Of a DNA stretch of 64,000 nucleotides, positions 1 through 64,000 are shown piece by piece. This DNA is from a bacterium (lineage in GTDB: Bacteria > Patescibacteriota > Patescibacteriia > HK-STAS-PATE-3). The stretch covers positions 4,065 to 68,064 of the forward strand of contig JAZDMR010000015.1 in the NCBI GenBank assembly GCA_043800725.1, in the 5' to 3' direction. Both the position numbers and the translations under genes were made by a program. Position 1 is the first letter of the stretch; every line of letters starts with the position of its first letter. The notes beneath the pieces were generated by a model. The model did no database searches. It had not been told where the DNA came from and saw only the letters and a list, made by a program, of their open reading frames with translations.

Positions 1-75
1 TATTCTCGACAAGTCAGACAGGAAACAATTGCCCGAACCTTTGCCGCTCGGATAAGGCAGTCTATTAAATTACGC

Positions 76-351
76 TTGACCGCAGTAACGCTGGCTGTAA
101 TTTTTTTAACCTTTGGCGGGGGAGCGATTTATCTGATGCTAATCAATAATGTGGCAACGACCGGTTTTGAGATCAAAACATTAGAACAAAAAGTGGATCA
201 GCTAAGGCAAGACAATCGGCGACTAGAGCTCGAAGCCACTGAATTGCAATCTCTGGCCATAGTAGAATCAGCCACGGATCAGCTTGGCTTGACTGAAGTG
301 GCTCAAGTCAAATATCTAAGTCCCACCGGAACAGTTGTCGCTCGCAAATAA
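76..351 (+). CDS. FtsL-like cell-division protein (one TM helix plus coiled coil); the frame is open back to nt 1, so the true start may lie upstream of the window
   Basis: The translation has a hydrophobic helix (LAVIFLTFGGGAIYLMLI) followed by heptad-rich LEQKVDQLRQDNRRLELEATELQ. It sits immediately upstream of a PBP/FtsI gene as in dcw clusters. It starts at TTG, and there is no in-frame stop between nt 1 and 76. Confidence 0.5.
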   Translation: MTAVTLAVIFLTFGGGAIYLMLINNVATTGFEIKTLEQKVDQLRQDNRRLELEATELQSLAIVESATDQLGLTEVAQVKYLSPTGTVVARK

Positions 352-378
352 ATGCGCTAAGTTAGCGTGTAAAGGCAT

Positions 379-2127
379 ATGCGACCAAGACGCGTAATTC
401 GGAAACAGTCAAAATCGAGAAATCCAGACAGAATCACCGTTCTAGTAGTTTTACTATTCGGATTTTCTTCCCTTTTACTGATTAGATTGTTTACCTTGCA
501 GGTCTTGGCTCATGGTTTTTATGAAATATTGGCGGCAGGACAGTATGAAATATCCCAAAAGCTAATGCCTGTTCGGGGAGAGATATTTGCGCAAGACAGA
601 TATTCTGGCGATCAGCTTTTCCCTTTAGCCACAAATATGGATACTTACCTGGCATACGCCATCCCGAAAAGGGTTAACGATGCCGAAAAAGTTGCTGAGG
701 AAATTGCTCCGCTTCTGCAGGTTGATAAAGAAATAATCATGCCCAGGCTTTCCAAGTCAGAGGATTTGTATGAGCCGCTTCAGCATGATATTAGCGAAGA
801 AACAAAGCTGGCTGTTGAAGGGTTAAACTTTGATGGTATTGAATTTGCCCGAGAAAGTAAGCGATATTATCCGGAGAATAATATTGGCAGTCACATCCTT
901 GGCTTTGTTGGTAATGACGGCAATGAAAAGGTCGGACAGTATGGTTTGGAACAGTTTTATCAGAGCGAGTTGGCCGGCGAGGTTGGCTTTCTTCAGGCCG
1001 AACGCGATGCTGCTGGTCGCTGGATTACGGTAGGCGATAAGCTCTTGGAAGAGGCAAAAGACGGCGATGACTTGATTTTAACCATTGATCGGACTGTTCA
1101 GTACACAGTCTGCTCGAAGTTGTCCGAGTCAGTTCAAAAGCACGGTGCTGAAGACGGAGCGGCCATTGTCATGGATCCTAACACAGGAGCAATCATTGCC
1201 ATGTGCGGCTACCCAGATTTTGATCCAAATAATTACGGCGAGGTTGAGGATTTGGATAGTTTTATAAACACCGCCATTACCTCTTATGAGCCAGGCTCGA
1301 TTTTCAAGTCGATTACCATGGCTGCGGCTCTTGATACCGGCGCCATAACACCCAACACCACATATGTTGATGAAGGAAGTGTTCAAATTTCTAAGTACAC
1401 CATTAAAAATTCCGACGGAAAAGCTTACAGACAGCAAACCATGACCCAAGTGCTGGAAAAATCTTTAAATACCGGCGCGATCTTTGCCGTTCAGCAGACG
1501 GGTAATGATGTCTTTTATGATTATGTAAAAAAGTTTGGATTTGGGGAAGCTACCGGCGTTGAGCTGGGCAGTGAATCAGCCGGGAATTTAGGCGAATTAT
1601 CCAGCGGCAAGGATATTTACGCGGCCACGGCTTCATTCGGACAGGGCATTACCGTAACCCCCTTGCAAATGGCCGCCGCCTTTAGCGCGATTGCCAATGG
1701 CGGCACATTGTATCAGCCCTATATCGTGGATGAAATCGTTAAGCCAAATGATTTTCGAATAAAAACCGAACCCAAGTCTCACGGACAAGTAATTTCGCAG
1801 AATACCTCCACCACTTTATCGGCTATGCTGGTTAATGTGGTGAAAAACGGCCATGGCCAAAGAGCCGGCGTACCCGGATATTACATTGCCGGCAAAACCG
1901 GTACGGCTCAGATGCCGAGTACTAACGGCTCAGGTTATGACCCCAATCGAACAATCGGCTCGTTTATCGGTTTTGGGCCGGTAGGCGACCCTAAGTTTGT
2001 GATTATTACCAAAATTGTTGATCCAAAAGACGTGCGCTTTGCCGAAAGCACTGCCGCCCCTTTATTCGGAGAAATTGCTCAGTTTTTATTAAACTATTAC
2101 GAAATCCCGCCGACAATTACTGAGTAG
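379..2127 (+). CDS. ftsI: Penicillin-binding protein 2 / FtsI-type peptidoglycan D,D-transpeptidase
   Basis: N-terminal membrane anchor. Transpeptidase motifs are present: SxxK (GSIFKSIT), SxN (KNSDG) and KTG (KTGTA). The protein is 582 aa and the position after the ftsL-like gene fits the dcw cluster. Confidence 0.85.
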   Translation: MRPRRVIRKQSKSRNPDRITVLVVLLFGFSSLLLIRLFTLQVLAHGFYEILAAGQYEISQKLMPVRGEIFAQDRYSGDQLFPLATNMDTYLAYAIPKRVNDAEKVAEEIAPLLQVDKEIIMPRLSKSEDLYEPLQHDISEETKLAVEGLNFDGIEFARESKRYYPENNIGSHILGFVGNDGNEKVGQYGLEQFYQSELAGEVGFLQAERDAAGRWITVGDKLLEEAKDGDDLILTIDRTVQYTVCSKLSESVQKHGAEDGAAIVMDPNTGAIIAMCGYPDFDPNNYGEVEDLDSFINTAITSYEPGSIFKSITMAAALDTGAITPNTTYVDEGSVQISKYTIKNSDGKAYRQQTMTQVLEKSLNTGAIFAVQQTGNDVFYDYVKKFGFGEATGVELGSESAGNLGELSSGKDIYAATASFGQGITVTPLQMAAAFSAIANGGTLYQPYIVDEIVKPNDFRIKTEPKSHGQVISQNTSTTLSAMLVNVVKNGHGQRAGVPGYYIAGKTGTAQMPSTNGSGYDPNRTIGSFIGFGPVGDPKFVIITKIVDPKDVRFAESTAAPLFGEIAQFLLNYYEIPPTITE

Positions 2128-2274
2128 TTTTTTTTACGAGTGTGAAGTCTTTGATTTCCGGCCGAGCTCCCGTATTCTATGGCATTGTATAAAAAAACGC
2201 AGTTGGTTGTGTTAACCAACTGCGTTGCGTAAATGATCTACAAAGTTCAAGCGGCTGCATCGGCATTTTTGCCG

Positions 2275-3252
2275 TTATATTCTCAACTGTTCCATAACGC
2301 GAAAAGCTAGAGAGCCTTTAGCTCCACTGTCCCGCATCGCCATTACCGCCTGTTCAATCAGCATAACTTTTCCTAGGCAGGGTTCCGTCACACCATACCG
2401 TCTGGACAGTTCAATAATTATCCGATCCGGATTTTGGGTATCAAGGTGATCTGGATAATAGTCTTCCAGTGCCCCCCTGATCAGAAGATGGAACAGGTGA
2501 GCATAAGGCGACTTGATCACCTTTCGATCCTGTACTGTGAGTATGGCCAGGGTGAGGACGGTTTGGGCGAAGAATTTTAGGTCGTTCTGGGTCCGATCCA
2601 GTTCCTCTTGAACTAACCTAAGTCTTTTACTGTTTTGTTCCAACATATTTAAGTGACTGTTGAAATTATCCCAGCGCTCATGTTCCTCAATTAGTCGGAT
2701 AAGAGATATCGCATCTTGGTATTGATGCACTTTCATTTTCATTAAATGCGATTTCACAGTAAAGATCGGATTCCTATCTTCCCAACCTGATATCCATATC
2801 CTAATACCAGTATAATTTGTATTTTTTTTATTCAACGGACAAATCTCGACAATCGGACGGAAACCTCTAACCCGAAATATCAGATAGAAATCCGTTGCTT
2901 TACCCAGATCCTCAACCGATGGCTCGGCGTTATATGACTTTACTCCAGAGTCTTCCTCTACCCATATCCAGAATTTCTCTGTTCGAAATAGCGCTATTAA
3001 TAACCACACGATCAAGGAAAGATTTAGGCCAAGAAGTGTCGTAACTATTAAACAGTCACTAGTAGTATTGAAAATCTGGTATATACCCTTATCTGCCAGT
3101 GGCCAAAGAACTACTACACTTAATATCAACACGAACACTTCTGCCCAGAACAATTTTACATGTCCTGATTTCCTCGGGTAATTTCCATTCTCTCTATCGT
3201 CACTCATGATTGGTATCTCCCTTAATGACAGACTCCTTACTTGTCCTGCCAT
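2275..3252 (-). CDS. Hypothetical membrane-anchored protein (two N-terminal TM helices) encoded antisense inside the division/cell-wall cluster
   Basis: A long ORF with hydrophobic segments (VFVLILSVVVLWPL, LIVTTLLGLNLSLIVWLLIALF). I recognise no family. The real start may be the internal Met (MSDDREN). Confidence 0.4.
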   Translation of the reverse strand: MAGQVRSLSLREIPIMSDDRENGNYPRKSGHVKLFWAEVFVLILSVVVLWPLADKGIYQIFNTTSDCLIVTTLLGLNLSLIVWLLIALFRTEKFWIWVEEDSGVKSYNAEPSVEDLGKATDFYLIFRVRGFRPIVEICPLNKKNTNYTGIRIWISGWEDRNPIFTVKSHLMKMKVHQYQDAISLIRLIEEHERWDNFNSHLNMLEQNSKRLRLVQEELDRTQNDLKFFAQTVLTLAILTVQDRKVIKSPYAHLFHLLIRGALEDYYPDHLDTQNPDRIIIELSRRYGVTEPCLGKVMLIEQAVMAMRDSGAKGSLAFRVMEQLRI

Positions 3253-3724
3253 GGAAGCGCCATAGTCAGCTCCTCACTTAGGCTATTGCCTTAAGATCGT
3301 CTGACTAAGACTGATGTCAACGAACATCCTTGGGTACCTCCCAAAGACATCAAAACCTAACAAAAAGCACCCGTCCTGTCAAACAATCACAATAATTTAC
3401 GCGCCACTGGAATAATATCAATCACTTTGCTTTTTAGATAAGGAAAGAGCCCGGCAAGGAGCTCTTTTAAAGAGTCACTTAGTAAGCCGGGCCCTGCGAC
3501 GCGAGCAGCAAGTTCGCCTGTGGGAGACGAACCTTTTATAAAGAGAGTCCTGGGAGAGCCTCTCTTATGGACACGCTACCCGCAAAAGTAATTTTTTATC
3601 TTTTTTGATAAAGACCGGTCAATATAATAGCGCATAGTTGATTATGTGTCAAGCCATAGATGAAAATTTTGCCAGAGTTAGACAAATGTTGTACTATCCA
3701 GGCGTATTTTTATAATAAAAGAGC

Positions 3725-5092
3725 ATGCAAAAATCCTGGTTACAAAAAAAATTAGAAAGAAGTTTAGCTTTTTTTGCCGGCAGGATATTAAAAAAATATT
3801 ATCCTGATATTATTGCCATTACCGGCAGCGTAGGAAAGACAAGCGCCAAGGAAGCTATATATACCACATTAAGCGGATTGCATTCAGTGCGCCGAAGTCA
3901 GGGTAATTATAATAATGAGATAGGGTTGCCCCTGACAATTATTGATTGTGATAGCGGCGGAAAAAATCCTATTGCCTGGTTTAAAGTATTTACCAAAGCG
4001 ATTAAGCTAATTACTCGCACCAAGCCTTTTCCTGAGATACTGGTTTTGGAAATGGCTGCGGACCATCCCGGGGATATTGAATACCTGTCTTCTTTAGCCC
4101 CGCCCAGGGTTAGCATTATCACTGCTATTTCACCGGTGCACATGGAGTTTTATGATGATATCAAGCAGGTAGCCCGGGAAAAAAGGATTTTGGCAGAACA
4201 AACTGATGAAGACGGTTACGCCATTTTAAATGCTGATGATCCGGAAGTTATTAAATTTCGTGACCACACCTCGGCTCGTGTTTTAACCTATGGCTTTTCC
4301 GAGCAGGCTGATATCAGAGCTGAATCAATGGCTATTCAGTATCAAAAGCGGGAAGGTAAATCCAGCCTGCCTCAAGCTACTGGCGTGACATATCAACTAA
4401 GATTTGAAAACAAAACCGTGCCAGTTACCTTAAACGGAGCAGTGGGCAAGCCGGCCATTTTAGCTTCTTTGGCAGGCGCGGCCATAGGCTTGATCTATGG
4501 CAAAGAGTTAACTGAGGTGGCAAAATCGCTGGCCCACTTCCGGCCGCCTAAAGGCAGGCTGCGGCTCTTGGAAGGCCAGGGCGAAACCATGATTATTGAT
4601 GACAGCTATAATGCCTCGCCCAAAGCTGTGCTGGTTGCCCTGGAGCTGCTTAATACTTTATCCCAAGATTTGAAGTCGCAGTTGGGCTCTCCTAAACTTA
4701 AAAAAAGCCAGACCATTGAATCAGTCAGGTTTTTAAGAAGGATCGCTGTTTTGGGCGACATGGCTGAGCTGGGCGGCTATTCCACGCAAGGGCATACCGA
4801 AGTGGGCCTGGCTTGCGCCGGGCAGGTTGATTTACTGATTACTGTTGGCAAAGAAGCCAGAACAATTGCCAAAGCGGCTCTGGCTGAAGGTTTGCCGGAA
4901 TCAAAAATCCAATCATTTGATAATTCAGACCAGGCCGGCAGTTTTCTGAAAAACGAACTCAACAAACATGACTTAGTGCTGGTCAAAGGATCGCAAGCAG
5001 CTCGCATGGAAAAGGTTGTTAAAAAAATCCTTGCCTATCCGGATCAGGCCGATGAATTACTGGTACGCCAGGGCGCGGGGTGGGGGAGTTAA
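3725..5092 (+). CDS. murF: UDP-N-acetylmuramoyl-tripeptide--D-alanyl-D-alanine ligase (Mur ligase family, MurF-type)
   Basis: Mur ligase P-loop ITGSVGKTSAKE and the MurF-type DDSYNASP motif. It lies in the dcw context. It lacks the usual N-terminal domain and has internal insertions. Confidence 0.7.
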   Translation: MQKSWLQKKLERSLAFFAGRILKKYYPDIIAITGSVGKTSAKEAIYTTLSGLHSVRRSQGNYNNEIGLPLTIIDCDSGGKNPIAWFKVFTKAIKLITRTKPFPEILVLEMAADHPGDIEYLSSLAPPRVSIITAISPVHMEFYDDIKQVAREKRILAEQTDEDGYAILNADDPEVIKFRDHTSARVLTYGFSEQADIRAESMAIQYQKREGKSSLPQATGVTYQLRFENKTVPVTLNGAVGKPAILASLAGAAIGLIYGKELTEVAKSLAHFRPPKGRLRLLEGQGETMIIDDSYNASPKAVLVALELLNTLSQDLKSQLGSPKLKKSQTIESVRFLRRIAVLGDMAELGGYSTQGHTEVGLACAGQVDLLITVGKEARTIAKAALAEGLPESKIQSFDNSDQAGSFLKNELNKHDLVLVKGSQAARMEKVVKKILAYPDQADELLVRQGAGWGS

Positions 5093-5304
5093 ATCACCTT
5101 ATCATTGCAAGCCTCCGCCTATATCCCGCTACGCGTGACATCAGATACACAGAAACGTTAAACTAAAAATGGTCAACAAATAATATAATATATTAATTAG
5201 GATCTTTTCACTTTTTAATCAAATAGAAGAACGTGCCACCCGAGGAATTTCGAATGGCGCGTGCAGTCTGCGATGATGGGCTACTCACTCCTTGCAATCC
5301 TCTC

Positions 5305-5568
5305 CTAGACTGAGAGATGTTCGGTACAGATGACACGGCCCACGCCATGCCTTTCTATGATGACCCCCCAAACTTTGTTTGCGCTCTGACCTATTATGGG
5401 GAGCGTTCCGGTCTTTCCTTCAAGAGCATTGACTCCCAGCAGAATTCTCCATGCCGGTGAAGTGCCGCAAATTTCACATGGAAGATCCACCTCCTCCCTC
5501 GACAGGACAAACTCACCTGTGAACGTCTCTCCGCCAATCTCAACCGATTCAAAGATACTCTTGCTCAC
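5305..5568 (-). CDS. Small hypothetical protein (about 88 aa) with a CxxC motif; start reassigned to a GTG 7 nt after an AAGGAGG Shine-Dalgarno
   Basis: The minus strand reads ccagaAAGGAGGgcgcaatGTGagcaag inside the 5305..5613 ORF. The strong SD spacing argues that this is the real start. There is no recognisable family. Confidence 0.3.
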   Translation of the reverse strand: MSKSIFESVEIGGETFTGEFVLSREEVDLPCEICGTSPAWRILLGVNALEGKTGTLPIIGQSANKVWGVIIERHGVGRVICTEHLSV

Positions 5569-5850
5569 ATTGCGCCCTCCTTTCTGGTTGTACGCGATAC
5601 TCCTCTGTATCACAGAACGAGAATTGTATCAATGTATATTCATGTGAATAATTGAAAAGAGACCATAAGTTAAGGGGATTATTTATTGTTCAACACATCG
5701 CCTAACAGTGCATAGCAGCTTCAGGAAATTACGCCTATAATATAAGCGAAAGGTAGTGCGCTTTCCTGAAACTGCTATATGCAAACGTTGTCCGACATAC
5801 ATTTTTATTTTATTAGTACATTTCCCGTGTAACTATTTTTGACATCACTA

Positions 5851-5879
5851 TTGACAAGAAAATCTACATTGCCTATACT
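5851..5879 (+). promoter_or_regulatory. Near-consensus sigma70-type promoter (TTGACA-17-TATACT) about 360 nt upstream of the HTH-Panacea gene
   Basis: TTGACA at 5851-5856, an exact 17-nt spacer, and TATACT at 5874-5879. A second TTGACA lies 12 nt upstream. Confidence 0.4.
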
Positions 5880-6241
5880 AGGAATGTAATAAGATAATCT
5901 ACCATGGTTAAGCACACAATTGTAAATGACGTTAAAAACACGCTGATAATGAGGGTAGTGGCTACAAAATTGGTATTGTGGAATAGCGTCTGACCCGGAC
6001 CAGCGCCTTTTCAACGAACATAATGTGTCCAGAGATAATGCTTGGTGGATTAAAAGGAATACTGAAAGTGAACAAAGCGCACGCGACACCGAGGGATATC
6101 TTCTTCAGATTGGGTTTGATGGTGATACTGGCGGGGGCGATTATTCTACAATTCACGTTTACGCCTACAAAAAAATTCTCGGGGTTACACAAGAATAGAA
6201 TATTATTGAATAAATAAAGTCGAAAAAGGGGAGGATAAAAT

Positions 6242-7009
6242 ATGTTTGGTAAATTTATACAACAGCAGCGCGCTAAACGAGGAATGACGCAGGAATATCT
6301 AGCGTCACAACTCGATATTTCTCGTCCAACTTATATGCAAATTGAACGGGGAGAAAGAGAGTTAACAGTAAATGAAGCTAAAAAGCTAGCGGCAATTTTT
6401 GATATGTCTCTGGAGAATTTTCTTGCTAAAAAAGAACCAAAACGGAATGTAACTATTGAGAAAAAATCAGTAAGCAAATCATATGATTTACAGATTCGTG
6501 TTACGGAAAAAAATCTCGAGAAATTTAAGCAAGTACTGCTTTATGTATTAAATAAGGTGGGTGGAAAACCAAATGTCGGCGAGACAGTTCTGCACAAGCT
6601 ACTCTATTTCATCGATTTTGATTATTTTGAAAAATTTGAAGAGAATTTAATGGGCGCGACATACATTAAGAATCATCACGGCCCCACTTCAATTGAGCTT
6701 GGTTCGATTATTAAGAATATGCAGGAGCATGAAGAACTTGAAGCTGTAAATAGTAAGTATTTTAAATACCAACAAAAGAAGTATTTACCACGAAAGAGAC
6801 CCAATCTTGATATACTTTCGGCGCGTGAGATAGAGCATATTGATGATGTATTAGCACGTCTCTCAGATAAAAATGCTTCAGAAATAGAAAAATATTCGCA
6901 CGAAGATATTCCGTGGAAGTCCGCACAAGATGGCGAACCACTTTCTTACGAGAGTGTCTTTTACCGCGATGAAAGCCACTCTGTAAGAAATTACGAAGAT
7001 GAACTTTGA
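6242..7009 (+). CDS. XRE-family HTH fused to a Panacea (DUF4065/SocA-like) domain; putative type II antitoxin
   Basis: The N-terminus (QQRAKRGMTQEYLASQLDISRPTYMQIERGERELTVNEAKKLAAIFDMSLENF) is a Cro/C1-type HTH. The C-terminus carries DUF4065 hallmarks (VLHKLLYFIDFDYFEKF...GATYIKNHHGP...LARLSDKNASEIEKYSHEDIPW). The RBS is AAAGGGGAGG. It overlaps the downstream toxin-like gene by 11 nt. Confidence 0.75.
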   Translation: MFGKFIQQQRAKRGMTQEYLASQLDISRPTYMQIERGERELTVNEAKKLAAIFDMSLENFLAKKEPKRNVTIEKKSVSKSYDLQIRVTEKNLEKFKQVLLYVLNKVGGKPNVGETVLHKLLYFIDFDYFEKFEENLMGATYIKNHHGPTSIELGSIIKNMQEHEELEAVNSKYFKYQQKKYLPRKRPNLDILSAREIEHIDDVLARLSDKNASEIEKYSHEDIPWKSAQDGEPLSYESVFYRDESHSVRNYEDEL

Positions 7010-7337
7010 TGAACTGCCAGAATTTCGAAAAGAACACAAAAGATTCGGCAAAAAGTACAAATCACTTCCCGATGATTTAAAAGAATTCCGGAATGTTGTT
7101 TCTGTTGTTCCTTTGGGTAATAGCAAGCATTTTAATGTTATTACACAAAATGAAATTTTGTATGTTATCAAAGCTAGGTTGTTTTGCAGATATTTGAAGG
7201 GATCGTCACTTCGTGTTATTTATTCGTATTTTAAGCACGAACAACGCATCATTTTCATTGAGATCTATTACAAGGGCGATAAAGAAAATGAAGATCGAGG
7301 AAGAATTAAAGATTTTTTGAGTAGAATAGGTAACTAG
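6999..7337 (+). CDS. RelE/ParE-superfamily toxin (type II TA mRNA-interferase fold)
   Basis: At 112 aa, the core C-terminal half (YLKGSSLRVIYSYFKHEQRIIFIEIYYKGDKENEDRGRI) matches the RelE/ParE beta-sheet pattern (compare RelE: RSSGYRLVYQVIDEKVVVFVISVGKRERSE). It is translationally coupled to the upstream HTH-Panacea gene. Confidence 0.6.
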   Translation: MNFDELPEFRKEHKRFGKKYKSLPDDLKEFRNVVSVVPLGNSKHFNVITQNEILYVIKARLFCRYLKGSSLRVIYSYFKHEQRIIFIEIYYKGDKENEDRGRIKDFLSRIGN

Positions 7338-7570
7338 ATTACTGTAGCTGAATAAGAAGACAGATAATGTGTGAACATTATACGCGGGAAATTTCCTTGA
7401 AAGATAAAAATGTACGAAGGACAACATTGGGCGATGAACGGCCTTGGCTACTTCGTATATCGCCGGATTCGGAATTCGCAATGACTGATAAATCGGATCC
7501 CGCATGGCGGTGATTAGCCTGCGTTGGGCATATAATAGTTGACCAGAGGGGTAAAAAAGTCGTACAATAA

Positions 7571-7608
7571 CGCCGTCTTTGAAAAACGCGACGGCGCATT
7601 TATTTCCC
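7571..7608 (+). terminator. Rho-independent terminator-like hairpin (CGCCGTC-12nt-GACGGCG + CATTTATTTCC) ending 1 nt before the ATG of the next gene
   Basis: A 7-bp GC-rich stem at 7571-7597 is followed by a T-rich tract. It probably terminates the TA operon, or could act as an attenuator. Confidence 0.4.
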
Positions 7609-8616
7609 ATGAAACGATTAAGAATAATGCTCTTGGTTGCCGGCGGGACCACACTGTCAGCCAAGGGTTCGGACAATATCAAGGTCCGTTCGGCCAAAGA
7701 TCTGGCAGACTGGATAAATGAGATACAAGAGCTGAATATTATTGCTGATATTGAGTCGGTATTTATTTCTAGCGGCCAAGGCTCGCAAATTAACGCTGAT
7801 TTCTGGGAGCGAATCGTAAAAGAAGTGCAAAAGGCTTACCAGCGCTGCGATGGATTTGTGCTGACTCATGATATTGAAACAGTCCACTACACAGCGCCGG
7901 CCTTGGCTTGCGCTATGGATGATATTGGCAAGCCTTTTGTGATTACCGCTTCGCCCTATGATCTGATGTATCGAAGCGTACCTGACAATATTAGAAAAAT
8001 ATTCGACGATTATCGCGGCTTTGGCAACAAAGATAATTTACTGAATGCTTTGCATATTGCCGTGGCTGATTTGTCCGGGGTGTTATTGGTATTTGGCAAT
8101 CAAGTGCATCGCGCATTGGAAGTTTCCCCCAATCGCATTCCCAATCTGAATTATTTTCATTCGATATCCGGCAGTACGTTTGGCAAGATAGATTTTGGAT
8201 TGAAATTTTTTCCGCCAATAAGCGGACGCCACAATCGGAAATTCAAGCCCTCGCTTAAGTTCGAATCCGACATTGCCAGTCTGGAAATAAATCCCAGCAC
8301 AAACGCTGACCAGATTAAGCAAATTGCCCTGAAAAAACCAACAGCTTTAATTTTAAGAGTCGCAGAATTGATGGCTATCCCCAAGGGTATTAATGTTGAA
8401 TTGCTAAAATTGCAAAAACAGAAAATACCGGTCTTGGTTTTTCAGGAGTTTCAAACTAAACAGACCAGATCGCCTTTTATCTTCTTGTCCGGAATTCCAT
8501 ATCACACGGCTTTTGTTTTTATGCTCTGGGCGTTGGGTCAGAGCAAAAGTTTGCCGGTAATTCGAAAGCTGCTGCAAGATAAAGTTAAACAAGCCCTAAA
8601 GAAAGGAGCGGCCTAA
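7609..8616 (+). CDS. L-asparaginase family protein (type I-like asparaginase/glutaminase fold)
   Basis: The N-terminal threonine motif LLVAGGTTLSAKGSD and the second motif GFVLTHDIETVHYTAPAL match the asparaginase hGGTIa / GfVitHGTDTm signatures. Start is taken at the ATG at 7609, not the TTG at 7579 that lies inside the terminator hairpin. Confidence 0.55.
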   Translation: MKRLRIMLLVAGGTTLSAKGSDNIKVRSAKDLADWINEIQELNIIADIESVFISSGQGSQINADFWERIVKEVQKAYQRCDGFVLTHDIETVHYTAPALACAMDDIGKPFVITASPYDLMYRSVPDNIRKIFDDYRGFGNKDNLLNALHIAVADLSGVLLVFGNQVHRALEVSPNRIPNLNYFHSISGSTFGKIDFGLKFFPPISGRHNRKFKPSLKFESDIASLEINPSTNADQIKQIALKKPTALILRVAELMAIPKGINVELLKLQKQKIPVLVFQEFQTKQTRSPFIFLSGIPYHTAFVFMLWALGQSKSLPVIRKLLQDKVKQALKKGAA

Positions 8617-8618
8617 AT

Positions 8619-9239
8619 ATGCGCATTTACTTTTATGGGCCGAAAACAGATACTGAGCAGTTACAAGAAGCTTATGCCATGATTCGCAGGTTTTTAAAAC
8701 AGTCCGAAGTATCCCTATCCACCAATACCCAGAGCACTGCCGCCAGTCTGGATTCAGAGGTTACCGAGCTGGCAGAGGATCAAGCAACCAATCCTTTGGA
8801 AATGATGGAAGGTATTATTATCGAGGGTTCCACGCCTGATCCGGAAGTGGGTTATTTATTGGCCTATGCTTTGGCTCAAAAAAAGCCCATTTTATTTTTA
8901 ACTGAGAAGAGCAGCCAGGGACGCCAGATACTAAAGTATTTAAAAGATAAGCAAATTCCAAAAGTCTGCCAGATACGTTATTATACCCATAAGACTCTGC
9001 AATGGCTATTGGACGAATTTATTGAATCAATCGGTCATCGTGAAACCCGGGAGATTCCCAGGATAAAATTTACTTTACGAATCACTCCGACTATCGAAGC
9101 TTACCTGGACTGGAAAACCCAGAATATCAAGCTGAAAAAAGCTGATTTTTTAAGAGGCCAAATTGATAAGCTTATTTCTCACGATAAAAAGTTTCAAGCC
9201 TATCTTAAACGCAAAAGAAAACATAATTCAGAAAATTAA
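8619..9239 (+). CDS. Hypothetical protein with an N-terminal nucleoside 2-deoxyribosyltransferase-like (NDT/SLOG-like Rossmann) region
   Basis: MRIYFYGPK...EGIIIEGSTPDPEVGYLLAYALAQKKPILFL resembles the NDT pattern (KIYLAGP ... D.GTAFEIGYA.A.GKPV). The C-terminal half is unassigned. A 3-nt gap to the upstream gene suggests an operon. Confidence 0.3.
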   Translation: MRIYFYGPKTDTEQLQEAYAMIRRFLKQSEVSLSTNTQSTAASLDSEVTELAEDQATNPLEMMEGIIIEGSTPDPEVGYLLAYALAQKKPILFLTEKSSQGRQILKYLKDKQIPKVCQIRYYTHKTLQWLLDEFIESIGHRETREIPRIKFTLRITPTIEAYLDWKTQNIKLKKADFLRGQIDKLISHDKKFQAYLKRKRKHNSEN

Positions 9240-9248
9240 TTTTAAAAA

Positions 9249-10925
9249 ATGTTTATAAAAAATAAAATTTATTGGCTGGTTGTCCTGTTTGTATTAATGG
9301 CTATGCCCTGGCCCGGCCAGGCGAAAACCTGGCACTTTGAACGCTGGGATGCCGAGTATCAAATCAATACCGACTCAACCGTCAACGCGCAAGAGACGAT
9401 ACAATACGTGTTTAATGGCGACTTTAGCCAGGTTTACCGAGAGCTGCCCAAAACCAAGGGCATTCTTTTTGATTCATTTGCGGTGACTGACCAGGCAGGC
9501 CAGGCAATTGATAAGGTAAATATTTCCCAGAACAGCACGAACGTCAGGATCGAAGCAAACTTTGACAAGACTCCGGCTGGCCAGATCACCCAAAAAACCA
9601 TTATTATTCATTATCGAATTTTAAACGGACTGGGTGATTTTGACGAGCACGATGAATTTTATTGGAATGTAGTTCCGCCGGATCGAGCGGTTTCAATTGA
9701 TTATGTTTCAGCCACAGTGAAGCTTGAAGAGAGCTATCAGCCTGACCAGCTGCGACAGAAAATATTTACAGGCGAGACGGGAAGCACCATGGAAAGCACT
9801 GAATATGAAGTTGTCAATGGGAGTACTCTGCAGTATGCCGGATCGGACATTGCGCCGGGCGAAAATTTCACCATTGTCGCTGGCTGGCCCAAGGGGTCAA
9901 TCACTTTTCAGACCTTTGAAGAAGTGCATACGCTTTGGGATAAAATTTTGGGCGTAGGTATGTGGATTTATTTTATCAGTCCTTTAATCGTGGGCGTCTG
10001 GTTGTATAAGAGGTGGCGGATTGGCGGCCGTGATCCCCAGGGCAGAAAAACCATCGTCGCCCAGTATGATCCTCCGGATGGCGCGGCTCCGGCGATAGTC
10101 GGCACTTTGATAGACGAACGAGTGGATATGCGCGATATTACCGCAACGATTATAGATTTAGCCGTACGAGGTTTTATTCAAATAGAAGAAGACAAACAAA
10201 CCGGCTTTTTGAAAAAAACTGAATATACTTTTATTAAGCTAGAAAATCCCCAAAAATTCATATCCTTGAATAACTATGAAAGCCAGCTCCTGAAAGACTT
10301 GTTTGGATCGAAAACGCAAGTGTCCTTGAGCCAGCTGAAAAATAAGTTTCATACCAAAATAAACAACATTAAGGATGAAATCTACAAGAAAACAGTAGAG
10401 TATGACTATTTCCAAGGCAATCCGGAAAAAGTCCGGCAAAAGTATATGATAGTCGGTTTAATTTTTATTTTTGCGGGTTTCCTATTATTATTTGTTCCTT
10501 CAGTCTGGGGAGTGCTCTTGATAATCTTTGGCAGGGTGATGCCCAGGAAGACTGCAAAAGGTGTCCTAGCCAAGGAGTGGGCGAATGGGTTCAAGCTTTA
10601 CTTGCATACTGCCGAGAGGTTTCGGGTCGCCGCTATGACTCCGGAAACGTTTGAACGTTTTTTGCCCTATGCCATGATTTTTCAAGTGGAAAAACAATGG
10701 GCCAATCGTTTTGTCGATATATATAAAGAGCCGCCCGAATGGTTTAGGACCAATGATCCAATGGGGGCGTTTTCTTCAGTCATGTTCGCCAGCCATTTGT
10801 CCAGCGTAATGACCAGCACGGTTAGCCAGACCTTGGCCAGCTCGCCATCATCAAGCTCAGGATTTTCCGGCGGCGGAGGATTTTCCGGAGGAGGAGGCGG
10901 AGGCGGAGGCGCTGGAGCGAGCTAG
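9249..10925 (+). CDS. DUF2207-family membrane protein (signal peptide, extracytoplasmic domain, TM segments, C-terminal Gly-rich tail)
   Basis: Signal-like N-terminus, internal TM helices (GVGMWIYFISPLIVGVWLY; IVGLIFIFAGFLLLFVPSVWGVLLIIF) and a terminal GGGGFSGGGGGGGGAGAS tail typical of DUF2207 proteins. Confidence 0.5.
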   Translation: MFIKNKIYWLVVLFVLMAMPWPGQAKTWHFERWDAEYQINTDSTVNAQETIQYVFNGDFSQVYRELPKTKGILFDSFAVTDQAGQAIDKVNISQNSTNVRIEANFDKTPAGQITQKTIIIHYRILNGLGDFDEHDEFYWNVVPPDRAVSIDYVSATVKLEESYQPDQLRQKIFTGETGSTMESTEYEVVNGSTLQYAGSDIAPGENFTIVAGWPKGSITFQTFEEVHTLWDKILGVGMWIYFISPLIVGVWLYKRWRIGGRDPQGRKTIVAQYDPPDGAAPAIVGTLIDERVDMRDITATIIDLAVRGFIQIEEDKQTGFLKKTEYTFIKLENPQKFISLNNYESQLLKDLFGSKTQVSLSQLKNKFHTKINNIKDEIYKKTVEYDYFQGNPEKVRQKYMIVGLIFIFAGFLLLFVPSVWGVLLIIFGRVMPRKTAKGVLAKEWANGFKLYLHTAERFRVAAMTPETFERFLPYAMIFQVEKQWANRFVDIYKEPPEWFRTNDPMGAFSSVMFASHLSSVMTSTVSQTLASSPSSSSGFSGGGGFSGGGGGGGGAGAS

Positions 10926-11054
10926 ACAATTATTAAATATTGATTTAAAGACTCGAGTATTTACATTCGAGATTTTGATTAATCTTTTAAAATGCTATAA
11001 GGTGCATAGGGATAAATAACAGAGCTCTTTTCATGGAGAGGAGGGAACATATCA

Positions 11055-11390
11055 ATGGATCAGGTTCATTTGATAGTTCGGATTGCTTTCTTGCTTTATC
11101 TGGTTGTCGGATTTATAGTCTGTCTCTTTTTTTCTGTTAGGAAGCTTATTCAGCCAGAAACGTGGTATGATGCCGGTCGTTCTATAAAAAAGCACGGCTG
11201 CCGTATTCTTATGGGGCTTGGCATTTATGTGTTGGTATTGGGAGCGTCATACCTTCTATCCCCAATACTTTTCGATTCTTTGATGATTGTCTCAATAGCG
11301 TTGATTGGTCTCGGTCTGGGATTAATCATAATTCTATTGTTGGTGCTTTGGTTACTTTGGCCACTGACAATAAAGCTTTATCGCGATTAA
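11055..11390 (+). CDS. Small polytopic membrane protein, hypothetical
   Basis: 111 aa, almost entirely hydrophobic helices. The RBS GGAGAGGAGGG sits 8 nt upstream. Confidence 0.35.
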   Translation: MDQVHLIVRIAFLLYLVVGFIVCLFFSVRKLIQPETWYDAGRSIKKHGCRILMGLGIYVLVLGASYLLSPILFDSLMIVSIALIGLGLGLIIILLLVLWLLWPLTIKLYRD

Positions 11391-11419
11391 TTGATGGACC
11401 ATAAAATCCTTTTAAACCG

Positions 11420-11454
11420 ACCCGCTCTAAGAATAATGAGCGGGCCTTATCTTT
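11420..11454 (+). terminator. Rho-independent terminator (CCCGCTC-10nt-GAGCGGG + CCTTATCTTT)
   Basis: A perfect 7-bp stem followed by a T-rich tract, directly after the 11055..11390 stop. Confidence 0.55.
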
Positions 11455-11490
11455 GGAAAGTGCGGCTTTAAATCGTTGAAAGGGAATAAA

Positions 11491-11499
11491 TGGTATAAT
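11491..11499 (+). promoter_or_regulatory. Extended -10 promoter element TGGTATAAT upstream of the large secreted hydrolase gene
   Basis: An exact TGnTATAAT about 30 nt upstream of the 11515/11530 start. No good -35 is needed for an extended -10. Confidence 0.45.
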
Positions 11500-11514
11500 A
11501 CTAATTAACCAAAC

Positions 11515-14500
11515 TTGGAAATAGAGTTTATGCCAAAGCAAAAGCCACCAATTCACTGGTTCAGATCTCAACCGTTAAATAGCTGGTTTGGAGTGATTAT
11601 AATTATCTTTACGGTAGTTTTTGGCTGTTGGTATTTGTCAGACCAGAATGAAATTAAGCCTCAGGGCGAAGTAAAAGGAGTTTCATATCCGCCCGTTGAC
11701 ACCTATCAAGATCATTGCATCTATCGAGGAGATGTTCCTGATGGGGAGTTGTGCGGAGAATATCAAACCAAGAATCTGGTATCGGAAGATTCCAGTTTTG
11801 AATTCGGGGTAAACGGGACTTATGATTCGATCAGCGTTACTCAAAGGCTGCATTACGATTATTACAATCCGGGCAGCGGTGATATATTTTCGGCTGATCC
11901 GGCCCGCGGCCTGGTAATGACCGAGATTACTGATGAAGATTCGGTTGACGGGGATTACAGCTTAAAATTCGACAATCGCAATGCCGGCGGGGCTTCGATT
12001 GATCTTAATTATATTACTGCTCCGGAAACCGGCCGATATGTTTTTTCGGTTTGGGTAAAGGCCCTGGAAGTGGGAGGCAAAGTTGATGATAATGATTCTT
12101 GCAGTAATAGCGCGATTGGTCTGCGATTAAGAATCTACAATCATATTTGGGCGAACTATACGTCCGGCAACGACCAATTCAGCGTGGCTCCGGCCGACGG
12201 CTGGAAACGCATTTCCGTAGTTTCAACAGTAGATCCCATGATTCAGTCCGGGGAAATCTATCATCCGGAAATTCTGGTCAGCAGCACGGTTCAGCCCCAG
12301 TGCTGGGGCATGGGCGTGCTGCTGATGGACGCGATACAGTTTGAATATGCCGAGAATCAAAGTACCCCCGCGCCGACTGATTATGCATATCAAACCTCGC
12401 AGCAGGAGTTATTTGCCCATACTTCGACTGACGCAGCAGGCACCAACCCGAAAAACGGCAACTTTTACTGGCTGGACGATGAGGAAAATATTTACGCACA
12501 ACTGGAAATACTTGAGCAAGCCGCTTTGTCCAGCAATTCAATAATCAAGTGGCAGCTTTATGACAGCTCTGGAGATTATTTCAATACGGATACTGCCTTG
12601 GATCAGGGCGAGATTCTGATATCCCACTCGGCTTCAAATAGGCAAACCATTACCCAAGATTTAACCAGCATTATCGGATCAGCCGTCCCCGCAAAATCTA
12701 AAGGCTGGTTTACTCTGGCGTATGAATTATGGAATCCGGATGAATCAAAAATGCTTGATAAGGAATTTTTAGTCATGGCGATTGCCGAGAAGTCGCCTTA
12801 TCGAAACCAGGACCTGCCCGATTCGTTTTTTGCCAATCACGTTACTCTGGGATGGCTGGATATAAACAGTGCCTATGATCATCATTTTTTTTCTGCCAAC
12901 CGGCCGCTGAACGAGTATTTGGAAATAGCCAGGGATTTGGGCATTAAATGGTCCAGAGAGTTCAGCTTGATCAGCAAGGATAATATTGAAGATCAGGTGG
13001 ATGAAGATCCTTTTTTGGATGACTATGTTACAGCCGCGGATCAGCATCATATTAACTTAATGCCGGTCATCTCCGGTTCCGAAGGGCCTGAGGGTACTTG
13101 GCAGAGTTACGTAGCCACGGTGGCGGACCATTATGGCGATAACATAAACGTTTATGAAGTGCTTAATGAACCGTATACGCTGGACTATGACGAATATTAT
13201 GAATATTTATGGCGGGCCGAAGAAGCTGTCCGGGAAAATCAAGGCTTGGTCGAGAATCAAGTGTCCGGACCCAGCTGGGGTGACGACTGGCTGGATAATG
13301 TGCTGGGCTACAGCGATGGCATACATGGCACCGGCTATGAATTGTTTGATATTTTTGCGCCGCACTACTATAATCGATTTCAGTATGGGTTTCGACAGAT
13401 ACCCGAGGACGGTGTTGGTATCGGCCAGGCGGATATTGATGAAAGCATTAATACTTGGATGGAACAGCTTGACAGTCAGGCCCCGGGCGGAAGCAATACC
13501 AAGCCGAGCTGGAACTCAGAATTTGGAATTAATCAAACTCGAATTTACCCGGACACGGCCGCCGTCAACGGAGTGCCCGGCTGGGACGGGGATTCAGGCT
13601 GGCAGCGCTGGGATAACATGAGCGGCTCTATCCAGACGGCCAGGAAAATCACTTCTGACTTGATACGAGTGCATTTATATATAATGGCCAATGGGATTGC
13701 CAAAGGTTTTAATTTTGGACTTTTTAATACTTACGCGACAGTCGGTACCGGCTACAGCTATTTTGATTATGATAATACGCCGAACATTACAGCTCCGGCC
13801 TATGCGGAAATGACCAGTTTGCTGGAAAGCAGTAATTTTATTCGCCGAATCGAGACGCCCGAGCTGCGCACCAATGGCGTGCTGGACGACTATAGCCGAG
13901 CGTTTGTATTTGAAGCGCCTGACCTAAACAATCCTGGCGAAACTCGTCCCGTCGCTACGGTGTTTAACTTTGATCAGGAGTTTACTGGCGCGGCCCTGGA
14001 GGATATCCCGATTGATACCGGCAATGTTGATATTTTAGACATGGAAGGAAATCCCATCAGCGTGGCACCCGGATCAAGTTTTAGCGTGGATATTGATATG
14101 GCGCCAATCTATATAATTGGAAAAAATGATTTATCAGTAGAAGATTTAACCAGTGGCTTGGACCAGACCAGGCCATTGGCTCCTTTGCCCAGCTCCATAA
14201 CCGCCTTAAATGGTCTTGTTAAAATAATGTGGACTGAAACGCCGGACAATGATGTAGCCAGCTATAACATTTATCGTAGGGCTTACGGCAGCGGGGATGA
14301 CGACTTGGTAGACAATGTCGCCAGACAAGCTGAATCTGGTACGCTGACATACTATGACAATCCCGGCTCGGGTACTTGGCAGTACCGGATTGCCGCGGTA
14401 GAAGATGGCACCGGCTATGAGGCCAGCTCTGCTTGGCTGCCTGCTGATGGCGTTTATTTAAACTTGCCTCCTGATTTCCCGGCGATTCCAGATAAAGAAG

Positions 14501-15207
14501 TGGCCGAAGGTTCGTTATTGGAATTCACAGTCAGTGCCACTGATCCGGAAGACGACAGTTTAAATTTTAGCTTATCAAATGGACCAATCGGATCCAGCTT
14601 GACTGATCATGAAAATGGTACGGCTACTTTTCGCTGGACTCCGGATTATGACCAGGAGGGCAGCTATTCATTAATTTCTATTGTTGTTACAGATAGTTAT
14701 AATACGATTGGAAGGATTTTTAAGATTATAGTAACTAATACGAATAGAAGCCCAGTACTTCAGGGGAATAATAACCAGTCAATCCACGAAGGAGATGTTT
14801 TAAATCTAACAGTGTCAGGATTGGATGAAGATGGCGATAATACTCTGGCATTTGTGGCTGATAACTTGCCCATAGGCGCCAGCTTTATTGACCATGGCGA
14901 TCGGACGGCTACTCTTAGCTGGTCGCCGACCACCAGTCAAGCCGGTATTTACGACGATATTGCCATCACCGTAACAGACAATCACGCAGCGTCTGATTCA
15001 GATAATATTACTATTACCGTGCTGGATGGTTTGGCTGACTGCGCTCCTGTCTGGCAGTGTACTGGTTGGTCGACCTGTACAAACAGCTTGCAAGCCAGGT
15101 CTTGTACGGATCAAAATGCTTGCGGAACAGATGCTGATAAGCCGGAGGAGGCGCGGGCCTGTGATTCGACTTCGCCCAATGCAATTTCTGACTTGGAAAC
15201 GGAATAA
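11515..15207 (+). CDS. Large secreted multidomain glycoside hydrolase: CBM-like N-domain, GH5-like (clan GH-A) catalytic domain, FN3, two cadherin-like/Ig-like domains and a C-terminal 6-Cys W-rich module
   Basis: Signal anchor (WFGVIIIIFTVVFGCWYL). The GH5 acid/base motif VYEVLNEP and the nucleophile motif WNSEFGI are correctly spaced. An FN3-like segment (VKIMWTETPDNDVASYNIYRR) and two roughly 100-aa repeats (EGSLLEFTVSATDPEDDSLNFS / EGDVLNLTVSGLDEDGDNTLAF) follow. It ends with CAPVWQCTGWSTCTNSLQARSCTDQNACGTD...C. An alternative ATG start lies at 11530. Confidence 0.6.
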   Translation: MEIEFMPKQKPPIHWFRSQPLNSWFGVIIIIFTVVFGCWYLSDQNEIKPQGEVKGVSYPPVDTYQDHCIYRGDVPDGELCGEYQTKNLVSEDSSFEFGVNGTYDSISVTQRLHYDYYNPGSGDIFSADPARGLVMTEITDEDSVDGDYSLKFDNRNAGGASIDLNYITAPETGRYVFSVWVKALEVGGKVDDNDSCSNSAIGLRLRIYNHIWANYTSGNDQFSVAPADGWKRISVVSTVDPMIQSGEIYHPEILVSSTVQPQCWGMGVLLMDAIQFEYAENQSTPAPTDYAYQTSQQELFAHTSTDAAGTNPKNGNFYWLDDEENIYAQLEILEQAALSSNSIIKWQLYDSSGDYFNTDTALDQGEILISHSASNRQTITQDLTSIIGSAVPAKSKGWFTLAYELWNPDESKMLDKEFLVMAIAEKSPYRNQDLPDSFFANHVTLGWLDINSAYDHHFFSANRPLNEYLEIARDLGIKWSREFSLISKDNIEDQVDEDPFLDDYVTAADQHHINLMPVISGSEGPEGTWQSYVATVADHYGDNINVYEVLNEPYTLDYDEYYEYLWRAEEAVRENQGLVENQVSGPSWGDDWLDNVLGYSDGIHGTGYELFDIFAPHYYNRFQYGFRQIPEDGVGIGQADIDESINTWMEQLDSQAPGGSNTKPSWNSEFGINQTRIYPDTAAVNGVPGWDGDSGWQRWDNMSGSIQTARKITSDLIRVHLYIMANGIAKGFNFGLFNTYATVGTGYSYFDYDNTPNITAPAYAEMTSLLESSNFIRRIETPELRTNGVLDDYSRAFVFEAPDLNNPGETRPVATVFNFDQEFTGAALEDIPIDTGNVDILDMEGNPISVAPGSSFSVDIDMAPIYIIGKNDLSVEDLTSGLDQTRPLAPLPSSITALNGLVKIMWTETPDNDVASYNIYRRAYGSGDDDLVDNVARQAESGTLTYYDNPGSGTWQYRIAAVEDGTGYEASSAWLPADGVYLNLPPDFPAIPDKEVAEGSLLEFTVSATDPEDDSLNFSLSNGPIGSSLTDHENGTATFRWTPDYDQEGSYSLISIVVTDSYNTIGRIFKIIVTNTNRSPVLQGNNNQSIHEGDVLNLTVSGLDEDGDNTLAFVADNLPIGASFIDHGDRTATLSWSPTTSQAGIYDDIAITVTDNHAASDSDNITITVLDGLADCAPVWQCTGWSTCTNSLQARSCTDQNACGTDADKPEEARACDSTSPNAISDLETE

Positions 15208-15209
15208 AA

Positions 15210-16853
15210 ATGAACACTCAAGCAAAAAAATTAATAGTTGCCACCATCACTCGAACTGAGATCGTCTCAACTCGGGTAATTCCTTTTTCCATCGTGATAG
15301 GCTTTTCCTCAGTCGCGCTTACCCTGATGTTGAGCTTGGCGGCTAATATGCCCTTTATTAATAATGAATTAATTAGCGCTCAGTACGATGATTCGAATTC
15401 TATTAAACTGACCTGGACCGCACCAGGGGATGATGGACATATGGGCCAGGCTAGTGAATATGAAATTCGCTATGCTATCTCTGAAATTACAAATCAAAAC
15501 TGGAGCGAGGCAACAAGGCTTAGCAATCCCCCAGAACCCCGAATATCTGGCTCAGCTGAATCAGTCCGAGTATTCGACCTAGAGCCGGATACTGAATATT
15601 TTTTTGCTATCAAGTCAATGGACGAGGCTGGCAATATTTCTTATATTTCAAATGTTGCCCATAAAACAACGGCTTGTCTTGAGGACTGGTCTTGTGAAGA
15701 TTGGTCAGATTGCCTTGATGGCATTCATACCCGCATTTGCACAGATCAAAATAGCTGCGGCACGGATCAGAATATGCCTATCCAGCAAGAATATTGCGAT
15801 TTCGGTGGGCCCTCGCCTGATTGTGAAGAATCTTGGAGTTGTACTACCTGGTCAGAATGCCGGGACGAAGGGCAGTATCGATTTTGCATGGATGATAATG
15901 GCTGCGGAACTGATCAAGATCGTCCTGACGAGCTGCAGTCATGCGAAGTAGCAAATCAGCCAGAAAATATCGTGGTAGGCACTCATCCTGGCTATCCGCC
16001 GCATTTGCGAGTCATGAATAAAGACGGTGAAGTTCAGAATCAGTTTTACGCATATTCGCCTCAGTTTACCAATGGCGTCAACTTCACCCGCGGCGACGTG
16101 AATGGCGACGGTGAAAAGGAAATCATCACCGGCACCAATGGCCGATCCGCGCCCCATATTCGCGTATTGAAAGAGGATGGAACAGTCGTTTCCCAATTCT
16201 ATGCTTATCCGGCTCAATGGCGCATAGGAGTTCAAGTTGCCGTGGGCGATATCAACGCTGATGGCACGGATGAAATTATTGTCCTGCCGGCGGTGAAAAG
16301 CGCTGCCCATGTCAGAGTGTTTGATTTCCAGGGCAATCTCCAGGGTCAGTTCTACGTATTCCCGGCTCATTGGCGCTTGCTGTTAAACATTGACTCAGGG
16401 GATCTAAATGGAGATTTGCGCGATGATATTATTGTGGCCACTACCGAAGGCTACACGCCTCATGTGCGTATTTTTTCAGGCCAGGGCCAGCTGATCAGTC
16501 AGTTTTTTGCTTATGCTTTAAATTATCGCGGCGGTGTGGAAATCGCTGTGGGTGATACTAATGGTGATAATATTGATGAAATAGTTACCGGCGCGGGCCA
16601 GGGTTATCATCCGCATGTTAGAATTTTGACAAAAGACGGCGATGTGGTGGGCCAGTTTTACGCTTATGCTTTATCCTATCAAGGCGGGGTTACCTTAAGC
16701 ACGGCGGACGTGGATGGTGATGGCAAAGATGAGGTGGTGGTGGGAACCCGTCCAGGCGCATCAGCTCATGTTAGGATTTTCAAGAACACCGGCGATCTGG
16801 TATCACAATTTTTTGCTTACCCCGAGTATTGGCGCATTGGAGTGGAGTTATAG
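15210..16853 (+). CDS. Membrane-anchored protein: FN3 domain, two 6-Cys W-rich (TSP1-like) modules and a C-terminal six-blade FG-GAP/VCBS-like beta-propeller
   Basis: The TM segment (IPFSIVIGFSSVALTLMLSLAA) is followed by FN3 (IKLTWTAPGDDG...EYEIRYA). Two modules (CLEDWSCEDWSDC...RIC.DQNSCGTD...C) come next. Then there are six roughly 50-aa repeats of the form PH[VI]R[IV]F..G.L.SQF[FY]AY...YR.GV.VAVGD.NGDG.DEI[IV]. The gene starts 3 nt after the previous stop. Confidence 0.6.
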   Translation: MNTQAKKLIVATITRTEIVSTRVIPFSIVIGFSSVALTLMLSLAANMPFINNELISAQYDDSNSIKLTWTAPGDDGHMGQASEYEIRYAISEITNQNWSEATRLSNPPEPRISGSAESVRVFDLEPDTEYFFAIKSMDEAGNISYISNVAHKTTACLEDWSCEDWSDCLDGIHTRICTDQNSCGTDQNMPIQQEYCDFGGPSPDCEESWSCTTWSECRDEGQYRFCMDDNGCGTDQDRPDELQSCEVANQPENIVVGTHPGYPPHLRVMNKDGEVQNQFYAYSPQFTNGVNFTRGDVNGDGEKEIITGTNGRSAPHIRVLKEDGTVVSQFYAYPAQWRIGVQVAVGDINADGTDEIIVLPAVKSAAHVRVFDFQGNLQGQFYVFPAHWRLLLNIDSGDLNGDLRDDIIVATTEGYTPHVRIFSGQGQLISQFFAYALNYRGGVEIAVGDTNGDNIDEIVTGAGQGYHPHVRILTKDGDVVGQFYAYALSYQGGVTLSTADVDGDGKDEVVVGTRPGASAHVRIFKNTGDLVSQFFAYPEYWRIGVEL

Positions 16854-16922
16854 GAATTAGCTAATTTTGTTTGTCACCCTGCGCATCAAGTGCGGGGCAG
16901 GCGTCAAGAACCAAAGGTGATG

Positions 16923-17108
16923 GGGGAGACCCTTCCCCCGGATCGGGTCCGGGGTCAGGGATTCACATGCGTATTGCTGAGCTTGCGAAGCATCTCCACT
17001 TGCCCTGAGTGCCTGGGGAGACCCTTCCCCAGGATTCGAGTCCGGGGTCAGGGATGCAATCCGTGCTCCGAAGTGGGACGAAGCATCTCCCCGCGTCAGC
17101 TGTTTATA
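16923..17108. repeat. Two tandem copies of a roughly 93-bp GC-rich element, each carrying a conserved hairpin with compensatory loop variation
   Basis: Unit 1 (16923-17015) and unit 2 (17016-17108) share GGGGAGACCCTTCCCC[C/A]GGAT..G.GTCCGGGGTCAGGGAT and GAAGCATCTCC. The hairpin is CCCC-GGA-loop-TCC-GGGG. The region is about 60% GC within a much lower-GC neighbourhood, and the overlapping 75-aa ORF is probably not coding. Confidence 0.5.
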
Positions 17109-17757
17109 TTAGTATGAACCGCCCCCCAACCGTAACGCTGGAGATTTATTAAATTAATATACTCAACAGTTTACGCGGACGGAATATCTGGTTAAAAGAA
17201 AAAAGGCCCCGTCCTCGACGAAGCCTTACAGAGAATTTTTGAATTCTACTTGGAGGGATCTCAGATAGTGCCATGCTAATGATCGCGATCCTATATTTGC
17301 GATCATGACTCTATCGTATTGTTAGCCTCCTTGCTATGTGATGGTATTCTCCGTAAGGTCTGTCAAAGAAGACAGGGCCCCACTTCAAACGTGCTCTTTG
17401 AAAAGATATTTATGAGTTTAAATTATTTATTTTTAACTGTCAATTGCTGCTTTAATGGCCTTGGCTATTTACTGATAAATATTGATTTTGATAGGCTAAT
17501 ATTAGGTTATTTGGCCTGTCTGATTTTTCGTTAACTACGAGTTTCCGGATAGATTCCGACGAATATCAGGATAGCGCCACCTGTGATGATTTCAAAGGTT
17601 GACAATCCGACCAGGGAAAAAATAAGCTAGCGCAATTGCGGTAAAAGAAGTAATAATATTTTTCATTTATTGTTTATCACCTGTTCAGTATAATTAATTG
17701 TATGTTTTTGCATATTATTGCTATAGTGTAGGCGATTTAGAATTAATATTTTTACTT

Positions 17758-18201
17758 ATGCCAGAAAAAGCTAAAAGACTTACTCGATCAAAAAGCGACC
17801 GCATGGTAGCCGGAGTGGCCGGAGGCCTGGCTGAATATTTTAATATTGACCCAGTGATTTTTCGAGCCGCCTTTGTGCTGTTTGCTTTATTTGACGGAGC
17901 TGGAGTGCTGATTTATATAGTTATGTGGATTATTGTTCCCGAGACAGGCAAAGAAAGCGAAAAAAAGAATTTAGAAGAAAAGGTAAAAGAGGTAGGCAAA
18001 GAAGCGGAACAATTGGTTAATAAGCACGTGAATGAGAATAGCTCTTATCAGGCGCGCAATATTATCGGCATAATTATTATTATTATTGGGGCAATGGCTC
18101 TATTGCGGCAATTTTATCCCATGTCCTGGCTGGGATTTCACATGATTTGGCCGATAATAATTGTCGTATTTGGCTTTTTATTAATTATTAAAAAGGGTTA
18201 A
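17758..18201 (+). CDS. PspC-domain membrane protein (phage-shock protein C family)
   Basis: The N-terminus MPEKAKRLTRSKSDRMVAGVAGGLAEYFNIDPVIFRAAFVLFALF is a classic PspC domain, followed by TM helices. Start chosen at the internal ATG at 17758, since a PspC domain normally begins at the N-terminus. Confidence 0.65.
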   Translation: MPEKAKRLTRSKSDRMVAGVAGGLAEYFNIDPVIFRAAFVLFALFDGAGVLIYIVMWIIVPETGKESEKKNLEEKVKEVGKEAEQLVNKHVNENSSYQARNIIGIIIIIIGAMALLRQFYPMSWLGFHMIWPIIIVVFGFLLIIKKG

Positions 18202-18205
18202 ACAT

Positions 18206-19261
18206 ATGACTGAACCAAAACATGAGATTCCAGAAGTCAATACAGATCATCCCAAGACACAACACGATCATTCTGAATCTCTGCCCGAGCTCGGACATAA
18301 TCCGTCTGAATCGTCCGTAGCTCCTCATCATGATCCGATGAAGCCTCAGTACCAGGAAGAACGCCCGCCCCATTACCACAAAGGAAGAAAACTGAGCTTT
18401 GGCCGATTTCTATTTGGCAGTTTGTTTATCCTGATTGGCTTGGCTTACCTGGCCAATTCCACGGGATTGATTGAGGTTAACTTAAATTTATGGCAACTCT
18501 GGCCACTGCTAATAATTATCTTCGGGCTGTCAATTATCTCCAGCAAGGGCTGGGTGTCTTGGGTGGTGGGCATTATTGTTACTTTGGCAGTGCTGGGTGT
18601 AGCAGCATGGATTATATTCAGCGGCACCAATACCCGATCTGTTACGACTGAGGATATTGATATTGCCAAGCCTGAATCAGTAACTCAAGCAGAGGTGACT
18701 TTTAAAACAGGCGCCGGAAGCCTGCTAATTGAGGGCGATGGTACGGAGGTTATCTCTGGAACGCATAAAACAAATGGCCCATCACTATCAACCAGCACCG
18801 AGGTTGAAGACGAAACTCAAAAGATTGGCTTAACCACTTCTGGCAGCTGGCAGGGTATTGGTAATTTAACCAACGAGTTTGATTTAAAGTTTTCCAATGA
18901 TCTTCTGTATCAATTGTCGATTGATTCAGGAGCCATGGGTATGAATTTGGATTTAAGCGAAATTCGGTTAACTCGTTTAGATATCGATACAGGTGCCTCC
19001 TCCTTAGATTTGATCCTCGGTGATAAAGTAGACCAAGCTGATGTATCAATTGAGGCCGGCGCCAGCTCGCTGGATATCACTGTGCCAAAAGAAGTAGGCG
19101 TAAAAGTTGATATTGATGCTGGTTTGTCGTCAAAGAATTTAGATGACTTGGAAAAAGTTGATGACAACACTTACCAATCCGAGGGCTATGACGAGGCTGA
19201 AAAAAAGGTTGATATTGATTTGGATATTGGCGTGTCCAGCGTGACTATTCGTTGGGATTAG
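18206..19261 (+). CDS. LiaF-like / DUF2154-DUF4097 (toastrack) membrane protein, putative envelope-stress module partner of PspC
   Basis: Two central TM helices (FLFGSLFILIGLAYL; LWPLLIIIFGLSIISS...VVGIIVTLAVLGVAAWIIF) then a beta-rich repeat C-terminus (DLS..R...LD.GA.S.LD... repeated), as in LiaF/YvlB toastrack domains. It starts 5 nt after the PspC stop. Confidence 0.45.
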   Translation: MTEPKHEIPEVNTDHPKTQHDHSESLPELGHNPSESSVAPHHDPMKPQYQEERPPHYHKGRKLSFGRFLFGSLFILIGLAYLANSTGLIEVNLNLWQLWPLLIIIFGLSIISSKGWVSWVVGIIVTLAVLGVAAWIIFSGTNTRSVTTEDIDIAKPESVTQAEVTFKTGAGSLLIEGDGTEVISGTHKTNGPSLSTSTEVEDETQKIGLTTSGSWQGIGNLTNEFDLKFSNDLLYQLSIDSGAMGMNLDLSEIRLTRLDIDTGASSLDLILGDKVDQADVSIEAGASSLDITVPKEVGVKVDIDAGLSSKNLDDLEKVDDNTYQSEGYDEAEKKVDIDLDIGVSSVTIRWD

Positions 19262-19269
19262 CCTGATTT

Positions 19270-19638
19270 ATGACTATTCATTTTGCCATTCCAACTAAAG
19301 ATTTAGATAAGTCGCGTAGTTTTTACGAAATGCTGAGTTTTCGTTATCAAGATAAGTGGGCAAAGCCAGACCAAGATTTATCAGCTTATTGGCTAGAATC
19401 AGATGAGGGTGTTCGCATTGAATTAGTGCATAAGCCTGGTTTTGAATACCAGCAACCAGAGAATATTCCTGAGCTGCTGCATTTATCTTTTCCGGTGGAA
19501 AGCCTGGCAGACGAGATTGATAAGTGGCAGGACAGGGGAGTGAGAATACTCAAGCCGATTACCAAAGGAGTGTCTGTTAAACAATTTGCTTTTATCGAAG
19601 ATCCATCCGGATTTCCAATTGAGCTGGGGGAGTATTAG
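19270..19638 (+). CDS. VOC (glyoxalase/bleomycin-resistance/dioxygenase) superfamily protein
   Basis: 122 aa, MTIHFAIPTKDLDKSRSFYEMLSF...; typical VOC size and N-terminal pattern. Confidence 0.45.
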   Translation: MTIHFAIPTKDLDKSRSFYEMLSFRYQDKWAKPDQDLSAYWLESDEGVRIELVHKPGFEYQQPENIPELLHLSFPVESLADEIDKWQDRGVRILKPITKGVSVKQFAFIEDPSGFPIELGEY

Positions 19639-19641
19639 TAT

Positions 19642-20199
19642 ATGAAAAACATCGAAGTAGAATTGACGTTTTTACTTGAAGATCACGAATCAGCTCGCGC
19701 TAAGATTAAGCAGGTCGCACAAGTTAAAGGCGAGATTCATCAAAAAGATACTTATTACACACCTAAGCACAAAAACTTTGTCCAACAAATGCCGATTTCT
19801 GATTGGTTGAGAATCCGGGAAACCGACCAAGGCGCTGACGTTGCTTTTAAGCACTGGCATAATCAGGATGATGCTCAGGCGGTGTCCTGCGATGAATTTG
19901 AAACCAAGATAGAAAATGCTAACCAGCTGAAAAAGATATTTGACCAGCTTGAAATAAGCGAGCTGATGGTGGTTGAAAAAAATAGAACAATATACCAATA
20001 TCAGGATATTGAAATAGCCCTAGATGATGCTACTGATCTGGGCTGGTTTATTGAGTTAGAGGCCAAAGGCGAATATCAATCTATTGAGCAGGCCAAAGAG
20101 CGCTTGCATTCCGTGTTAAAAGAGCTGGATATCAGAGTGGGGGAGCAGGACTTTATTGGCTATCCGTACAGACTGCTGGAGAAAAAGGGATTACTTTAA
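19642..20199 (+). CDS. CYTH-domain protein (CyaB-like class IV adenylyl cyclase / triphosphate tunnel metalloenzyme)
   Basis: 185 aa. The N-terminal IEVELTFLLED (EXEXK-like) motif and the overall size match the CYTH family. Confidence 0.5.
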   Translation: MKNIEVELTFLLEDHESARAKIKQVAQVKGEIHQKDTYYTPKHKNFVQQMPISDWLRIRETDQGADVAFKHWHNQDDAQAVSCDEFETKIENANQLKKIFDQLEISELMVVEKNRTIYQYQDIEIALDDATDLGWFIELEAKGEYQSIEQAKERLHSVLKELDIRVGEQDFIGYPYRLLEKKGLL

Positions 20200-20250
20200 A
20201 ATAGAGTATCGAAATTTCTAAGGCACAAGTATTAATCCTTCAACTCGTAG

Positions 20251-20287
20251 ATGAAGACGGCCATCTTCATATACTGGTGTTTTGAAA
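20251..20287. terminator. Weak bidirectional terminator-like hairpin (ATGAAGA-6nt-TCTTCAT) between convergent genes
   Basis: A 7-bp stem with a T-rich tract a few nt downstream on the + strand. It lies between the CYTH gene (+) and the C39-like peptidase gene (-). Confidence 0.3.
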
Positions 20288-20292
20288 TAAAA

Positions 20293-22200
20293 CTAACGCA
20301 CCACTACTCCGGAGTTGTTAAAAATATTCCAATCCTGCTCAAATCTATCAGTTGTCCAATATAAGACGCCGGCATAAGGGTCATTGAGAATGATTTTTGA
20401 AGGATTTTCCGCATTGCCGACAAAGCCGACCACGGTGCGGGCATGTTCGCCTTTCCAGGCGTAAATATATTTGCCATCCTGGGTATACCAAGAGTCTTCA
20501 TAGCCCGAGCCGTATATTCCCCAGGTGATCACCGGATTACCTTGAGCAATTTCATGAGTAAGCTGTGCTACAGTCCAGCCAGTGAATGCTTCAGCCGATC
20601 TCCACTGATCAGCAGCGCGAGCAATTGGATCCCAATAAACTCCATAACCAGTAGTGTTTTGACGGCCGCTAATATCTCCCACGTAGGCCAAGTAAGGATC
20701 GCCCCAGACATTGCCCTGATGGCTAGTCGAGTCGTAGCCGACCAGATCCATAATTTCGGTTTCGGTAACAGATATGCCCTTGTAGCTCAAGGCCATTTTT
20801 AGGGCGGCTGCTTCACATGACAAAGATTGATCCTGAAAATCTTGAGCAATAGCCAACTTAATTGTTTCCGGGGCAGTAGCAAACTTAACTTTATAATCTT
20901 GGTCAGAATCAAGTCCATAAGTACTTTTTATTCCGCTGTGAATTGTCAGCTGATAAGTATAATTGTAAGCCAGGTCGCCGCTGGGCGTAAAAATCATGGT
21001 ATTGCCATCCCAGGAAAATTCGCCTTGATGAGCAGGATCAATTTGAAACTTACTTTCAGCTGAGGCGCGGTCGACCTCTTGGTCAAAGCTGACTCGAATT
21101 GTGTTATTGATCCCCACGCCGGTCGTTCCATCCTGAGGGCTGAGATGAGAAACGCTAACCCGGCCAATCGTATTAAAACTAAAATTTATATCTTCTACTA
21201 AGTACCCGCCTTGAGCATTTTTTGTCCCTACTGGTATGGTTACCTGATATTCTGTTTCATAACTTAGGAATTCCGGGGTAAAGGTGAGAATTTTATTATT
21301 ATCCGATAAACTGATCAGGCCCTGGGTATCCGGACTGATAGATAAATTTCCCTTAATAGAAGTTTCGTCCATTGCCTGGCTAAAGGTAATGGAAATATTT
21401 TCATCAACATGAATATCATCGCCAGTCGGGCCCACCTCTTCTACTTTGGGTGGAGGCGCGGTCTTATATGAGCCTTGGTAGAGTTTCTTCGGCTCATCCT
21501 GAAATACCACCTCATGACTTTGTTTGTCTTTAACCATCCAGATACGATTTATTACTAGTTTATAGTCAGCGCCTTGAACCAAGGGTTGATTTGGCGTGAG
21601 AGTGTATTGATCCAGTGAATTATTAACTGCTTTGGTAAATTCAATCTCGGGTTCAAACAGAAATTCAAATTCAGCTAAATCCGGATTAGGTTCTGTTAAG
21701 TTAATTTTAAATGTAGTCTCGGGAGACAATCCAGTTTTTTCATCAGCCGGGATAACGCTGGAAATATCAGGGAGAGATCGAGTAGTAAAGCCATAAGTAA
21801 TGGTTTTTGAATCACTCAGGTCATAAATGCTTTTAATGTTTTCTAGCTGGACGCGATACTCTGTTTCCGGCCTTAATGATTGATTAGGCACAAAGCGAAG
21901 TGTGCGAAAAAGATGTTTGGTAATAATAGGGTCTTCATAAATCCATTCACCGTCTACCTCTGGTTCGATGGTTGCAATTAAACTGTCTCTATCTATAGGC
22001 TTGTTAAAAGAAATTACCACGCTCGAATCTAGGGCTACGTTTAAAGTTGATTTATTTGGCGATAGTTTCTCAACTTGGGGAGCAAGCATGAAGTAGTACG
22101 CAAATATTAAAAAAAGCGCCAGAGCGCAAATAATCAATAGAGATATTACTATTCTAATAATAATTCCTTTTGTTTTTATTTTCTTTTCTGGCAATTCCAT
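20293..22200 (-). CDS. Membrane-anchored protein with tandem Ig-like (Big/SbsA-like) domains and a C-terminal C39-like (BtrH/Peptidase_C39_2) cysteine peptidase domain
   Basis: N-terminal TM (IIIRIVISLLIICALALFLIFAYYF). The C-terminus has candidate catalytic Cys (QSLSCEAAALKMALSY) and His (WKGEHARTVVGFVG) in the spacing typical of C39-like domains. Confidence 0.55.
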   Translation of the reverse strand: MELPEKKIKTKGIIIRIVISLLIICALALFLIFAYYFMLAPQVEKLSPNKSTLNVALDSSVVISFNKPIDRDSLIATIEPEVDGEWIYEDPIITKHLFRTLRFVPNQSLRPETEYRVQLENIKSIYDLSDSKTITYGFTTRSLPDISSVIPADEKTGLSPETTFKINLTEPNPDLAEFEFLFEPEIEFTKAVNNSLDQYTLTPNQPLVQGADYKLVINRIWMVKDKQSHEVVFQDEPKKLYQGSYKTAPPPKVEEVGPTGDDIHVDENISITFSQAMDETSIKGNLSISPDTQGLISLSDNNKILTFTPEFLSYETEYQVTIPVGTKNAQGGYLVEDINFSFNTIGRVSVSHLSPQDGTTGVGINNTIRVSFDQEVDRASAESKFQIDPAHQGEFSWDGNTMIFTPSGDLAYNYTYQLTIHSGIKSTYGLDSDQDYKVKFATAPETIKLAIAQDFQDQSLSCEAAALKMALSYKGISVTETEIMDLVGYDSTSHQGNVWGDPYLAYVGDISGRQNTTGYGVYWDPIARAADQWRSAEAFTGWTVAQLTHEIAQGNPVITWGIYGSGYEDSWYTQDGKYIYAWKGEHARTVVGFVGNAENPSKIILNDPYAGVLYWTTDRFEQDWNIFNNSGVVVR

Positions 22201-22261
22201 ATTGCTAAGTATATTTTAGCATAAATAATCACTTTTGTCACTTATTTGCATTATAATTTTT

Positions 22262-22302
22262 AAAAGTAAAAAGCCAGCAAGTGTAGTGCTTGCTGGCTTT
22301 TG
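22262..22302. terminator. Bidirectional Rho-independent terminator (GCCAGCAAG-7nt-CTTGCTGGC flanked by an A-run and a T-run)
   Basis: A perfect 9-bp stem with TTTTGG downstream on + and TTTTTACTTTTA downstream on -. It serves the minus-strand PRTase gene ending at 22323. Confidence 0.6.
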
Positions 22303-22322
22303 GGGTTGATTTTGATTACTCA

Positions 22323-22808
22323 TCACATAACGCGACGACGAATGGTCTCCCAGAAATATTTATTCCACACGTCAGTTTTTTCGACATAGAAGTCTGGTTC
22401 ACCTTCATTGGTTGATTTCTTGTTTTTGAAGTGCAATGTAGCTACAAAGGGAATGCCACCGGCACGGTAAACTTTTTTCTTTGCAAGGGTCAAGGTGTCT
22501 CCAGTGTGCCATACTTCGTCAATTATCAAAACTCGCTTACCACGAAGTAGAGCCTCATCAGGGAATTGAAGAACCTGCGGTTGCTCCATCTTTCGATCGT
22601 TTTCATCGTACCAGCGGACCGAGAAGTAGGTTAGTTCAAAAAAATTAAGGCAGTGCGCCAACATTACGCCCAATGGTGCACCACCTCGGGAAATCAATAG
22701 CCAGATGTCGAACTTCTCATCTTTGAGCTTGTGAGCTAATCTGCCAATCAATTCCTCGGTCTCATCATATGAGAGCTCTTGTATTTGTTCTTCTGGTTGT
22801 TCGCTCAT
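22323..22808 (-). CDS. Phosphoribosyltransferase (type I PRTase) family protein
   Basis: The PRPP-binding motif VLIIDEVWHTGDTL follows the hhhhDD..tGgT pattern. Start set at the ATG with GGAGGAGG 6 nt upstream (MSEQPEE...). Confidence 0.55.
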   Translation of the reverse strand: MSEQPEEQIQELSYDETEELIGRLAHKLKDEKFDIWLLISRGGAPLGVMLAHCLNFFELTYFSVRWYDENDRKMEQPQVLQFPDEALLRGKRVLIIDEVWHTGDTLTLAKKKVYRAGGIPFVATLHFKNKKSTNEGEPDFYVEKTDVWNKYFWETIRRRVM

Positions 22809-23080
22809 ATTCATCCTCCTCCATGTCAACGAGCTAATGACAAAACTAATTAGTATTAGGTGTAGCACAAGCTAAATCATCCAGTCAAATTAGCAGCCTG
22901 TTGACAGACTGGCTGGTCAGTATTAGGCTAAAAATGTTTCTGAGTCTATTTAAGTTGTGAGGATGGGTCGATGAGGCTCCTGGCTCAGGAACACGCTATT
23001 GTCATTGCAACCTCCTTTCTTTTTATCTTTCAGTGGCCATTGCTAGGGCCAAAAATATTGACCTTTTAAAAGGAGTCGAC

Positions 23081-23182
23081 ATGCTCTGTGCTGCTGATTT
23101 ACCCGTTTTAGCTTGGGTGATTTGCTCCCCCATGTCTGATTTCCGCATGGGGGGTCGAGTGATCAATAAAGGCGAGGTTTGA
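23081..23182 (+). CDS. Candidate small protein (33 aa, MLCAADLPVLAWVICSPMSDFRMGGRVINKGEV) with a strong SD, followed directly by an intrinsic terminator
   Basis: AAAAGGAGT is followed by 5 nt and then ATG at 23081. The stop TGA is at 23180-23182. A perfect 10-bp terminator sits 15 nt downstream. The ORF is below the 60-aa cutoff of the supplied track. Confidence 0.35.
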   Translation: MLCAADLPVLAWVICSPMSDFRMGGRVINKGEV

Positions 23183-23196
23183 TCGCTCATGGATGA

Positions 23197-23232
23197 GCGC
23201 CGCTTCCTTAAAAAGAAGCGGCGCATTTTTTT
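23197..23232 (+). terminator. Rho-independent terminator (GCGCCGCTTC-8nt-GAAGCGGCGC + ATTTTTTT)
   Basis: A perfect 10-bp GC-rich stem followed by a 7-T run on the + strand. Confidence 0.75.
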
Positions 23233-23403
23233 AACCCTTTGTTTTTCTTATTATTGAGCCAAATAGGAGTATTTTAAAAATTTAAAAACCAGTTTGTTTT
23301 ATTATCCGATTTGTAAATAAATTATTATTGACTTGTTTTGTAGAAGTGATAATCTAGCCTCAAATTAAGAATAAGGGTCTTCAATCATTGACAAGGAGGT
23401 TGC

Positions 23404-23777
23404 GGGTGACGTGGAATAATTTGCTCTTTGCATTGCCGAGTATCTTATTGGGTTCCATCGGGCTAGGTATTTGGTTTTGGAAAATGATTCGTCTTGGCGC
23501 CGAAGTCTGCTTAACCACAAAGTACGAGGATCGGCGGTTCAAGTGGATGCTTTTAATCGGATTGATTTCGGCGATTTTAAGCGTGCTGCTTAATAAAATC
23601 CTTGGCCATAGTGCGGCTTCTCCATGGAGGTTTGGCGCTCTGATCTGGATAATATCCATGGTCGTCTGGTATATTCAGTGGCTGATAATGAAAAAGCGCA
23701 TGAAGCCGGCAGAGCCGATTTCGTTGAGGGGAGATGATGTTTTTCCGCCAATTGATAGGCGCCTGTCAATTCGGTAA
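23404..23777 (+). CDS. Small membrane protein, hypothetical
   Basis: Three predicted TM helices. The start is moved to the GTG 6 nt after a GGAGG RBS (the track start at 23388 would place the RBS inside the ORF). Confidence 0.35.
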
Positions 23778-23846
23778 CCCAAATAATGGCTTATCAGCCG
23801 CTGCGTAGAGGTACGTGGCGGCTTTTCTTATACCAGAGATAATAGT

Positions 23847-24458
23847 ATGATATTTAACATGAGGGGTAAAAAAGATTCATATTTAAATAAAATGCCTGGA
23901 ACTGTTGTTGGTGCCTTGATTTTGCTGTTTTTTATTATTGTTATGGGCCGTATTTTTTCTAATGAAGATACCTGGATTTGCGATGATAATATTTGGGTTA
24001 AACACGGCAATCCTACTAGTTCCCAGCCGGCTGAGCCATGTGATGCTAATGAAAATTCCAATACCAATACTGATATTGTTATAAACACCACAGCTTGCGA
24101 ACTGGTTACAGATTATCAGGAATGCCGAGATCGCCAGGATTGCCTGGCTTATGATCTGTGTAATTGTTCAACTGATTACGAGCATCAGGATAAATGCGGC
24201 GAGCAGCTAGCTGTACCGTGCTTGTGTATTATCGGAGGATTTGACCGATGCATGACTTTGGATTGTTCAGTTGATAGGATTGAGATATCAGAATACTATG
24301 AAAATCTGCGTGACCAGTGTGATGATAACTGCTGTCATTCTTCCGTGGATCGCATGGAGGAGGGGAATCACAAACTCAAACCAGTGGATGAAGACTGTCC
24401 CGCAGGTATGACGATTGAAGGTTTACGTTGCATCACTAGTTATAATTGGTGCCAATAA
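23847..24458 (+). CDS. Cys-rich secreted/membrane-anchored hypothetical protein (about 20 Cys in the mature part)
   Basis: Signal anchor (VVGALILLFFIIVMGRIF) then a Cys-dense domain. No family recognised. Confidence 0.35.
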   Translation: MIFNMRGKKDSYLNKMPGTVVGALILLFFIIVMGRIFSNEDTWICDDNIWVKHGNPTSSQPAEPCDANENSNTNTDIVINTTACELVTDYQECRDRQDCLAYDLCNCSTDYEHQDKCGEQLAVPCLCIIGGFDRCMTLDCSVDRIEISEYYENLRDQCDDNCCHSSVDRMEEGNHKLKPVDEDCPAGMTIEGLRCITSYNWCQ

Positions 24459-24762
24459 AAAAAGACCCCGCAGCATTCAAGTCCTAAGAGACCTTCCGGC
24501 TCTTTGGGTTACTTGGGCTGCGGGGTGAGGCTACCATATCCGCTTCTCTCGAGGCGAGTGTCTCCTTAACTACTCCCTAGAGAGTAGCCAGTCTTGCTCA
24601 ATCACGATTGATTAGCCATAGGCGATCAATATCATGAAAATGGGGAGAAGCCGGGTCTGAAATACTATCCTCACTTGCCTCAACCAATAAGGATATTTCA
24701 GAGCTCTCTTGTCATTGACATAGAGCCCATTTTTGCAAGGTGGTGCAGGTTAAGGAGGTCGC
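24457..24762 (-). ncRNA. Candidate minus-strand non-coding transcript: a long GNRA-capped hairpin + U-run terminator at 24457-24525, with a possible TTGACT-17-TAGGTT promoter at 24769-24797
   Basis: On the minus strand, CCCCGCAGC...AAGAG-CC-GGAA-GG-U-CUCUU...GCUGCGGGG is followed by UCUUUUUUU. There is no T-run on the + side, so it is not the terminator of the upstream + gene. About 390 nt here have no ORF on either strand. The identity of the RNA is unknown. Confidence 0.3.
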
Positions 24763-24855
24763 AAAAGAAACCTAGCCAGATATCTAATAAAAGTCAAGAA
24801 GTATTTTTTAAAATAGACAAATATTATTAAGTATTATTAGTACTGTTCAAGTACA

Positions 24856-24883
24856 TTGACAGTAGTCATTATTATGATAAGGT
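24856..24883 (+). promoter_or_regulatory. Putative promoter TTGACA-16-TAAGGT for the 24931 gene
   Basis: A perfect -35 with a weak -10, about 45 nt upstream of the SD-led ATG at 24931. Confidence 0.3.
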
Positions 24884-24930
24884 TGCTTGTCAATGTTTTT
24901 TCCAAAGTGAGCAATCAGAAGGGGGGTAGC

Positions 24931-25665
24931 ATGCCAAAAATCGCGAAAATTCTAGGCAGTGCAGCAATTCAAATTCTGTATTGCTTGCCGATTCCGGGAT
25001 TGACGCTGAAATTAGCAGCAGTAATTAGGCGTCAATATCCTATTACGGATGACAATGATTGTATTTTTATCCAGGCGTTTGGTCGAAACACCTGGAGCGA
25101 TGCAGAACTGAACAAGAAGATCAGAATACTCCGTCAGCGAGCAGGCTACGATAATGTCAGGATGATGGAAGAACTATCAATACTTTCATTCGACCCTGGT
25201 GACTCCAATCGATCGCTGGCATCTGTCGCACTTGGTCTTTGTCAAAAGCATAAGATTCCCATTATTGCTCAGTGGGAGATTGGCTACGCTCTTTATAAAG
25301 AAAATCCTCAAGCATATCAACGCCTGTTTACTACCGGTCACATACACGTACTCTGGCCTCGCGGTAAATACTATCCAACTTGGGAGGTCAAAAAGGACGC
25401 CATAGTAATTGCACATTCTATTGGGAGTTCGCGGCCGATTGAACTGGCCCATCCTGACATGATAGTCCGTGCAACAGCTATTATATGGAAACTGGGTCTG
25501 GCGCCAAGTTTGTGTCTAGCCGCGATCCCGTATGATTCGCGTTCGGTACAAAAATGGACGAGAAGCTGGCAAAATTGGTGGCTGCGAAATGCCTTGAGCC
25601 ACCCTCACCATGCATGTAAAGGCTGGGTGAGCCTTATACCGCCTAAAACCACCTCCTCTGAATAA
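24931..25665 (+). CDS. Hypothetical protein (244 aa)
   Basis: Start moved to the ATG preceded by GAAGGGGGG (the track start at 24856 lies in the promoter). No family recognised. Confidence 0.4.
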   Translation: MPKIAKILGSAAIQILYCLPIPGLTLKLAAVIRRQYPITDDNDCIFIQAFGRNTWSDAELNKKIRILRQRAGYDNVRMMEELSILSFDPGDSNRSLASVALGLCQKHKIPIIAQWEIGYALYKENPQAYQRLFTTGHIHVLWPRGKYYPTWEVKKDAIVIAHSIGSSRPIELAHPDMIVRATAIIWKLGLAPSLCLAAIPYDSRSVQKWTRSWQNWWLRNALSHPHHACKGWVSLIPPKTTSSE

Positions 25666-25757
25666 GTGATTCAGGGGAGGTTTTTTCAAATACTAATTTC
25701 ATTTCAAAAGATTTCGCCCAGATAAAAATGCATTAAAACTTGTGATATAATAGCTTC

Positions 25758-26225
25758 ATGCGAGCTACTATTCAGAGAGTCAGCCAAGCCAGAGTAGATG
25801 TTGGCGATAAGACAATCAGCTCTATTAATCAGGGCTTGGTTGTGCTATTTGGCGTGGGCCAGGATGATACTGAACAAGACCTTGATTGGCTAATCAAAAA
25901 GCTGATTGAGCTTCGAATTTTCAGTGATGATCAGGGTAAAATGAATTTATCCATTATCGAAGCAAAAGGCGAAATGTTATTAATTTCGCAGTTTACGTTG
26001 TTTGCGAATTGCAATAACGGACGCCGGCCCAGCTTTATCCAGGCAGCTGAACCAGAGTTAGCCAGGAAGATGTATGAATTAGCACTTAAGAAAATTGCTG
26101 ATCAAGGAATTAAAATTGTCACCGGGCAATTTGGCACTTATATGAATGTTCACCTGGTAAACGATGGGCCGGTTACTATTAATCTGGATTCCCAAAACAG
26201 CCCTGCTTTAAAAAACCAAGATTAA
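25758..26225 (+). CDS. dtd: D-aminoacyl-tRNA deacylase
   Basis: Full-length match to the Dtd pattern: MRATIQRV...GLVVLFGVGQDD...SQFTLFAN...RPSF...NDGPVTINLDS (SQFTL and NDGPVT motifs). Confidence 0.85.
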   Translation: MRATIQRVSQARVDVGDKTISSINQGLVVLFGVGQDDTEQDLDWLIKKLIELRIFSDDQGKMNLSIIEAKGEMLLISQFTLFANCNNGRRPSFIQAAEPELARKMYELALKKIADQGIKIVTGQFGTYMNVHLVNDGPVTINLDSQNSPALKNQD

Positions 26226-26244
26226 TTTGATATACTGCTGATAT

Positions 26245-26685
26245 ATGATTTTACGTTCTATTATGGCTTTAATTCTAATTGGTTCCCTGAGCTTAGTCGG
26301 GGCCGGCTGTTTTATAAAAAGCGCGCCGGAGGAATTATCCAATCAAGCTGAAGAATTAGCCACCACAACTTTTCATGCAGGGGAGCGGATCAGTTTAAAA
26401 GAAAGCGAAGTATTAATATCCTCTGATGAAAGCGTTAGGATTACCCTGGCCAGGATTTTTTACTTGCCGTGCAAGCAAGCGGGTTTGTGCAAGTGGAGCG
26501 GTTTGGCAGCTTCGTTTGATGTAATAGAGTCAGACACGGACGCTCGCGTGAATTTAACCATTGACCAGCCGGAAATCAGAGTGGGCGCTTATAATATGAA
26601 ACTGACCCATGTCAATGAGTATGCCGTGGATTTAATTTTTACTGAGGTGGCCCCGATTATTGTCAATCAGGATAATGACATCTAA
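26245..26685 (+). CDS. Secreted hypothetical protein (signal peptide / lipoprotein-like)
   Basis: The N-terminus ILIGSLSLVGAGCF resembles a lipobox. No family recognised. Confidence 0.35.
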   Translation: MILRSIMALILIGSLSLVGAGCFIKSAPEELSNQAEELATTTFHAGERISLKESEVLISSDESVRITLARIFYLPCKQAGLCKWSGLAASFDVIESDTDARVNLTIDQPEIRVGAYNMKLTHVNEYAVDLIFTEVAPIIVNQDNDI

Positions 26686-27955
26686 GCGCAAGGCATTAAA
26701 TAACAGCGAGCGCGTGTATTCGGTGCATGAACTTGTTATTGGCGTGAGCGAGTTGTTAAGGCAAGCGATTGGCCGGGTCACTGTCCAGGGCGAAATCAGC
26801 GATTATCGCGATCGATCTTCCAATCTGGTTTTTTTCCAGATAAAAGATGCCAAAAGCACCATGCTCTGTTTTGCCATGGATTGGGAAATCACAACCCCGA
26901 TTGAGGACGGCATGGAAGTTCAAGTGACCGGCTATCCGGCCTTGTTTCAAAAGCGGGGCAGCTTTCATTTTCGCGTGTCGGAAATTAAGCCGGTAGGCGA
27001 AGGCGCATTATTAAAGTCCCTGGAAAAGCTCAAAGCCAAATTAAAAGACCAAGGCCTGTTTGAAGAGTCTCGCAAGCGGCCCCTGCCCAAGTTTCCCGAA
27101 CGCGTGGGTTTGATCACTTCGCCGGACGCTGCTGCCTACAATGACGTTTTACGAGTCTTGCAAAATCGCTGGAGCGGATTAAAAATATTGTTTCAGCCAA
27201 CCTCTGTGCAAGGTGCTGGCTCGGCTCAGCAAATTGCCAGAGCCATCAGTAGCTTTAAAAAAGGTGATGCTGACGTGGTGATACTGACTCGGGGCGGGGG
27301 ATCACTGGAAGACCTTCAGTCGTTTAATGACGAAGGTGTGGCCCGAGCCATTTTTGCTTCGGAAATCCCCGTTGTCTGCGGAGTGGGGCATGAGCGCGAT
27401 TGGACAATTGCCGACCTGGTTTCGGATAAACGAGCCGCTACTCCATCAAATGCCGCTGAGCTGATTGTGCCGGATCGCCAAGAAGTCAGCTTTGCCATTG
27501 AGGCGATGCTGGAAACAATTGACAGCTCCTGGCTAAGGCAAATAAATGACGCTGATCAGCAAATTGATTCAGCTGTTAATTCACTAATACAATCGATTCA
27601 ATATCAATCTCAAGAGTTGAAAGAGTTGCTGTCGAGTTTTGATGCTTTGGGCAGCAGGCTGTTTAAACAGATTACTAATCAGGAACAGCAAATAAATTCT
27701 CAAGCCTATCATTTAAACAGCGGCATTCAAGGTGTTATAAATCACTGGCAAATTGCCTTATCGCATCAAACAAAGATGTTAAACAATCTGTCGCCTCAGT
27801 TCACTTTAAACAGAGGCTATAGCATCACGCGCCTTAATAAAAAATCTTTAAAAAACGTTTCTGCCTTAAAGCAAGGCCAAACAGTGGAAACCACTTTAGC
27901 CCAAGGCAAATTCACCTCAAAAGTAACCAATAAAAAACAGCATGAAAAAAACTAA
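26660..27955 (+). CDS. xseA: Exodeoxyribonuclease VII large subunit
   Basis: N-terminal OB-fold (VTVQGEISDYRDRSSNLVFFQIKDAKSTMLCFAM), a central catalytic region (GLITSPDAAAYNDVLRVL...VVILTRGGGSLEDLQSFNDE) and a long C-terminal coiled coil. It is followed by xseB. Confidence 0.8.
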   Translation: MSIRIMTSKRKALNNSERVYSVHELVIGVSELLRQAIGRVTVQGEISDYRDRSSNLVFFQIKDAKSTMLCFAMDWEITTPIEDGMEVQVTGYPALFQKRGSFHFRVSEIKPVGEGALLKSLEKLKAKLKDQGLFEESRKRPLPKFPERVGLITSPDAAAYNDVLRVLQNRWSGLKILFQPTSVQGAGSAQQIARAISSFKKGDADVVILTRGGGSLEDLQSFNDEGVARAIFASEIPVVCGVGHERDWTIADLVSDKRAATPSNAAELIVPDRQEVSFAIEAMLETIDSSWLRQINDADQQIDSAVNSLIQSIQYQSQELKELLSSFDALGSRLFKQITNQEQQINSQAYHLNSGIQGVINHWQIALSHQTKMLNNLSPQFTLNRGYSITRLNKKSLKNVSALKQGQTVETTLAQGKFTSKVTNKKQHEKN

Positions 27956-28163
27956 CCCTTCAAAAAAATCCGGTCAAAGCTTTCACCAGGCTTTTACCGA
28001 GCTGCAAAAAATCACTGAGCAGTTTGAGCGAGATGATTTAGACTTAGAGCTTGCCATGAAGCAGTATGAAAAAGGACTGGATCTGTCCAAGCAGCTAAAA
28101 GCCCGCTTAAAGCAGATGTCCAACACAGTGGAGGAAATGAAGAAAAAACAGCAGACCCGGTAA
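27942..28163 (+). CDS. xseB: Exodeoxyribonuclease VII small subunit
   Basis: 73 aa helical protein (FHQAFTELQKITEQFERDDLDLELAMKQYEKGLDLSKQLKARL), overlapping the xseA stop. Confidence 0.75.
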   Translation: MKKTNPSKKSGQSFHQAFTELQKITEQFERDDLDLELAMKQYEKGLDLSKQLKARLKQMSNTVEEMKKKQQTR

Positions 28164-28430
28164 GTCTAAAAGCATAGCTGATTCGTCTCCCACAGCAGTC
28201 TTGTTACTATCGCGAGATTGCTTAATCCCGAAGTCCGGTGACGCCGGATTCGCGATTCGTAATGACTTAAGGGGGTCAGCTATACGCAGCGGTCTGCTTC
28301 GGCTATTGTATTAAATTTAGATACTGAACCCATGGACTCCATTGACGAGCGCAAATAATACTGGTAAACTGGTTGCGTAAAAAAAATCAAAACAACATAA
28401 CCCTAAATAGCAAACTAAACATTATAAACA

Positions 28431-29042
28431 ATGACAAACGGAAATAAACTTAATATAATAAAACAATTGATTGAATCTGCTGAACAGAGCCTGATTCGCG
28501 CCAAGGCTCTGCTTAATGATGATTCCGATGAGGTGATGGATGTGAGCAAGGATATGATTGAAAAGGCCAGGGAAGTGGGAAAAATCTCAGTAGAGGATAA
28601 TATTAAAATCATTGAGGGTATTTTTGACGGCCAGAATATGATTGGTCCGGACGGCAAGCAATACTCAGTCCCAGCGAATTATGCTTCAAAATCCAAGCTG
28701 GTAGAAGGCGACCGGCTAAAGCTGACCATTATGCCCGATGGCTCGTTTGTATATAAGCAAATCGGCCCAATAGACAGAAACCGGCTGATTGGATCACTAA
28801 TCAGAGACGAAACAACGAATGAGTTTATGGTAGTGACCTCTAATAAAACCTATAAAGTGCTGCTGGCCAGCATTACTTATTTCAAAGGCGATGCCGGCGA
28901 TGAAGTGGTAATTCTGGTGCCTAAAGACCATCAAACTCAATGGGCTGCCGTGGAAAATATTATAAAAAAGACTAGTGGGACAGAAATTACTTCAGATCGG
29001 CCAGATACTGAATCAGCAGATGAGCCGGATGATTTAGATTAA
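28431..29042 (+). CDS. Hypothetical protein with an acidic C-terminus
   Basis: 203 aa, no family recognised. An upstream TTGACG-17-TAAACT promoter-like element lies at about 28346-28375. Confidence 0.35.
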   Translation: MTNGNKLNIIKQLIESAEQSLIRAKALLNDDSDEVMDVSKDMIEKAREVGKISVEDNIKIIEGIFDGQNMIGPDGKQYSVPANYASKSKLVEGDRLKLTIMPDGSFVYKQIGPIDRNRLIGSLIRDETTNEFMVVTSNKTYKVLLASITYFKGDAGDEVVILVPKDHQTQWAAVENIIKKTSGTEITSDRPDTESADEPDDLD

Positions 29043-29120
29043 ATTACGCATAAAATAAAGATAAAGTTTGCCAGTCTGTCCCTGATCAGCTAGAATGGGG
29101 CTGGTTTAGCCATAGAAATA

Positions 29121-30701
29121 ATGACTGAAAATAACTCAACAATTTCTTTGTCGCGCAAATATCGCCCTCAAAACTTTTCTGATTTAGTTAATCAAAAACA
29201 TGTCCGGGTCACTTTGGAGCAGGAGATAAAAAATAATCGTATCACCCACGCCTATCTTTTTACCGGACCGCGCGGGGTGGGTAAAACAACTACGGCGAGA
29301 ATATTTGCCAGACAGGTGAATATTGATTCAAAGACCAAGAAGCCTGTTGAGGGCTGGGATTTTGATTTGGTGGAATTGGATGCCGCCTCACATACCCAGG
29401 TTGATAATGTCCGGGAAAATATCATTCCCAACGCTCGCACCAAGCCCTCGCGCGCCAAGTTCAAGGTTTTTATTATCGACGAAGTGCACATGCTATCATT
29501 ATCGGCTTTTAACGCACTACTCAAGATAATTGAAGAGCCGCCTGACTATATTGTGTTCATCTTGGTTACCACGGATGTTCACAGAGTTCCGGAAACAATA
29601 ATTTCGCGCTGCCAAAGGTTTGATTTTCACAGAGTGGAGGAAGGGGATTTAGTTGTTCGGCTTAAAAAGCTGGCTGATTTAGAAAAGATCAAGATCAGCG
29701 AATCCGTGCTTATTAATATTGCAGAGCTGGCAGACGGCTCTGTCCGAGACGCCGAAAGCTTTTTAGGCCAGATATTTTCATTAGGCGAAAAAGAGGTAAG
29801 TGAGGAAGTTGCCGGATTGGTCCTGCCCAAGCGGGACCGTACTAGGTCGCTTGAGTATTTAAACAGCCTGTCCCAAAAAGATGCCAAACAGGCGATTGAA
29901 TCGGTCAACAAAGCGATTGAAGCAGGTACTACTACCCAGAGGTTTTATGCCGATTTGATTTTACTGACCAGGCAGGCTATATTTCAGGCTATTGAAAAGA
30001 CCAAAACGAATCAGGACAAGCGGATTGTGGAATTAGCAGAAAACAATAGCCTGGTTTGGTTAAGCAAAGTTTTGCGCGGTTTGGTTGAATTAGAGCCCTT
30101 GTTTAAATCGGCCTATGTGCCGCAGCTGCCCTTGGAGCTGTTTGCCGTAGAGATTATTAATCCTGACCAGGAAGCTCCCCTTGCTAAGCCCTCCACGCCA
30201 ACCACAATGCCGATTAAAGATCCAAAACCTGAGCCAGTTGGTAAAACTGAAACCGAGACTTCATCCGGTAAGGTAGAAAATCCTGAATCAACAACTCGTG
30301 TTAAATCTGATAACTCCTTGGTTAACTTGGACCAGCTATGGAGCAATTTATTGATCAAAGCCAAAGAATCAAACCATGGGTTGGCAGTGATGCTGAATGC
30401 TTGCCAACCGCAGGCCATATCCGGAAATCAACTGAGAATCCAAAGCAAGTTTGCTTTCCACAAGGATCAAATAAATAACATGAAGAATCGAAAGTTATTG
30501 GAATCGCTGGTTTCAGAAATCGCTGGTCGGGTAATTAAGGTCGAATGCGTTTTGGGAAATAGCCAGGAAGTTTCAGCGCCGGCATCAGCCGAGAGCGTTG
30601 AGGTAAAACAGGCAAAAACCATGCAAAAACCAAGCAAGACCGAGCAAGGCAAAGATTCAAACAAGTCCACCTGGGACAAGGTCTTGCAGGCTTTTGGCTA
30701 A
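29121..30701 (+). CDS. dnaX: DNA polymerase III subunit gamma/tau (clamp-loader ATPase)
   Basis: YRPQNFSDLVNQKHV, Walker A GPRGVGKTT, Walker B/DExx IIDEVHMLS, the SRC motif TIISRCQRFDF, and a Pro/Thr-rich C-terminus. Confidence 0.85.
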   Translation: MTENNSTISLSRKYRPQNFSDLVNQKHVRVTLEQEIKNNRITHAYLFTGPRGVGKTTTARIFARQVNIDSKTKKPVEGWDFDLVELDAASHTQVDNVRENIIPNARTKPSRAKFKVFIIDEVHMLSLSAFNALLKIIEEPPDYIVFILVTTDVHRVPETIISRCQRFDFHRVEEGDLVVRLKKLADLEKIKISESVLINIAELADGSVRDAESFLGQIFSLGEKEVSEEVAGLVLPKRDRTRSLEYLNSLSQKDAKQAIESVNKAIEAGTTTQRFYADLILLTRQAIFQAIEKTKTNQDKRIVELAENNSLVWLSKVLRGLVELEPLFKSAYVPQLPLELFAVEIINPDQEAPLAKPSTPTTMPIKDPKPEPVGKTETETSSGKVENPESTTRVKSDNSLVNLDQLWSNLLIKAKESNHGLAVMLNACQPQAISGNQLRIQSKFAFHKDQINNMKNRKLLESLVSEIAGRVIKVECVLGNSQEVSAPASAESVEVKQAKTMQKPSKTEQGKDSNKSTWDKVLQAFG

Positions 30702-30722
30702 TGCTCTAAATTACCTTTCACA

Positions 30723-30796
30723 TTGCGGGATCGTCTAGTGGTAGGACATCAGGTTCTGGACCTGAGTACGGGGGTTCGAATCCCTCTCCCGCAGCC
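30723..30796 (+). tRNA. tRNA-Gln (anticodon CUG), CCA encoded
   Basis: The cloverleaf was built by hand. Acceptor TGCGGGA/TCCCGCA (7 bp), D-arm GTCT/GGAC, anticodon stem TCAGG/CCTGA with loop TTCTGGA (CTG at positions 34-36), T-arm GGGGG-TTCGAAT-CCCTC, discriminator G, then CCA. Confidence 0.85.
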
Positions 30797-30949
30797 AGTG
30801 TAGCGGGTGACGAATAGGAGCATCCTAAATAAGAGGCCAACAAAGCGGCTGGCGCGTTATATAATTAACCCACGGACTAAAGTCCCTTCCACCGGCACTT
30901 AAGTGCCGTCTTTGGGTCAGTTCCAAAGACCCGGCTTCAGCTGGGGTAT

Positions 30950-30973
30950 GCAAGCTTTAGCTTGCTTATTTCC
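30950..30973 (+). terminator. Rho-independent terminator (GCAAGC-TTTA-GCTTGC + TTATTTCC) downstream of tRNA-Gln
   Basis: A perfect 6-bp stem with a tetraloop and a T-rich tail. It is preceded by three further perfect hairpins. Confidence 0.5.
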
Positions 30974-31056
30974 TTAACTTAAGCTATTGACTTGCCAATA
31001 ATCATCATGCTTAGATGATGTTGGTTTTTTGAAAACTCGCACATAAGGAGGGTCGC

Positions 31057-31494
31057 ATGAAACCTAGATTGTTATACTGTATCAGTATATACATTATTGG
31101 CCTTGTTTTGATCGCGTTTACTATTGGGTGTAGTGACAAGATAAGTAGTTTGCCGGAGCCGGACAAGACAGCTGTGAAAAATGGTAGAATCGTGGCTGAA
31201 CGATTTAGTCGCTGGATTGCAGAACATAATGTTTATCCATATAGCGATAGCTTAATTCAAGCAATTGCTTTCAGTGAAAGTAAAATTCCAAACGTTCTTG
31301 TTGAAGGCAGAGAAATGCACTTTTGCAATATGGCGATAAATGCAGGGCCTGGGGATCTTATCTGGATTCTAATAGGGGGTGATCATGAAAGGGGATCGCC
31401 CTTTGCCTTTGATATGAGGTGCAATCTTGGAAGAGTTGAGTACTCGATTTATTTAAACGATCCAGAAATCATCAATATTAAGTATAGGTTTTAA
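31057..31494 (+). CDS. Putative lipoprotein, hypothetical
   Basis: Signal peptide with a lipobox-like FTIGCSD. The RBS is AAGGAGGG. Confidence 0.4.
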   Translation: MKPRLLYCISIYIIGLVLIAFTIGCSDKISSLPEPDKTAVKNGRIVAERFSRWIAEHNVYPYSDSLIQAIAFSESKIPNVLVEGREMHFCNMAINAGPGDLIWILIGGDHERGSPFAFDMRCNLGRVEYSIYLNDPEIINIKYRF

Positions 31495-31729
31495 TATTTC
31501 AAGCCGACTGTGCAACGCACCTTATTCAAGTGTTCCTCACGGTTTATCCTGGGGAACACTTTTTGTGTTCAGTCCTTGGCAGGGAACTTTTTAAATAACA
31601 CGTCAAGGGGATTGACCCTGCTAAGGGTAGCTTTGAACCAGGTTGACAAAAATTTTTATTAATGAAACGCTTAACTTACAATCAAGATAAAAATAAAATT
31701 TAGTACTAATCGTAACAGGGGAGGTTAGT

Positions 31730-32191
31730 ATGATTAAACATCTACGAATTGCCCAAGAACTGCCTCAATTTAAAGATGAGCCGGCTTTATTAATTGTTAC
31801 TGGCAAGCAAGCTTTGCAGATTTATCAGGCGGTGAACGGTGAAATAAAAAGCATTCTGTCCTATGAGATGAAAATGCCGAATTATTCTGATTTGGAAAGT
31901 TTTGTCAGCCACAGTGCCGGCGGAATCAAGCGAGCCAAAGACAGCATTGTGGTGCAAAATTTCTTAAAACAGCTAAACGGCAGCGTCCGGGACATTCTGT
32001 CGCGAACCAAGATAAGCTGTACCTATTTATACAGCCCAAATTATATGATGAATAAAGTGACGGCTGCCTTGCCAAAATCTGTTAGGAAGACTATTAAAAC
32101 GACATTTTCCGGAAATTATAAAAATTTTCATCCCTTCCATTTATTACGCATGGTTCAGAGATCTCAGTTAAAGTTTAATTGGACAATATAG
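31730..32191 (+). CDS. Hypothetical protein
   Basis: 153 aa with the RBS GGGGAGG. No family recognised. Confidence 0.35.
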   Translation: MIKHLRIAQELPQFKDEPALLIVTGKQALQIYQAVNGEIKSILSYEMKMPNYSDLESFVSHSAGGIKRAKDSIVVQNFLKQLNGSVRDILSRTKISCTYLYSPNYMMNKVTAALPKSVRKTIKTTFSGNYKNFHPFHLLRMVQRSQLKFNWTI

Positions 32192-32345
32192 GCTAATAAC
32201 CAATAAATCTCCCTTTGAGAGATCTCTCGCAGGGAGAAAATAATCAAATATTAAAAGGTAATCAGGCGTTATTTGGTGTTTTAATATAGATCTAGCCAAG
32301 GCGTATAAAAAATTGTACAATATAATTAAGTTTTATAAATAATTA

Positions 32346-33665
32346 ATGGAGATTATTCCCATGTTTGACTCTCCCCAGCCTATTTCACCACAAAGTCCTA
32401 ATTTTCAGCCACCCCCGCCCAAGGAACCGATACCTGAGCCTGATCCCGCAGCACCTGTCCAGCCTGATCCTTTAGCTCCCAGTCCGTTTTCAGCACAGGA
32501 GACTAGATCCCCGATTAACTCATCAGCTTCTATCCCGGCTGCTGATATGCTTATCCCAGAACCGAACACTCTGCCAAGAACACCTGGAATTCCGCCTTCC
32601 CACACAAGCCCTCAACTATCAACAAATTTTCCTAATTCGGAGCATCATTCGTCAAAACACCGTTTAATAGTTTTTTTGATAATTTTAGCGGTAGTTATCA
32701 TAGGAGGGGGAGGAGCGGCATATTTTCTTCTGCAGAGCAATATTACTGAAAATGACAATGAAAATATCAACGAAAATGCCAATACCGCAAATCTGAACCA
32801 GAATTCAAATGCCAATATCAACACAAACGTAGCAATCAATCAAAACACCAGCCAAACTCAAAATCTGGTTTATACTGATACGCAGTATGGTTTTACCATT
32901 GAATATCCCAACAACTGGACCGTAGATACCGCCACCCAAGGCGTATTGGTGAGCTTTACCGCTCCTGAAAATGAATACGGAAGTGTTTCGGCTGTTGGCC
33001 TAGCAATTACCTGGGAAGATCGCGATAATCTAATCACCCACGTAGCTGATTTGCTGGAATCAGCTGAGGATAATTCAAGCATGGAATTTACTCTAGAAGA
33101 TGAGGTAATTACCACGGTTGATTCTTTATCGACTACCGCCAGAATCGGTGAACTGACAGATACAAGATTAACTTACCCAATCATGATCTATCATACCGGA
33201 GCAATATATTCCGATGCCCAGGTGAGAATAGCCGGTACGGCCATGTTGCCAAATTCCGGCGATTGGGAGGATCTGAAGCAAATATTTAACAGGATAGCCA
33301 GCTCGTTTGATCGAACTTCAAATCCGGCTGTTAACCAAAATATCAATGCCAACTCTTCAACCAATGGTAATGCCAATATTACTATTAATACCAACGCTTC
33401 AAATACCAACACTGTTGCCAATAAAAATACTAATCAATCAAGCGCTCTGAATGACGCTGATGGAGACAATCTGACTGATTCCCAAGAAACAGCCTATGGC
33501 ACTAATCCAGATAAGGCTGATACAGACGATGACGGACTAAATGACTTTAGGGAGATATTTATCTATAATACTGATCCTTTAGATGAGGACTCTGACGGTG
33601 ACACTTATTTGGATGGCGAAGAAGTGGAAAACGGTTATGATCCCAATGGCTCAGGAACTCTTTAG
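32346..33665 (+). CDS. Membrane-anchored surface protein: Pro-rich N-terminus, TM, Asn-rich linkers, PsbP/Mog1-like domain, C-terminal thrombospondin type-3-like Ca-binding repeats
   Basis: TM helix LIVFLIILAVVIIGGGGAAYFLL. The central domain begins YTDTQYGFTIEYPNNWTV (PsbP-like). The C-terminus reads DADGDNLTDSQE...DTDDDGLNDFREIFIYNTDPLDEDSDGDTYLDGEEVENGYDPNGSG (DxDxDG repeats). Confidence 0.5.
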   Translation: MEIIPMFDSPQPISPQSPNFQPPPPKEPIPEPDPAAPVQPDPLAPSPFSAQETRSPINSSASIPAADMLIPEPNTLPRTPGIPPSHTSPQLSTNFPNSEHHSSKHRLIVFLIILAVVIIGGGGAAYFLLQSNITENDNENINENANTANLNQNSNANINTNVAINQNTSQTQNLVYTDTQYGFTIEYPNNWTVDTATQGVLVSFTAPENEYGSVSAVGLAITWEDRDNLITHVADLLESAEDNSSMEFTLEDEVITTVDSLSTTARIGELTDTRLTYPIMIYHTGAIYSDAQVRIAGTAMLPNSGDWEDLKQIFNRIASSFDRTSNPAVNQNINANSSTNGNANITINTNASNTNTVANKNTNQSSALNDADGDNLTDSQETAYGTNPDKADTDDDGLNDFREIFIYNTDPLDEDSDGDTYLDGEEVENGYDPNGSGTL

Positions 33666-33679
33666 CAAGAATATTAACT

Positions 33680-34294
33680 ATGCCTGAGCAGGATAATATT
33701 TCATCCCGCAATTTAGCGAATAAGTATTTATCTGACTCAGAAGACATTTCAGCGGAGTTGGATACTAAAATAACCGTTAGTTCGAAAATGGCTTATTCAC
33801 CAAAATTTGCCGTAATTACCGTGCTAAGTATAGTAATTATTACTGGCTTGGTGTTACTTTTAATTCCTGAAAAAAATACCAGCACCACGGACCAAACGTC
33901 AAATTCAATTGCTGATTCTTTAAAAGGTTCGATTCAATCGTTGCTGCCCGAGCCAAGTTTAGATGAATTAAATGAGCTGCCCGCTAGTTTGGAAAACTCT
34001 CGGTCCTCAGGCCTAATTAAACGAGCTGATAATCAACCAGAAGCCAGTCAATCATCCGTCTCCACAGATCAGGATCTTTTTCAGGCAGACAGTGACGCGG
34101 ATGGCTTATTGGATCGTTTGGAAGCCAGATATAAGACCGATCCGCAGAAAACAGATACAGATAATGACGGCCTGAGTGATTTACTGGAAATTTATGTCCA
34201 TAAAACTGATCCCCTGGCTGCTGATACAGATAATGACGGTTATTCGGATCAGCAAGAGGTTGACAGTGGCTATAACCCCAACGGGCCCGGATAA
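33680..34294 (+). CDS. Membrane-anchored protein with a paralogous C-terminal TSP3-like Ca-binding repeat domain
   Basis: TM helix (FAVITVLSIVIITGLVLLLI). The C-terminus DSDADGLLDRLEARYKTDPQKTDTDNDGLSDLLEIYVHKTDPLAADTDNDGYSDQQEVDSGYNPNGPG is alignable to the C-terminus of the upstream gene. Confidence 0.5.
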   Translation: MPEQDNISSRNLANKYLSDSEDISAELDTKITVSSKMAYSPKFAVITVLSIVIITGLVLLLIPEKNTSTTDQTSNSIADSLKGSIQSLLPEPSLDELNELPASLENSRSSGLIKRADNQPEASQSSVSTDQDLFQADSDADGLLDRLEARYKTDPQKTDTDNDGLSDLLEIYVHKTDPLAADTDNDGYSDQQEVDSGYNPNGPG

Positions 34295-34319
34295 TCCATA
34301 TTTGTAATGTTTATTACTA

Positions 34320-35078
34320 ATGCATAACCGATTAGCGCCTTATCTATTAACCATATTTTCTTTGGTTGGATTGACAATTATTCAATTTCAGCCTCAGCGA
34401 TTATTTGTGGTTGGTGGAATTTTACTGTTTTTAGTGATTGGCTTTTTTTATCTAGGGTCAGGCCAAAAGATTATCCAGCAGTATTTTTGGGTGATGCTGG
34501 TTCCTCCGCTGTGGCTTATTTTAAGCAGCATCAGCCTGATAATAATAGCTGAGTCGGAAATATTTCGTTGGATGTTGGCTGTTTTTACTCCGTTTGTTTT
34601 GGGCTTTTATCTCAAGCAGATATATATATATAACTATAATCCCGAGCAATATCAGCCCTATGCTTTGGAGAATTTATCAGTCTCAATAAATATATTCGTT
34701 GTTTTTCTGGCTGCTAGCAGCTTATTTGGCTTAAAGCTGTTTTTAGGATTAAATTTGTCGGTAATCTGGGTGATATTTTTTGTGGTTTCTCTAACTTTGG
34801 CTTATCAGACTTTTTGGGTGCATAAATTAAAGTTACAGCAGATGATCTGGTGGCTTATTGCGGTGGTGGCGTTATTAATGCAATTATTCGTAAGTATGGG
34901 ATTTTTGCCCGTACAATACATTGTTAGCGGTTTAATGGTGGCGATTGCCTTTTATCTGCTTATCGGATTAAGCCGGCTGGTTATTCGTCAAGCTTTCCGA
35001 CGGAGACTAGTTGCCCAGCAAATAATATTATCCTCAGTATTAACCTTAATTATATTAATAACTGCTCGTTGGATATAA
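34320..35078 (+). CDS. Polytopic membrane protein (about 8 TM), hypothetical
   Basis: Hydrophobic throughout. No family recognised. Confidence 0.4.
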   Translation: MHNRLAPYLLTIFSLVGLTIIQFQPQRLFVVGGILLFLVIGFFYLGSGQKIIQQYFWVMLVPPLWLILSSISLIIIAESEIFRWMLAVFTPFVLGFYLKQIYIYNYNPEQYQPYALENLSVSINIFVVFLAASSLFGLKLFLGLNLSVIWVIFFVVSLTLAYQTFWVHKLKLQQMIWWLIAVVALLMQLFVSMGFLPVQYIVSGLMVAIAFYLLIGLSRLVIRQAFRRRLVAQQIILSSVLTLIILITARWI

Positions 35079-35081
35079 CTT

Positions 35082-36347
35082 ATGAAACCTAAAATCGCCC
35101 CGACTTCACCAAAATATCAAGTTGAAAATTCAGTAGATGATTTATACCGCAGAGATGAACAAAAATCATTTCAGCAGCCGTCTGTCAGGGCAAGATGGCT
35201 GCCCACAGTATTATTTTCAGTTTTGTTCGGCTTATTGGCGGGGGCAGCCGGAATGGTCACTTTAAATAGTTTATACCAACAGAACTCTCAATGGCCGGCT
35301 TGGCGCTGGATTGGGATAACCAGTGAACTTCGCCCGGAGCGAGAAGTGATAATACGGGAAGCGGGCAGCATTGAAAGAGTTGACCAAGAAAGGCAAGAAA
35401 CCTACGATCGTGTCTCAGCAATGCTGGTCAGCATTTACCAATCATCTGCTGACAGCTCGGCCCCCTTAAACCAACGAGTGGTATCCCAGGAAGCATATTT
35501 AGGGACTGGAGTTTTAGCTACCGAGGACGGCTTAGTGGTATTGGATTCATCCTTGATATCAAATAGCCAGCATGATTATCTTGCTGTAACAAATTCAGGC
35601 CAAACCTATCCATTAAATTTAGTTGCCACTGATCCGTTGAGCGATTTGGGGCTTGGGCAGATAAAGGGTAGCGGTTTTCCGGTTGTCGCCTTTGTAGTGG
35701 AGTCTGATCTGCAAATAGGCCAGGAACTATTAGCCTTGAATTCAAATAATCTGGCCGGTCCACCCAGTCTTTGGACTTCATCGTTGAGCAGCATAAACTC
35801 ATTACCTGAATTATTGCGAGGGGCGCCGGAATCCAGCGATTCACTGGATCGATCAATTCAATTGTCTGATAGCCATCAACCATGGGCGGCGGGGACGATT
35901 GTGATTGATATGGACGGTGCCATGGTTGGTATGAAGGTGGGCGAACTGGATGATAACTTAATATTTCCCGTAAGGTATATCCGGACTGCCCTGCAAAGCT
36001 ATTTACAGAATCAAGAAATTGAGCGGCCCCAGCTAGGCGTTACTGCGTATGATTTATCGGCAACAGTAGGATTGCTTGATAGTGAAACGAATAAAAGATC
36101 AGCCGGCGCCCTCTTGGCGGCAGGCCAGGACCTTCAGTCTTCCGCGGTAATGGCTAATTCAACAGCTCAGGAAATGGGCTTGGCAGAAGGCGACATTATC
36201 ATAAAAATAAATGATCAAGAAATTACCGTAGAACGCAGTTTGGCGGGTATTATTCAGTCTTTTGAAGTGGGCAGTGAGGTAAATGTTGTTTATCTGCGCG
36301 ATGGCATTGAGCTAAAAGCCGAAGGAGTTTTAGGAAACGCCCTATGA
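35082..36347 (+). CDS. HtrA-like trypsin-fold + PDZ protein with an apparently degenerate catalytic triad (candidate pseudoprotease)
   Basis: N-terminal TM. The core GTGVLATEDGLVVLDSSLI...LVATDPLSDLGLGQI parallels HtrA GSGFIIS.DGYILTNNHVV...VVG.DP.TDLAVLKI, but His is replaced by Leu/Ser. The GNSGGP serine motif is replaced by AAGTIVID. A C-terminal PDZ is present (GLAEGDIIIKINDQEI). Confidence 0.4.
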   Translation: MKPKIAPTSPKYQVENSVDDLYRRDEQKSFQQPSVRARWLPTVLFSVLFGLLAGAAGMVTLNSLYQQNSQWPAWRWIGITSELRPEREVIIREAGSIERVDQERQETYDRVSAMLVSIYQSSADSSAPLNQRVVSQEAYLGTGVLATEDGLVVLDSSLISNSQHDYLAVTNSGQTYPLNLVATDPLSDLGLGQIKGSGFPVVAFVVESDLQIGQELLALNSNNLAGPPSLWTSSLSSINSLPELLRGAPESSDSLDRSIQLSDSHQPWAAGTIVIDMDGAMVGMKVGELDDNLIFPVRYIRTALQSYLQNQEIERPQLGVTAYDLSATVGLLDSETNKRSAGALLAAGQDLQSSAVMANSTAQEMGLAEGDIIIKINDQEITVERSLAGIIQSFEVGSEVNVVYLRDGIELKAEGVLGNAL

Positions 36348-39178
36348 AGCAAAGGTCCTGGATAATTTTAATAATTACCTTATTATCGGGTTTTGCGTTT
36401 ATGCAAACTGCGCTGTCTTCTGAAAACAACAGCCAGTCGAACAGCAATGCGCTGGAAGCTGAAATCGTGGTTAAATTCAATTTGCCGCCCCGATTGGGCC
36501 CGCCACAGAATATTGCCACCACCCCATGGCCAGAAGTAAATGATATTATTAACCAAGCAGAGATTTCAGCATTGTTTCCTTTGCAGAGCAGTAATGATCC
36601 AGTGCTGTTTTTAGCAAAACTTAATAATTCTCAGAATCGAGATTGGGCTATTAATCAGCTTGGAGAACTGTCAGTGGTAAATTATGTTGAGCCTAATTAT
36701 TATGTTGAGTTGGCTTATGTCCCCAATGACCCACTGCTAAATCAGCAATGGAATTTTACCAAGATAAATATGGCTGAAGCTTGGGATTATGACACAGTTG
36801 CTCCGAAATACGGCGGTGACCCGAGTATTGTCGTGGCTGTTTTGGATACCGGGACTGCTTATGAGGATTACATCGATCCCAATCCGGCTTACTGTATAAT
36901 AGGAGGAGATAAAGAAGGTATTTGCGTTGCCGAGAATGCCGAGTATGCCCAGGCGTCAGATTTTGCATCAACAGCTTTTGTGGCGGGGTATGATTTTATC
37001 AATGATGATACCCATGCTAATGATGATAATGGCCATGGTACGCATGTGTCAGGCACAATTGCTCAATCAACCAACAACAGCCTAGGCGCTGCTGGCACAG
37101 CTTTTAATTCGACAATTATGCCCATCAAGGTGATTGCCCGGGACGGTCTGGGCACTACGGCGGCTATTGCTCAGGGCATAGATTTTGCCCGTGAAAAAAT
37201 GGTTGATGTGATTAATATGAGCATTGGCACGATCAGCAACAGCCAAGTCATGCTGGATGCGGTTAAGCTGGCTGATCAGGCCGGTATTATTATGATTGCT
37301 TCAACCGGCAACAGCAGCGCAAGTTTTATCTATTATCCGGCTGCTTATGATCAAGTCATCGCCGTAGGCGCGACGGGAAATACCAGCGTAAATACCCGGG
37401 CATCATATTCAAATTATGGCGAAGGCATTGATTTGGTAGCTCCCGGCGGCGATGGATCATCTTCGATTGTCCAGCAAGGGTTTTCAAATCTGGATAATGA
37501 TGATTTGCCCCTTGATTTCACAACTTTTGGCTATGTCGGATATCAGGGAACTTCTATGGCAGCACCGCATGTCAGCGGAGGAGTGGCTCTGGCTCTAGCA
37601 TATGGTGTAAACAGTTCCGAGGTAGGCGATTTATTGCTTAGCTCAGCAGAAGACATAGGCGCTGACGGATATGACTTGGAAACCGGCTACGGTTTATTGA
37701 ATATCGAGGAATTATTTGTCCAGTTAACCACTGACAGTGATCCTCCGACTTCTAGCTTGTCAATTAATCCGGTAGAGCCCAACGGCGAAGGTGGCTTTTA
37801 TACCTCAACACCCATCATCAACCTAACCGCTGAAGACCAGCAGTCTGCGATTAAATCGATCTATTATCGTTGGGGCAGCGACGCATATCAGGAATACTCG
37901 GGGTCAATTTCCGCTCCGGAAGGAGTTAGCGAGCTTGACTACTACGCAGTGGACGTGGTTGACAATCAAGAAGTTGCCAAACATCAGGAAGTTAAAGTTG
38001 ACAAAACCGCCCCTGAAGTAAGTTTTAGTTACCCGTTTACCGGTGCGGCCACTTCATTGCGCCGGCATTACATCATCAGTCGAGCATCAGATGCCACTTC
38101 CAATATCAGTTATGTAACGGTAAATGGTATTCTGGCGGATTACCAACCGCCCGAGTTTGTGGCCACCATTCTTTTGAAGCCAGGCCTAAACACCGTAACC
38201 GTGGCAGCTTATGATCAAGCCGGACTTTCCAAGACCGTGACCGATACGATGCTTTATGATGTCTGGGTAAATGTATTAAGCGCGCCTTTATCAGCCAGGA
38301 GCCCATCCGTCAGAACTTTCTCGGCCGGCGGACAGAACCTAGGAGAAATTATGGCCTATCCGGAATCGTTTACCGGGGGAGTAAATATTGCTTCCGGGGA
38401 CGTTGATAAAGATGGTTTGACTGAATTTGTCACCTCTCCGGCTTCAAGCGGCGGCCCCCAGGTCAGAATCTTCAATTCTTTGGGGCAGCTGGAAAGCCAA
38501 TTTATGGCTTACTCATCCAGCTATCGCGCTGAGACCACCCTGGCGGTTTGTGATCTGGATAATGACGGACGCGATGAAATTATTACCGGCACGGGCGAGA
38601 GCCGAGCCCCGCACTTAAGAATTTTTCATGCTGACGGCTCTTTATATGGGCAGTTTTTTGCCTACCCCGAAAGCTATCGAATCGGCATTTCAGTAGCTTG
38701 CGGTGATGTTAATGGCGATTTAAACAACGACATTGTGGTCGCTCCCATTAATAACGGCGGTCCGCATGTCAGGATATTTGACGGGTTTGGTAATTTGCAA
38801 AGCCAGTTTTTTGCCTACCCCGAGTATTTTCGGATCGGCTTAGGGATTGCTGTGGGCGACGTAAACAATGACGGCAGGGGTGAAATTATCGTCGCTCCTT
38901 TGAAAAACGGCGGTCCGCATATCAGGGTATTTAACAACAGCGGCGAATTACTCAGTCAATTCTTTGCTTTTGCTGAGTTTTTTAAAGGCGGCGTACGGGT
39001 GTCTTCGGATGATGTTGATCAAGACGGCATTGACGATATTATTGTAGGTGCAGGCGTAGGGGGCGGACCTCATATCAGGATTTTTCAGGCCGACGGTCAG
39101 TTGATAAATCAATTCTATTCCTTTGACCTAAGTTTCCGGGGCGGCATCAATGTCGGTACTATTTACGAGCCTAAGTAA
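36344..39178 (+). CDS. Secreted subtilisin-like serine protease (S8) with I9-like propeptide, Ig-like middle domains and a C-terminal six-blade FG-GAP-like beta-propeller
   Basis: Signal peptide. The catalytic triad is VAVLDTGTAYED (Asp), HGTHVSGTIAQ (His) and GTSMAAPHVSGGVALAL (Ser). The C-terminal 290 aa consist of six repeats (GGP[HQ][VI]R[IV]F...SQFFAYPE.[FY]R.G..VA.GDVN.DG..EII), paralogous to the repeats of the 15210..16853 gene. Confidence 0.8.
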   Translation: MKQRSWIILIITLLSGFAFMQTALSSENNSQSNSNALEAEIVVKFNLPPRLGPPQNIATTPWPEVNDIINQAEISALFPLQSSNDPVLFLAKLNNSQNRDWAINQLGELSVVNYVEPNYYVELAYVPNDPLLNQQWNFTKINMAEAWDYDTVAPKYGGDPSIVVAVLDTGTAYEDYIDPNPAYCIIGGDKEGICVAENAEYAQASDFASTAFVAGYDFINDDTHANDDNGHGTHVSGTIAQSTNNSLGAAGTAFNSTIMPIKVIARDGLGTTAAIAQGIDFAREKMVDVINMSIGTISNSQVMLDAVKLADQAGIIMIASTGNSSASFIYYPAAYDQVIAVGATGNTSVNTRASYSNYGEGIDLVAPGGDGSSSIVQQGFSNLDNDDLPLDFTTFGYVGYQGTSMAAPHVSGGVALALAYGVNSSEVGDLLLSSAEDIGADGYDLETGYGLLNIEELFVQLTTDSDPPTSSLSINPVEPNGEGGFYTSTPIINLTAEDQQSAIKSIYYRWGSDAYQEYSGSISAPEGVSELDYYAVDVVDNQEVAKHQEVKVDKTAPEVSFSYPFTGAATSLRRHYIISRASDATSNISYVTVNGILADYQPPEFVATILLKPGLNTVTVAAYDQAGLSKTVTDTMLYDVWVNVLSAPLSARSPSVRTFSAGGQNLGEIMAYPESFTGGVNIASGDVDKDGLTEFVTSPASSGGPQVRIFNSLGQLESQFMAYSSSYRAETTLAVCDLDNDGRDEIITGTGESRAPHLRIFHADGSLYGQFFAYPESYRIGISVACGDVNGDLNNDIVVAPINNGGPHVRIFDGFGNLQSQFFAYPEYFRIGLGIAVGDVNNDGRGEIIVAPLKNGGPHIRVFNNSGELLSQFFAFAEFFKGGVRVSSDDVDQDGIDDIIVGAGVGGGPHIRIFQADGQLINQFYSFDLSFRGGINVGTIYEPK

Positions 39179-39624
39179 TGAGGCAAGCGGTTGCATATGT
39201 CCGTAATCATAAATGGTTAGCCGAACGTAAGGGAGTAAGGCAGTTTATTAAATTTTGCATTGTCGGAGTGGGCAACACTATCGCGGATTTCGTGGTTTAT
39301 TTTGCCTTAACTCGATATCTCGGCATTTTTTATTTAGTAGCGAATTTTATTTCGTTCATTACCGCGGCTACCTTAAGCTTTGTCTTGAATAAATTTTGGA
39401 CTTTCCGCGATAACCGCCGTCATGCTATAAAGGGCCAGTATGCCAAATTTCTGCTGGTTAGCACCATTGGGGCTGTTTTAGCAGAGGCAACATTGTTTTT
39501 ATTTGTCCACTATTTTAGCGTTAATGATTTGATAGCCAAGCTTTTAGTGGCGGGAATAATAGTTTTTTGGAATTTTTTTGCTAATAAGTACTGGACATTT
39601 CGCCAGAAAATTAATATTTCATAG
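39178..39624 (+). CDS. GtrA-family membrane protein (polyprenyl-phosphate-sugar translocation/synthesis accessory)
   Basis: 148 aa with 4 TM. The GtrA signature is IVGVGNTIADFVVYFAL...LNKFWTFRD and ...ANKYWTFRQK. Confidence 0.65.
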   Translation: MRQAVAYVRNHKWLAERKGVRQFIKFCIVGVGNTIADFVVYFALTRYLGIFYLVANFISFITAATLSFVLNKFWTFRDNRRHAIKGQYAKFLLVSTIGAVLAEATLFLFVHYFSVNDLIAKLLVAGIIVFWNFFANKYWTFRQKINIS

Positions 39625-39713
39625 CTTGTCAGGAAGTACGATTTTTGTTATGATATCGACGATTTAATCAGTATTTAATAAAGAGAAATTTATTGTTATC
39701 GCGCACGTTATAA

Positions 39714-40436
39714 ATGGCCCAATCCAAAACGGTACTCAGCGTTGTAATCCCGGCTTTTAACGAAGAGCAAAGATTACCCTCAACTCTCAAAATCATTTTA
39801 AAATATCTGCGGCAAACGTCTTTCGGTGCATTTGAGATCGTGGTGGTTAATGACGGAAGCACTGATCGGACAAGTGAAATAGCCAAGTCAGCCGGTCCTG
39901 AAGTACGCATAATTGATTTGCCCCGACCCAAAGGAGGCAAAGGACGGGCAGTTAAAGCCGGAGTCCTGGCTAGCCAGGGAGAATGGATACTATTGAGTGA
40001 TTCTGACTTATCAACACCCATTGAAACGCTGGAAAGGTTTTGGACGCTGAGACAGGATTACGATATTATTATCGGTTCAAGAGCCTTGCCGGACTCGATA
40101 ATTGTTAAAAGACAAAATCGTATCAAGGTGGGGCTGGGTAGACTGGGCAATAAATTAACTCAATGGCTGGTAGTTCCCGGGATGAAAGATACTCAGTGTG
40201 GTTTTAAACTTTATCGTCGTCGCTGTCATTTTTTATTTCAAAAGCAGAAAATTATCGGCTGGGGGTTTGATTTCGAGATTCTTTATCTAGCAAGAAAATA
40301 TGGCTTCCGGATGATTGAGGTGCCCGTCAGATGGACCAATGATCAGGCTAGCAAGGTACGACCTTATCATTATTTACTAACTTTTATTGAAATATTTACA
40401 GTCCGTTTGAATCATATTCGCGGATTATATCGATAG
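39714..40436 (+). CDS. GT2 glycosyltransferase, Dpm1/GtrB/ArnC-like polyprenyl-phosphate sugar synthase
   Basis: LSVVIPAFNEE, VVVNDGSTDRT and the DxD motif LLSDSDLSTP. A soluble 240-aa GT-A domain of Dpm1/GtrB type, next to a GtrA gene. Confidence 0.7.
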   Translation: MAQSKTVLSVVIPAFNEEQRLPSTLKIILKYLRQTSFGAFEIVVVNDGSTDRTSEIAKSAGPEVRIIDLPRPKGGKGRAVKAGVLASQGEWILLSDSDLSTPIETLERFWTLRQDYDIIIGSRALPDSIIVKRQNRIKVGLGRLGNKLTQWLVVPGMKDTQCGFKLYRRRCHFLFQKQKIIGWGFDFEILYLARKYGFRMIEVPVRWTNDQASKVRPYHYLLTFIEIFTVRLNHIRGLYR

Positions 40437-40452
40437 CTAAAAACTAAATATT

Positions 40453-41508
40453 ATGAGCCGACCAATTTTTGACCGTAAAAATATCCTGATCACCGGAGGC
40501 GCCGGATTTATCGGTTCGCACTTATGCGACGAGCTGGTAAAAGAGCATAAAGTTATCTGCCTAGATAATTTTTTAACTGGACAGGAAGAAAATATTAATC
40601 ATTTATTACAAAATCCTAATTTTGAGTTTATTAAGCATGATTTTACCGAACCGATTGACTTTGAGAATGAACTGGGCCTAAAGCCTTTCCAGGTTGAGTT
40701 CCAGGGTATTCAGGAGATTTATCACTTGGCTTCTCCTGCTTCACCCAAAGACTATCTGGACATGCCCATTGAAACTCTCATGTCTAATGCCCGGGCCACT
40801 CTCCATAGTTTGGAATTAGCAAAAAAGTACCAGGCTCGCTTGGTTTTTACCTCGTCAGCGACTATTTACGGAAGTCCTTTGGAAAAGACTCCTTACCCGG
40901 AAAATTATTGGGGGTATGTTGATCCTATCGGTCCTCATTCCGCTTTAAGCGAGGGAAAAAGATTTGCTGAAAGCTTAATGTTTCACTATAGAAAAAAACA
41001 TAAAATAAATGCTAAAATAGCTCGGATATTTAAAGTTTATGGCCCACGGTTGCGCATAAATGATGGACGGATGATTCCAGAAATGATTATTAAAGCTTTA
41101 AATAATGAACAAATTACCGTATATGGCGAAACAGACGAAACTATTTCCGCTTGCTATGTCAGTGATATTGTCGAGGGCTTGATTAGACTAATGAAGTCAA
41201 ACGAACTTGGCCCAATTAATTTAGGCACCAGCGAAGAGCGTCCTCTTAAAGAAATGGCTGAGATAATAAAAAAACTTTCCAATTCTAATTCCAAGATAAA
41301 GCTGGTCTCCGGTGAAAAAGGCGATTTCATCAATCATGGCACTCCAAATATCCGCTTGGCCAAGGAGCATCTTGGCTGGTTTCCGGTCGTATCTCTTGAA
41401 GACGGCTTGAGTCGAACCATTGATTATTTCAAAGGGGTGAAAAATATCACTATTAAACATTTTGAATCTTCAATTAACCAAACAGAAAAATCACATGAAA
41501 GAAAATAA
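40453..41508 (+). CDS. uxs: UDP-glucuronate decarboxylase (UDP-xylose synthase, SDR family)
   Basis: [41 protein letters not shown]...YHLASPASP matches UXS/ArnA-C-type SDRs almost position by position. An (S)YxxxK catalytic motif is present. Confidence 0.75.
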
Positions 41509-42673
41509 TCAATCATACATTTTTACCTCCGAATCAGTTACCGAAGGCCATCCGGATAAAGTCTGCGATCAAATTTCCGACTCGATTCTCGATGAGCTGT
41601 TGAAGCAAGATCCGGAAAGCAGAGCGGGAATTGAGACCCTGGCCACTACCGGATTAGTAGTTGTCGCTGGAGAGATCCGCACCAAAGGTTATGTTGATAT
41701 TGCTGAAGTGGCTCGTCAAACAATTCGTGAAATCGGATATACTGACCCAAATATGGGTTTTCATTGGCAGGACTGCGGCGTGATTGTGGCAGTTGACGAG
41801 CAAAGCCCTGATATTGCCCAGGGAGTAGACCAAGGAAAAGGCAAATTCAAAAAACAGGGCGCAGGCGATCAGGGCCTAATGTTTGGATATGCCACGAATG
41901 AAACTCCCGAATTAATGCCCCTACCGATCATGCTGGCCCACAAATTAGCACGGCAGCTGGCTAAAGTCAGAAAGAGCGGCTTATTGCCCTTCCTGGGTCC
42001 AGACGGCAAAACTGAAGTGGCCGTGGAATATGTTAATGGCAAAGCCGTACGTTTAAACACTGTGGTGGTAGCTTCACAGCATAGCGAGCAGGTAAGTGAA
42101 AAAAAGGTAGCCAGCTCGATCCTTAAACACGTTGTTACTCCGATTTGTAAACGTTGGCTGGATAAAAAAACCCGAGTGTTCATCAACGCCACCGGCCGAT
42201 TTGTCAAAGGCGGTCCGCCAGCTGATGCCGGGTTGACTGGACGAAAAATCATCGTCGATACTTATGGCGGACATGGTAGTCATGGCGGAGGCTGTTTTTC
42301 AGGCAAAGATCCTTCCAAAGTAGATCGATCAGCTTCCTATATGGCTCGCTATGTGGCCAAGAATATCGTGGCCGCGAAATTAGCCAAAAAATGTGAGATC
42401 CAGTTCGCTTATGTAATCGGAGTAGCTGATCCGATCAGTTTATTGATTGATACCAAGGGAACCGGAAGAATATCTGATCGGCTGCTTGAAAAGATCGTTC
42501 GTCAAAATATTGATCTTTCGCCTAGCGGCATTGTTCGACAGTTAAAGCTCAAGCGGCCCATTTATAAAAAAACAGCAGCCTATGGACATTTTGGTCGCCA
42601 AGAAAAAGACTTTACCTGGGAACAGCTCACTTTAGTTAGTCTACTTAAAAAGAAGGCCAGTAGATATTTATGA
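41495..42673 (+). CDS. metK: S-adenosylmethionine synthetase
   Basis: [32 protein letters not shown], and a C-terminal Gly-rich loop. Start placed at the ATG at 41495 ([10 protein letters not shown]...). Confidence 0.9.
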
Positions 42674-43587
42674 GCCGTATACTGGTAACCGGAGGTGCCG
42701 GATTTATCGGATCGCATTTAGCTGATCGCTTGGTGGAACAGGGCGATGAGGTTATTATTGTTGACGATTTATCAAGCGGTAATCAAGAATATCTGCCTGA
42801 CCAGGCAAAGTTTCATCAGCTTGACATTCAAGCCCCCCAAACAGCTGATTTGATTCTCGATCAGAAACCAGAGAAAATTTACCACTTAGCCGCGCAGAAA
42901 AATTTACGTTTCTCTCTGGAAAATCCGGCAGCTGACGCTTCAATTAATATTTTAGGTAGCTTGAATATTCTCGAAGCGGCCCGTCAGGCAGGTACCAAAT
43001 CAATCATTTTTGCTTCCACCGGGGGTGCTATCTATGATCAGCACGCAGATCGTCCGACTAATGAACAAGCGCTGACTCGACCGCTGTCTCCCTATGGTGT
43101 CGGAAAGCTGTCAACCGAACATTACCTGTATATGTACGAGCAGGTTTATCAATTACCCTATATTGCGTTGAGACTGTCAAACGTTTACGGTCCGCGGCAG
43201 GATCCCAAAGGGGAAGCCGGCGTGGTAGCAATTTTCCTAGATGCTATTACCAAGAATAATACGCCCAAGATCAACGGTGACGGCCAGCAGACCAGGGATT
43301 ACGTGTTTGTGGATGATGTGGTCAGCGCGTTTGTGAATGCTGGGAAATATGATAAATCAGGAATTTTCAATATCGGTACTGGCAAGGAAACCAGCGTTTT
43401 GGGGCTGTGGCAGTCGATTGTCCAAACGACCGGGACTAAGATAGTCCCTGAGCATGGACCGGCTATTGCGGGAGAATTACTAGCAAGCAGTTTATCCTCA
43501 AAACAAGCCCGGTCTGACCTGAACTGGTCTGCTCAAATAGATTTATCACAAGGAATTAAAAAAACCGTAGACTGGTTTAACAAATAA
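42670..43587 (+). CDS. NAD-dependent nucleotide-sugar epimerase (GalE-like UDP-hexose 4-epimerase family)
   Basis: [34 protein letters not shown] and the YxxxK motif ([13 protein letters not shown]). 305 aa extended SDR. Confidence 0.7.
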
Positions 43588-43588
43588 T

Positions 43589-44893
43589 ATGACTAAAAGT
43601 GTATCAAAGAAAAAACCCCGGAATAAACAGATCGCCATTATCGGATTAGGTTACGTTGGTTTGCCCTTAGCGTGCCTGGCCGCTGAGAAGGGCTATCAGG
43701 TTATCGGCGTGGTTAGGGACAACAAAAAAGCCGAGATGATCAACTATAAGAAGTCACCGATAGATGATCGGAGATTGCAGAGGTGGCTTAAAAAAGTGGA
43801 CCTTAAGGTTTCCACTGACTTTAAATCAATCAAGCAGGCAAGAATAATCGTAGTCTGTGTACCTACCCCAATAGATGAAAATCATGACCCTGATTTTCAG
43901 CCGCTGATCAAAGCTTGTACTGATATTTCTAAATATTTAAAAAAAGGACAGTTAGTAATTATTGAATCAACAATTAATCCGGGAGTTTGCGAAGAGATTA
44001 TTTTGCCGATTTTGGAAAAATCCGGACTTAAGGCAGGCAAGCACTTTGGCCTAGCCCACTGTCCGGAACGAATTAATCCCGGCGATCCCAAGTGGACAGT
44101 CAGGAATATTCCCAGAGTTGTCGGTGCTCTGACTGAGAAGGATTTAAAAAGTGCAGTTGATTTTTATCAATCGATTATTGAGGGTCCGGTCCGGCCCATG
44201 GGCTCTATTAAAGCGGCAGAAGCTACCAAAATATTGGAAAATTCTTTTCGGGATATTAATATTGCCTTTATCAACGAGATTGCCCAATCTTTTGATAAAA
44301 TGGGCATTGATGTCTTTGACGTGATTGAGGGATCAAAAACCAAGCCATTCGCTTTTATGGCTCATTATCCTTCTTGCGGCGTGGGCGGACACTGTATCCC
44401 GGTAGATCCGTATTATCTGATTCAAAGAGCCAAGGAATCCGGTTTTGACCACCGTTTCCTGAAATTAGCCCGGGAAATTAATAACAGTATGCCAGGCTAT
44501 ACCGTAAATTTATTAGCTGAATCACTTAATCAGATTAAACGATCAGTCAAGGGCACTAAAGTAGGAGTTTTAGGCTTGGCTTACAAAGCAAATATTGAAG
44601 ACACTCGAGAGAGTCCGGCCTATGGGATTATTAAAATATTAAAACAACTCGGAGCTGAGATTGATATTTTTGACCCCTATGTTTTAAAAGAGTCTACTGT
44701 CGACAGCTTGGAAGAGTTGATAGACCGCGTAGAAGCTCTAATTCTGGTTACCAATCATGCTGAGTTTGAGACTCTTGACATTGGCCGCTTAAAGCGCCAA
44801 GGTATCAAAGTTATTATTGACGGTAAAAACATTCTGCCAAAAGATAAGATTAAAAAAGCCGGAATTATTTATCGGGGAATTGGCCGGCAGTAA
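43589..44893 (+). CDS. UDP-sugar 6-dehydrogenase (UDP-glucose 6-dehydrogenase / UDP-ManNAc dehydrogenase family)
   Basis: N-terminal Rossmann IAIIGLGYVGLPLACLAA and the catalytic Cys motif GVGGHCIPVDPYYL. Its position next to UXS favours UDP-Glc to UDP-GlcA. Confidence 0.7.
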   Translation: MTKSVSKKKPRNKQIAIIGLGYVGLPLACLAAEKGYQVIGVVRDNKKAEMINYKKSPIDDRRLQRWLKKVDLKVSTDFKSIKQARIIVVCVPTPIDENHDPDFQPLIKACTDISKYLKKGQLVIIESTINPGVCEEIILPILEKSGLKAGKHFGLAHCPERINPGDPKWTVRNIPRVVGALTEKDLKSAVDFYQSIIEGPVRPMGSIKAAEATKILENSFRDINIAFINEIAQSFDKMGIDVFDVIEGSKTKPFAFMAHYPSCGVGGHCIPVDPYYLIQRAKESGFDHRFLKLAREINNSMPGYTVNLLAESLNQIKRSVKGTKVGVLGLAYKANIEDTRESPAYGIIKILKQLGAEIDIFDPYVLKESTVDSLEELIDRVEALILVTNHAEFETLDIGRLKRQGIKVIIDGKNILPKDKIKKAGIIYRGIGRQ

Positions 44894-44907
44894 TTAAAGT
44901 ATCAGAT

Positions 44908-45870
44908 ATGAAATTAGTAGTCATGATACCAGCCTATAATGAAGAAGACACGATTAGTCGGGTAATTTCCAGCATACCCAGACAGGTCAGCGGCTTTGAT
45001 TCGGTTCAGGTAATTGTGCTAGACGACGGATCCCAAGATCGCACCTGCCAGGTCAGCCGGGAGGCCGGGGCCGATCAGGTCTACACCAACGTGCATAATT
45101 TAGGCTTAGCTTCGAATTTTCAGAAAGGTTTGGATAAAGCTCTGAGCTTGGGAGCTGATGTGGTGGTTAACATTGATGCGGACAATCAATATGATGCTTC
45201 GGAAATACCCAAGCTCACCCAGCCAATTCTGGATGGAGAATCTCATATTGTTAACGGAGATCGGCAGGTAGCCAGCCTAGATCACATGTCTTGGTCAAAA
45301 AAATATGGAAATAGATTAGGTACCTGGATAGTTCAAAGATTGGCTGGGTTCCGGGTGAGAGATGCCTCCTCAGGTTATCGTGCCTATTCCCGAGAAGCCG
45401 CTCTGCGTTTAAACGTTTTATCAAGCCACACCTACACCCACGAAACGATTCTTCAGGCGGGCGTTAAACATCTTGGCTTCAAAGATGTGTCGGTTTCTTT
45501 TCGAGCCACAGAACGCGATGGCAAACAATCGCGATTGATCGGCAGCGTTTGGAGCCATATAAAAAAATCAGGCAATACCATCATCAGAACCTTTACAATG
45601 TATCGGTCGCTCAAGACTTTTTTTAATATAGGCGTACCTTTTTTCTTGATCGGAATAATTTTGATTGTTCGATTCTTATATTTCTACTATACTGGCGACG
45701 GTAGCGGTCATATTCAATCTCTAATTATTGCCACAATTGTTTCAGTTATTGGTTTTCAAATAGTGGTGATTGGGCTTTTAGCTGATAGCGTAAACGCTAA
45801 CCGTCGTATTTCTGAGGAAGTGTTGTACAGGCTAAAAAAACAGGAGTGCGACAGCGAGAAAACTGAATGA
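44908..45870 (+). CDS. GT2 glycosyltransferase with C-terminal TM helices (second Dpm1/GtrB-like polyprenyl-phosphate glycosyltransferase)
   Basis: MKLVVMIPAYNEEDTI, VIVLDDGSQDRT, DxD (NIDADNQYD), then two C-terminal TM helices (FFLIGIILIVRFLYFYY; IIATIVSVIGFQIVVIGLL). Confidence 0.65.
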   Translation: MKLVVMIPAYNEEDTISRVISSIPRQVSGFDSVQVIVLDDGSQDRTCQVSREAGADQVYTNVHNLGLASNFQKGLDKALSLGADVVVNIDADNQYDASEIPKLTQPILDGESHIVNGDRQVASLDHMSWSKKYGNRLGTWIVQRLAGFRVRDASSGYRAYSREAALRLNVLSSHTYTHETILQAGVKHLGFKDVSVSFRATERDGKQSRLIGSVWSHIKKSGNTIIRTFTMYRSLKTFFNIGVPFFLIGIILIVRFLYFYYTGDGSGHIQSLIIATIVSVIGFQIVVIGLLADSVNANRRISEEVLYRLKKQECDSEKTE

Positions 45871-46946
45871 GAGTGTTATTTATAACTCGCAAATACCCGC
45901 CCAGGATCGGGGGTATGGAGTTGTTTAGTTTTGAGCTTTATCGTCACCTGACTTTGGATAAAGAGTTGGTGGCCAGTTCACAGGGCAAGGCCATTGAAAT
46001 ATTGTGGCTGGCGCCTTGGCTGTTTTTTCGAAGCTGGGTTAAGGCGCCCAAATTTGATATAATTTATTTGGCTGACGGAGTTCTGGCTCCGATTGGTTGG
46101 CTGCTAAAAAAACTTACTCGGCGGCCGGTGGTAGCCACAGTGCACGGTTTGGAGTTGACTTTTAAATTTCCCGGATATCAAGGTTTGATTAAATGGAGCT
46201 TAGCCAAGCTGGATAAAGTCGTCTGTGTCAGTGAAAATAGTTTAAAATTAGCTAAAGAATCAGGCCTTAAACCTGATCGATTGGTAAAAATACCCAACGG
46301 AATAAGCATTAATACGAACCGGAAAAAAGTCACGCGGCAGGATTTTTCTGACTACCTGGGCCGGGAAACCAAGGAAGCCTTTGTCATGCTGACCATTGGC
46401 CGGCAAGTGAAGAGAAAGGGGATTGAGTGGTTTATTCGGGAAGTTTGTCCGCGTTTAAGTTTTTCTTGGCTTTATTGCCTGGTAGGTCAGGGCCCAGAGA
46501 CAAAAGCCATTAACCAGGCGATACAAGAGACAGGCGCCCAGGACTCGATTATTCAGCTGGGACAGGTATCTGAATCGGATAAAGATTTGTTGCTAGACAC
46601 ATCAGACTGCTTTGTGATGCCCAATATCAAGGTGCCCAACGACGTCGAAGGTTTCGGCTTGGTCGCTCTGGAAGCCGCTGGTCATGGTTTGTCCGTTCTA
46701 GCAAGTCGTCTGGAGGGGATAAGAGATGCAATTCATCATAATAAAAACGGACTAATTATCTCTCCTGAAAAAGCAGATGAGTGGTTAAAGGAATTGGTAA
46801 ATTTATTTAACCATCCCAATATTAAAAAAGATCTTGGCGTTAAAGCCAAAGAATATACTATTAATAATTTTCAATGGCCAAATATCAGATCAGCCTACGA
46901 AAGAGTATTTATACGTAAAACTAAAAAGAATGACAATGAAGCGTGA
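45867..46946 (+). CDS. GT4-family glycosyltransferase (GT-B fold)
   Basis: C-terminal EX7E-type motif NDVEGFGLVALEAAGHGLSVLASRLEGIRD. 359 aa. Confidence 0.6.
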   Translation: MRVLFITRKYPPRIGGMELFSFELYRHLTLDKELVASSQGKAIEILWLAPWLFFRSWVKAPKFDIIYLADGVLAPIGWLLKKLTRRPVVATVHGLELTFKFPGYQGLIKWSLAKLDKVVCVSENSLKLAKESGLKPDRLVKIPNGISINTNRKKVTRQDFSDYLGRETKEAFVMLTIGRQVKRKGIEWFIREVCPRLSFSWLYCLVGQGPETKAINQAIQETGAQDSIIQLGQVSESDKDLLLDTSDCFVMPNIKVPNDVEGFGLVALEAAGHGLSVLASRLEGIRDAIHHNKNGLIISPEKADEWLKELVNLFNHPNIKKDLGVKAKEYTINNFQWPNIRSAYERVFIRKTKKNDNEA

Positions 46947-48915
46947 ACAATCGTATTCACCCGTAATATTAGAGGACATTTTATTATCTGGAGTTCTGGT
47001 TTTTCTGACAATTCTAGGTGTGGCAATTTATTTGGGAATATTCGGACATTTCTCAGTCAGCCTGTTAACAGGCCTGGCTGGTTTGACCGCACTGGGCTGG
47101 TTGATATGTTGGCTTTGGAGGATAAAGAGGAGGGGTTTTCAAATCAGCCGGAACGAATTAATAGCACTGGCTGTTATTTTACTAATAATCGTTATCACGG
47201 GTATTTTTCATCAGGAAATGCCGCGTAATCGTGACAATGCCGGCTTTATATCAGCGGCCGCCGCGCTTGCTGATCACGGATCGCTAGCCTTTGAGGATGT
47301 TATAACACGACCGTATCATCCATTTAGGTCGATCGACGGAAATACCTTTACTTCCCAATTTTTACCGGGCTACATTTCTTTTCTGGCCTGGCCGTATGGT
47401 TTATCCGGACTGTCCGCGCTTCAGTGGGCCAATGCTTTATTATTGGGATTAAGCAGTCTGGCTTTATATTATGTATTTCGGAGACTGAGGTCAGGGCAGG
47501 GAAGCTTATGGCCAATCCTTTTTTATGTCACCTTATACACGACCGTCTGGTTCAGCCGAGGGACTTATTCGGAAAATCTTTTCATTCTGATTATGCTGGC
47601 TGGGAGCGGTCTAATGCTAAAAGCCTGGCAAAACAAAACGGCTGCTAGCTCGTTTTGGAGTATTTTTATTTTTTCCTTTGCATCTCTGGTAAGAAGCGAA
47701 GGTATGATTTATTTTCTGGTTGCCCTGATAGTGAATCTGGTGGTAGTTTACCGTTTCCGGAATAGTTGTAACTGGACTCAGTTGCCTGCCTGGCTAGGGA
47801 CATTAGGCAGTCTAGTTGTTTTATTTTTTTACGGTCAGCGTCTTGGTATTGATTATTTTGACTATGCTTATCGCAACCTGACAAGCTCCCTGCATTATTT
47901 TATCGAGCCGGAAGGAGCGGTGTTTATAGCTCTAGTCATCATACTGGCAGCTTTTTTATTATGGCGCAGAAAAAGTTATGGAGCCCTTAGCCTATCTGTT
48001 CAGAAGAAAATCACGATTGCCACCGCAGTGATTGCGGGACTGGCTGCGATTGTTATCTGGGGGTATGTGCTAGGCCAGGGTTATATTGAATGGCGCTACT
48101 TTAAGCTGCATTATGTTTTGGATAATATTGTACGTTACGGATTGGTAACTTATTTTATCCTGATTATCATCGGATTTTATAATTCCCAATATCGGATACC
48201 TGCCATACTTCTGATAATCGTGTTTGCGCCGTCTTTTATTTTCTTTTTTAATCCAAATATTGCTATTGATCAGCCCTGGTTTATGAGGCGTTTTTACGGC
48301 GGCATCATTCCTCTTTTAATTTTGCTGGGAAGCGTGGCAATAGTCCATATCCAATCGCGATACCGGCGCAATATTACGCTAGGTCTACTGGTGATAATAA
48401 TTAATATTAGTACCGCGGCTCCGATCTTGTTTTATAAAGAGCATAAAGGGATGAATATACATTTAAACGATTTTACTCAGCGTTTTACTGCCAATGATCT
48501 TATTTTAATGGATCCTGGCTGGCACTGGCAGCAATGGGGCTATAATCTGCATTATGTAAACGGATTGGATATTTTACCCAATGCTGATGGCTTTACTGAG
48601 CAGGAATTGCAGAAATTGGTTAATCAATACCAGCGGGTCTTTGTCATGGTGGAGCGTGGTCATCAGCCGAGCGCATATTATCCTCTTGAGCGACTGACTC
48701 AAGTCAGTACTTGGCAGCTTCAATACAAAGAACTTGTCCCAACTATGTGGACCAATGACTATATCAACGAGAATAAAGAGGCATTAAGTGTTCCATTATT
48801 ACGAAGCTTCCAGAGAAATAGCCCCCCTAGAGTGATAGAGACCAGAAATGAAGATTATATTATTTATCAGGTAACAGACACTAGTGATTTGCGCCTGAGC
48901 TTACCTTCAACTTAA
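46930..48915 (+). CDS. Polytopic membrane protein, GT-C-like (ArnT/PMT/oligosaccharyltransferase-like) candidate glycosyltransferase
   Basis: About 660 aa with 12 or more TM helices and a periplasmic-loop acidic/Arg-rich segment near the first TM pair (HQEMPRNRDNAG). Its size and topology resemble GT-C enzymes. Start set at the ATG at 46930, a 17-nt overlap with the upstream gene. Confidence 0.35.
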   Translation: MTMKREQSYSPVILEDILLSGVLVFLTILGVAIYLGIFGHFSVSLLTGLAGLTALGWLICWLWRIKRRGFQISRNELIALAVILLIIVITGIFHQEMPRNRDNAGFISAAAALADHGSLAFEDVITRPYHPFRSIDGNTFTSQFLPGYISFLAWPYGLSGLSALQWANALLLGLSSLALYYVFRRLRSGQGSLWPILFYVTLYTTVWFSRGTYSENLFILIMLAGSGLMLKAWQNKTAASSFWSIFIFSFASLVRSEGMIYFLVALIVNLVVVYRFRNSCNWTQLPAWLGTLGSLVVLFFYGQRLGIDYFDYAYRNLTSSLHYFIEPEGAVFIALVIILAAFLLWRRKSYGALSLSVQKKITIATAVIAGLAAIVIWGYVLGQGYIEWRYFKLHYVLDNIVRYGLVTYFILIIIGFYNSQYRIPAILLIIVFAPSFIFFFNPNIAIDQPWFMRRFYGGIIPLLILLGSVAIVHIQSRYRRNITLGLLVIIINISTAAPILFYKEHKGMNIHLNDFTQRFTANDLILMDPGWHWQQWGYNLHYVNGLDILPNADGFTEQELQKLVNQYQRVFVMVERGHQPSAYYPLERLTQVSTWQLQYKELVPTMWTNDYINENKEALSVPLLRSFQRNSPPRVIETRNEDYIIYQVTDTSDLRLSLPST

Positions 48916-48920
48916 AAAGT

Positions 48921-50003
48921 ATGCGTATTGCCTTTATCAACGAATTATACGGAACTAAGCGGCAAGGGGGAGAACAGGAAGCAATGATGTCTTTAGCCGA
49001 ACAGGTAAGAAAGATTAAAGATTTTGAAGTGGATGTTTATTCCTATACCGGATTACATTCGAATAAGCTGGAATTTAACTGGCCAGACAGGCTTAAATTA
49101 ACTCCATATCTTCGTGAAATCACGGCTGCGCCAGCTCTGGGCAAATTGGTAGCTTCGCGGATTGCCCCTAGATATGACTTGATTCATACCTCGTCAACTA
49201 CCTTATTCGGAAAAGTTGAATGTCCAGTACCGCTGGTTTACTCACTTCATTCAATTCGATCGCAAAAAAGTAAAAATTTATCACGAATATCACGTTATCG
49301 GCTGGTATTTAATCCTCTGGTAAAAAACAGACTTAGACACCTGGAAAAAAAGAGCCTGGAACAGGCCCGGAAGATCACTGTATTGCATGAACGAATGTCC
49401 AAGTTTTTAATTTCTCAATTTAGTATTAATCCTGAATGTATTGTTAATATTCCTAACCCAGTGGATAATGAAAAATTTACGCCGAGCGATAAGCCAGGAT
49501 CGGAAGTTTTATTTGTGGGACGGGGGACCGAAGCGAAAGGCGTTGACGTCCTGATTGCTGCTGCTCCGAAAATTCATGGCTTGGTTAAAATTGTTACTAA
49601 AACAATGAGACCCGGTCTTCGCAAGCAATGCCGGGAAGCGGGCATAAACGTGGTTTTTGATGTTCCCCATGATCAAATGCCCGACCTGTACCGGTCAGCA
49701 GCGGTTCTTGTTTTACCTTCAGTTGATGAAGAACAGCCGCTTACCATACTGGAGGCCATGGCCTCGAGCTTGCCAGTGGTGGCTACTCCAATAAGCGCTT
49801 CAGAATTGATTACTGATGGTGAACATGGCTTGGTTATCCCTTATAACAATCCGCAAGCTTTGGCTAGGGCTGTTAACGAGTTGCTGGATAATCCCGCTCA
49901 ATCGCTTCTCATGGGTCAAAACGGGCGTAGGCAGGCTTTGAGTAGTCATTCGTGGGTAAACACCTTAGATCAGTATATTAAGCTTTATCAGGGCCTATTT
50001 TAA
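48921..50003 (+). CDS. GT4-family glycosyltransferase
   Basis: EX7E motif EEQPLTILEAMASSLPVVATPISASELITDGEHG. 360 aa. Confidence 0.6.
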   Translation: MRIAFINELYGTKRQGGEQEAMMSLAEQVRKIKDFEVDVYSYTGLHSNKLEFNWPDRLKLTPYLREITAAPALGKLVASRIAPRYDLIHTSSTTLFGKVECPVPLVYSLHSIRSQKSKNLSRISRYRLVFNPLVKNRLRHLEKKSLEQARKITVLHERMSKFLISQFSINPECIVNIPNPVDNEKFTPSDKPGSEVLFVGRGTEAKGVDVLIAAAPKIHGLVKIVTKTMRPGLRKQCREAGINVVFDVPHDQMPDLYRSAAVLVLPSVDEEQPLTILEAMASSLPVVATPISASELITDGEHGLVIPYNNPQALARAVNELLDNPAQSLLMGQNGRRQALSSHSWVNTLDQYIKLYQGLF

Positions 50004-51164
50004 CCCTAGCAGCTCCTGATAAAGGTTAAGGTAGCGATTTGTTACGGCTTTTAAAGAAAACCGCTCTAAAATGTCTTTTTTGGCTTGCTGACCCAGTTGT
50101 TGGGCAAACTTTGGCTGGGTAAGCAGGGTAATAATATGCTTGGCCAGCTCGTCTGTGCGATTAGGAGCAAACACTAAAGCTGATTTATTATTTTTCAATA
50201 CATACTGATTAGCCGGAATGCTTGAGGCTACAATCGGTAGACCGACCGAGCCTGCCTCGAGTAGGGCGTTGGACATTCCCTCGGCTCGCGAGGGCAGGAC
50301 AAACACATCAGCTGCCTGAAGCCAGTCGCGAGTGAGCTCAACTGTGCCCTTGAAGATAACCGAATCTTTCCAGTCAGACTGAATCAAAGACCGAAGCTGA
50401 GACGAATAAGTCGAACTACTATCCGGCTTGCCAATAAGCAGAAGCTTAGCCTTAGGCACTTGAGCGATAACCCGCGGCCAAGCGCGCAGTAGTCGATCGA
50501 CCTGCTTGGTGGGGATCAGGCGGCCGATAAATATTACAATAGGTTGATTATTAAAACCGACCTTTTGTTTTGCTTCTTCGCGGCTGACCTCCGGCGGCGC
50601 GAATAAGTCAGTATCTACGCCGTTTGGAATTTGTATTATCTGGTGGTCTGGAACCCCGATCGATTTAAGCTCATCAGCTATTTGAGGAGTGATGGCGATG
50701 AATCTGTCGATGGAGCGTAAGTAAGACAGCTTTTTTTCTGTTAAAGGCCAATGATGAAGGTCGGAAATATCACCGTCCCGGCCACCGCCAGCGGCTTTTC
50801 CGATAATAGGAGACCTATGCAGTTTTTTAAGCACCGCGGCGGCTAGGCCGGCGCTGAACAGCTGATGAGCGTGAATGAGATCGAAACGTTCGTGTTTAAA
50901 AATATTTTTGGCTCCTCTAATCAGCTCGCTGGGCCAAAGTTTGCTGGCATTAGGCGGATAAAGGCCAGGTAGGCGATGAATTATTATCCCGTCAATTTGG
51001 TCGCGCTGATGAAGCGATCGGGTCCAGCGTTCCCAGAAACGCAGGCCAGTAATAAAGTGGACTTCTACTCCTTGATCAGTCAATTGGCGCGCGAGCTGCC
51101 AGGCCTGCCTTTCCATGCCGCCGGTTTGATAGTGTAGAAATGGAATAATCATCGCTATTTTCAT
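49995..51164 (-). CDS. GT4-family glycosyltransferase
   Basis: EGMSNALLEAGSVGLPIVASSIPANQYVL (EX7E). A 389-aa GT-B fold. Confidence 0.6.
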   Translation of the reverse strand: MKIAMIIPFLHYQTGGMERQAWQLARQLTDQGVEVHFITGLRFWERWTRSLHQRDQIDGIIIHRLPGLYPPNASKLWPSELIRGAKNIFKHERFDLIHAHQLFSAGLAAAVLKKLHRSPIIGKAAGGGRDGDISDLHHWPLTEKKLSYLRSIDRFIAITPQIADELKSIGVPDHQIIQIPNGVDTDLFAPPEVSREEAKQKVGFNNQPIVIFIGRLIPTKQVDRLLRAWPRVIAQVPKAKLLLIGKPDSSSTYSSQLRSLIQSDWKDSVIFKGTVELTRDWLQAADVFVLPSRAEGMSNALLEAGSVGLPIVASSIPANQYVLKNNKSALVFAPNRTDELAKHIITLLTQPKFAQQLGQQAKKDILERFSLKAVTNRYLNLYQELLGLK

Positions 51165-51174
51165 AGTAGTATAT

Positions 51175-52203
51175 TTACAAAAGTGTTTCAGTTAGTACTT
51201 GTTTGAGAAGGGGATAGGCGGTCTCCAGCGTATAGTTTTTGTGTATTTTTGAACGGGCAGCTACTCCCATTTGCCGCCGTTTTTCGGGATTTTCGATCAG
51301 ATAGCTAATGGCGTCGACCCATTCAGTATCGGAAACTGCCCATAATCCGTCTTGATTATTTGTAACAACCAGTTTATTAGCTCCAACAGGACTGACCACC
51401 GGAACAATCCCCAGAGCCATGTATTGAATAGCCTTAAATGAGCACTTACCTCTACTCCATTCCGTATCTTTAAGTGGCATTAGACCGATATCAAATTGTT
51501 TCATTTCATTAATCTCCCCGGCTTCACTCCAGGAAATGTTCTGGCATTCTAAGCCGACGTTAAGATGAAAGTTTCCATTGCTGATAATTTTAAGAAAAAG
51601 ACGCTGGCCGTATTTTTCAGATAATCGTTTAAAAACAGATTCCAGATCTTTTAGATAGGGATAATTAACTGCGGATCCAATCCAGCCAATGCAGATACGG
51701 TTACTTTCTTTTTTCGGTGATATGACATAGCGCTTAATATCAACAACACTGGGTATAACAGTTACTCTTTTGGAATATTGCCTGGCATGCTCCGCCAGAA
51801 ATTCATTTCCGGAAATAATCCGGTCAGCTGTCCGAAGAGTCGCCTGAAACTTATTTTCCGCGTTTTTTCTGGAAGATGAACCAGACGTCTGATCTGGAGC
51901 GCCCAACCAAATTGAATCGTCAAAATCGAATGTCAGAGTAGCTTTTTGAGATTTCAGAAACCGGAGCAGCCAGGTAGGCAGGAGTATTTTCTGAACAAGA
52001 ATGGAATCAGTTTTTCGCGAAGCCAGAAGAGCTCGAAGAATATAAACAAGTTTATGCAATTGCTTAAATGGACGAGTGAGTCCAGTGTAATAAACGATAT
52101 TTAGGCTATTAAAATCACGTTTCAGAAGCGGAAGAAAATTCAACACCCGATATCGAGTACTGGCGGACTGACGGTCACCGAATGTCAGAATAAGCAATTT
52201 CAT
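51175..52203 (-). CDS. GT-B-fold glycosyltransferase (GT4-like)
   Basis: The C-terminal nucleotide-sugar binding segment CSFKAIQYMALGIVPVVSPVGANKLVV. 342 aa. Assignment is less certain. Confidence 0.45.
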   Translation of the reverse strand: MKLLILTFGDRQSASTRYRVLNFLPLLKRDFNSLNIVYYTGLTRPFKQLHKLVYILRALLASRKTDSILVQKILLPTWLLRFLKSQKATLTFDFDDSIWLGAPDQTSGSSSRKNAENKFQATLRTADRIISGNEFLAEHARQYSKRVTVIPSVVDIKRYVISPKKESNRICIGWIGSAVNYPYLKDLESVFKRLSEKYGQRLFLKIISNGNFHLNVGLECQNISWSEAGEINEMKQFDIGLMPLKDTEWSRGKCSFKAIQYMALGIVPVVSPVGANKLVVTNNQDGLWAVSDTEWVDAISYLIENPEKRRQMGVAARSKIHKNYTLETAYPLLKQVLTETLL

Positions 52204-52205
52204 AG

Positions 52206-53756
52206 CTAAAGTTGTGTTGGAGTAATTTTATTCCGTCGGAATAGTATGCGAACTACCCCGATAAGCTCATTCATTCGGAAGACATACGACAGTAATAGGT
52301 AGGTGGAGATTGCCACCAGGCTAATGCCGATGATTTCCCAGAAAACAGTAACTTCCGTGAAAAGACGACTGGCCCACCAGGTCAATCCGGAAGAAAAAAG
52401 TCCCACAATGAGCATTTTAACAAATGGCAGAAAATCTCTGGTTTTCCACCCAGCAATAAGTTTTAAAATAATTACAGCAAAAAGCAGGGCTGTCAACAGC
52501 GAACCGATCGAGGCTCCCAGAGCTATTCCTAAATAGCCTAGCGATGGAATAAGCAAAAGGTTGACGATAATATTGACAGTCGCTCCGAAAACACCTACCA
52601 AGACAACTGTTTTTATTCGCTGCAGAGCATAAAGAGTATTCGATAGCAAAGCGCCCAGCGTAGCTCCGAATAAAAATCCCAGATTATACTGCAACGCGCT
52701 AGCTGTAGCTATGCTGGCAGAATGTGAAAATTCACCGTGTTCAAAAAGCAGCTGGATAATGGGCAGGGCTGCAAAATTAACAATAATAATAATTGGGATA
52801 ATAGAATAGATTGCCAGTCGGACACCCAGGAGTATTTGAGCACGCAGTCTGCTCAGGTCGCTCTGAGCACTGGCCGCGGATAGGTCCGGGAAGAGTGCGG
52901 TAGCGATAGTGGTTCCTATCAGTCCGATCGGAACCATGACCACTAGTCGGCTGAGCGCAACATAGGTTACGCTTCCGGTTTCAAGCCAGGCGGCCATGTA
53001 CTGGTCGATTACCGTTACGGATTTATAGATCAGAGCGCCGATTATAAGCGGAAGGAAAAAGCGGAAAAATTTTCTAGCCTTAGGATCGCGAAAAGACACA
53101 GTAAATGCATAGCGCAGTCTGCCGGTCTTGATTAAGTAGCCCAGCACTATCAGAAAAGCCGCCAAACCACTTATGGTCAGGCCGTAAGCAGGTGCTAAAA
53201 TTCCGATTGACGAGGATAGGATTAGCAACAGCACAAAGTAGAGCAGTTTTTGCAAAAAGATACTTAACGAAGCAATAAAAAACTTTTTTTGGGCATAAAG
53301 AACACTCAATCCAATGCTCATCACTCCCGAGAAGGCAATAAACGGAAGAACAACCTGGAGTATCTGCCGGACAAGGTTCTGGAATTCCGGAGAACGGTTG
53401 GGTAAAGTCAGGGGCACGATCCACCAGGCAGTGGCAATTGTTATGATTACCAGTACGGAAAGACCGGCTGCAAAAATATTAAGAATATTCGATGTTAGCT
53501 GATGGTGAGAATTATCATCTCGCGCTACCTGAAGTTCGGTATAGAGGGGGATATAGGATTTGTGAACTGTTGTAATGAGGACTGTAACGATCCAGACCGG
53601 TATGGCGGTAGCGAGTAAGAAGGCGTCCATTGGTTCGGTGTTGCCGAATTTATTTGCCAGCACTGCCCGGACGCCGTATTCTAGAATAAAACCGAATACC
53701 GTAAATAAAAAAATAATAAAAGAGGCTTTGAGGAGATTGCGTAATGAAAAACTCAT
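52206..53756 (-). CDS. MOP-superfamily flippase, MurJ/MviN-like
   Basis: 516 aa with about 14 TM. The N-terminal pattern ...GVRAVLANKFGNTEPMDAFLLATAIP... resembles the MurJ N-terminus (ARIFGAG..TDAF.VAF.LP). Confidence 0.5.
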   Translation of the reverse strand: MSFSLRNLLKASFIIFLFTVFGFILEYGVRAVLANKFGNTEPMDAFLLATAIPVWIVTVLITTVHKSYIPLYTELQVARDDNSHHQLTSNILNIFAAGLSVLVIITIATAWWIVPLTLPNRSPEFQNLVRQILQVVLPFIAFSGVMSIGLSVLYAQKKFFIASLSIFLQKLLYFVLLLILSSSIGILAPAYGLTISGLAAFLIVLGYLIKTGRLRYAFTVSFRDPKARKFFRFFLPLIIGALIYKSVTVIDQYMAAWLETGSVTYVALSRLVVMVPIGLIGTTIATALFPDLSAASAQSDLSRLRAQILLGVRLAIYSIIPIIIIVNFAALPIIQLLFEHGEFSHSASIATASALQYNLGFLFGATLGALLSNTLYALQRIKTVVLVGVFGATVNIIVNLLLIPSLGYLGIALGASIGSLLTALLFAVIILKLIAGWKTRDFLPFVKMLIVGLFSSGLTWWASRLFTEVTVFWEIIGISLVAISTYLLLSYVFRMNELIGVVRILFRRNKITPTQL

Positions 53757-53847
53757 CGTTCTATTTTAACAATGCCAAACCTCGGAGCTCTTGTAACAGA
53801 GAAAATGACAATTGAAACTTTAATCAGTCGGCGGTGCATGATGATGG

Positions 53848-56820
53848 TTATTTAATAGGCTTAAAAAATACATCCTGTATCCAGAGAGGACATTCCTGCA
53901 AATCCGAACCTTCTAGCAGCTGGCTGTTTTCATCAAACAAGACCATTTGCAATTCATTAGAACCGGACGGGATAGTAATAGGCAGGCTGACTGATTGAAA
54001 ACTAGACCAATTAATAGTTAGGGATGAAATTGTCTCTCCGTTTAATAATATCACCGCCCGGCGGTAAGCGTCAGGACAGGTATAAGTACTAAAATTCAGT
54101 TCTCCCGACAGCTGTTCTGACTGTGGCGAATCAAGACTAAGCGAAGCGTAGTTTTTAGTTTTTCTCTTTTGTGATGCCTGACCCTTATTTTCCAGGATAT
54201 CCCAGTTTTTGCTCAAACGAATAATTAGAGGAGTATCTTCGTCCGAAGACGGCGGCAGCTGGTAGTAGTCCCACTCGTCAGTCGTGGAAACCACCATTGA
54301 CCCGACTGTTGATATTAAGTATTTGTTCCAGGCCAAAGCTTCCTCAGGTTCAAGCAGGTTTTTATGCACTAATACCTGCTGGATATTTTCCCGGTCTGCC
54401 AGGTAGCGCAAGCTGGACTGATAATAATTTTCTTCAATAATATCGTGATATGAGCGCAGCGAGCCAAAGGTGTTTGCGGCATTTCGGGATTCGATCAGCA
54501 AGGGCCAGCGAAGAATTACCTTAGGCTCAAAAATCGAGTTTCCGGCAAATATCTCCTGGGGATTTACAATGTTATAGGCTGAATATTCTGAACCGAATAG
54601 CGGCACTTGCAAAGTGGTATTTTGACCAGCGTACTCAGACAGAAGGCTGCTGATATCGTCTTGATTGTTTGATATTGGCAAAGCTTCGATTTCCGAGATA
54701 AACACCGGCGGATCAGGTTCTTGACTCAGGTCAAGCTGTTCGATTCGTTGTCCCAGAAATTGCAAAGTGTTAGCTTCCATACTGGATAATGGTACATTAA
54801 CCTGGTATTGTCGCGGCTGATCATCCACTAGAAACTGGGCTAGGATTTGCTCATCCTGCAGGATTTGAAGATTACGTATCGAGCCTAAGGCAGCCTTGGC
54901 TATAAATCTCAGGTTAAGACTGTTTTGCTGGTTAATATTATTAATTATCAATTCGCTTTGTTGGCCAGTAAGCTGATATTGACGCTCGTCATCAATTTCC
55001 GTGCCGTTCCATTCGCCGGATTGGACCAAAATTGGCGCTGAATAGTCTTGCTCGGATAGTTTATAAGCAATTAAGTCAGAGTCTTGGTAAATTTCTTCTG
55101 TATGCACATAGTTTCTTAGGAAATTCCTGATCCGGATAAAGTCATCCAGCTCTATTTCGTCATCAGCAGAGCCCAGGTAGTTTTTATGAAGGATAATGTA
55201 ACGTACGTCATAGTATTGGAGAACGCCGGTATTGGCGTCCGCGTTAGCTAGGCTGATCGGAAGAGAGGTCACTATGTCGCTGCCCCGGGGGAAGCTGTAA
55301 AGAAGGGATTTTAAAATTGGGATAGAAATATTCCTGACGTAGAGCGGGTTTTCAGGATTGAATCGGGCGGGTTGAAAAAAATTAATCATCTTCTTACCGT
55401 GAATTGATCGATAATATTGTGATTTGGCCGCAGATCGGTAGTTGGTTGAGCTCGGAATCTCGAGGATAGCGAAATCACCAGGTTCCTGACGCAGGGAATT
55501 GTAAAAATGTGGATAATCAAGAGATGTTGTGGGATAGGGTAGAGCGAAAAATTCAAAGATGATAAAACCGGACAGCAGTATTACGAGTATGTGCTGGCCG
55601 TGGAGAGCCAGTCGGAAACGTTGGACCAGATAAACAAACCCATAGGCAGCGGCAACTGCGAAACACATCATCGAAATTACAGCTATACGGTCAACGGATC
55701 TAATATTGTTAAAGTACGGTAGAAAGTGATGAAGGAGCAGATAGGGTAGGGGTATTTTTGGTTCGACAACCCCACCAAAGTGCAAAAAGGGGCCAATGGA
55801 CAGAATGTAAAAACTAAAAGCGCCAACCGCCCAAAAGATGCTGTCGCGTGACTTTCGGTAGATCAGTACAAGTATGGCAAGACTCAGCACCACGATACCT
55901 ACATAGGCGGAGTGTTCGAATTCATTTCCGGTAAAAGAATTTCGAACATCAGCAAATAACGGACCAATCAGCGTATGAGTAAAAGGAGGGGTAAGAAGGC
56001 TTAATGCGTCATTGGAATATGCTATGGCCGATTTTATTCCCGGATTGAGGTAGTTGTTTTCAGATGAAGCAATTTTAAGAAACGACGCGGATATTATTAT
56101 GAAAATAACTGCGATAACACCGATTCCTATTGCGCAGTTTCGAATGAACGCCAGATTACGCCAGAAACTCGGATATTTACGCAGATACCACCATAACAGA
56201 GGGGGTAGAAAAAGTAAGTAAAACGCTATAAAATGTATTTCGTTGACCGCTAGAAAAATAAAAAAAATAGCGGCTCCGAATACATAGCGTAATTTTTGAA
56301 ATCGAATAGCTTTAAGGATAAACAGGGTCGTCAGTGGTATCCATTCAATATGCGTTGAGCCGCGAAAGCCCATTCCCCAGATGAAATGAATAGGCGCAAA
56401 TCCATAGATTAACCCGGCCATAAAGGACGCATAGGTAATCAACCGTTCGGTCACTTTCTCTTTTGTTGTTGCGAAAGTTTCTCTGATAAGAAATCGCGTC
56501 AAGGCAAAGGCTCCGTACGAGGCGGCGATAAAGGAAAAAAGCCAATAGAGATTGTATGCGAGAGTGACGTCAACAACAGTGTTGAGATAGCTGACAATTG
56601 ATACAGTATCAATGCGTACGTGAGTGATGATTTCTTGGATGCTGCCCCAGAAACCGAGAGCCTTCAGCTCCTCACTGAAATGAATTACGTCGGCCACCGT
56701 TTGATGGGAATCGCTTCCTAGCCCGGCAATTTCCGAGTTGATGTTGAGAATGACGGGATACGTCAGCAACAGAGTCAAAACAGTGTAGGCGGCAATGATA
56801 ACGAGTGTTTTTTTCAACAA
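53848..56820 (-). CDS. Large polytopic membrane protein (990 aa): N-terminal domain of about 13 TM plus a roughly 540-aa extracytoplasmic C-terminal domain; GT-C/YfhO-like candidate
   Basis: Its topology resembles YfhO/PMT/ArnT-type lipid-linked-sugar transferases or polymerases. No motif-level confirmation is possible by eye. Confidence 0.3.
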   Translation of the reverse strand: MLKKTLVIIAAYTVLTLLLTYPVILNINSEIAGLGSDSHQTVADVIHFSEELKALGFWGSIQEIITHVRIDTVSIVSYLNTVVDVTLAYNLYWLFSFIAASYGAFALTRFLIRETFATTKEKVTERLITYASFMAGLIYGFAPIHFIWGMGFRGSTHIEWIPLTTLFILKAIRFQKLRYVFGAAIFFIFLAVNEIHFIAFYLLFLPPLLWWYLRKYPSFWRNLAFIRNCAIGIGVIAVIFIIISASFLKIASSENNYLNPGIKSAIAYSNDALSLLTPPFTHTLIGPLFADVRNSFTGNEFEHSAYVGIVVLSLAILVLIYRKSRDSIFWAVGAFSFYILSIGPFLHFGGVVEPKIPLPYLLLHHFLPYFNNIRSVDRIAVISMMCFAVAAAYGFVYLVQRFRLALHGQHILVILLSGFIIFEFFALPYPTTSLDYPHFYNSLRQEPGDFAILEIPSSTNYRSAAKSQYYRSIHGKKMINFFQPARFNPENPLYVRNISIPILKSLLYSFPRGSDIVTSLPISLANADANTGVLQYYDVRYIILHKNYLGSADDEIELDDFIRIRNFLRNYVHTEEIYQDSDLIAYKLSEQDYSAPILVQSGEWNGTEIDDERQYQLTGQQSELIINNINQQNSLNLRFIAKAALGSIRNLQILQDEQILAQFLVDDQPRQYQVNVPLSSMEANTLQFLGQRIEQLDLSQEPDPPVFISEIEALPISNNQDDISSLLSEYAGQNTTLQVPLFGSEYSAYNIVNPQEIFAGNSIFEPKVILRWPLLIESRNAANTFGSLRSYHDIIEENYYQSSLRYLADRENIQQVLVHKNLLEPEEALAWNKYLISTVGSMVVSTTDEWDYYQLPPSSDEDTPLIIRLSKNWDILENKGQASQKRKTKNYASLSLDSPQSEQLSGELNFSTYTCPDAYRRAVILLNGETISSLTINWSSFQSVSLPITIPSGSNELQMVLFDENSQLLEGSDLQECPLWIQDVFFKPIK

Positions 56821-57112
56821 AAGCGCATTTTATGGTTAGTCATACAATAAGCAATATATCATTAAATGGCACTGTTTTCAAATATGTGATGTTTGACTTA
56901 CATGGTCATTAGGATTGTGGAGATTTCATTAATCTTTAAGAAGTTGTTAGCAGTAATTGTGTTATTAGTGAGAACCGTTCATATTGTAAAATGATGAATT
57001 ATATGATAATCTCTCTACTTAGAATATATTAAGATACTCTTTAAATCTCCTAAGTATAAAAAAAAATATTTTGAAATTCGATAATCCTAAGAACTAAAAA
57101 TCCACAACTGAA

Positions 57113-59287
57113 ATGTTATTTCTCAGAAAGATGCTTTATAGTCTATCGTGGGTGGGTATAGTCGCAGCCTCTCTTTTGATATTATTGAGATTTATTTTAT
57201 TTAGGGAAATTGATTGGTTAGGAAAAATAGATGTTATCCTAACATTACTTATTCTGATTGATTTCTTGATCCTAGTTACCATTTTGAATGAACCGAAACT
57301 AAAGGTTGAAAAATTTTGGCTTTGGGTATTAATTATCTTATGGTTTTATAATATAGTTTGGGGGGTCTCGTTAAAATACTTCCCATATCCTGGTATCCAA
57401 GAATTTAACGCTACTTTATATTATAGCGTTATTTTATTAGGCTTAATGTCTTTACGATTCGTAAGAAAAAAAATTTATAATTACTTTACATTATTAATAA
57501 AAGAAAACATAAAAATAGAAAATGAAAATAGCAAAGAAAAAATTATTGAAATGGCTCGTCAAAATGAATTTACGAATAAATTTAAAACAGTTAATAAAAT
57601 ACCGTTTATAAGGAACATAGCAAGTTTTTTTTATAAGCAAGGCAATTATTATTCTCTCGGTTTAATTATTGCAGTTATTGTTTTAATAGCTCTAAGCCTT
57701 CCTTTATTTGGTAGGTTTTTAAATGATGATGAATTTCATTTATTTAATGTCGGCAAGGGCATTGTTGAGACGCATCAATGTATTGCCTGGAATTTTTTAC
57801 AAGACGCTCCAGGATATAGCTATCCCAACGACTGTTTGATTTCTAATGTAATTTCAGTATTTTTTTTAATTTTTGGAACCTCACTTTTTAGCGCAAAGAT
57901 TCCTTTTTTAATTTTTTCAGTTATAAATGTATTCTTGTTATATTTTTTAGGAAAGAAGATATTTAATAAAAACATTGCTCTTGCTTTAATATTGTTCTAT
58001 TGTACAAATCCCTTTTTTGTATATCATGCCGGCTATATCAGAATATATGCTATGCTTATTACTTTTTCTTTGTTGGTTTTTATATATATTTTAAAATTAT
58101 TTGAAAAAAATAAGGATAATATTTATTCAAAGACCATTTTGTATACTATTATTCTAATATCATTATTATTTATTGGTTACAAGCTTAGAATAACATTTAT
58201 CACTATTGTGCCGGGTACATTATTACTAATTTCTATTAAAGTAATCAGTTTGATAAAAAACAAGAGTTTAAAAACATATCTCTTTTGTGGTCTTTTGACG
58301 GGAATTATAGCTGTGCCCACACTAATGAGCTATTATCAGTCAAGATTTAGTGGATTTTATGATTACAGCGGTAGATTTGATTGGCACACTTTTAACATAA
58401 CTCTTTTAAATTTTGATCCCCAAATAGCAAAATTATTTTTTTTAGCATTAACCGTGATTTGTTTATTATTCATATTTAAAAAATATATACAAAAAAATAC
58501 GAAACATTCAAAGTGTTTTAGTTTTGAAAGTATAATTTATTTATTAATTTTGTATATATTTATTAATCTTTCCTACGGTTTATTTGTGACCCAGGATAAC
58601 ATGATTCCGCGCTATGCAATATATTTAGTAATTCTTAATATTATTATATTAATACCGGCTATATATATTATTTTATTGCCTCTTGTTAATAAAAAATTAT
58701 CATATTTAATATTAATATTTGTTATAGTTGTTAATAATATTATTTTATGGAAATCAGACACAATTAATGATAAGCTTGGTAGCAAATACAATTACATTGA
58801 TATGTATGATATAACAGGCACAACAAGCCCCACGCGAGCAAAAGAACAATATAAGGTTATGTACGATAAAATTCTTGAAAATATAGAGCCAGAAGATAAC
58901 AAAGTTGCATTAGTAACTGCATTTTTTAACGATCCTCAGTTAGTAGCTTTGGCAAAGTATAAAGATAAAATTGATCTAATTGGAATAGGGGACTACTCTG
59001 GAGCTTACAAATTTGATGATTTACTCCCTGACTATCCTTATAAAGAAATAATGGTTGATAGAGAAAATTATGAAGAACAAGATAACGGTTCCAGACATCC
59101 ATTAAAGAAAGAAGCCCTTGTGGAATTTCAAGGTCAGTATGATAAAATATTTATCACCTGGCCTACAAGAAAAAATTATAAACATGAATACGTATTAGAA
59201 AGTGCCCAGGATCTTGATTTTATCAAAATATCTGGTGAGAATGTCGATCAATCTAATATCGAGATATACTATTACGAGAAAAACTAA
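57113..59287 (+). CDS. Polytopic membrane protein (724 aa, N-terminal about 540 aa TM-rich, soluble C-terminal domain); GT-C-like candidate encoded in a strongly AT-rich island
   Basis: Very low GC. It has many TM helices with Lys/Asn/Ile-rich loops. No family-level motif recognised. Confidence 0.3.
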   Translation: MLFLRKMLYSLSWVGIVAASLLILLRFILFREIDWLGKIDVILTLLILIDFLILVTILNEPKLKVEKFWLWVLIILWFYNIVWGVSLKYFPYPGIQEFNATLYYSVILLGLMSLRFVRKKIYNYFTLLIKENIKIENENSKEKIIEMARQNEFTNKFKTVNKIPFIRNIASFFYKQGNYYSLGLIIAVIVLIALSLPLFGRFLNDDEFHLFNVGKGIVETHQCIAWNFLQDAPGYSYPNDCLISNVISVFFLIFGTSLFSAKIPFLIFSVINVFLLYFLGKKIFNKNIALALILFYCTNPFFVYHAGYIRIYAMLITFSLLVFIYILKLFEKNKDNIYSKTILYTIILISLLFIGYKLRITFITIVPGTLLLISIKVISLIKNKSLKTYLFCGLLTGIIAVPTLMSYYQSRFSGFYDYSGRFDWHTFNITLLNFDPQIAKLFFLALTVICLLFIFKKYIQKNTKHSKCFSFESIIYLLILYIFINLSYGLFVTQDNMIPRYAIYLVILNIIILIPAIYIILLPLVNKKLSYLILIFVIVVNNIILWKSDTINDKLGSKYNYIDMYDITGTTSPTRAKEQYKVMYDKILENIEPEDNKVALVTAFFNDPQLVALAKYKDKIDLIGIGDYSGAYKFDDLLPDYPYKEIMVDRENYEEQDNGSRHPLKKEALVEFQGQYDKIFITWPTRKNYKHEYVLESAQDLDFIKISGENVDQSNIEIYYYEKN

Positions 59288-59334
59288 TTACTCCCTAACC
59301 ATTTTAAGTCAGGTAGAGTTTATTCTGTATAAAC

Positions 59335-60603
59335 TTATCTTTTTAAAAAAGATGGCAGTACCTGTGGTTTAAAAATTAATAAATAGTATATAAAGAAAGC
59401 CATCCAGCTGCTCAACGTTATTGCAACACATATACCGAGAATACCCCATAGATATCCGAAAAGTAATATGAGTAATATTTTCAGTATATCTACAGATATG
59501 CTTTCAATGCTCGTCTCCCTATGTAATAAATGTGATTGAAAAAGCACATCAAATATGTAAGAAACCGCGCTAAACGGGAAAGTTAGAGCTAGTATCATAA
59601 AATATATTTTTGTGATTTGGTAATCTGTCGGGAAAAATAAAGAAATATACCCGTACCCGATTGCTAAAACAATTAGTGTAAAGATAATAGAGATTAAGAA
59701 AAATATTTTTAGCTTGGATTTGATGGATTGTACCAAATCCCCCTTTTTTTGTTTAGCGAAATCCGCATATAATAAAGGATCTATTATTCTTACAACCATA
59801 GCAAATTTATTTCTTAAATTATCAGCCACCGAAAAAGTAGAAAGTGTAGTGTAACCCAAGAATAGCCCTATTATAATTGAGGATATTTTTGTACTCGTTA
59901 TGTTGATTATATTAGCTGGGATCATCTTTAATCCAAATGAAACGCATTTTTTATCGATATTATTTTTTTTGAATTCTGAGAGTAGATGATCTTTTTTGGA
60001 AACATAAATAAACCCTATCCAGCTTAACAGGACCAACGAACCAAATGATGATATAACGAATATTATGATATTATGTGTATAATACGCTGAAGCAAGTGCT
60101 GTTAGATTTACTATTAGACCGATGCTGATTTCCCAAGCGGCTTTTTCTTTGAAACGCTTAGTAGATATTAAATAATTTATAAAACTTGTATTAACAATCT
60201 GGCCGAATATAGCATAGATAAAGACTATGCACAGTAAGATAGCGATTAGACTTGATTGTTGAAGAAAGAAAATGATAATCACAACAAAACCAAAAAGCAT
60301 TACGATCGCTGCTAATCTCAGTCTATAAAAAAAGGCATAAAAAAAAGTACCCTTGAATCCGTTAGCAATGGCTGACTTTACACCATTTGTTATATATGAA
60401 CCAGTGAGAGCCAATACCCAGGTTTCGATAGCTAAGACAAACTGGTACCGTCCATAATCGTCGATAGATAGATTACTTAAAATTATCGGCAAGGTAATCA
60501 TGCTGATCCCTAGCGATACTATCTGCGGGAGAAAAAGAATAACACCACTAGAAAAATATTTTTGCTTCACTTTTAGAATAAATTGAGATATCTCTCTGAA
60601 CAT
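59335..60603 (-). CDS. Wzx-like oligosaccharide flippase (polysaccharide biosynthesis protein, MOP superfamily)
   Basis: 422 aa with about 12 TM. The N-terminal GVILFLPQIVSLGISMITLPIILSNLSIDDYGRYQFVLAIE pattern is typical of Wzx/RfbX proteins. Confidence 0.45.
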   Translation of the reverse strand: MFREISQFILKVKQKYFSSGVILFLPQIVSLGISMITLPIILSNLSIDDYGRYQFVLAIETWVLALTGSYITNGVKSAIANGFKGTFFYAFFYRLRLAAIVMLFGFVVIIIFFLQQSSLIAILLCIVFIYAIFGQIVNTSFINYLISTKRFKEKAAWEISIGLIVNLTALASAYYTHNIIIFVISSFGSLVLLSWIGFIYVSKKDHLLSEFKKNNIDKKCVSFGLKMIPANIINITSTKISSIIIGLFLGYTTLSTFSVADNLRNKFAMVVRIIDPLLYADFAKQKKGDLVQSIKSKLKIFFLISIIFTLIVLAIGYGYISLFFPTDYQITKIYFMILALTFPFSAVSYIFDVLFQSHLLHRETSIESISVDILKILLILLFGYLWGILGICVAITLSSWMAFFIYYLLIFKPQVLPSFLKR

Positions 60604-60604
60604 T

Positions 60605-62104
60605 TTATTTTTTCAAAATGTATATTGTCCTTGTTTTGTTCACACTCCCAATCTTTTCAATATCTGAGAAATATAATTTCGAGAAATGTATAAAATTTGT
60701 ATAATTATATTCTTCAGTCTTTGCCCTTCCCAGAATATTGGTCCATTTTTTGGCCTTAACATCTTTTTCCGAAGGGAACTCAATGATTAAAAACTTTTTA
60801 GTTATTTTGGAAAACGATTCCATAATTGTTTTTAACGATCCGAAATCCTCAGTACGGTGAAATAGATGATGGATTATCCCCATGGCTAATACACAATCAT
60901 ATGAATTGTTTATATCGCTAAATTTTTTGTAGCTAAAAGTACATCCTTCAATGCCTAGGGTATCGATTATTATTTTGCAAGTTTCTATATATTTTTTGTT
61001 GTAATCTATGCCATAACATTTAGTAAACTGGTATTTCAATTTACTCAAAAATACATATAGACCCAGATTAGAACCAATATCCAAGAAGCTGTCTATTTTT
61101 TTTATATCTGCTATTTGGTTCAAAGCCTTATCAACGAGCCTGAATTTTGGTTCAGTATTCCAGAGAGGTTTGGCGTCAATCGACAATGGCGTTATTTGAT
61201 TGTCAGCGATATTATAGTTTTGATAGCCTCTTACCTGCACCTCGTTTTCTTTAGGGAACTTTATAGTGTCGATATGCGCTGATTCTTGAGGCAATTCAAG
61301 GTTGCTATGTTTTAGTAGTTTTTCTATTTCTTGTTTGAGCACTTTCCAGCCAGCTTCAGTCAATAAGTCCGTTTCAGGAGCTGTCGCCCTCCTAATGATA
61401 TCGGTGTAAATAGTATCGTTCATCTCTTTTTGCACAAAATCAATCAATTTATTTAGCTCATCGTCACTGGAATTCTGTGCTGTAGTTGATAATAGAGTGG
61501 TAGTTCTTCTGCCTAAACCATAGTAATAAATGTGTAAAATAAACTGCAGTTTCAGAAAATTATTTTTGGCATAAATAAGGTTTTTTCTTTGTTCTCTGGT
61601 ATTTAAACTATTTTTTTCATTTATCAGCAAAAAAGAATTCCCCCCATAATCTATTAACTTTATCTTTCCGTAATTATTCTCCATATAGTTGCAATGATCG
61701 ACAAAACCAAAATCCCAATAACAGATATTCTTTTTTATTAAATCCATTTCCAAATCACAGATTTGAGTTAAATATTTAATAAAATATTTTGGATCGGTTT
61801 TTGTGTGGTTTAATTTTTCGTAGGGATATATGATAAATTTATCAGAGAATATTTTTAAGCGATACAAATGTTCTGAGTTTACGTTTCTTTTTATAAATTC
61901 CTTGGTTATATCGAGATAACCTTGCCCGAAGACGGAAAGTACTTTTACAACCACGTTCATATTGTCTTTATTGCGACACAAATAAATTCTTCCATCCTTG
62001 CCTTGACCTAATATTTCAACAACCTTATAACTGTTTTTCAGCGTGGCCATCGTTTTAATGTGGTTGTATTTATTACGGATGATTGAATATAGTGTTTTCA
62101 ACAT
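60605..62104 (-). CDS. Bifunctional protein-kinase-like domain + FkbM-type SAM-dependent methyltransferase (WbdD-like glycan-modifying/chain-terminating enzyme candidate)
   Basis: N-terminus: a Gly-rich loop and Lys (ILGQGKDGRIYLCRN...VVVKVL), a catalytic-loop-like DHCNYMENN and a DFG-like LIDYGG. C-terminus: FkbM/class I MTase motif I FLDIGSNLGLYVF and a post-I acidic YGIDYN. Confidence 0.5.
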   Translation of the reverse strand: MLKTLYSIIRNKYNHIKTMATLKNSYKVVEILGQGKDGRIYLCRNKDNMNVVVKVLSVFGQGYLDITKEFIKRNVNSEHLYRLKIFSDKFIIYPYEKLNHTKTDPKYFIKYLTQICDLEMDLIKKNICYWDFGFVDHCNYMENNYGKIKLIDYGGNSFLLINEKNSLNTREQRKNLIYAKNNFLKLQFILHIYYYGLGRRTTTLLSTTAQNSSDDELNKLIDFVQKEMNDTIYTDIIRRATAPETDLLTEAGWKVLKQEIEKLLKHSNLELPQESAHIDTIKFPKENEVQVRGYQNYNIADNQITPLSIDAKPLWNTEPKFRLVDKALNQIADIKKIDSFLDIGSNLGLYVFLSKLKYQFTKCYGIDYNKKYIETCKIIIDTLGIEGCTFSYKKFSDINNSYDCVLAMGIIHHLFHRTEDFGSLKTIMESFSKITKKFLIIEFPSEKDVKAKKWTNILGRAKTEEYNYTNFIHFSKLYFSDIEKIGSVNKTRTIYILKK

Positions 62105-62133
62105 AGGCTTCTATTCTAGCAAAAAACTTAATA

Positions 62134-63189
62134 TTATTTCTTAAATAGTTGTAAATACTGGTCAACGAAAATATCTAGATTGAAAAGTTTTACAGTTTCA
62201 ATGCTTTTGACTGACATTTTGGTGATTTGAGAGTCATTGTCTATCAGATGAGATACTTCTTGGGCCATCTGATCAAAATTTCTATTTTCTACCAAGATAC
62301 CCTGGGCCAGTTTAACGATTTCATTTGTAGCTGAGTTATCATAGGCGACAATTGGTAAGCCGCTAGCCATAGCTTCTACTGTCGTAATACCGAACATTTC
62401 ATGGATTGAGGTAGTTATATAAATCTTCGATTCTGAAAGTAATTGTATTTTTTTGTTTTCAGGAACGTTACCATGGAAGGTGATGTAGTCATCTAGGTAC
62501 AAATTTGAAACAAGTTTCAATGTTTGGTCATAGTACCCTTGCCTAACTGTTTCATAACCACCAATTATATCAAGGTGAATCTTGGGATTTATTTTATGGA
62601 GCCGATAGAACATTTTTATCAAATCGAAGTAGTTTTTTCGGGAGCAGATTCTGCCAATTGTTATTATATTGTATCTTTTGAAGTCGCTTTTTTTATAACG
62701 ATCGATCTGAACCGGATTATAGATAACTTTAATTCTATCAAGATACTTACCGCATAAAGATACCCTCTTAGCATAATGAGAAACGGCCACTAAATTATCG
62801 TAAAGCCATGCTACTACGAATGGTATTCTTTTTATAATCCAATTAGGATATTCCGAAACGCTACCACAGAAGACTAGATTGGTAATTAATTTACTCCTAA
62901 AAATTTTAAAGAAAAAAGTAAGGTAAAAATAGTTCTTATAGGGCTCGAAGACACACAAAATATCAATTTTACATTTGAATAGTATTTTTAAATAATTCTT
63001 CCAGTTTAAATAGTAAACATGAAAATTGTCCTCAAAAGAGTAATTTAACGTCTGATAATCTTGGTGCTCGGCCAATATATAAATTTTGCTGTTTTTATCT
63101 TTTTCAATCAGGCCGGTACCAAGATGTCTCATGATAACGGGTATGCCGCCGTTTATTTTGCTGTATTTATAAAAGAATAGATAATTCAT
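62134..63189 (-). CDS. GT4-family glycosyltransferase
   Basis: HEMFGITTVEAMASGLPIVAYDNSATNEIV (EX7E). 351 aa and AT-rich. Confidence 0.6.
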   Translation of the reverse strand: MNYLFFYKYSKINGGIPVIMRHLGTGLIEKDKNSKIYILAEHQDYQTLNYSFEDNFHVYYLNWKNYLKILFKCKIDILCVFEPYKNYFYLTFFFKIFRSKLITNLVFCGSVSEYPNWIIKRIPFVVAWLYDNLVAVSHYAKRVSLCGKYLDRIKVIYNPVQIDRYKKSDFKRYNIITIGRICSRKNYFDLIKMFYRLHKINPKIHLDIIGGYETVRQGYYDQTLKLVSNLYLDDYITFHGNVPENKKIQLLSESKIYITTSIHEMFGITTVEAMASGLPIVAYDNSATNEIVKLAQGILVENRNFDQMAQEVSHLIDNDSQITKMSVKSIETVKLFNLDIFVDQYLQLFKK

Positions 63190-63929
63190 TGATTGAGCTG
63201 ATTAATCTTGTCCGCTAGCCATTTTTGGTCATGAAAGTGTAAGTCACGGTCGTGTAAAAGAAAACACCCCCTCCTGTCATCTATGAACTCGATATCATTG
63301 AGCTTAACATCTGAGTCTATCATGTATCGGTTGCAGATTATTTTTTTAATATTTGTTTTCTTTAGGGAATTGTATGTTTTAATGCTCCACACATTACCAG
63401 GAGGTACAAATATTGTAATGGGTTTCTCAAAATATTCCTCCAGGATTTTTTGTGATTGAGTGATGTGTTGCTCGTGTACTGTCTGATCTAGATACGGCCA
63501 GAACTCTCTATGAAATTCTCGATTTGAGTAAAGCAGGCGAGGTAAATGTTTACCGACAACACAATGCGTTAAACCATGGTTGGCAATAATAATCTCTCCT
63601 CTCTTAAAAGCGTCTTTTAATACTTTAGCTTGAGCCGAAAACTTTTTATTGAAAGGGATTAAGTTTGATTTTTCATCAACCCATGCGGCGGTTACTGAAA
63701 TAATAGGGACAATTGAATTCCGCTTGAACAGCTCTATTACTTTTTCCCAGGTATCGCTGCTTACTTCTGGATAAGGTCCCCATGTCCTAAATGGCTTGAT
63801 GCGCTTGAAAAACCATAAATTAGCTAGGGGAAAATAAAAATATAGGATTTTGTGCAAATAGAATCTCTTTTTTCCGTATTGATTGAACCGCTTGGTCGAT
63901 GCTCCAACATCATCTATTCTCCAAAGCAT
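63186..63929 (-). CDS. Polysaccharide-deacetylase-like protein (DUF2334-like)
   Basis: An N-terminal RIDDVGAS motif resembles the DUF2334/PgaB-like deacetylase N-terminal DD motif. His-containing segments (ANHGLTHC) are present. 4-nt overlap with the upstream GT4. Confidence 0.35.
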   Translation of the reverse strand: MLWRIDDVGASTKRFNQYGKKRFYLHKILYFYFPLANLWFFKRIKPFRTWGPYPEVSSDTWEKVIELFKRNSIVPIISVTAAWVDEKSNLIPFNKKFSAQAKVLKDAFKRGEIIIANHGLTHCVVGKHLPRLLYSNREFHREFWPYLDQTVHEQHITQSQKILEEYFEKPITIFVPPGNVWSIKTYNSLKKTNIKKIICNRYMIDSDVKLNDIEFIDDRRGCFLLHDRDLHFHDQKWLADKINQLNQ

Positions 63930-64000
63930 ATTTATTTCTTAATACAAATAAAAAGACCCGTATAATAAGCGGAGTTTGTTTTTTTGTCATTGAGAAATAA

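Follow-up and report, generated by a model that had tools for sequence, protein, structure and literature searches.

A six-cysteine module in adjacent patescibacterial surface proteins is a common domain absent from Pfam-A and NCBIfam, thrombospondin-repeat-like at best and most likely a connector

[quoted passage not shown] Their three disulfides occur in two arrangements, with C1-C5, C2-C6 and C3-C4 pairing in group 1 and C1-C4, C2-C5 and C3-C6 in group 2 (PMC11990869). In CPR bacteria, large exported cysteine-rich proteins, some with FG-GAP repeats, have been proposed to provide rigidity or attachment. The label ‘hypothetical’ attaches to thousands of CPR and DPANN surface proteins, mostly for want of a family model for their repeat units. 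Here, we describe one such unit, a six-cysteine module encoded by two adjacent genes in a 64-kb window (the whole stretch of patescibacterial DNA that was analysed, 64,000 nucleotides).

The two genes and all their features lie on the forward (+) strand, and the gap between the genes is 2 nt. ORF1 (11515..15207) encodes 1230 aa (1225 aa in the public record), with an N-terminal hydrophobic anchor read by eye at about nt 11584-11637, a Big_9 domain at nt 14491-14700 and a He_PIG domain at nt 14767-15021. Module copy 1 comes next as the C-terminal domain (Cys1 to Cys6, 15040..15162, aa 1176-1216). Residues 1-980 of ORF1 have no family assignment from Pfam or PDB sequences, the central 400 aa are without a Pfam family or PDB sequence match even at E 10, and only NEP and SEFG motifs, spotted by eye, mark the enzyme-like region. 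These searches gave no support to the GH5-like label that the earlier note had attached to ORF1. ORF2 (P0001, 15210..16853, 547 aa) begins with a similar anchor, also read by eye (about nt 15279-15347), followed by an fn3 domain (nt 15390-15635). Its two modules, copy 2 (15675..15797, aa 156-196) and copy 3 (15822..15944, aa 205-245), are placed between this fn3 domain and an FG-GAP/VCBS beta-propeller (about nt 15972-16850). An earlier note on this DNA had described both products as secreted. They are indeed predicted to be extracytoplasmic, but each has one N-terminal hydrophobic helix and is probably membrane-anchored.

The peptides quoted for the three copies are present exactly. An HMM trained on 749 modules from other proteins and searched against the six-frame translation of the window finds these three copies and none further, with i-E values of 3e-17 to 6e-19 (2.8e-18, 6.4e-19 and 3.1e-17 for copies 1, 2 and 3). 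Chance resemblance is excluded by E-values of about 1e-18 for each copy. All are 41 aa long with six cysteines, and 16 columns are invariant among them (the six Cys, two Trp, S, R, D, N, G, T, D and P). All 12 cysteines of ORF2 fall inside its two modules, as do 6 of the 11 in ORF1 inside its single one. Pairwise identity is 38-42% at the amino acid level and only about 70% in DNA over a 42-nt core, a divergence that points to an ancient repeat. The same DNA identity excludes recent duplication as the source of the copies.

The earlier note had recognised no named domain, and neither do the databases. Single modules gave no profile match at E ≤ 1 in Pfam-A (2025) or NCBIfam (2026), TSP_1 (PF00090) and ferredoxin or metal-binding families included. 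NCBIfam presumably includes a Myxococcus cysteine-rich repeat model, and none of its models match. In a Pfam scan of ten multi-copy proteins at E ≤ 0.1, no family, again including TSP_1, spans the modules, and EGF families matched neither these proteins nor the single modules. Searching PDB sequences with the module profile returned 0 matches at E ≤ 10, though the library holds 56 TSR chains, and hhalign gave a probability of 3.3% against a profile of seven TSRs. On cysteine-rich or TSR-like domains of CPR and DPANN, a literature search turned up nothing more specific than comments on exported proteins rich in cysteine. The module is a genuine, very common domain that is absent from Pfam-A, NCBIfam and PDB sequences.

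Its abundance is apparent from an HMM search, a check that the earlier note had proposed along with structure prediction and a survey of taxonomic distribution. Among 1.84 billion (1.84e9) protein representatives, a hmmsearch profile built from the three copies matched 6,335 at E ≤ 1e-3, of which 1,512 also pass E ≤ 1e-10. The representatives stand for clusters at 50% identity, and at least 6,335 of these clusters carry the module. Proteins contain up to 15 modules in tandem, with a period of 42-47 aa. Taxonomic labels, obtained in part through a degenerate DNA pattern scan for the module, place the carriers among the matches listed in Patescibacteria (CPR) and above all in DPANN archaea, with Methanosarcinales also represented; for these matches, the labels suggest enrichment in CPR and DPANN. 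In IMG/VR, the degenerate pattern scan was positive for only 4 contigs, which suggests that the module is essentially cellular. Module or TSR queries had no tblastn match in 50,697 phage records, possibly due to low-complexity masking.

Carrier proteins have a recurring layout. An N-terminal hydrophobic segment is present in 184 of 207, and the modules are mainly mid-protein. DPANN proteins typically continue after their last module with a short linker, then a hydrophobic, membrane-spanning-like helix near the C-terminus, and end in a basic tail. Partner domains include fn3, FG-GAP, CARDB, Kelch, S-layer, PG_binding_1, GH43, GH18, cohesin, dockerin and Big_9. ORF2 belongs to a Patescibacteria family whose members have 1-4 modules in the same position. 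Of 120 relatives listed for a six-module segment, nearly all carry the name ‘hypothetical protein’ and have no Pfam domain assigned.

All six cysteines are kept in 1,113 of 1,208 unique modules. A further 83 are missing both C2 and C4, with T/V-type residues in their place and the remaining four cysteines intact; C2 is absent by itself in 2 modules and C4 by itself in none. Mean-field DCA on the same 1,208 modules, which is independent of AlphaFold2 (AF2), returns C12-C27 (C2-C4) as the top coupling. Joint loss and covariation together demonstrate that C2 pairs with C4 in a disulfide, and the suggestion that the module is disulfide-stabilised is borne out. We infer two further disulfides; couplings among the invariant C1, C3, C5 and C6 were set aside for disulfide assignment as artefacts of invariance.

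Six invariant cysteines within 41 residues could instead coordinate Zn, Fe or Cu, in which case the module would bind metal or act in redox chemistry outside the cell. Anoxic environments are the source of many carriers, and MopE-type metal-binding motifs adjoin modules in some proteins. However, pairwise loss of C2 and C4 with retention of the other four is typical of disulfides and not of a Cys4 or Cys6 site, His/Cys CxxC-type spacings are absent from the module, and ferredoxin and metal-binding families do not match it. We consider metal binding by these cysteines very improbable indeed.

The disulfide-stabilised module is predicted with confidence to form a small beta fold. The AF2 model of copy 3 has a pLDDT of 88.5 and strands at 10-12, 22-24, 27-29 and 43-45. 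The tandem model repeats this strand pattern in copies 2 and 3, and its low-confidence linker and pTM of 0.38 would mean that tandem modules behave as independent beads. Next after C12-C27 in the DCA ranking come Q23-Q44 (with R-E, K-E, H-E and E-R charge swaps), W15-R25 (F15 is found with Q25 seven times), W10-D29 and positions 8/35, where E8/T35 alternates with P8/V,I35. AF2 and DCA concur on antiparallel A:B and B:C pairing. Strand A (W10-x-C12) would lie antiparallel to the second half of the central strand B (C27-x-D29), and the first half of strand B (Q23) would pair with the C-terminal strand C (Q44). Packing of W15 against R25 may then create a compact, TSR-like layered core. Strongly conserved, surface-capable residues (D29, N31, G34, T35 and P40) could mean binding or a Ca2+ site and not a spacer.

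Gene neighbourhoods bear on how the two proteins relate. In 7 of 9 loci, the FG-GAP gene has an exo-enzyme-like gene directly next to it. Only 3 of these 7 upstream partners carry the module, all of them ORF1 orthologues (among them those with modules at L125:7727-7864 and L127:5831-5968), and in all three it forms the very C-terminus, with the fn3-module-FG-GAP gene following directly downstream. The four partners without it are two GHL15-like proteins, one Hepar_II_III_C-like protein and one with no family match. Elsewhere the parts are fused, in the order GH43-MopE-two modules-FG-GAP (L004) or unknown domain-four modules-FG-GAP (L014). The L111 protein is related to the first of these fusions. 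Conserved adjacency and the fusions support a functional pairing of the two genes. Pairing or fusion of a conserved, module-bearing fn3-FG-GAP protein with variable extracellular glycan-active enzymes suggests a surface enzyme-targeting system.

It could be that the C-terminal module of ORF1 docks onto the modules of ORF2, tethering both proteins on the cell surface. The 2-nt gap, the C-terminal module retained in three ORF1 orthologues, the recurrent adjacency and the fusions, which show enzyme and propeller acting together, are all consistent with this. Nevertheless, 4 of the 7 partner genes have no module, thousands of module proteins have no such neighbour, arrays reach 15 copies, archaeal modules adjoin C-terminal membrane anchors, and in fusion proteins the module is an intramolecular connector. 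We consider docking quite unlikely. As a general role, the link between hydrolase and propeller partner that the earlier note proposed is not supported, given the minority of partners that carry it, the thousands of unrelated architectures and the long tandem arrays.

Placement between domains or before a C-terminal anchor, the arrays and the fusions favour a connector or stalk over a hydrolase-partner dock. We consider it probable, with appreciable room for doubt, that the repeats are an autonomous, three-disulfide extracytoplasmic surface domain of CPR and DPANN, about 41-46 residues long, with a TSR-like core and most likely the role of a rigid connector or stalk, a function that we infer from position only. 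Such a rigid, protease-resistant unit, alone or in beads-on-a-string arrays, would hold catalytic or adhesive heads away from the membrane anchor. At this locus, copy 1 would cap the membrane-anchored, enzyme-like ORF1 product, and copies 2 and 3 would form the neck from fn3 to the FG-GAP propeller in the putatively co-transcribed neighbour. By analogy with TSRs, an additional ligand-binding (adhesive) role is possible.

Copy 1, at the very end of ORF1 and a long way from the N-terminal anchor, is not where a stalk unit would be expected. Many carriers are from anoxic habitats, where the stability of disulfides outside the cell is less evident. Among the window ORFs that were scanned, none was seen to encode a thiol-disulfide oxidoreductase. 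Enrichment in CPR bacteria is reported for MdbA-like oxidoreductase and VKOR, enzymes that make extracytoplasmic disulfides (bioRxiv 10.1101/335083).

This module alone accounts for at least 6,335 protein clusters (50% identity). With a Pfam-type model, a structure and a disulfide map for it, the surface proteome behind the attached lifestyle of CPR bacteria and DPANN archaea would be better annotated, and a marker common to a bacterial and an archaeal radiation would be gained.

Is the module a TSR? The resemblance that the earlier note saw holds in part. TSR proteins rank first in all three Foldseek searches. With the single module, 6 of 7 PDB matches are TSRs (including C8alpha, C9, C7, MIC2 TSR6 and F-spondin TSR4); with the tandem model, Sema5A TSR3-4, pleiotrophin, C8alpha and C9 lead; and the top match in BFVD is a phage protein annotated ‘TSP1 repeat’. 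None of these matches is significant (E 0.38-9, TM ≤ 0.5). Like TSRs (PF00090; PDB 1LSL, 1VEX and 8J64), the module is a small extracellular domain with six cysteines and probably three disulfides, and in surface proteins it can be strung in tandem like beads. Trp is on the first strand and Arg on the second in both, with a Trp-Arg contact that in the module comes from covariation. The module differs in its length (41-46 versus 50-70 aa), its Trp spacing (W10-x4-W15 versus WxxW(xxW)), its prokaryotic distribution and the lack of a sequence-profile match. Its single conserved Arg (R25, 94%) also contrasts with the multi-layer Trp-Arg ladder of TSRs, Q23 occupying the place of the second TSR Arg. 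The C2-C4 bond is found in neither of the two TSR arrangements.

The module might still be a true, divergent prokaryotic TSR homologue, an adhesive glycan- or protein-binding domain with which episymbionts attach to host cells or polymers. The heading of every Foldseek search by TSR proteins, the common six cysteines, first-strand Trp, second-strand Q/R-x-R-x-C and W15-R25 covariation, and carriage on surface proteins of organisms thought to be host-attached all speak for homology. Set against this are TM values of 0.3-0.5 at those E-values, the unmatched TSP_1, the low hhalign probability, the short length, the W-x4-W spacing, a single Arg that leaves no multi-layer ladder, the foreign disulfide, and the possibility that Foldseek 3Di+AA scoring favours small Cys/Trp-rich domains. 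We view homology as rather unlikely; if true, a classic adhesion fold of eukaryotes would reach into prokaryotes as well. More speculatively, and in our estimation unlikely, the module may be a compact ‘mini-TSR’, ancestral-like or convergent, in which a disulfide replaces one Trp-Arg layer, and which was expanded specifically in the surface proteomes of CPR and DPANN, both ultra-small episymbionts, and exchanged between them for host or glycan attachment. This would give prokaryotes a TSR counterpart and episymbionts a common, cross-domain adhesion toolkit. The module, probably a connector, is TSR-like at best and stands outside the TSR family.

Other known domains share some features of the module. 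The TSR-like half-domains of pleiotrophin and midkine (2N6F) are likewise small, disulfide-stabilised, three-stranded antiparallel beta units in tandem, and 2N6F is the third match of the tandem model, yet with E 2.3, TM 0.18 and rmsd 22 Å; its cysteines follow another pattern, and the sequences are not similar. EGF domains pair C1-C3, C2-C4 and C5-C6, and knottins C1-C4, C2-C5 and C3-C6. The C2-C4 bond alone is compatible with the EGF pattern, although no EGF structures occur among the Foldseek neighbours of the single or tandem model, and it is incompatible with knottin connectivity. The fn3, Big, PKD and CARDB domains, often in the same proteins, are also repeated units between anchor and heads, but they are Ig-like sandwiches of ~90 aa without disulfides, whereas the module is 41 aa and disulfide-locked. 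With the reported cysteine-rich proteins of CPR bacteria the module has its biological setting in common; that account covers cysteine content, and what we describe here is the domain.

Three copies of the 41-aa, six-cysteine, Trp-rich module occur in the window, and the three peptides quoted in the earlier note are all present there exactly. Copy 1 closes ORF1 (1230 aa, 11515..15207, + strand) at nt 15040-15162 (aa 1176-1216), and copies 2 and 3 lie in the abutting, same-strand ORF2 (547 aa, 15210..16853) at nt 15675-15797 (aa 156-196) and 15822-15944 (aa 205-245). They share 16 invariant positions and score i-E 3e-17 to 6e-19 against a profile from 749 modules of other proteins, which, run over all six frames of the 64-kb window, found no fourth copy. 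The copies are old: amino-acid identity between them is 38-42%, and DNA identity reaches ~70% only within a 42-nt core. ORF2 has 12 cysteines, every one of them inside its two modules; in ORF1 the single module holds 6 of 11.

ORF2, identical to a GenBank MAG protein (contig JBDRPK010000028.1, GCA_043827125.1), comprises an N-terminal hydrophobic helix, fn3, two modules and an FG-GAP/VCBS propeller. Its family in Patescibacteria (CPR bacteria) has the form fn3-(module)n-FG-GAP with n = 1-4, and one subfamily has Y for W10 (alignment numbering) plus ‘TNGCPAGLDQP’. ORF1 ends in Big_9, He_PIG and the module, after an N-terminal hydrophobic helix and ~950 aa without family match. Searches of its central region against Pfam and PDB sequences were negative even at E 10, so the earlier label ‘GH5-like’ reflects only NEP and SEFG motifs picked out by eye. 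Downstream of ORF2, a ~0.9 kb gap without a convincing ORF (16854-17757) contains a GC-rich 45-nt direct repeat (16921-16965 and 17014-17058, 73% identity, 93 nt apart) with no further copies elsewhere in the window. The gap has no Rfam match at gathering thresholds and could be a small RNA or regulatory element.

Searched exhaustively with the three-copy profile (hmmsearch), a set of 1.84 billion representatives yielded 6,335 module-bearing proteins at E ≤ 1e-3, of which 1,512 reach E ≤ 1e-10 and 154 reach E ≤ 1e-30. Up to 15 matched stretches occur per protein, and tandem arrays have a period of 42-47 aa. The consensus of 749 modules is C-[TV]-[EP]-N-W-S-C-T-D-W-S-x-C-x-N-G-x-Q-T-R-T-C-T-D-x-N-x-C-G-T-T-x-N-K-P-x-E-T-Q-S-C, with W10 (97%), W15 (96%), R25 (94%), D29 (95%), N31 (82%) and P40 (96%) conserved. 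The initial impression that this is not a named bacterial domain held: isolated modules have no Pfam-A or NCBIfam match at E ≤ 1, and PDB sequences searched with a 90-module profile at E ≤ 10 give none either. Ten proteins that carry 6-10 copies have recognised domains only in the flanks (CARDB, Kelch, S-layer and PG_binding_1) and none across the modules. Among 120 relatives listed for a six-module segment, almost all lack a Pfam domain and carry the NCBI or JGI name ‘hypothetical protein’. Large exported cysteine-rich proteins, some of them with FG-GAP repeats, are encoded in CPR genomes and may serve for rigidity or attachment (PMC4736985); the literature searched goes no further than this general mention. 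We conclude that it is a real, ordinary-looking and undescribed domain family of considerable size.

Scanning one genome per GTDB species with the degenerate DNA pattern W-x-C-x2-W-x2-C-x6-R-x-C-x-D-x-N-x-C gave at least 120 loci, and an HMM verified all 120 listed (129 ORFs, 212 modules). By record titles among the matches listed, with proportions indicative only, the loci belong to Woesearchaeota (37), Nanoarchaeota (14), Pacearchaeota (12), Aenigmatarchaeota (10), Nanohaloarchaea (3), Micrarchaeota (1), Iainarchaeum (1), unspecified ‘archaeon’ (16), ‘Methanosarcinales’ (11, as labelled), CPR bacteria (8; Paceibacterota, Saccharibacteria, Kerfeldbacteria, Staskawiczbacteria and ‘Patescibacteria group’), unspecified ‘bacterium’ (1) and ‘uncultured Gammaproteobacteria’ (6). 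Carriers among the matches listed are mainly CPR and DPANN. Some of the six records titled Gammaproteobacteria (L004, L014, L019, L037, L044, L120) carry Patescibacteria-typical proteins. The L120 protein is 100% identical to the ORF2-family member P0032, and that of L004 shares 37% identity over 865 aa with a Kerfeldbacteria protein; judged from these sequences, at least these two labels look wrong. Among 2.9 million viral contigs, the same DNA pattern turned up in 4, so the module is rare there.

What might the module do? At seven of nine ORF2-family loci, a co-directional, abutting upstream gene encodes a large exo-enzyme-like protein (three ORF1 orthologues, two GHL15-like, one Hepar_II_III_C-like, one without family match); the other two loci lack such a gene. 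Four of the nine (L123, L124, L128, L130) share the frame uvrB / ... / FG-GAP / ruvA / femAB. An ORF1/ORF2 orthologue pair at L127 is followed, after ~2.5 kb, by a bAvd-like gene and an RVT_1 reverse transcriptase (L127:10192-11602), an arrangement typical of diversity-generating retroelements, which target CPR/DPANN surface proteins. Fusion proteins also exist, namely GH43-MopE-2 modules-FG-GAP (L004, with a related protein at L111) and unknown domain-4 modules-FG-GAP (L014), and hence enzyme and propeller work together. The earlier note's interpretation is partly supported: abutting genes and fusions fit a functional partnership of the two proteins, but a link through the module finds no support as a general role, and specific ORF1-ORF2 docking through modules is improbable, a minority reading at best, since ORF1 orthologues are the only upstream partners with a module of their own (always C-terminal), and in fused proteins the modules form an intramolecular neck. 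This neck, together with the module's place in its carriers (below), favours a rigid, disulfide-locked connector or stalk, which we consider the probable role; adhesion may be a further one.

An N-terminal signal or anchor-like segment is present in 184 of 207 carrier proteins, and modules are mostly mid-protein. The module combines with a wide variety of partner domains and is thus a general-purpose unit not bound to one activity. In DPANN proteins, the last module typically gives way to a 10-60-aa linker, then a C-terminal hydrophobic (membrane-spanning-like) helix and a basic tail, often with a Gly-rich linker ahead, which places it in a membrane-proximal stalk position. At six DPANN loci (L009, L069, L076, L031, L040, L074) a second Cys motif, roughly C-x-[ND]-G-x2-[ND]-x-[DG]-E-x-G-[IV]-D-C-G-G-x-C-x2-C, directly follows the modules, often before the C-terminal membrane helix and in some cases as a tandem of 2-3. 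Two of these proteins (L009, L076) were scanned, with no Pfam match. An enrichment of MdbA-like oxidoreductase and VKOR is reported for CPR bacteria (bioRxiv 10.1101/335083). These could form the module disulfides; neither gene was seen among the window ORFs scanned, a part of the total.

A second FG-GAP propeller protein of the window (36344-39178, +) combines its propeller with an S8 subtilase and a Glucodextran_B-like domain and lacks the module. S8-FG-GAP proteins are also abundant among ORF2 homologues; in Patescibacteria, then, the propeller seems to be used repeatedly for targeting extracellular hydrolases. A 635-aa exported protein (20293-22200, -) with four Big_5 domains and Peptidase_C39_2 is a large surface protein without the module. 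At ~56000-64000, G+C falls from ~0.44 to 0.28-0.34 across genes for a PMT_2 mannosyltransferase-like protein, a Polysacc_synt flippase, GT1 glycosyltransferases, a methyltransferase and a polysaccharide deacetylase, which looks like a low-GC surface-glycan biosynthesis island. An HTH_3 and SocA/Panacea-domain protein of antitoxin-type architecture (6242-7009, +) lies upstream of asparaginase and DUF2207 genes.

AlphaFold2 modelled copy 3, with a 90-module alignment, at mean pLDDT 88.5, with strands A (10-12), B1 (22-24), B2 (27-29) and C (43-45). A tandem model of copies 2 and 3 repeats this pattern in each module; with a linker pLDDT of ~61 and pTM of 0.38, the two would be independent beads. 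Covariation supports the fold independently of AlphaFold2. All six cysteines are kept in 1,113 of 1,208 unique modules; C2 and C4 are lost jointly in 83, C2 alone in two and C4 alone in none, so C2-C4 is a disulfide, and mean-field DCA (Neff ~1,120) ranks this pair (C12-C27) first. DCA is uninformative among invariant cysteines, and C2-C4 is therefore the sole disulfide assigned. The second coupling, Q23-Q44, shows R-E, K-E, H-E and E-R charge swaps. Further couplings are W10-D29, E8/T35 versus P8/V,I35, and W15-R25, where F15 accompanies Q25 seven times against ~0.3 expected; the sequences thereby indicate one putative Trp-Arg contact. The couplings agree with the modelled pairing of A with B2 and B1 with C, and the predicted fold is a confident one, backed by covariation.

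So, is the module a thrombospondin type-1 repeat (TSR), as the earlier note's comparison might suggest? Foldseek matched a single module to seven of 350,542 PDB chains, six of them TSR-bearing (C8alpha, C9, C7, MIC2 TSR6, F-spondin TSR4), and the tandem model's top five were Sema5A TSR3-4 (two chains), pleiotrophin, C8alpha and C9. A phage protein heads the BFVD matches; its name is ‘Thrombospondin type-1 (TSP1) repeat’. Such repeated enrichment is unlikely to be random, as TSR chains are a small fraction of the PDB (56 distinct sequences match a TSR query). The resemblance, which the W15-R25 covariation also favours, is weak but reproducible. However, all E-values are ≥ 0.38 and TM-scores ≤ 0.5, Pfam TSP_1 does not match the module, and hhalign against seven PDB-verified TSRs gave 3.3% probability, aligning only C-x2-G-x-Q-x-R-x-C. 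No tested criterion places the module in the TSP_1 family, and that it is a true prokaryotic relative of TSRs with which episymbionts attach seems unlikely. At 41-46 aa it is shorter than TSRs (50-70 aa), and unlike them it has W-x4-W and one conserved Arg. TSR disulfides follow C1-C5, C2-C6, C3-C4 (group 1) or C1-C4, C2-C5, C3-C6 (group 2) (PMC11990869), whereas the module's C2-C4 bond is absent from both. The module may be a compact, layered, TSR-like mini-domain with one Trp-Arg layer exchanged for a disulfide, and it would work like a TSR-type bead: a small disulfide-rich extracellular repeat with TSR-like architecture.

A 204-aa protein elsewhere in the window (33680-34294, +) matches TSP3_bac (E 3e-16), the calcium-binding bacterial thrombospondin type-3 repeat family, which is unrelated to the six-Cys module.

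Follow-up and report, generated by a model that had tools for sequence, protein, structure and literature searches.

Multi-component transmembrane glycosylation systems have been reviewed and include a variant that combines a cytoplasmic GT-A enzyme with a separate small membrane protein; Wzx-type flippases are used in such systems, several GT-A/GT-C pairs occur per genome in Bacillus and Lactococcus, and in Lactococcus one GtrA-type flippase serves several pairs (PMC8035078). In streptococci, GtrB and a GT-C enzyme glycosylate Ser/Thr-rich disordered regions (PMC12041528). The locus described here lies in a 64-kb stretch of DNA (the window) from the metagenome-assembled genome of an uncultivated, small-genome, Kerfeldbacteria-like bacterium of the Patescibacteria (CPR), and encodes together three GT-C-fold transferases, five GT4 Leloir transferases, two MOP-family flippases and two candidate polyprenyl-phosphate glycosyltransferases of the Dpm1/GtrB/ArnC class, along with MetK and SAM methyltransferases. 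The analysis confirms that these genes make up a genuine cluster for envelope-sugar assembly, longer than 25 kb. Our reading of it, to which we assign a probability of roughly 60% on the sequence evidence, is that it directs envelope-glycan biosynthesis and decoration by the multi-component transmembrane logic outlined above. The features are as follows, with coordinates in the window.

34320..39178, plus strand: upstream co-directional neighbors, a DUF5656-like polytopic membrane protein, an HtrA-like PDZ protease and an S8 subtilase with FG-GAP repeats
39178..39624, plus: GtrA-family 4-TM protein, 148 aa (PF04138 GtrA_DPMS_TM, E 7.4e-30)
39714..40436, plus: GT2a, 240 aa, candidate Dpm1/PpgS-type polyprenyl-phosphate glycosyltransferase (Glycos_transf_2, 3.8e-28)
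40453..41508, plus: UDP-glucuronate decarboxylase (UXS)-like SDR (phmmer against human UXS1)
41495..42673, plus: MetK, S-adenosylmethionine synthetase (all three S-AdoMet_synt domains)
42670..43587, plus: GalE/TviC-like SDR, 4-epimerase candidate (Epimerase, 5.6e-59)
43589..44893, plus: NDP-sugar 6-dehydrogenase, WecC/Cap5O (UDP-HexNAc) branch (TIGR03026, 418 bits)
44908..45870, plus: GT2b, 320 aa, predicted GtrB/ArnC/AglJ-type polyprenyl-phosphate glycosyltransferase (Glycos_transf_2)
45867..46946, plus: GT4_1 (Glycos_transf_1 and Glyco_transf_4), overlapping GT2b and GT-C A
46936..48915, plus: GT-C A, 659 aa, PMT_2-like (invariant R-D pair, confident GT-C model)
48921..50003, plus: GT4_2 (Glyco_trans_1_4, 5e-29)
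49995..51164, minus: GT4_3 (Glycos_transf_1, 1.4e-33; Glyco_transf_4, 1.5e-26)
51175..52203, minus: GT4_4, divergent GT-B transferase (Glycos_transf_1, 8.5e-8, weak)
52206..53756, minus: MurJ-type MOP flippase (PF03023, 2.5e-61)
53848..56820, minus: GT-C B, 989-990 aa (confident GT-C fold model)
56821..57112: AT-rich intergenic region separating the divergent genes B and C (GC falling from 0.46 to 0.28)
57113..59287, plus: GT-C C, 724 aa, PMT_2 family (PF13231, 32.6 bits; cut-off 26.1)
59335..60603, minus: Wzx-type flippase (Polysacc_synt, 1.4e-10; 68-73% identical in L012 and L015)
60605..62104, minus: two-domain protein, weakly kinase-like N-terminal half and class I SAM methyltransferase C-terminal half (Methyltransf_31, 3.3e-7)
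62134..63189, minus: GT4_5 (Glycos_transf_1, 7.3e-31; 68-71% identical in L012 and L015)
63186..63929, minus: DUF2334/CE4-type deacetylase-like protein (DUF2334, 8.3e-11; Polysacc_deac_1, 2.3e-7)
63930..64000, minus: 3' end (71 nt) of one more gene of the cassette, encoding a SAM methyltransferase of 209 aa (C-terminus match on L002)

The gene classes named in an earlier, sequence-only reading of this DNA are all present at the coordinates it gave, backed by HMM or fold matches far better than chance, with the corrections set out below. That reading did not list the UXS-like decarboxylase, the WecC/Cap5O-like UDP-HexNAc dehydrogenase or MetK. The genes are tightly packed. The start of gtrA overlaps the stop of the S8 subtilase gene (TAATG), every junction from GT2a through GT4_2 is an overlap or a gap of ≤16 bp, and the sole larger gap in the plus-strand string is that between GtrA and GT2a (89 bp). 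GT2b, GT4_1 and GT-C A overlap in series and form a translationally coupled trio. The minus-strand string runs B-flippase-GT4_4-GT4_3, with gaps of 91 bp (B/MurJ), 2 bp (MurJ/GT4_4) and 10 bp (GT4_4/GT4_3). Stops and starts also overlap among the upstream neighbors, which are possibly cotranscribed with the locus and might have a part in the glycan system.

The GtrA protein has four hydrophobic helices, and GT2a, which is soluble, lacks a TM helix and carries a DSD motif, finds its best PDB matches in GtrB (5ekp, 3e-11), ArnC and DPMS (5mlz), with alignments to the NCBIfam PpgS and Dol-P-hexose transferase models that span ≈200 of 240 residues. The pair, which is followed by the UXS-like decarboxylase, resembles a split DPMS/PpgS-type enzyme. 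In GT2b, by contrast, the catalytic domain (DAD motif) and two C-terminal TM helices (241-259 and 272-290) form a single polypeptide, and the protein aligns end to end, both helices included, with ArnC (9hwj, 1e-12) and GtrB (5ekp). The closest solved relatives of the two enzymes are thus GtrB (5ekp), ArnC (9hwj and 9bhc) and DPMS (5mlz), which supports their predicted membership of the polyprenyl-phosphate glycosyltransferase class rather than of the soluble polymerizing GT2s, and agrees with the proposal of a GtrA-family protein and two Dpm1/GtrB-like GT2s. GtrA is present in L007 and missing from the otherwise collinear L016, and is therefore not obligatory.

All three large membrane proteins had been called GT-C-like, and this stands: A and B model confidently as GT-C enzymes and not as transporters, and C passes the PMT_2 threshold. 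The lipid-linked donor interpretation accordingly withstood the check proposed for it, which turned on these folds and on the class of the GT2s. In each protein an acidic motif, either conserved or plausible, is predicted to lie in the first outward loop, where GT-C enzymes bear the catalytic Asp. In A, this is the invariant R101-D102 (numbered on the 661-aa translation of 46930-48915), which in the model begins helix 101-116 after the third TM helix; in B, it is the candidate catalytic D37, after TM1; and in C, an N-D-D-E motif at 205-208. B is built from an N-terminal GT-C membrane module of ≈430 aa, an extracytoplasmic α/β domain and two CBM35/CBM6-like β-sandwiches. The GT-C enzymes outnumber the lipid-P-sugar synthases three to two, which counts against our preferred explanation.

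A different acceptor has to be weighed here. The GT-C enzymes might act in protein glycosylation rather than on a wall polymer, moving lipid-linked sugars or oligosaccharides onto an S-layer, pilins, or products of the genes immediately upstream (proteases, and Asn/Ser/Thr-rich membrane proteins with TSP3 repeats). The models would be the streptococcal Pgf/GtrB system, which acts on Ser/Thr-rich regions, the Ppm1/Pmt system of mycobacteria and the Agl system of archaea. GT2a and GT2b do match the PgfS and AglJ models, the streptococcal GtrB and GT-C enzymes set a precedent (PMC12041528), and the tight co-directional string includes secreted and membrane proteins, among them the subtilase overlapping GtrA and two whose low-complexity regions are rich in Asn, Ser and Thr (11 N-X-S/T sequons in 439 aa). 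We nevertheless consider this unlikely: the two β-sandwiches of B favor a glycan acceptor, neither an STT3 WWDxG motif nor a Pfam STT3 match is present in A, B or C, the subtilase and TSP3 proteins do not adjoin the locus in relatives, and a locus with five GT4s, two MOP flippases and an exchanged cassette more closely resembles one for polysaccharide synthesis.

The nucleotide-sugar enzymes would make a uronic-acid and/or pentose precursor. The sequence-only reading counted two epimerases; the first is instead UXS-like, matching human UXS1 (2b69 and 4gll) over residues 7-327 at E 2e-87 (297 bits, phmmer), while the second stands as a 4-epimerase candidate, with NCBIfam scores for GalE (171 bits) and TviC (121 bits) each under cut-off. 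The dehydrogenase is closest to PDB 4r16 (1e-83), 3g79 and Cap5O, versus 1e-37 for UDP-Glc dehydrogenase. Since a UXS-like enzyme needs UDP-uronic acid but the adjacent dehydrogenase belongs to the HexNAc branch, a pentose donor is uncertain.

Five GT4 transferases are found rather than the six proposed, the weakest being GT4_4, which has a 40% identical ortholog adjoining GT4_3 in L003; GT4_2 has orthologs in L003 (47%) and L016 (45%). Both a MurJ-like and a Wzx-like flippase are borne out by their Pfam matches, and with the GT4s they bear out one half of the suggested Wzx-dependent heteropolysaccharide pathway. On the other hand, no priming phosphoglycosyltransferase, Wzy, chain-length regulator or LCP-type ligase occurs within the 64 kb of the window or the neighborhoods of relatives (≈20 kb in each of five relatives for the priming enzyme), so the backbone pathway is incomplete as seen. 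An archaeal-type, Agl-like route would dispense with that priming enzyme: GT2b would place the first sugar on polyprenyl monophosphate and the GT4s would lengthen the chain, which, once flipped by a MOP flippase, B would transfer en bloc, with GT2a/GtrA and A or C attaching the last sugar outside. The overlapping GT2b, GT4_1 and A genes fit such a scheme, as do the methyltransferases and sugar dehydrogenase of the locus, which we take to be parallels of Haloferax AglP and AglM. The top NCBIfam match of GT2b is AglJ, essentially full length (profile positions 2-287 of 293), but its 109 bits fall far under the cut-off of 325, and B is without STT3 motifs. Priming enzymes, moreover, often lie outside glycan loci, as wecA does for the E. 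coli O-antigen clusters, and we regard the archaeal-type route as very improbable.

The core (39.2-56.8 kb) is collinear in relatives. L007 has the order GtrA-GT2a-UXS-MetK-DH-DH-GT2b-GT4-A-B, and L016 retains GT2a-UXS-MetK; the GT2b-GT4_1-A adjacency is kept in both, and L016 also has a membrane protein and HtrA-like gene upstream of GT2a. A lies within 10 kb of B in L003, L005, L006, L008 and L010, and a C-type GT-C gene diverges from B in L004, L005, L006, L012 and L015. The three GT-C genes together are the conserved state in the lineage and, given that several GT-A/GT-C pairs per genome are known (PMC8035078), are less unusual than had been claimed.

This conservation bears on whether the locus is one system at all. 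It could be a set of independent envelope modules, with two to three GT-A/GT-C pairs that decorate separate polymers, similar to the CsbB/YfhO, YkcBC and YkoST pairs of Bacillus, beside housekeeping MurJ and MetK and an unrelated acquired Wzx-type cassette. A, B and C indeed have no detectable relationship to one another, the cassette has a separate history, and a single Lactococcus GtrA-type flippase serves several pairs (PMC8035078). MetK is a universal housekeeping enzyme, whose place in the locus is unchanged in L007 (75% identity) and L016 (74%), and the MurJ-type protein, which reaches 207 bits with TIGR01695, the MurJ equivalog model (under its 235.6 cut-off), may have a housekeeping role in flipping lipid II, with peptidoglycan genes (PBP and Mur ligase) elsewhere in the window. 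Against this, collinearity from the HtrA-like gene through B and the C-like gene (L016 and L017) persists between genomes with 25-50% protein identity, the tight coupling of GT2b-GT4_1-A and of MurJ-GT4_4-GT4_3 argues for co-function, and Wzx replaces MurJ in relatives, which marks the position as a glycan flippase slot. Separate modules are, on balance, quite unlikely.

The locus is nonetheless composite, with a conserved core and a laterally acquired low-GC cassette. The B-C intergenic region is both the GC break and the left edge of this laterally exchanged cassette: GC is ≈44% in the core and 27-37% in the remainder of the window, beginning at 56.85 kb, and GC3 is 0.24-0.39 in cassette genes versus 0.37-0.49 in the core. 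Lateral exchange follows from the identity of the cassette to those of L012 and L015 (58-73%; 58% for C), while the adjoining B is 31-39% identical. The B-C junction is found also on NCBI contig JBDRPK010000028.1. Of the kinase-methyltransferase proposed earlier, the methyltransferase half holds; the kinase assignment is weak (Pkinase E 0.05; profile against PDB titin kinase 0.012 and Aurora 0.016), in a protein with invariant G-x-G-K-D-G, K54 and I-D-Y-G. The deacetylase-like protein, correctly named in that reading, has no TM helix by hydropathy, is likely cytoplasmic, and is 71% identical in L015. The contiguous locus of ≈25 kb is real, but its right end is the window edge and not biology, and the cassette continues beyond: Logan contig L002, whose deacetylase and GT4_5 match those in the window at 100% identity, encodes the full methyltransferase, and in L015 the cassette runs on with additional GT4s and methyltransferases.

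We infer the donor sugars, lipid carrier and acceptor from these assignments. In the envelope-glycan reading, the GT4s would work at the cytoplasmic face, assembling a polyprenyl-linked oligosaccharide that MurJ/Wzx-type proteins would flip. In parallel, GT2a (with GtrA) and GT2b would charge polyprenyl phosphate with single sugars from UDP-sugars; the UXS-like gene beside GT2a suggests that GT2a might load a pentose, for instance Xyl or XylNAc. After flipping of the lipid-P-sugars, A, B and C would transfer the sugars outside the membrane to a growing or wall-attached polymer, with the CBM35/6-like domains of B gripping the glycan acceptor. The cassette may add an outer portion or decoration that is specific to the strain (for instance sugars that are O-methylated, de-N-acetylated or possibly carry methyl-phosphate), for which MetK would contribute SAM; if so, its exchange would amount to serotype-like surface variation. 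Set beside the systems already described, this locus is a further example of a known logic, in which a lipid-linked sugar donor is combined with a GT-C membrane transferase.

From position 39178 to its right-hand end, the window is filled by a dense run of glycan genes, a claim of the sequence-only reading that ORF listing and HMM scans bear out, although its count of six GT4 genes has to be lowered to five. Predicted promoters and terminators were as numerous as in shuffled sequence. The genes are listed below; A, B, and C denote the three large GT-C membrane proteins, GT2a and GT2b the two GT2s of the Dpm1/GtrB class, and GT4_1 to GT4_5 the GT4 transferases.

39178-39624, + strand: GtrA-family protein with four TM helices (PF04138, E 7e-30)
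39714-40436, + strand: GT2a, 240 aa, no TM helix, DSD motif
40453-41508, + strand: SDR resembling UDP-glucuronate decarboxylase (UXS; human UXS1, 297 bits, E 2e-87)
41495-42673, + strand: MetK (SAM synthetase)
42670-43587, + strand: GalE/TviC-like SDR
43589-44893, + strand: NDP-sugar dehydrogenase, WecC/Cap5O branch (4r16, 1e-83)
44908-45870, + strand: GT2b, 320 aa, two C-terminal TM helices, DAD motif
45867-46946, + strand: GT4_1
46936-48915, + strand: membrane protein A, predicted GT-C fold
48921-50003, + strand: GT4_2
49995-51164, - strand: GT4_3
51175-52203, - strand: GT4_4
52206-53756, - strand: MurJ-type protein (Pfam MurJ, 2.5e-61)
53848-56820, - strand: membrane protein B
57113-59287, + strand: membrane protein C, PMT_2 (PF13231)
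59335-60603, - strand: Wzx (Polysacc_synt, 1.4e-10)
60605-62104, - strand: kinase-like/methyltransferase protein
62134-63189, - strand: GT4_5
63186-63929, - strand: DUF2334/CE4 deacetylase-like protein
last 71 nt of the window: 3' end of a further methyltransferase gene

Both GT2s have relatives among ArnC, GtrB, and DPMS, which upholds their earlier description as candidate polyprenyl-phosphate glycosyltransferases rather than soluble polymerizing GT2s, and both belong to the GT-A-fold Dpm1/GtrB/ArnC class, with a DAD motif in GT2b and DSD in GT2a. GT2b aligns end to end with ArnC (9hwj, 1e-12) and GtrB (5ekp), with both C-terminal helices covered, and its top NCBIfam model is AglJ. The solved structures closest to GT2a are GtrB, ArnC, and archaeal DPMS, and PpgS and Dol-P-hexose transferase models align with it across ≈200 of its 240 residues. 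GT2a is itself devoid of TM helices and comes after a protein that consists solely of the GtrA/DPMS transmembrane domain. A split variant, in which a cytoplasmic GT-A enzyme is accompanied by a separate membrane protein, has been described (PMC8035078), and GtrA and GT2a are predicted from their sequences to form this very arrangement.

The SDR encoded after GT2a shows high full-length similarity to characterized UXS: it matches human UXS1 over residues 7 to 327 at 297 bits, against 110 bits for the next non-UXS match. The conserved adjacency of GT2a and this UXS-like gene, to which GtrA is added in the window and in L007 (a 1.03-Mb Patescibacteria contig), suggests that the donor sugar may be a pentose. 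UDP-XylNAc, known from Bacillus cereus, is as plausible here as UDP-Xyl because the neighboring dehydrogenase belongs to the HexNAc branch, with 4r16 matched at 1e-83 versus just 1e-37 for UDP-Glc dehydrogenases. A literature search on Und-P-xylose returned nothing specific, and the GtrA/GT2/UXS arrangement hints at a new, testable lipid-linked pentose donor.

The view that the large membrane proteins are GT-C enzymes also stands, for B and A by fold and for C by a PMT_2 gathering score, with acidic motifs in all three. Protein C scores 32.6 bits against PF13231 (gathering score 26.1); A reaches 16.6, which is under threshold, whereas its homologues P0046, P0047, P0050, and P0052 do carry this domain. 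B has no PF13231 match and indeed no Pfam (none at E ≤10), NCBIfam, or PDB sequence match. Searches of PDB chains with B, an A-family profile, and C gave nothing useful, and fold comparison was required. Modeling predicts a GT-C fold for A; B was modeled with AlphaFold2 from 40 homologues (pLDDT 87.4), and its second-best structural match is AftD. The C-terminal domains of B span residues ≈597 to 715 and ≈866 to 988. In the family alignments, an Asp that is invariant or nearly so directly follows the first canonical TM helix of B (D37) and of A (R101-D102), and C harbors an N-D-D-E motif at 205 to 208, giving the locus polytopic GT-C-fold transferases whose first extracytoplasmic loop carries an acidic motif. 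The WWDxG motif of STT3 occurs in none of A, B, and C. B was ruled out as an STT3-type OST, having neither an STT3 match nor WWDxG and a likeness that is limited to the fold.

Profile comparison with hhalign found no significant relation between A and B or between A and C, so that the three are not recent paralogues, and they represent three different GT-C lineages. Among 1.84 billion cluster representatives at 50% identity, the B family numbers 45,963 at E ≤1e-3 and 10,550 at ≤1e-30; a family of ≈46,000 such representatives escapes current Pfam and NCBIfam models. Sampled members show scattered weak matches to the GT-C clan (PMT_2, PTPS_related, YfhO, DUF2079, and DUF6044), some contain an ILEI domain, and YfhO (PF09586), unmatched by B itself, is matched weakly by 2 of 34. 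Look-ups of the exact products B, C, and P0001 found none on record.

Flippase candidates are provided by the small GtrA-type protein and by Wzx, an MOP protein recognized by its Polysacc_synt match, and a MurJ-type protein is also there. The MurJ-type protein scores 207.3 bits against TIGR01695, for which the cut-off is 235.55. It suggests itself as the occupant of the glycan-flippase slot of the locus because relatives have a Wzx in this place and because its gene lies 2 bp from GT4_4. Its likeness to the relatives' Wzx is at the superfamily level alone, and the two are not orthologous. L003 and L007 have Wzx-type genes near B as well, located directly upstream of GT4_4-GT4_3 in the former and of B itself in the latter. 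In view of its TIGR01695 score (207 versus 235.6 bits), the MurJ-type protein may alternatively have a housekeeping role, a question on which the PBP transpeptidase and Mur ligase genes at 379-5092 also bear; we conclude from these peptidoglycan genes that the organism makes a murein wall. No match to Wzy_C, an O-antigen polymerase, or Wzz was obtained in the window, where a divergent Wzy is easily overlooked, and Wzy, Wzz, and an LCP ligase are missing from the relatives' neighborhoods too, the last also from the window. Nor did the ORFs scanned over the 64-kb window (some short ORFs left out) contain a Glycos_transf_4 or Bac_transf match indicative of a priming phosphoglycosyltransferase; the same is true of contigs L001, L012, L015, and L016. 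The primer may be encoded elsewhere in the genome; the alternative that the AglJ-like GT2b starts the chain on polyprenyl monophosphate, as in Agl, has a low probability.

The locus proteins were also found in an NCBI MAG (GCA_043827125.1), and the relatives of A and B come from Candidatus Kerfeldbacteria or "Patescibacteria group" MAGs. Our search for related loci was based on 11 close sequences. In L007, GtrA-GT2a-UXS-MetK-DH-DH-GT2b-GT4_1-A-B are contiguous. Contigs L016 and L017 follow the gene order of the window through a DUF5656-like membrane protein, an HtrA-like protease, and GT2a-UXS-MetK-DH-GT2b-GT4_1-A-GT4_2, and carry GT4-GT2-Wzx-B on the opposite strand, after which come a C-type GT-C, in divergent orientation, and a further Wzx. 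Their proteins are just 24 to 52% identical to those of the window, the exception being MetK at 74%; GtrA and the S8 subtilase are absent from this collinear relative, and Wzx stands where the window has the MurJ-type gene. Such collinearity, together with the gene coupling, weakens the notion that the locus is a mere neighborhood of independent modules. MetK (74 to 75% identical) is embedded at the same position in distant relatives. The SAM that it makes may serve the several methyltransferases of the cassette described below, or the gene may simply be a conserved housekeeping neighbor. In three low-GC relatives (L005 13222-14730, L008 13282-14790, and L012 5099-6607), B is adjoined by a conserved protein of 502 aa that has a single N-terminal TM helix, matches no Pfam family, and has no copy in the window. 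No homologue exists in the window for any of the 502-aa, 357-aa, and 668-aa ORFs found alongside B or the cassette in relatives.

The core of the locus (39.2-56.8 kb) gives way to a block of different composition precisely in the region between B and C (56.8-57.1 kb), where GC content drops from ≈0.44-0.46 to 0.20-0.37 and stays low up to the end of the window; over 56821-64000 it is 0.27-0.37. GC3 is 0.24 to 0.39 in five genes of this block, soluble proteins included, versus 0.37 to 0.49 in the core. The cassette C-Wzx-kinase/methyltransferase-GT4-deacetylase recurs in the metagenomic contigs L012 (without the deacetylase) and L015 at 58 to 73% identity, as against 31 to 39% for the adjacent B; B and C are likewise arranged divergently in L004, L005, L006, L012, L015, and L016. 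In L015, the cassette goes on with a methyltransferase, a 357-aa protein, two GT4s, two methyltransferases, and another GT4; in L002, a short contig with products 100% identical to those of the window, the methyltransferase and the 357-aa protein follow as well. This protein of ≈357 aa (L002 2-733; L015 8943-10016), located just past the right edge of the window, has no Pfam match on record. We read the block as a variable cassette that is probably exchanged laterally at one fixed position, much as happens in O-antigen and capsule loci. Misassembly was ruled out as the cause of the GC break, since the B-C junction also occurs on an NCBI contig whose end lies within C, and a phage or plasmid origin of the cassette was discarded, as it has no blastn match in phage and plasmid collections. 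In the kinase-like/methyltransferase protein, the methyltransferase domain is clear, and the kinase half is weak (E 0.012-0.05) with conserved G-loop, Lys, and DYG motifs; comparison with the PDB gave weak kinase matches and no WbdD.

Upstream of GtrA, a co-directional string running into the glycan locus is headed by genes for two single-pass membrane proteins (32346-33665 and 33680-34294) with Pro-rich or Asn/Ser/Thr-rich low complexity and bacterial TSP3 (calcium-binding) repeats, the first of which has 11 N-X-S/T sequons in 439 aa. The genes at 34320-39178, which all overlap or abut, encode a polytopic membrane protein that homology to L016 marks as DUF5656-like, a Trypsin_2/PDZ protease resembling HtrA, and an S8 subtilase of 944 aa that contains FG-GAP repeats and whose stop codon overlaps the start of GtrA (TAATG). 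In L016, too, the locus is preceded by the genes for the membrane protein and the HtrA-like protease, but not by the subtilase. Their position at the head of the string makes the TSP3 proteins possible glycoprotein acceptors, and the tight, co-directional spacing of the whole upstream group, together with the PMT-like folds, would fit protein glycosylation in place of a wall-polymer system. Two observations weaken this explanation: relatives have neither the subtilase nor the TSP3 genes at their loci, and the modeled CBM-like domains of B favor a glycan acceptor.

Elsewhere, the window encodes an HTH_3 and SocA/Panacea-domain protein, a PanA-type antitoxin (6242-7009), and large predicted surface proteins at 11515-16853 and 20293-22200, comprising a protein of 1230 aa with Big_9 and He_PIG domains, another of 547 aa that combines fn3 with FG-GAP repeats, and one of 635 aa with three Big_5 domains and Peptidase_C39_2. 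ARAGORN and Rfam detected a single RNA gene, tRNA-Gln(CTG), at 30724-30797.

The enzyme classes, folds, gene coupling, and conservation of the locus are established by these data, and the wall-polymer system that we favor would probably operate on them as follows. The GT4s would assemble a lipid-linked oligosaccharide, which MOP proteins would then flip; in parallel, GT2a (with GtrA) and GT2b would make polyprenyl-P-monosaccharides, from which A, B, and C could carry out sugar transfer outside the membrane. Cassette enzymes would methylate, possibly phospho-methylate, and deacetylate the product, with MetK giving local SAM. A bolder scheme, which we think improbable, is an archaeal-style bacterial route without a pyrophosphate primer: start by an AglJ-like GT2, extension by GT4s, flipping by MOP proteins, and transfer or polymerization by B, with the split Dpm1-type enzyme and the UXS-like decarboxylase yielding polyprenyl-P-pentose (Xyl or XylNAc) and cassette swaps next to B setting the surface type. 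If true, cassette swapping would govern episymbiont-host attachment or phage susceptibility.

Genomes of Patescibacteria (CPR) measure ≈1 Mb, and for many of these organisms a life attached to other cells is assumed. In such a genome, a single conserved glycan locus that includes a swappable cassette takes up more than 27 kb, which points to a surface polymer on which host recognition, phage, or predation, for example, exerts diversifying selection. Literature searches on envelope glycans, GT-C proteins, or glycan loci in Patescibacteria returned nothing specific; the locus offers concrete targets in two candidate lipid-P-sugar synthases and three GT-Cs with a predicted catalytic Asp.

All three sequence-testable defining features of multi-component transmembrane glycosylation are present, and the logic of the locus appears to be that of the three- or multi-component systems GtrABC, CsbB/GtcA/YfhO, GacIJKL, and CsdAB/CD/EF (PMC8035078, PMC11127046). 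The Gram-positive systems reviewed in PMC8035078 (CsbB/GtcA/YfhO, GtlA/GtlB, GacI-GacJ-GacK-GacL, and lactococcal CsdAB/CD/EF with CflA) share with it a C55-P-sugar synthase of GT-A fold, which is linked to the membrane or else is soluble and accompanied by a small membrane protein of its own, and a GtrA- or Wzx-type flippase. Also shared are divergent GT-C transferases (PMT_2 type or without a Pfam domain) that bear an acidic motif in a loop, the occurrence of several pairs in one organism, and extracellular carbohydrate-binding domains on some GT-Cs. Here, in contrast, two synthases and three GT-Cs share one conserved locus with GT4s, MOP flippases, and sugar-nucleotide enzymes, B itself matches neither YfhO nor PMT_2, and the host belongs to a Patescibacteria lineage without known teichoic acid or rhamnan. 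The pentofuranose system of Citrobacter youngae O1/O2 combines PPPRS, a MATE flippase, and a GT136 GT-C with a C-terminal CBM (PMC11127046); the lipid-phosphate-pentose idea, an MOP/MATE-superfamily flippase, auxiliary epimerases, and a GT-C with a carbohydrate-binding C-terminal domain (compare the CBM-like domains predicted in B) are common to both, but its donor synthase is a PRPP-dependent phosphoribosyltransferase (PMC11127046), whereas a Dpm1-type GT2 adjoins a UXS-like decarboxylase here. O-antigen glucosylation by GtrA-GtrB-Gtr(type) of Shigella and Salmonella phages likewise involves a GtrA protein, a GtrB-class GT2, and a GT-C, with a variable part that differs among strains; the present system has no prophage context or phage match, belongs to a large biosynthesis locus on the chromosome, and can dispense with GtrA in a collinear relative.

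In mycobacteria, the soluble Dpm1-like GT2 PpgS (Rv3631) is encoded beside a small GtrA-family membrane protein (Rv3632) and a GT-C (Rv3630), and AftD, like the model of B, combines a GT-C with CBMs; PpgS-family scores here are 33 to 67 bits against a cut-off of 370, and there is no arabinogalactan context. The Haloferax volcanii Agl pathway (AglJ, AglD, AglR, AglS, AglB, AglM, and AglP) shares AglJ as the top model of GT2b, a second Dol-P-hexose-type synthase, a Wzx-like flippase, GT-Cs, a sugar dehydrogenase, and SAM methyltransferases, but the present host is bacterial, the STT3/AglB signature (WWDxG) is absent, the elongating enzymes are GT4s, and all scores lie under equivalog cut-offs. 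E. coli O9a WbdD, reportedly a kinase-methyltransferase chain terminator, also unites kinase-like and SAM methyltransferase domains on one polypeptide within a glycan locus; in the protein described here, the domain order is reversed and the kinase half is weakly supported, and the window has no ABC transporter. Set beside these systems, the locus adds new members and arrangements rather than a new principle: a CPR host, two synthases clustered with three unrelated GT-Cs, the UXS coupling, the B family, and cassette exchange.

Follow-up and report, generated by a model that had tools for sequence, protein, structure and literature searches.

Gene and locus

The window analysed here, a stretch of 64,000 nucleotides from a CPR/Patescibacteria bacterium, carries on its reverse strand an open reading frame that runs from an ATG to a TAA stop codon (60605-60607) and encodes a protein of 499 amino acids (Table 1). 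An earlier note on this DNA described the protein as an N-terminal kinase-like domain joined to a C-terminal SAM methyltransferase. This was borne out by the AF2 model (pLDDT 92.6, pTM 0.87): Foldseek matched its N-terminal half (residues 26-270) to protein kinase domains and its C-terminal half (residues 271-499) to class I methyltransferases. The motifs quoted in that note are also in place, i.e. GQGKDGRIY at residues 33-41, VVVKVL containing K54, DYG at 152-154 and DIGSNLG at 342-348.

The closest homologue of the protein was found at E = 9.5e-217, and 34 full-length homologues had E values of 7e-52 or lower. An alignment of 33 sequences, 29-66 % identical, contains 34 invariant columns. 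Judged by these values, the similarity within the family is far above chance. The search for the same fusion in other genomes, which had been proposed earlier, yielded 47 proteins with the kinase-then-methyltransferase layout (profile E down to 1e-197); all 47 two-domain members have this order, and 14 genomic contexts were compared. The fusion is a real two-part enzyme, conserved yet rare, and its carriers include CPR bacteria, an Asgard archaeon, an Elusimicrobia bacterium and a Prochlorococcus single-cell genome.

The sequence of the N-terminal helix varies among the family members, and the helix may possibly serve in membrane association. No TM-like segments were found in the fusion protein, which fits a cytoplasmic enzyme, located where ATP and SAM are. 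The AF2 model contains no coiled-coil ruler: the longest helix is that of 24 residues at the N-terminus, and the chain ends with the methyltransferase beta-sheet at residue 499.

The position of the gene between a Wzx flippase and a GT4 gene in a low-GC island was confirmed both for the two neighbours and for the base composition (GC 0.27-0.375 per gene in the island, compared to about 0.41-0.49 in the host). The start codon of the flippase gene lies 1 nt past the stop codon of the fusion gene, and the two genes are probably translationally coupled, as read from the junction. The DUF2334 gene is part of the shared cassette, and the PMT_2 gene, convergent with the operon, is also within the low-GC cassette. 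The 990-aa protein had no Pfam match. It belongs to a CPR family, and its Foldseek matches include AftD, STT3, PglB and EmbC. It is a conserved neighbour of the cassette with host-like GC, syntenic in L003 and L005 (27-32 % identity). The fusion gene is located in a cassette of low GC that is exchanged horizontally; metK is found at 41462-42673. In L003 and L005, cassettes related to this one contain 3-4 additional sugar-type methyltransferases.

Table 1 Features of the fusion gene and its surroundings, with positions in the window (L003 and L005 are compared genomic contexts)
Feature	Position	Strand	Evidence
Whole gene, kinase-like + WbdD-type methyltransferase fusion	60605..62104	-	ORF, homologues, alignment, AF2
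N-terminal helix, residues 2-25, amphipathic, basic, net charge +5	62030..62101	-	DSSP, hydrophobic moment, charge
Protein-kinase-like domain, residues 26-270	61295..62029	-	Foldseek, profile match, conserved residues
Gly-rich loop GxGKDG, residues 33-38			Invariant in family
beta3 Lys, K54	61943-61945	-	Conserved 64/64
Catalytic-loop Asp, D131	61712-61714	-	Conserved 66/66
Catalytic-loop Asn, N139	61688-61690	-	Conserved 66/66
Asp of DYG, D152	61649-61651	-	Conserved 67/67
Beta-rich linker and N-terminal extension of methyltransferase unit, residues 271-316	61157..61294	-	Strands 278-306
G293-Y294-Q295 in linker (position of Y294)	61223-61225	-	GYQ conserved 137-140/146
Class I SAM methyltransferase core, WbdD-type, residues 317-499	60608..61156	-	Methyltransf_31, hhalign, PDB profile
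H412-H413, methyltransferase core	60866-60871	-	
R492, methyltransferase core	60629-60631	-	
Wzx-type flippase (Polysacc_synt, MOP family)	59335..60603	-	Pfam; 68 % identical orthologue at same position in L003
GT4 glycosyltransferase, directly upstream, same operon	62134..63189	-	Glycos_transf_1, E 7e-31; 71 % syntenic orthologue in L003
DUF2334/polysaccharide-deacetylase-like gene, 4-bp overlap with GT4 gene	63186..63929	-	Pfam; 61 % syntenic orthologue in L005
PMT_2-family GT-C membrane glycosyltransferase, 724 aa, ~14 TM-like segments	57113..59287	+	Pfam; 58 % syntenic orthologue in L003
GT-C-fold membrane protein, 990 aa, C-terminal carbohydrate-binding-like beta domains	53848..56820	-	AF2 pLDDT 83

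Kinase-like half

Foldseek aligned the kinase half to the kinase domains of BTK, LCK, Fyn and Hck (E ~3e-8 across ~280 columns), and the kinase profile matched CK2alpha (E 6e-5). Foldseek and residue conservation together reveal a bilobal ePK-like fold with a Gly-rich loop, the beta3 Lys, the catalytic Asp and Asn and an Asp at the DFG position. The structure prediction accordingly agrees with the earlier note in both halves, as the kinase-like fold keeps its Lys and Asp and the C-terminal half has the class I SAM methyltransferase fold. The Pfam Pkinase model gave the fusion only 13.4 bits (cutoff 31.7) and matched just 5 of the 33 members at E <= 0.05, no alphaC Glu is conserved at positions 66-69 of the fusion family, and D131 and N139 are spaced by +8, not as in the canonical D-x4-N catalytic loop. 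The kinase half is therefore an atypical member of the ePK-like superfamily. The APH, Choline_kinase and Kdo HMMs had no match in any of the 33 members.

These same deviations could be taken to mean that the kinase-like half is a dead scaffold or a substrate-binding domain and that the methyltransferase alone is active. However, the Gly-rich loop, K54, D131, N139 and D152 are kept down to ~30 % identity, stand-alone kinase genes included, and such conservation is typical of active kinases and unexpected for pseudokinases, which makes a dead kinase very improbable. As the four residues are conserved in every one of the 64-67 sequences compared at each position, the kinase half is probably active.

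The kinase HMM did not match WbdD or WbdD-like kinase domains, and the profile-profile comparison with the WbdD kinase reached a probability of 26.7 % over 51 columns. On these comparisons, the kinase half represents an ePK-like lineage separate from the WbdD kinase, with only the generic catalytic core in common. The protein had been described as a candidate WbdD-like enzyme with inverted domain order; the kinase-then-methyltransferase order holds, but the protein is not a swapped WbdD, its kinase lineage being independent.

Methyltransferase half

The linker of residues 271-316 belongs to the methyltransferase unit, since the methyltransferase of a split, two-gene version starts at the same element. 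Methyltransf_31 matched the fusion protein with 30.5 bits (cutoff 27), Methyltransf_25 matched all 33 members, and generic class I models (Methyltransf_25/31/12/23/11) were found throughout. The Foldseek matches of this half were MePCE, ChlM, CmoB-like proteins and NodS, with MePCE as the top methyltransferase. The features of a class I, seven-stranded Rossmann-like fold are present, with D342-x-G344-x-x-x-G348 of the glycine-rich motif I and the acidic D367, expected where beta2 ends, being invariant, and K320 and R417 are further residues of the core. The FkbM-type label given earlier to this domain had to be dropped: PF05050 (Methyltransf_21) matched 0 of 33 members at E <= 0.05, and the window protein had no match to it at E <= 0.1. 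The HMM searches proposed earlier thus recovered the class I methyltransferase models, but not Methyltransf_21, APH or Kdo kinase, and Pkinase only below threshold.

When the methyltransferase-only profile was compared with the PDB, four WbdD entries ranked first (E 3.4e-10), ~100-fold ahead of the next match. The hhalign comparison with residues 32-215 of WbdD gave a probability of 95.9 % in local mode and 97.8 % in global mode (199 columns). By sequence, the closest characterised relative of this half is the methyltransferase domain of WbdD. In the alignment Y16, H132, H133 and R203 of WbdD correspond to Y294, H412, H413 and R492 of the fusion, which are invariant in the family, the Y16-Y294 equivalence having low local alignment confidence; the SAM-binding R36 and D82 of WbdD align to the invariant K320 and D367. 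In the set of 146 methyltransferase domains retrieved, all non-gap positions keep H412 (146/146), R492 (141/141) and Y294 (140/140). The fused family has His at position 413, where 83 of the 146 domains have Trp, and the His-His and Arg triad is whole in 44 of 46 fused proteins. In WbdD, the substitutions Y16F, H132A, H133A and R203A abolish methyltransferase activity and leave the kinase activity intact, and R203, H132 and H133 are said to confer the use of a phosphate nucleophile (PMC3482155).

It could be argued that the two halves carry out independent decorations, the kinase phosphorylating the glycan and the methyltransferase O-methylating a sugar hydroxyl as E. coli O8 WbdD does, so that no methyl phosphate is formed. 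Hydroxyl methylation is known from O8-type WbdD and many methyltransferases of glycan clusters, His-His is present also in the non-phosphate methyltransferases NodS and RebM (PMC3482155), and the additional sugar-type methyltransferases in L003 and L005 would favour this reading. On the other hand, R203, H132 and H133 are reported to be missing from O8 WbdD and other sugar methyltransferases (PMC3482155), while R492 is invariant and the fused family conserves Y294, H412 and H413. In addition, this methyltransferase subfamily is obligately paired with a kinase, be it by fusion, as split genes or in methyltransferase-first order, which is hard to square with unrelated reactions. We consider independent decorations unlikely.

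Split version, relatives and genomic contexts

In the two-gene version, a kinase gene is followed by a methyltransferase gene with a 14 bp overlap, the cut being exactly at the domain boundary. The nearest relatives of the methyltransferase half outside the family are MT-Pkinase(-GT2/GT4) proteins (P0076, P0089, P0093 and P0122) and a Sulfotransferase-MT-Pkinase protein (P0077), with profile E values of 1e-28 to 1e-35. They share with the fusion the GYQ, K320, H412 and R492 positions, but have the WbdD-type order, a Pfam-recognisable Pkinase and His-Trp in place of His-His, and are joined to polymerase glycosyltransferases and to TPR or coiled regions. A kinase motif was found downstream of the methyltransferase in 24 of 34 outside relatives. 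The 47 fused proteins, the overlapping split genes in the same order and the relatives with a Pkinase after the methyltransferase argue together that the two halves are functionally linked.

A Wzx-type flippase directly adjoins the fusion gene in 9 of the 14 contexts (the window, L003/4, L005, L006, L010, L011, L012, L020 and L021), or in 10 when the sub-threshold match in L022, a probable tenth, is counted. Wzm/Wzt directly adjoin it in two distant members, L007 and L009, and the Wzt of L009 has a near full-length, sub-threshold match to the cap-reading domain Wzt_C (24.6 bits, cutoff 30.4). In total, 12-13 of the 14 contexts have an exporter of lipid-linked glycan beside the gene or within 3.4 kb of it. 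Among the window proteins scanned there was no Wzm/Wzt (ABC2_membrane, ABC_tran). In L021 the fusion and Wzx pair lies outside any obvious glycan cluster.

The contexts bear on two further readings. A strict WbdD-like terminator, whose methyl-phosphate cap would halt the growth of a polymer made in the cytoplasm and set its modal length, would agree with the homology of the methyltransferase to WbdD and with the two members that adjoin Wzm/Wzt, one of them with the Wzt_C-like domain. However, the fusion has neither a coiled-coil ruler, which is characteristic of all chain terminators (PMC11231755), nor a C-terminal polymerase-recruiting region, and in the window, as in 9-10 of the 14 contexts, its partner is Wzx rather than an ABC transporter; no Wzm/Wzt was seen among the scanned window proteins. 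We regard strict termination as quite improbable.

Slightly less so, but still improbable, is a substrate other than glycan, in which case the enzyme would either phosphorylate proteins, with the methyltransferase in a regulatory role, or act in a small-molecule pathway such as that from ethanolamine via phosphoethanolamine to phosphocholine, which would later be transferred to a glycan. The kinase fold does resemble protein Tyr and Ser/Thr kinases, phosphoethanolamine N-methyltransferases are among the weak PDB matches (E 1.6e-4 to 3e-4), and L021 has its pair apart from glycan genes. Yet the WbdD sugar kinase likewise resembles Src and Lck (PMC3482155), and likeness of fold is therefore no proof of a protein substrate. 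WbdD also scores ~million-fold above the PMT enzymes, models of APH, choline kinase and Kdo kinase match no member, LicC- and LicD-like genes were not found among the window proteins scanned (a subset of the ORFs), and the regular proximity of an exporter speaks for a glycan.

Proposed function

We propose, with a probability of about 0.6, that the fusion is a cytoplasmic enzyme which puts methyl phosphate on a lipid-linked glycan ahead of export. The kinase-like domain would use ATP to phosphorylate a hydroxyl group of a sugar, probably of the terminal residue at the non-reducing end, and the WbdD-type methyltransferase would then methylate this phosphate with SAM to give a methyl-phosphate substituent. 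The co-transcribed Wzx would flip the modified lipid-linked oligosaccharide, and outside the membrane the GT-C enzymes of the locus would take it over. The WbdD-like phospho-methyl modification of the glycan of the locus suggested in the earlier note is thus supported by the methyltransferase homology and the four invariant residues, but capping or termination in the sense of WbdD is not. As the ruler and recruiting tail are absent and the gene is coupled to Wzx, the safer claim is that a lipid-linked oligosaccharide is modified before it is flipped.

A speculative extension, possible though doubtful, is that the adjacent Wzx reads methyl phosphate as a tag meaning 'finished, ready for export'. 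It would then be a counterpart of the WbdD cap/Wzt-CBM checkpoint and a chemically new analogue of TacF's phosphocholine gate, and the same enzyme would serve Wzx in CPR bacteria or Wzm/Wzt in Asgard and Elusimicrobia. CPR bacteria are not known as LPS makers. In such cells the tag may mark the oligosaccharide for en-bloc transfer by the PglB/AftD-like GT-C neighbours.

Methyl-phosphate capping has so far been known only from a few ABC-transporter-dependent O-antigens of Enterobacteria, in which the cap couples chain termination, chain-length control and proof-reading of export. The present family would be at least a third assembly of the same chemistry, combining a WbdD-type phosphate methyltransferase with another kinase lineage. 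It would show that this chemistry can do without a molecular ruler and can reside in a small mobile cassette adjoining an exporter gene, usually that of a Wzx flippase. A function is hereby predicted for proteins annotated as 'hypothetical protein' or as generic 'class I SAM-dependent methyltransferase', and the N-terminal half defines an unannotated kinase family. The system offers a testable handle on the recognition of completed substrates by Wzx flippases and on the nature of the surface glycans in CPR bacteria, and the 499-aa protein is a compact candidate tool for putting methyl phosphate on glycans.

Comparison with known systems

WbdD of E. coli O9a and Klebsiella pneumoniae O3 (PDB 4AZS, 4AZW, 4UW0) is a dual-function methyltransferase-kinase and terminates O-antigen chains. 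Like the fusion, it combines a class I SAM methyltransferase and an ePK-like kinase, structurally nearest to the Src/Tec family in both cases, in one soluble polypeptide of surface-glycan biosynthesis. The two differ in domain order (methyltransferase-kinase in WbdD, kinase-methyltransferase in the fusion), in length (708 compared to 499 aa), in the catalytic loop (HDDVRPWN compared to YWDFGF..N) and in having DFG and DYG, respectively. Unlike WbdD, the fusion is without the coiled-coil ruler, the trimerisation helix and the WbdA-recruiting tail, its host is a CPR bacterium, and it is coupled to Wzx in the window and most contexts, whereas WbdD is coupled to a Wzm/Wzt-CBM transporter.

WbdD and ORF6 of Klebsiella O7 are proven pairs of methyltransferase and kinase that make methyl phosphate with unrelated kinase folds (PMC11231755). 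The N-terminal terminator of K. pneumoniae O7 ORF6 consists of a methyltransferase and an AmiN-like kinase (PMC11231755) and, as proposed here, joins a WbdD-like phosphate methyltransferase to another kinase fold to produce a terminal methyl phosphate. Unlike the fusion, it is methyltransferase-first, its kinase is aminoglycoside-phosphotransferase-like rather than ePK-like, CBM, coiled-coil and GT2 polymerase modules follow, and it depends strictly on an ABC transporter.

The top structural match of the methyltransferase, the 7SK RNA methylphosphate capping enzyme MePCE/Bin3 (PDB 6DCC, TMt 0.62), is an O-methyltransferase acting on phosphate, as proposed for the fusion. However, it acts on RNA, at the gamma-phosphate of a 5' triphosphate, no kinase is associated with it, and its sequence similarity to the methyltransferase half is marginal (E ~1e-3).

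In the TacF/Lic system of Streptococcus pneumoniae, phosphocholine is added to a lipid-linked glycan in the cytoplasm, and a MOP flippase monitors it as a 'gatekeeper' before export (PMC13385700). By functional analogy alone, this is the nearest precedent for a phospho-modifying enzyme coupled to Wzx, the chemistry and the enzymes (LicA, a choline kinase of APH fold, LicC and LicD) being different. The coupling to Wzx sets the fusion apart from every studied methyltransferase-kinase example, in which an ABC transporter is combined with a coiled-coil ruler.

A conserved family of kinase-methyltransferase fusions

The 499-aa open reading frame reported in the earlier note was present, as were all motifs quoted for it: GQGKDGRIY (residues 33-41), VVVKVL with K54, DYG (152-154) and DIGSNLG (342-348). 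The nearest homologue was found at E = 9.5e-217 and 34 full-length homologues of ~500 aa at E <= 7e-52. These homologues, and 34 invariant columns in a 33-member alignment (29-66 % identity), show that the ORF did not arise by chance but belongs to a conserved family of proteins. Exhaustive searching of 1.84 billion representatives with the family profile gave 2203 matches at E <= 1e-3 and 81 at E <= 1e-30. Among 167 fetched proteins there were 47 kinase-then-methyltransferase (MTase) fusions, 20 kinase-only and 99 MTase-only proteins. Eleven of the kinase-only proteins are 325-363 aa long with an N-terminal extension of ~65-90 aa; the other nine (159-294 aa), which do not have the extension, may be partial sequences. 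When one genome per species was scanned with two peptide motifs, the fusion was found in only seven of 185,579 species, a lower bound: two Saccharibacteria, one other Patescibacteria, one Promethearchaeota (Asgard) archaeon, one Prochlorococcus SAG, one Elusimicrobia and one unclassified bacterium.

Features of the window and of loci in other genomes carrying homologues
Locus	Feature	Coordinates	Strand	Remarks
Window	Predicted large surface proteins, clustered	11515-22200 and 36344-39178		1230-aa Big_9/He_PIG Ig-like; 547-aa FG-GAP/fn3; 635-aa Big_5 + Peptidase_C39_2; 944-aa S8 peptidase
Window	metK, SAM synthetase	41462-42673	plus	all three Pfam domains
Window	693-aa protein	46834-48915	plus	~10 TM-like segments; weak PMT_2 match, E 0.009
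Window	114-aa ORF	53080-53424	minus	GTG start; wholly within MurJ gene, other frame
Window	990-aa membrane protein	53848-56820	minus	no Pfam match
Window	Low-GC block	57113-64000		runs past window end
Window	PMT_2-family GT-C gene	57113-59287	plus	convergent with operon
Window	Polysacc_synt (Wzx-type) flippase	59335-60603	minus	Pfam
Window	Fusion ORF	60605-62104	minus	ATG to TAA, 499 aa
Window	GT4 gene	62134-63189	minus	Pfam
L007	ATP sulfurylase, phosphodiesterase-family protein, APS kinase	14206-17362		3-6 kb downstream of fusion
L009	Small soluble methyltransferase	7981-8703		Methyltransf_23, E ~7e-5
L014	Full-length fusion	2550-3959		genome AG-439-L12
L017	Split kinase and MTase	6001-7684		335 aa and 229 aa
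L021	Fusion and Wzx pair	7001-9932
L022	Small soluble methyltransferase	4773-5564		Methyltransf_23, E ~7e-5

Predicted structure

In the AlphaFold2 model, built from the family alignment (mean pLDDT 92.6, pTM 0.87), residues 2-25 form an N-terminal helix, ~26-270 a bilobal alpha/beta domain, 278-306 a small beta-element and ~317-499 a Rossmann-type alpha/beta domain. In Foldseek searches against the PDB, ~280 columns of the N-terminal part matched the protein kinase domains of BTK, LCK, Fyn and Hck (E ~3e-8), and K54 and D131 are present, in line with the proposed eukaryotic-protein-kinase-like fold. The C-terminal part matched class I methyltransferases, the best being MePCE, the methylphosphate capping enzyme of 7SK RNA; ChlM, a CmoB-like enzyme and NodS came next. 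A SAM methyltransferase was thus correctly recognised, also by Pfam, but its assignment as FkbM-type was wrong: Methyltransf_21 was matched by 0 of the 33 members, whereas, among the generic class I families, Methyltransf_25 was matched by 33/33 and the window protein scored 30.5 bits with Methyltransf_31 (cutoff 27). The N-terminal helix is amphipathic and basic (net charge +5) and may hold the enzyme at the membrane; no TM-like segment was found in the protein.

The methyltransferase half resembles that of WbdD

In hhalign comparisons of the family with WbdD, the O-antigen chain terminator (708 aa, from the O9 locus of E. coli HS between wbdA and wzt), the MTase halves alone align, locally between family positions 327-515 and WbdD 32-215 (probability 95.9 %, E 5.5e-9) and globally over 199 columns (97.8 %, E 4.7e-12). 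When the whole PDB was searched with a profile built from the MTase halves alone, four WbdD entries were best (E 3.4-4.6e-10); the next match, YcgJ (3.3e-8), was ~100-fold weaker, and phosphoethanolamine N-methyltransferases and MePCE were ~million-fold weaker than WbdD.

The WbdD variants Y16F, H132A, H133A and R203A keep acceptor phosphorylation and lose MTase activity, while R36 and D82 bind SAM (PMC3482155). In the window protein R36 corresponds to K320, D82 to D367, H132/H133 to H412/H413, R203 to R492 and Y16 to Y294, the last inside a low-confidence stretch of the alignment. All six residues are invariant in the 33-member alignment, and in 146 related MTase domains H412 is conserved in 146/146, R492 in 141/141, Y294 in 140/140 and K320 in 139/141 non-gap positions. 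Of 46 fused proteins, 44 have the complete His-His and Arg triad. His-His or Tyr-Tyr is found at this site in NodS and RebM too (PMC3482155), so that Arg is the more discriminating residue. By these sequence comparisons the METHYLTRANSFERASE half is WbdD-type.

The nearest MTase relatives outside the family have the WbdD order, MTase then Pkinase (P0076, P0089, P0093, P0122 and P0077), and GT2/GT4 polymerase modules, TPRs or a sulfotransferase are often part of the same protein. These MTase-first relatives have His-Trp in place of His-His, and the HxDxxxxN...DxG motif was found in 24 of the 34 with enough downstream sequence. P0077 has a Sulfotransferase-MTase-Pkinase architecture.

The kinase half belongs to a separate lineage

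Among the fused and stand-alone homologues K54 (64/64), D131 (66/66), N139 (66/66) and D152 (67/67) are conserved and the GxGKDG loop is kept in every one, which argues for an active kinase. The domain is nevertheless atypical: the family sequences have no conserved alphaC Glu, the catalytic loop reads Y-W-D-F-G-F-x-x-x-N, with D to N at +8, not +5, and the metal-binding motif is DYGG. The kinase half matched no Pfam or NCBIfam model above threshold; Pkinase gave 13.4 bits with the window protein (threshold 31.7) and matched 5/33 members at E <= 0.05, and APH, choline-kinase and Kdo-kinase models matched no member in the Pfam scan of 33. The family profile did reach CK2alpha (E = 6e-5).

Neither WbdD nor the Pkinase-type domains of proteins like it were matched by the kinase-half HMM. 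In a profile-profile comparison, 24 WbdD-type kinase domains aligned with this half in the alphaE, catalytic-loop and DFG core only, at 26.7 % probability. The suggestion of a WbdD-like enzyme with inverted domain order therefore holds for the MTase half and for the kinase-first order, but not for the kinase, which is of a separate lineage; the fusion is not WbdD with its domains swapped. In our reading, a predicted WbdD-type phosphate methyltransferase has been combined with an ePK-like kinase of another kind. Klebsiella O7 ORF6 is an experimentally studied case of such an exchange of modules: there, a WbdD-like MTase and an AmiN-like kinase make terminal methyl phosphate (PMC11231755).

A split version was found in locus L017, where the end of a stand-alone kinase gene (P0078) and the start of the MTase gene that follows it overlap by 14 bp. 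The kinase-then-MTase order is kept, the break lies immediately ahead of the 'ExADI...GYQNY' element, and no catalytic motif is lost (kinase HMM 3e-39, MTase HMM 2e-48). Such a Rosetta-stone relationship between fused and split forms points to two halves that belong together. The 68-kb L017 contig has many small genes without Pfam match and also CHAP, CBM60, GT8 and mannose-1-P guanylyltransferase-like genes; it could be a phage or a CPR genome.

Operon, cassette and host

The flanking Wzx flippase and GT4 gene were confirmed with Pfam. One nucleotide separates the fusion stop from the Wzx ATG, the GT4 gene ends 29 nt ahead of the fusion, and a DUF2334/deacetylase gene overlaps the GT4 gene by 4 bp. 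DUF2334, GT4, fusion and Wzx form one operon, in which Wzx is probably translationally coupled to the fusion. The AT-rich island was also borne out, with per-gene GC of 0.27-0.375 compared to 0.41-0.49 in neighbouring host genes (host ~0.44). The DUF2334-GT4-fusion-Wzx-PMT_2 block is syntenic with L003/L004 (58-71 % amino-acid identity; locus GC 0.287) and L005 (41-61 %). This synteny and the low GC fit a horizontally exchanged variable glycan cassette beside conserved genes, which is what the block looks like.

The window is chromosomal, with PBP2, Mur ligase, DnaX, XseA, tRNA-Gln and MurJ; named DnaX relatives are all from Patescibacteria/CPR (<=49 % identity). CPR bacteria are generally considered to have no outer membrane and no LPS; if so, 'O-antigen' is the wrong frame for this locus. 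The locus (~39.7-64 kb) contains GT2 and GT4 enzymes, sugar-nucleotide epimerases/dehydratases, UDP-glucose dehydrogenase, metK, MurJ and three GT-C-type membrane proteins: the PMT_2, 693-aa and 990-aa proteins. The 990-aa protein, with relatives mainly in CPR (Candidatus Kerfeldbacteria), was modelled by AlphaFold2 (pLDDT 83) with a GT-C fold matching AftD, STT3, PglB and EmbC, and with beta domains at the C-terminus that look like carbohydrate-binding modules; in L003 and L005 it is conserved beside the cassette, at just 27-32 % identity. The 693-aa protein may be a third GT-C-type enzyme, or a polymerase or ligase, of the locus. The metK gene lies between two sugar-nucleotide epimerase/dehydratase genes, overlapping the downstream one by 4 bp. 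With host-like GC and ~18 kb from the fusion it may simply be a housekeeping copy; its co-transcription with a methylation-rich glycan pathway is worth noting. The clustered surface proteins are plausible targets of the glycosylation machinery. The ORF inside MurJ is almost certainly spurious.

Exporter linkage

Fourteen distinct contexts were compared, the window included. Polysacc_synt/Wzx directly adjoins the fusion in nine (window, L003/4, L005, L006, L010, L011, L012, L020 and L021), a probable adjacent Wzx occurs in L022 (sub-threshold E 0.003, 243/274 model positions), and in L008 Wzx is 3.4 kb away. The ABC transporter Wzm/Wzt directly adjoins it in L007 (Asgard archaeon) and L009 (Elusimicrobia MAG); the L009 Wzt has a C-terminal Wzt_C match that is sub-threshold (24.6 bits vs 30.4) but extends over 127/143 positions. 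Only L014, a Prochlorococcus single-cell genome, had no exporter near the fusion; its member (37 % identity) adjoins a GT41-like gene. Exporter adjacency comes in at least four different gene arrangements and so was not inherited as one syntenic block. The two ABC-linked members do not group with each other (31 % identity), and the Asgard protein is 42 % identical to the window protein, as close as Wzx-linked CPR members; with the ABC-linked members so scattered, the enzyme appears indifferent to export route. In L021 the fusion and Wzx stand by themselves among redoxin, MMPL, DoxX and GDPD genes, and the nearest 7 kb hold no glycosyltransferase; this isolation suggests that the pair can move or function as a unit.

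ATP sulfurylase and APS kinase genes lie near the L007 fusion and, separately, P0077 has a sulfotransferase domain; at the end of a glycan, sulfation may be an alternative to methyl-phosphorylation, or the two may be combined. Small methyltransferases with a similar N-terminal motif (AV.YIL.QRT) lie within ~2 kb of the fusion in L022 and L009, two unrelated high-GC genomes.

Proposed function and comparison with known systems

Without a TM-like segment and dependent on ATP and SAM, the fusion protein would have to work in the cytoplasm. The most economical reading is that its kinase half would phosphorylate a hydroxyl of a lipid-linked glycan, its MTase half would methylate that phosphate, the coupled Wzx would flip the product, and the GT-C-type proteins would use it outside the membrane, acting on polyprenol-linked donors. 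In a Wzx/Wzy pathway, methyl phosphate could decorate every repeat unit, or the group could block polymerisation at the acceptor hydroxyl and so define a short oligosaccharide. Every characterised terminator has a coiled-coil ruler (PMC11231755); because the fusion has none, we do not take it for a chain-length regulator in the WbdD sense. Persistent exporter adjacency, the Wzt_C-like domain of L009 and the known case of TacF, the MOP flippase by which phosphocholine content is checked ahead of export (PMC13385700), suggest methyl phosphate as an export or completion signal, which we consider rather unlikely.

In the searchable literature, of which coverage is incomplete, we found no description of this fusion family or of methyl phosphate in Wzx-dependent glycans. 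Most probably the fusion protein acts as the catalytic part of WbdD does. WbdD is the only glycan phosphate methyltransferase with a characterised structure, and the MTase half of the fusion is built like it. MTase homology and the phosphate-methylation residues are shared with WbdD. The fusion differs in its reversed domain order, a kinase that is not orthologous, the missing coiled-coil ruler and, in the window, the lack of coupling to an ABC transporter; because of these four differences we keep it outside the WbdD family. It is the third way of pairing a kinase with an MTase for predicted glycan methyl-phosphorylation, here with the kinase in front, without a ruler and, in most contexts, linked to Wzx.
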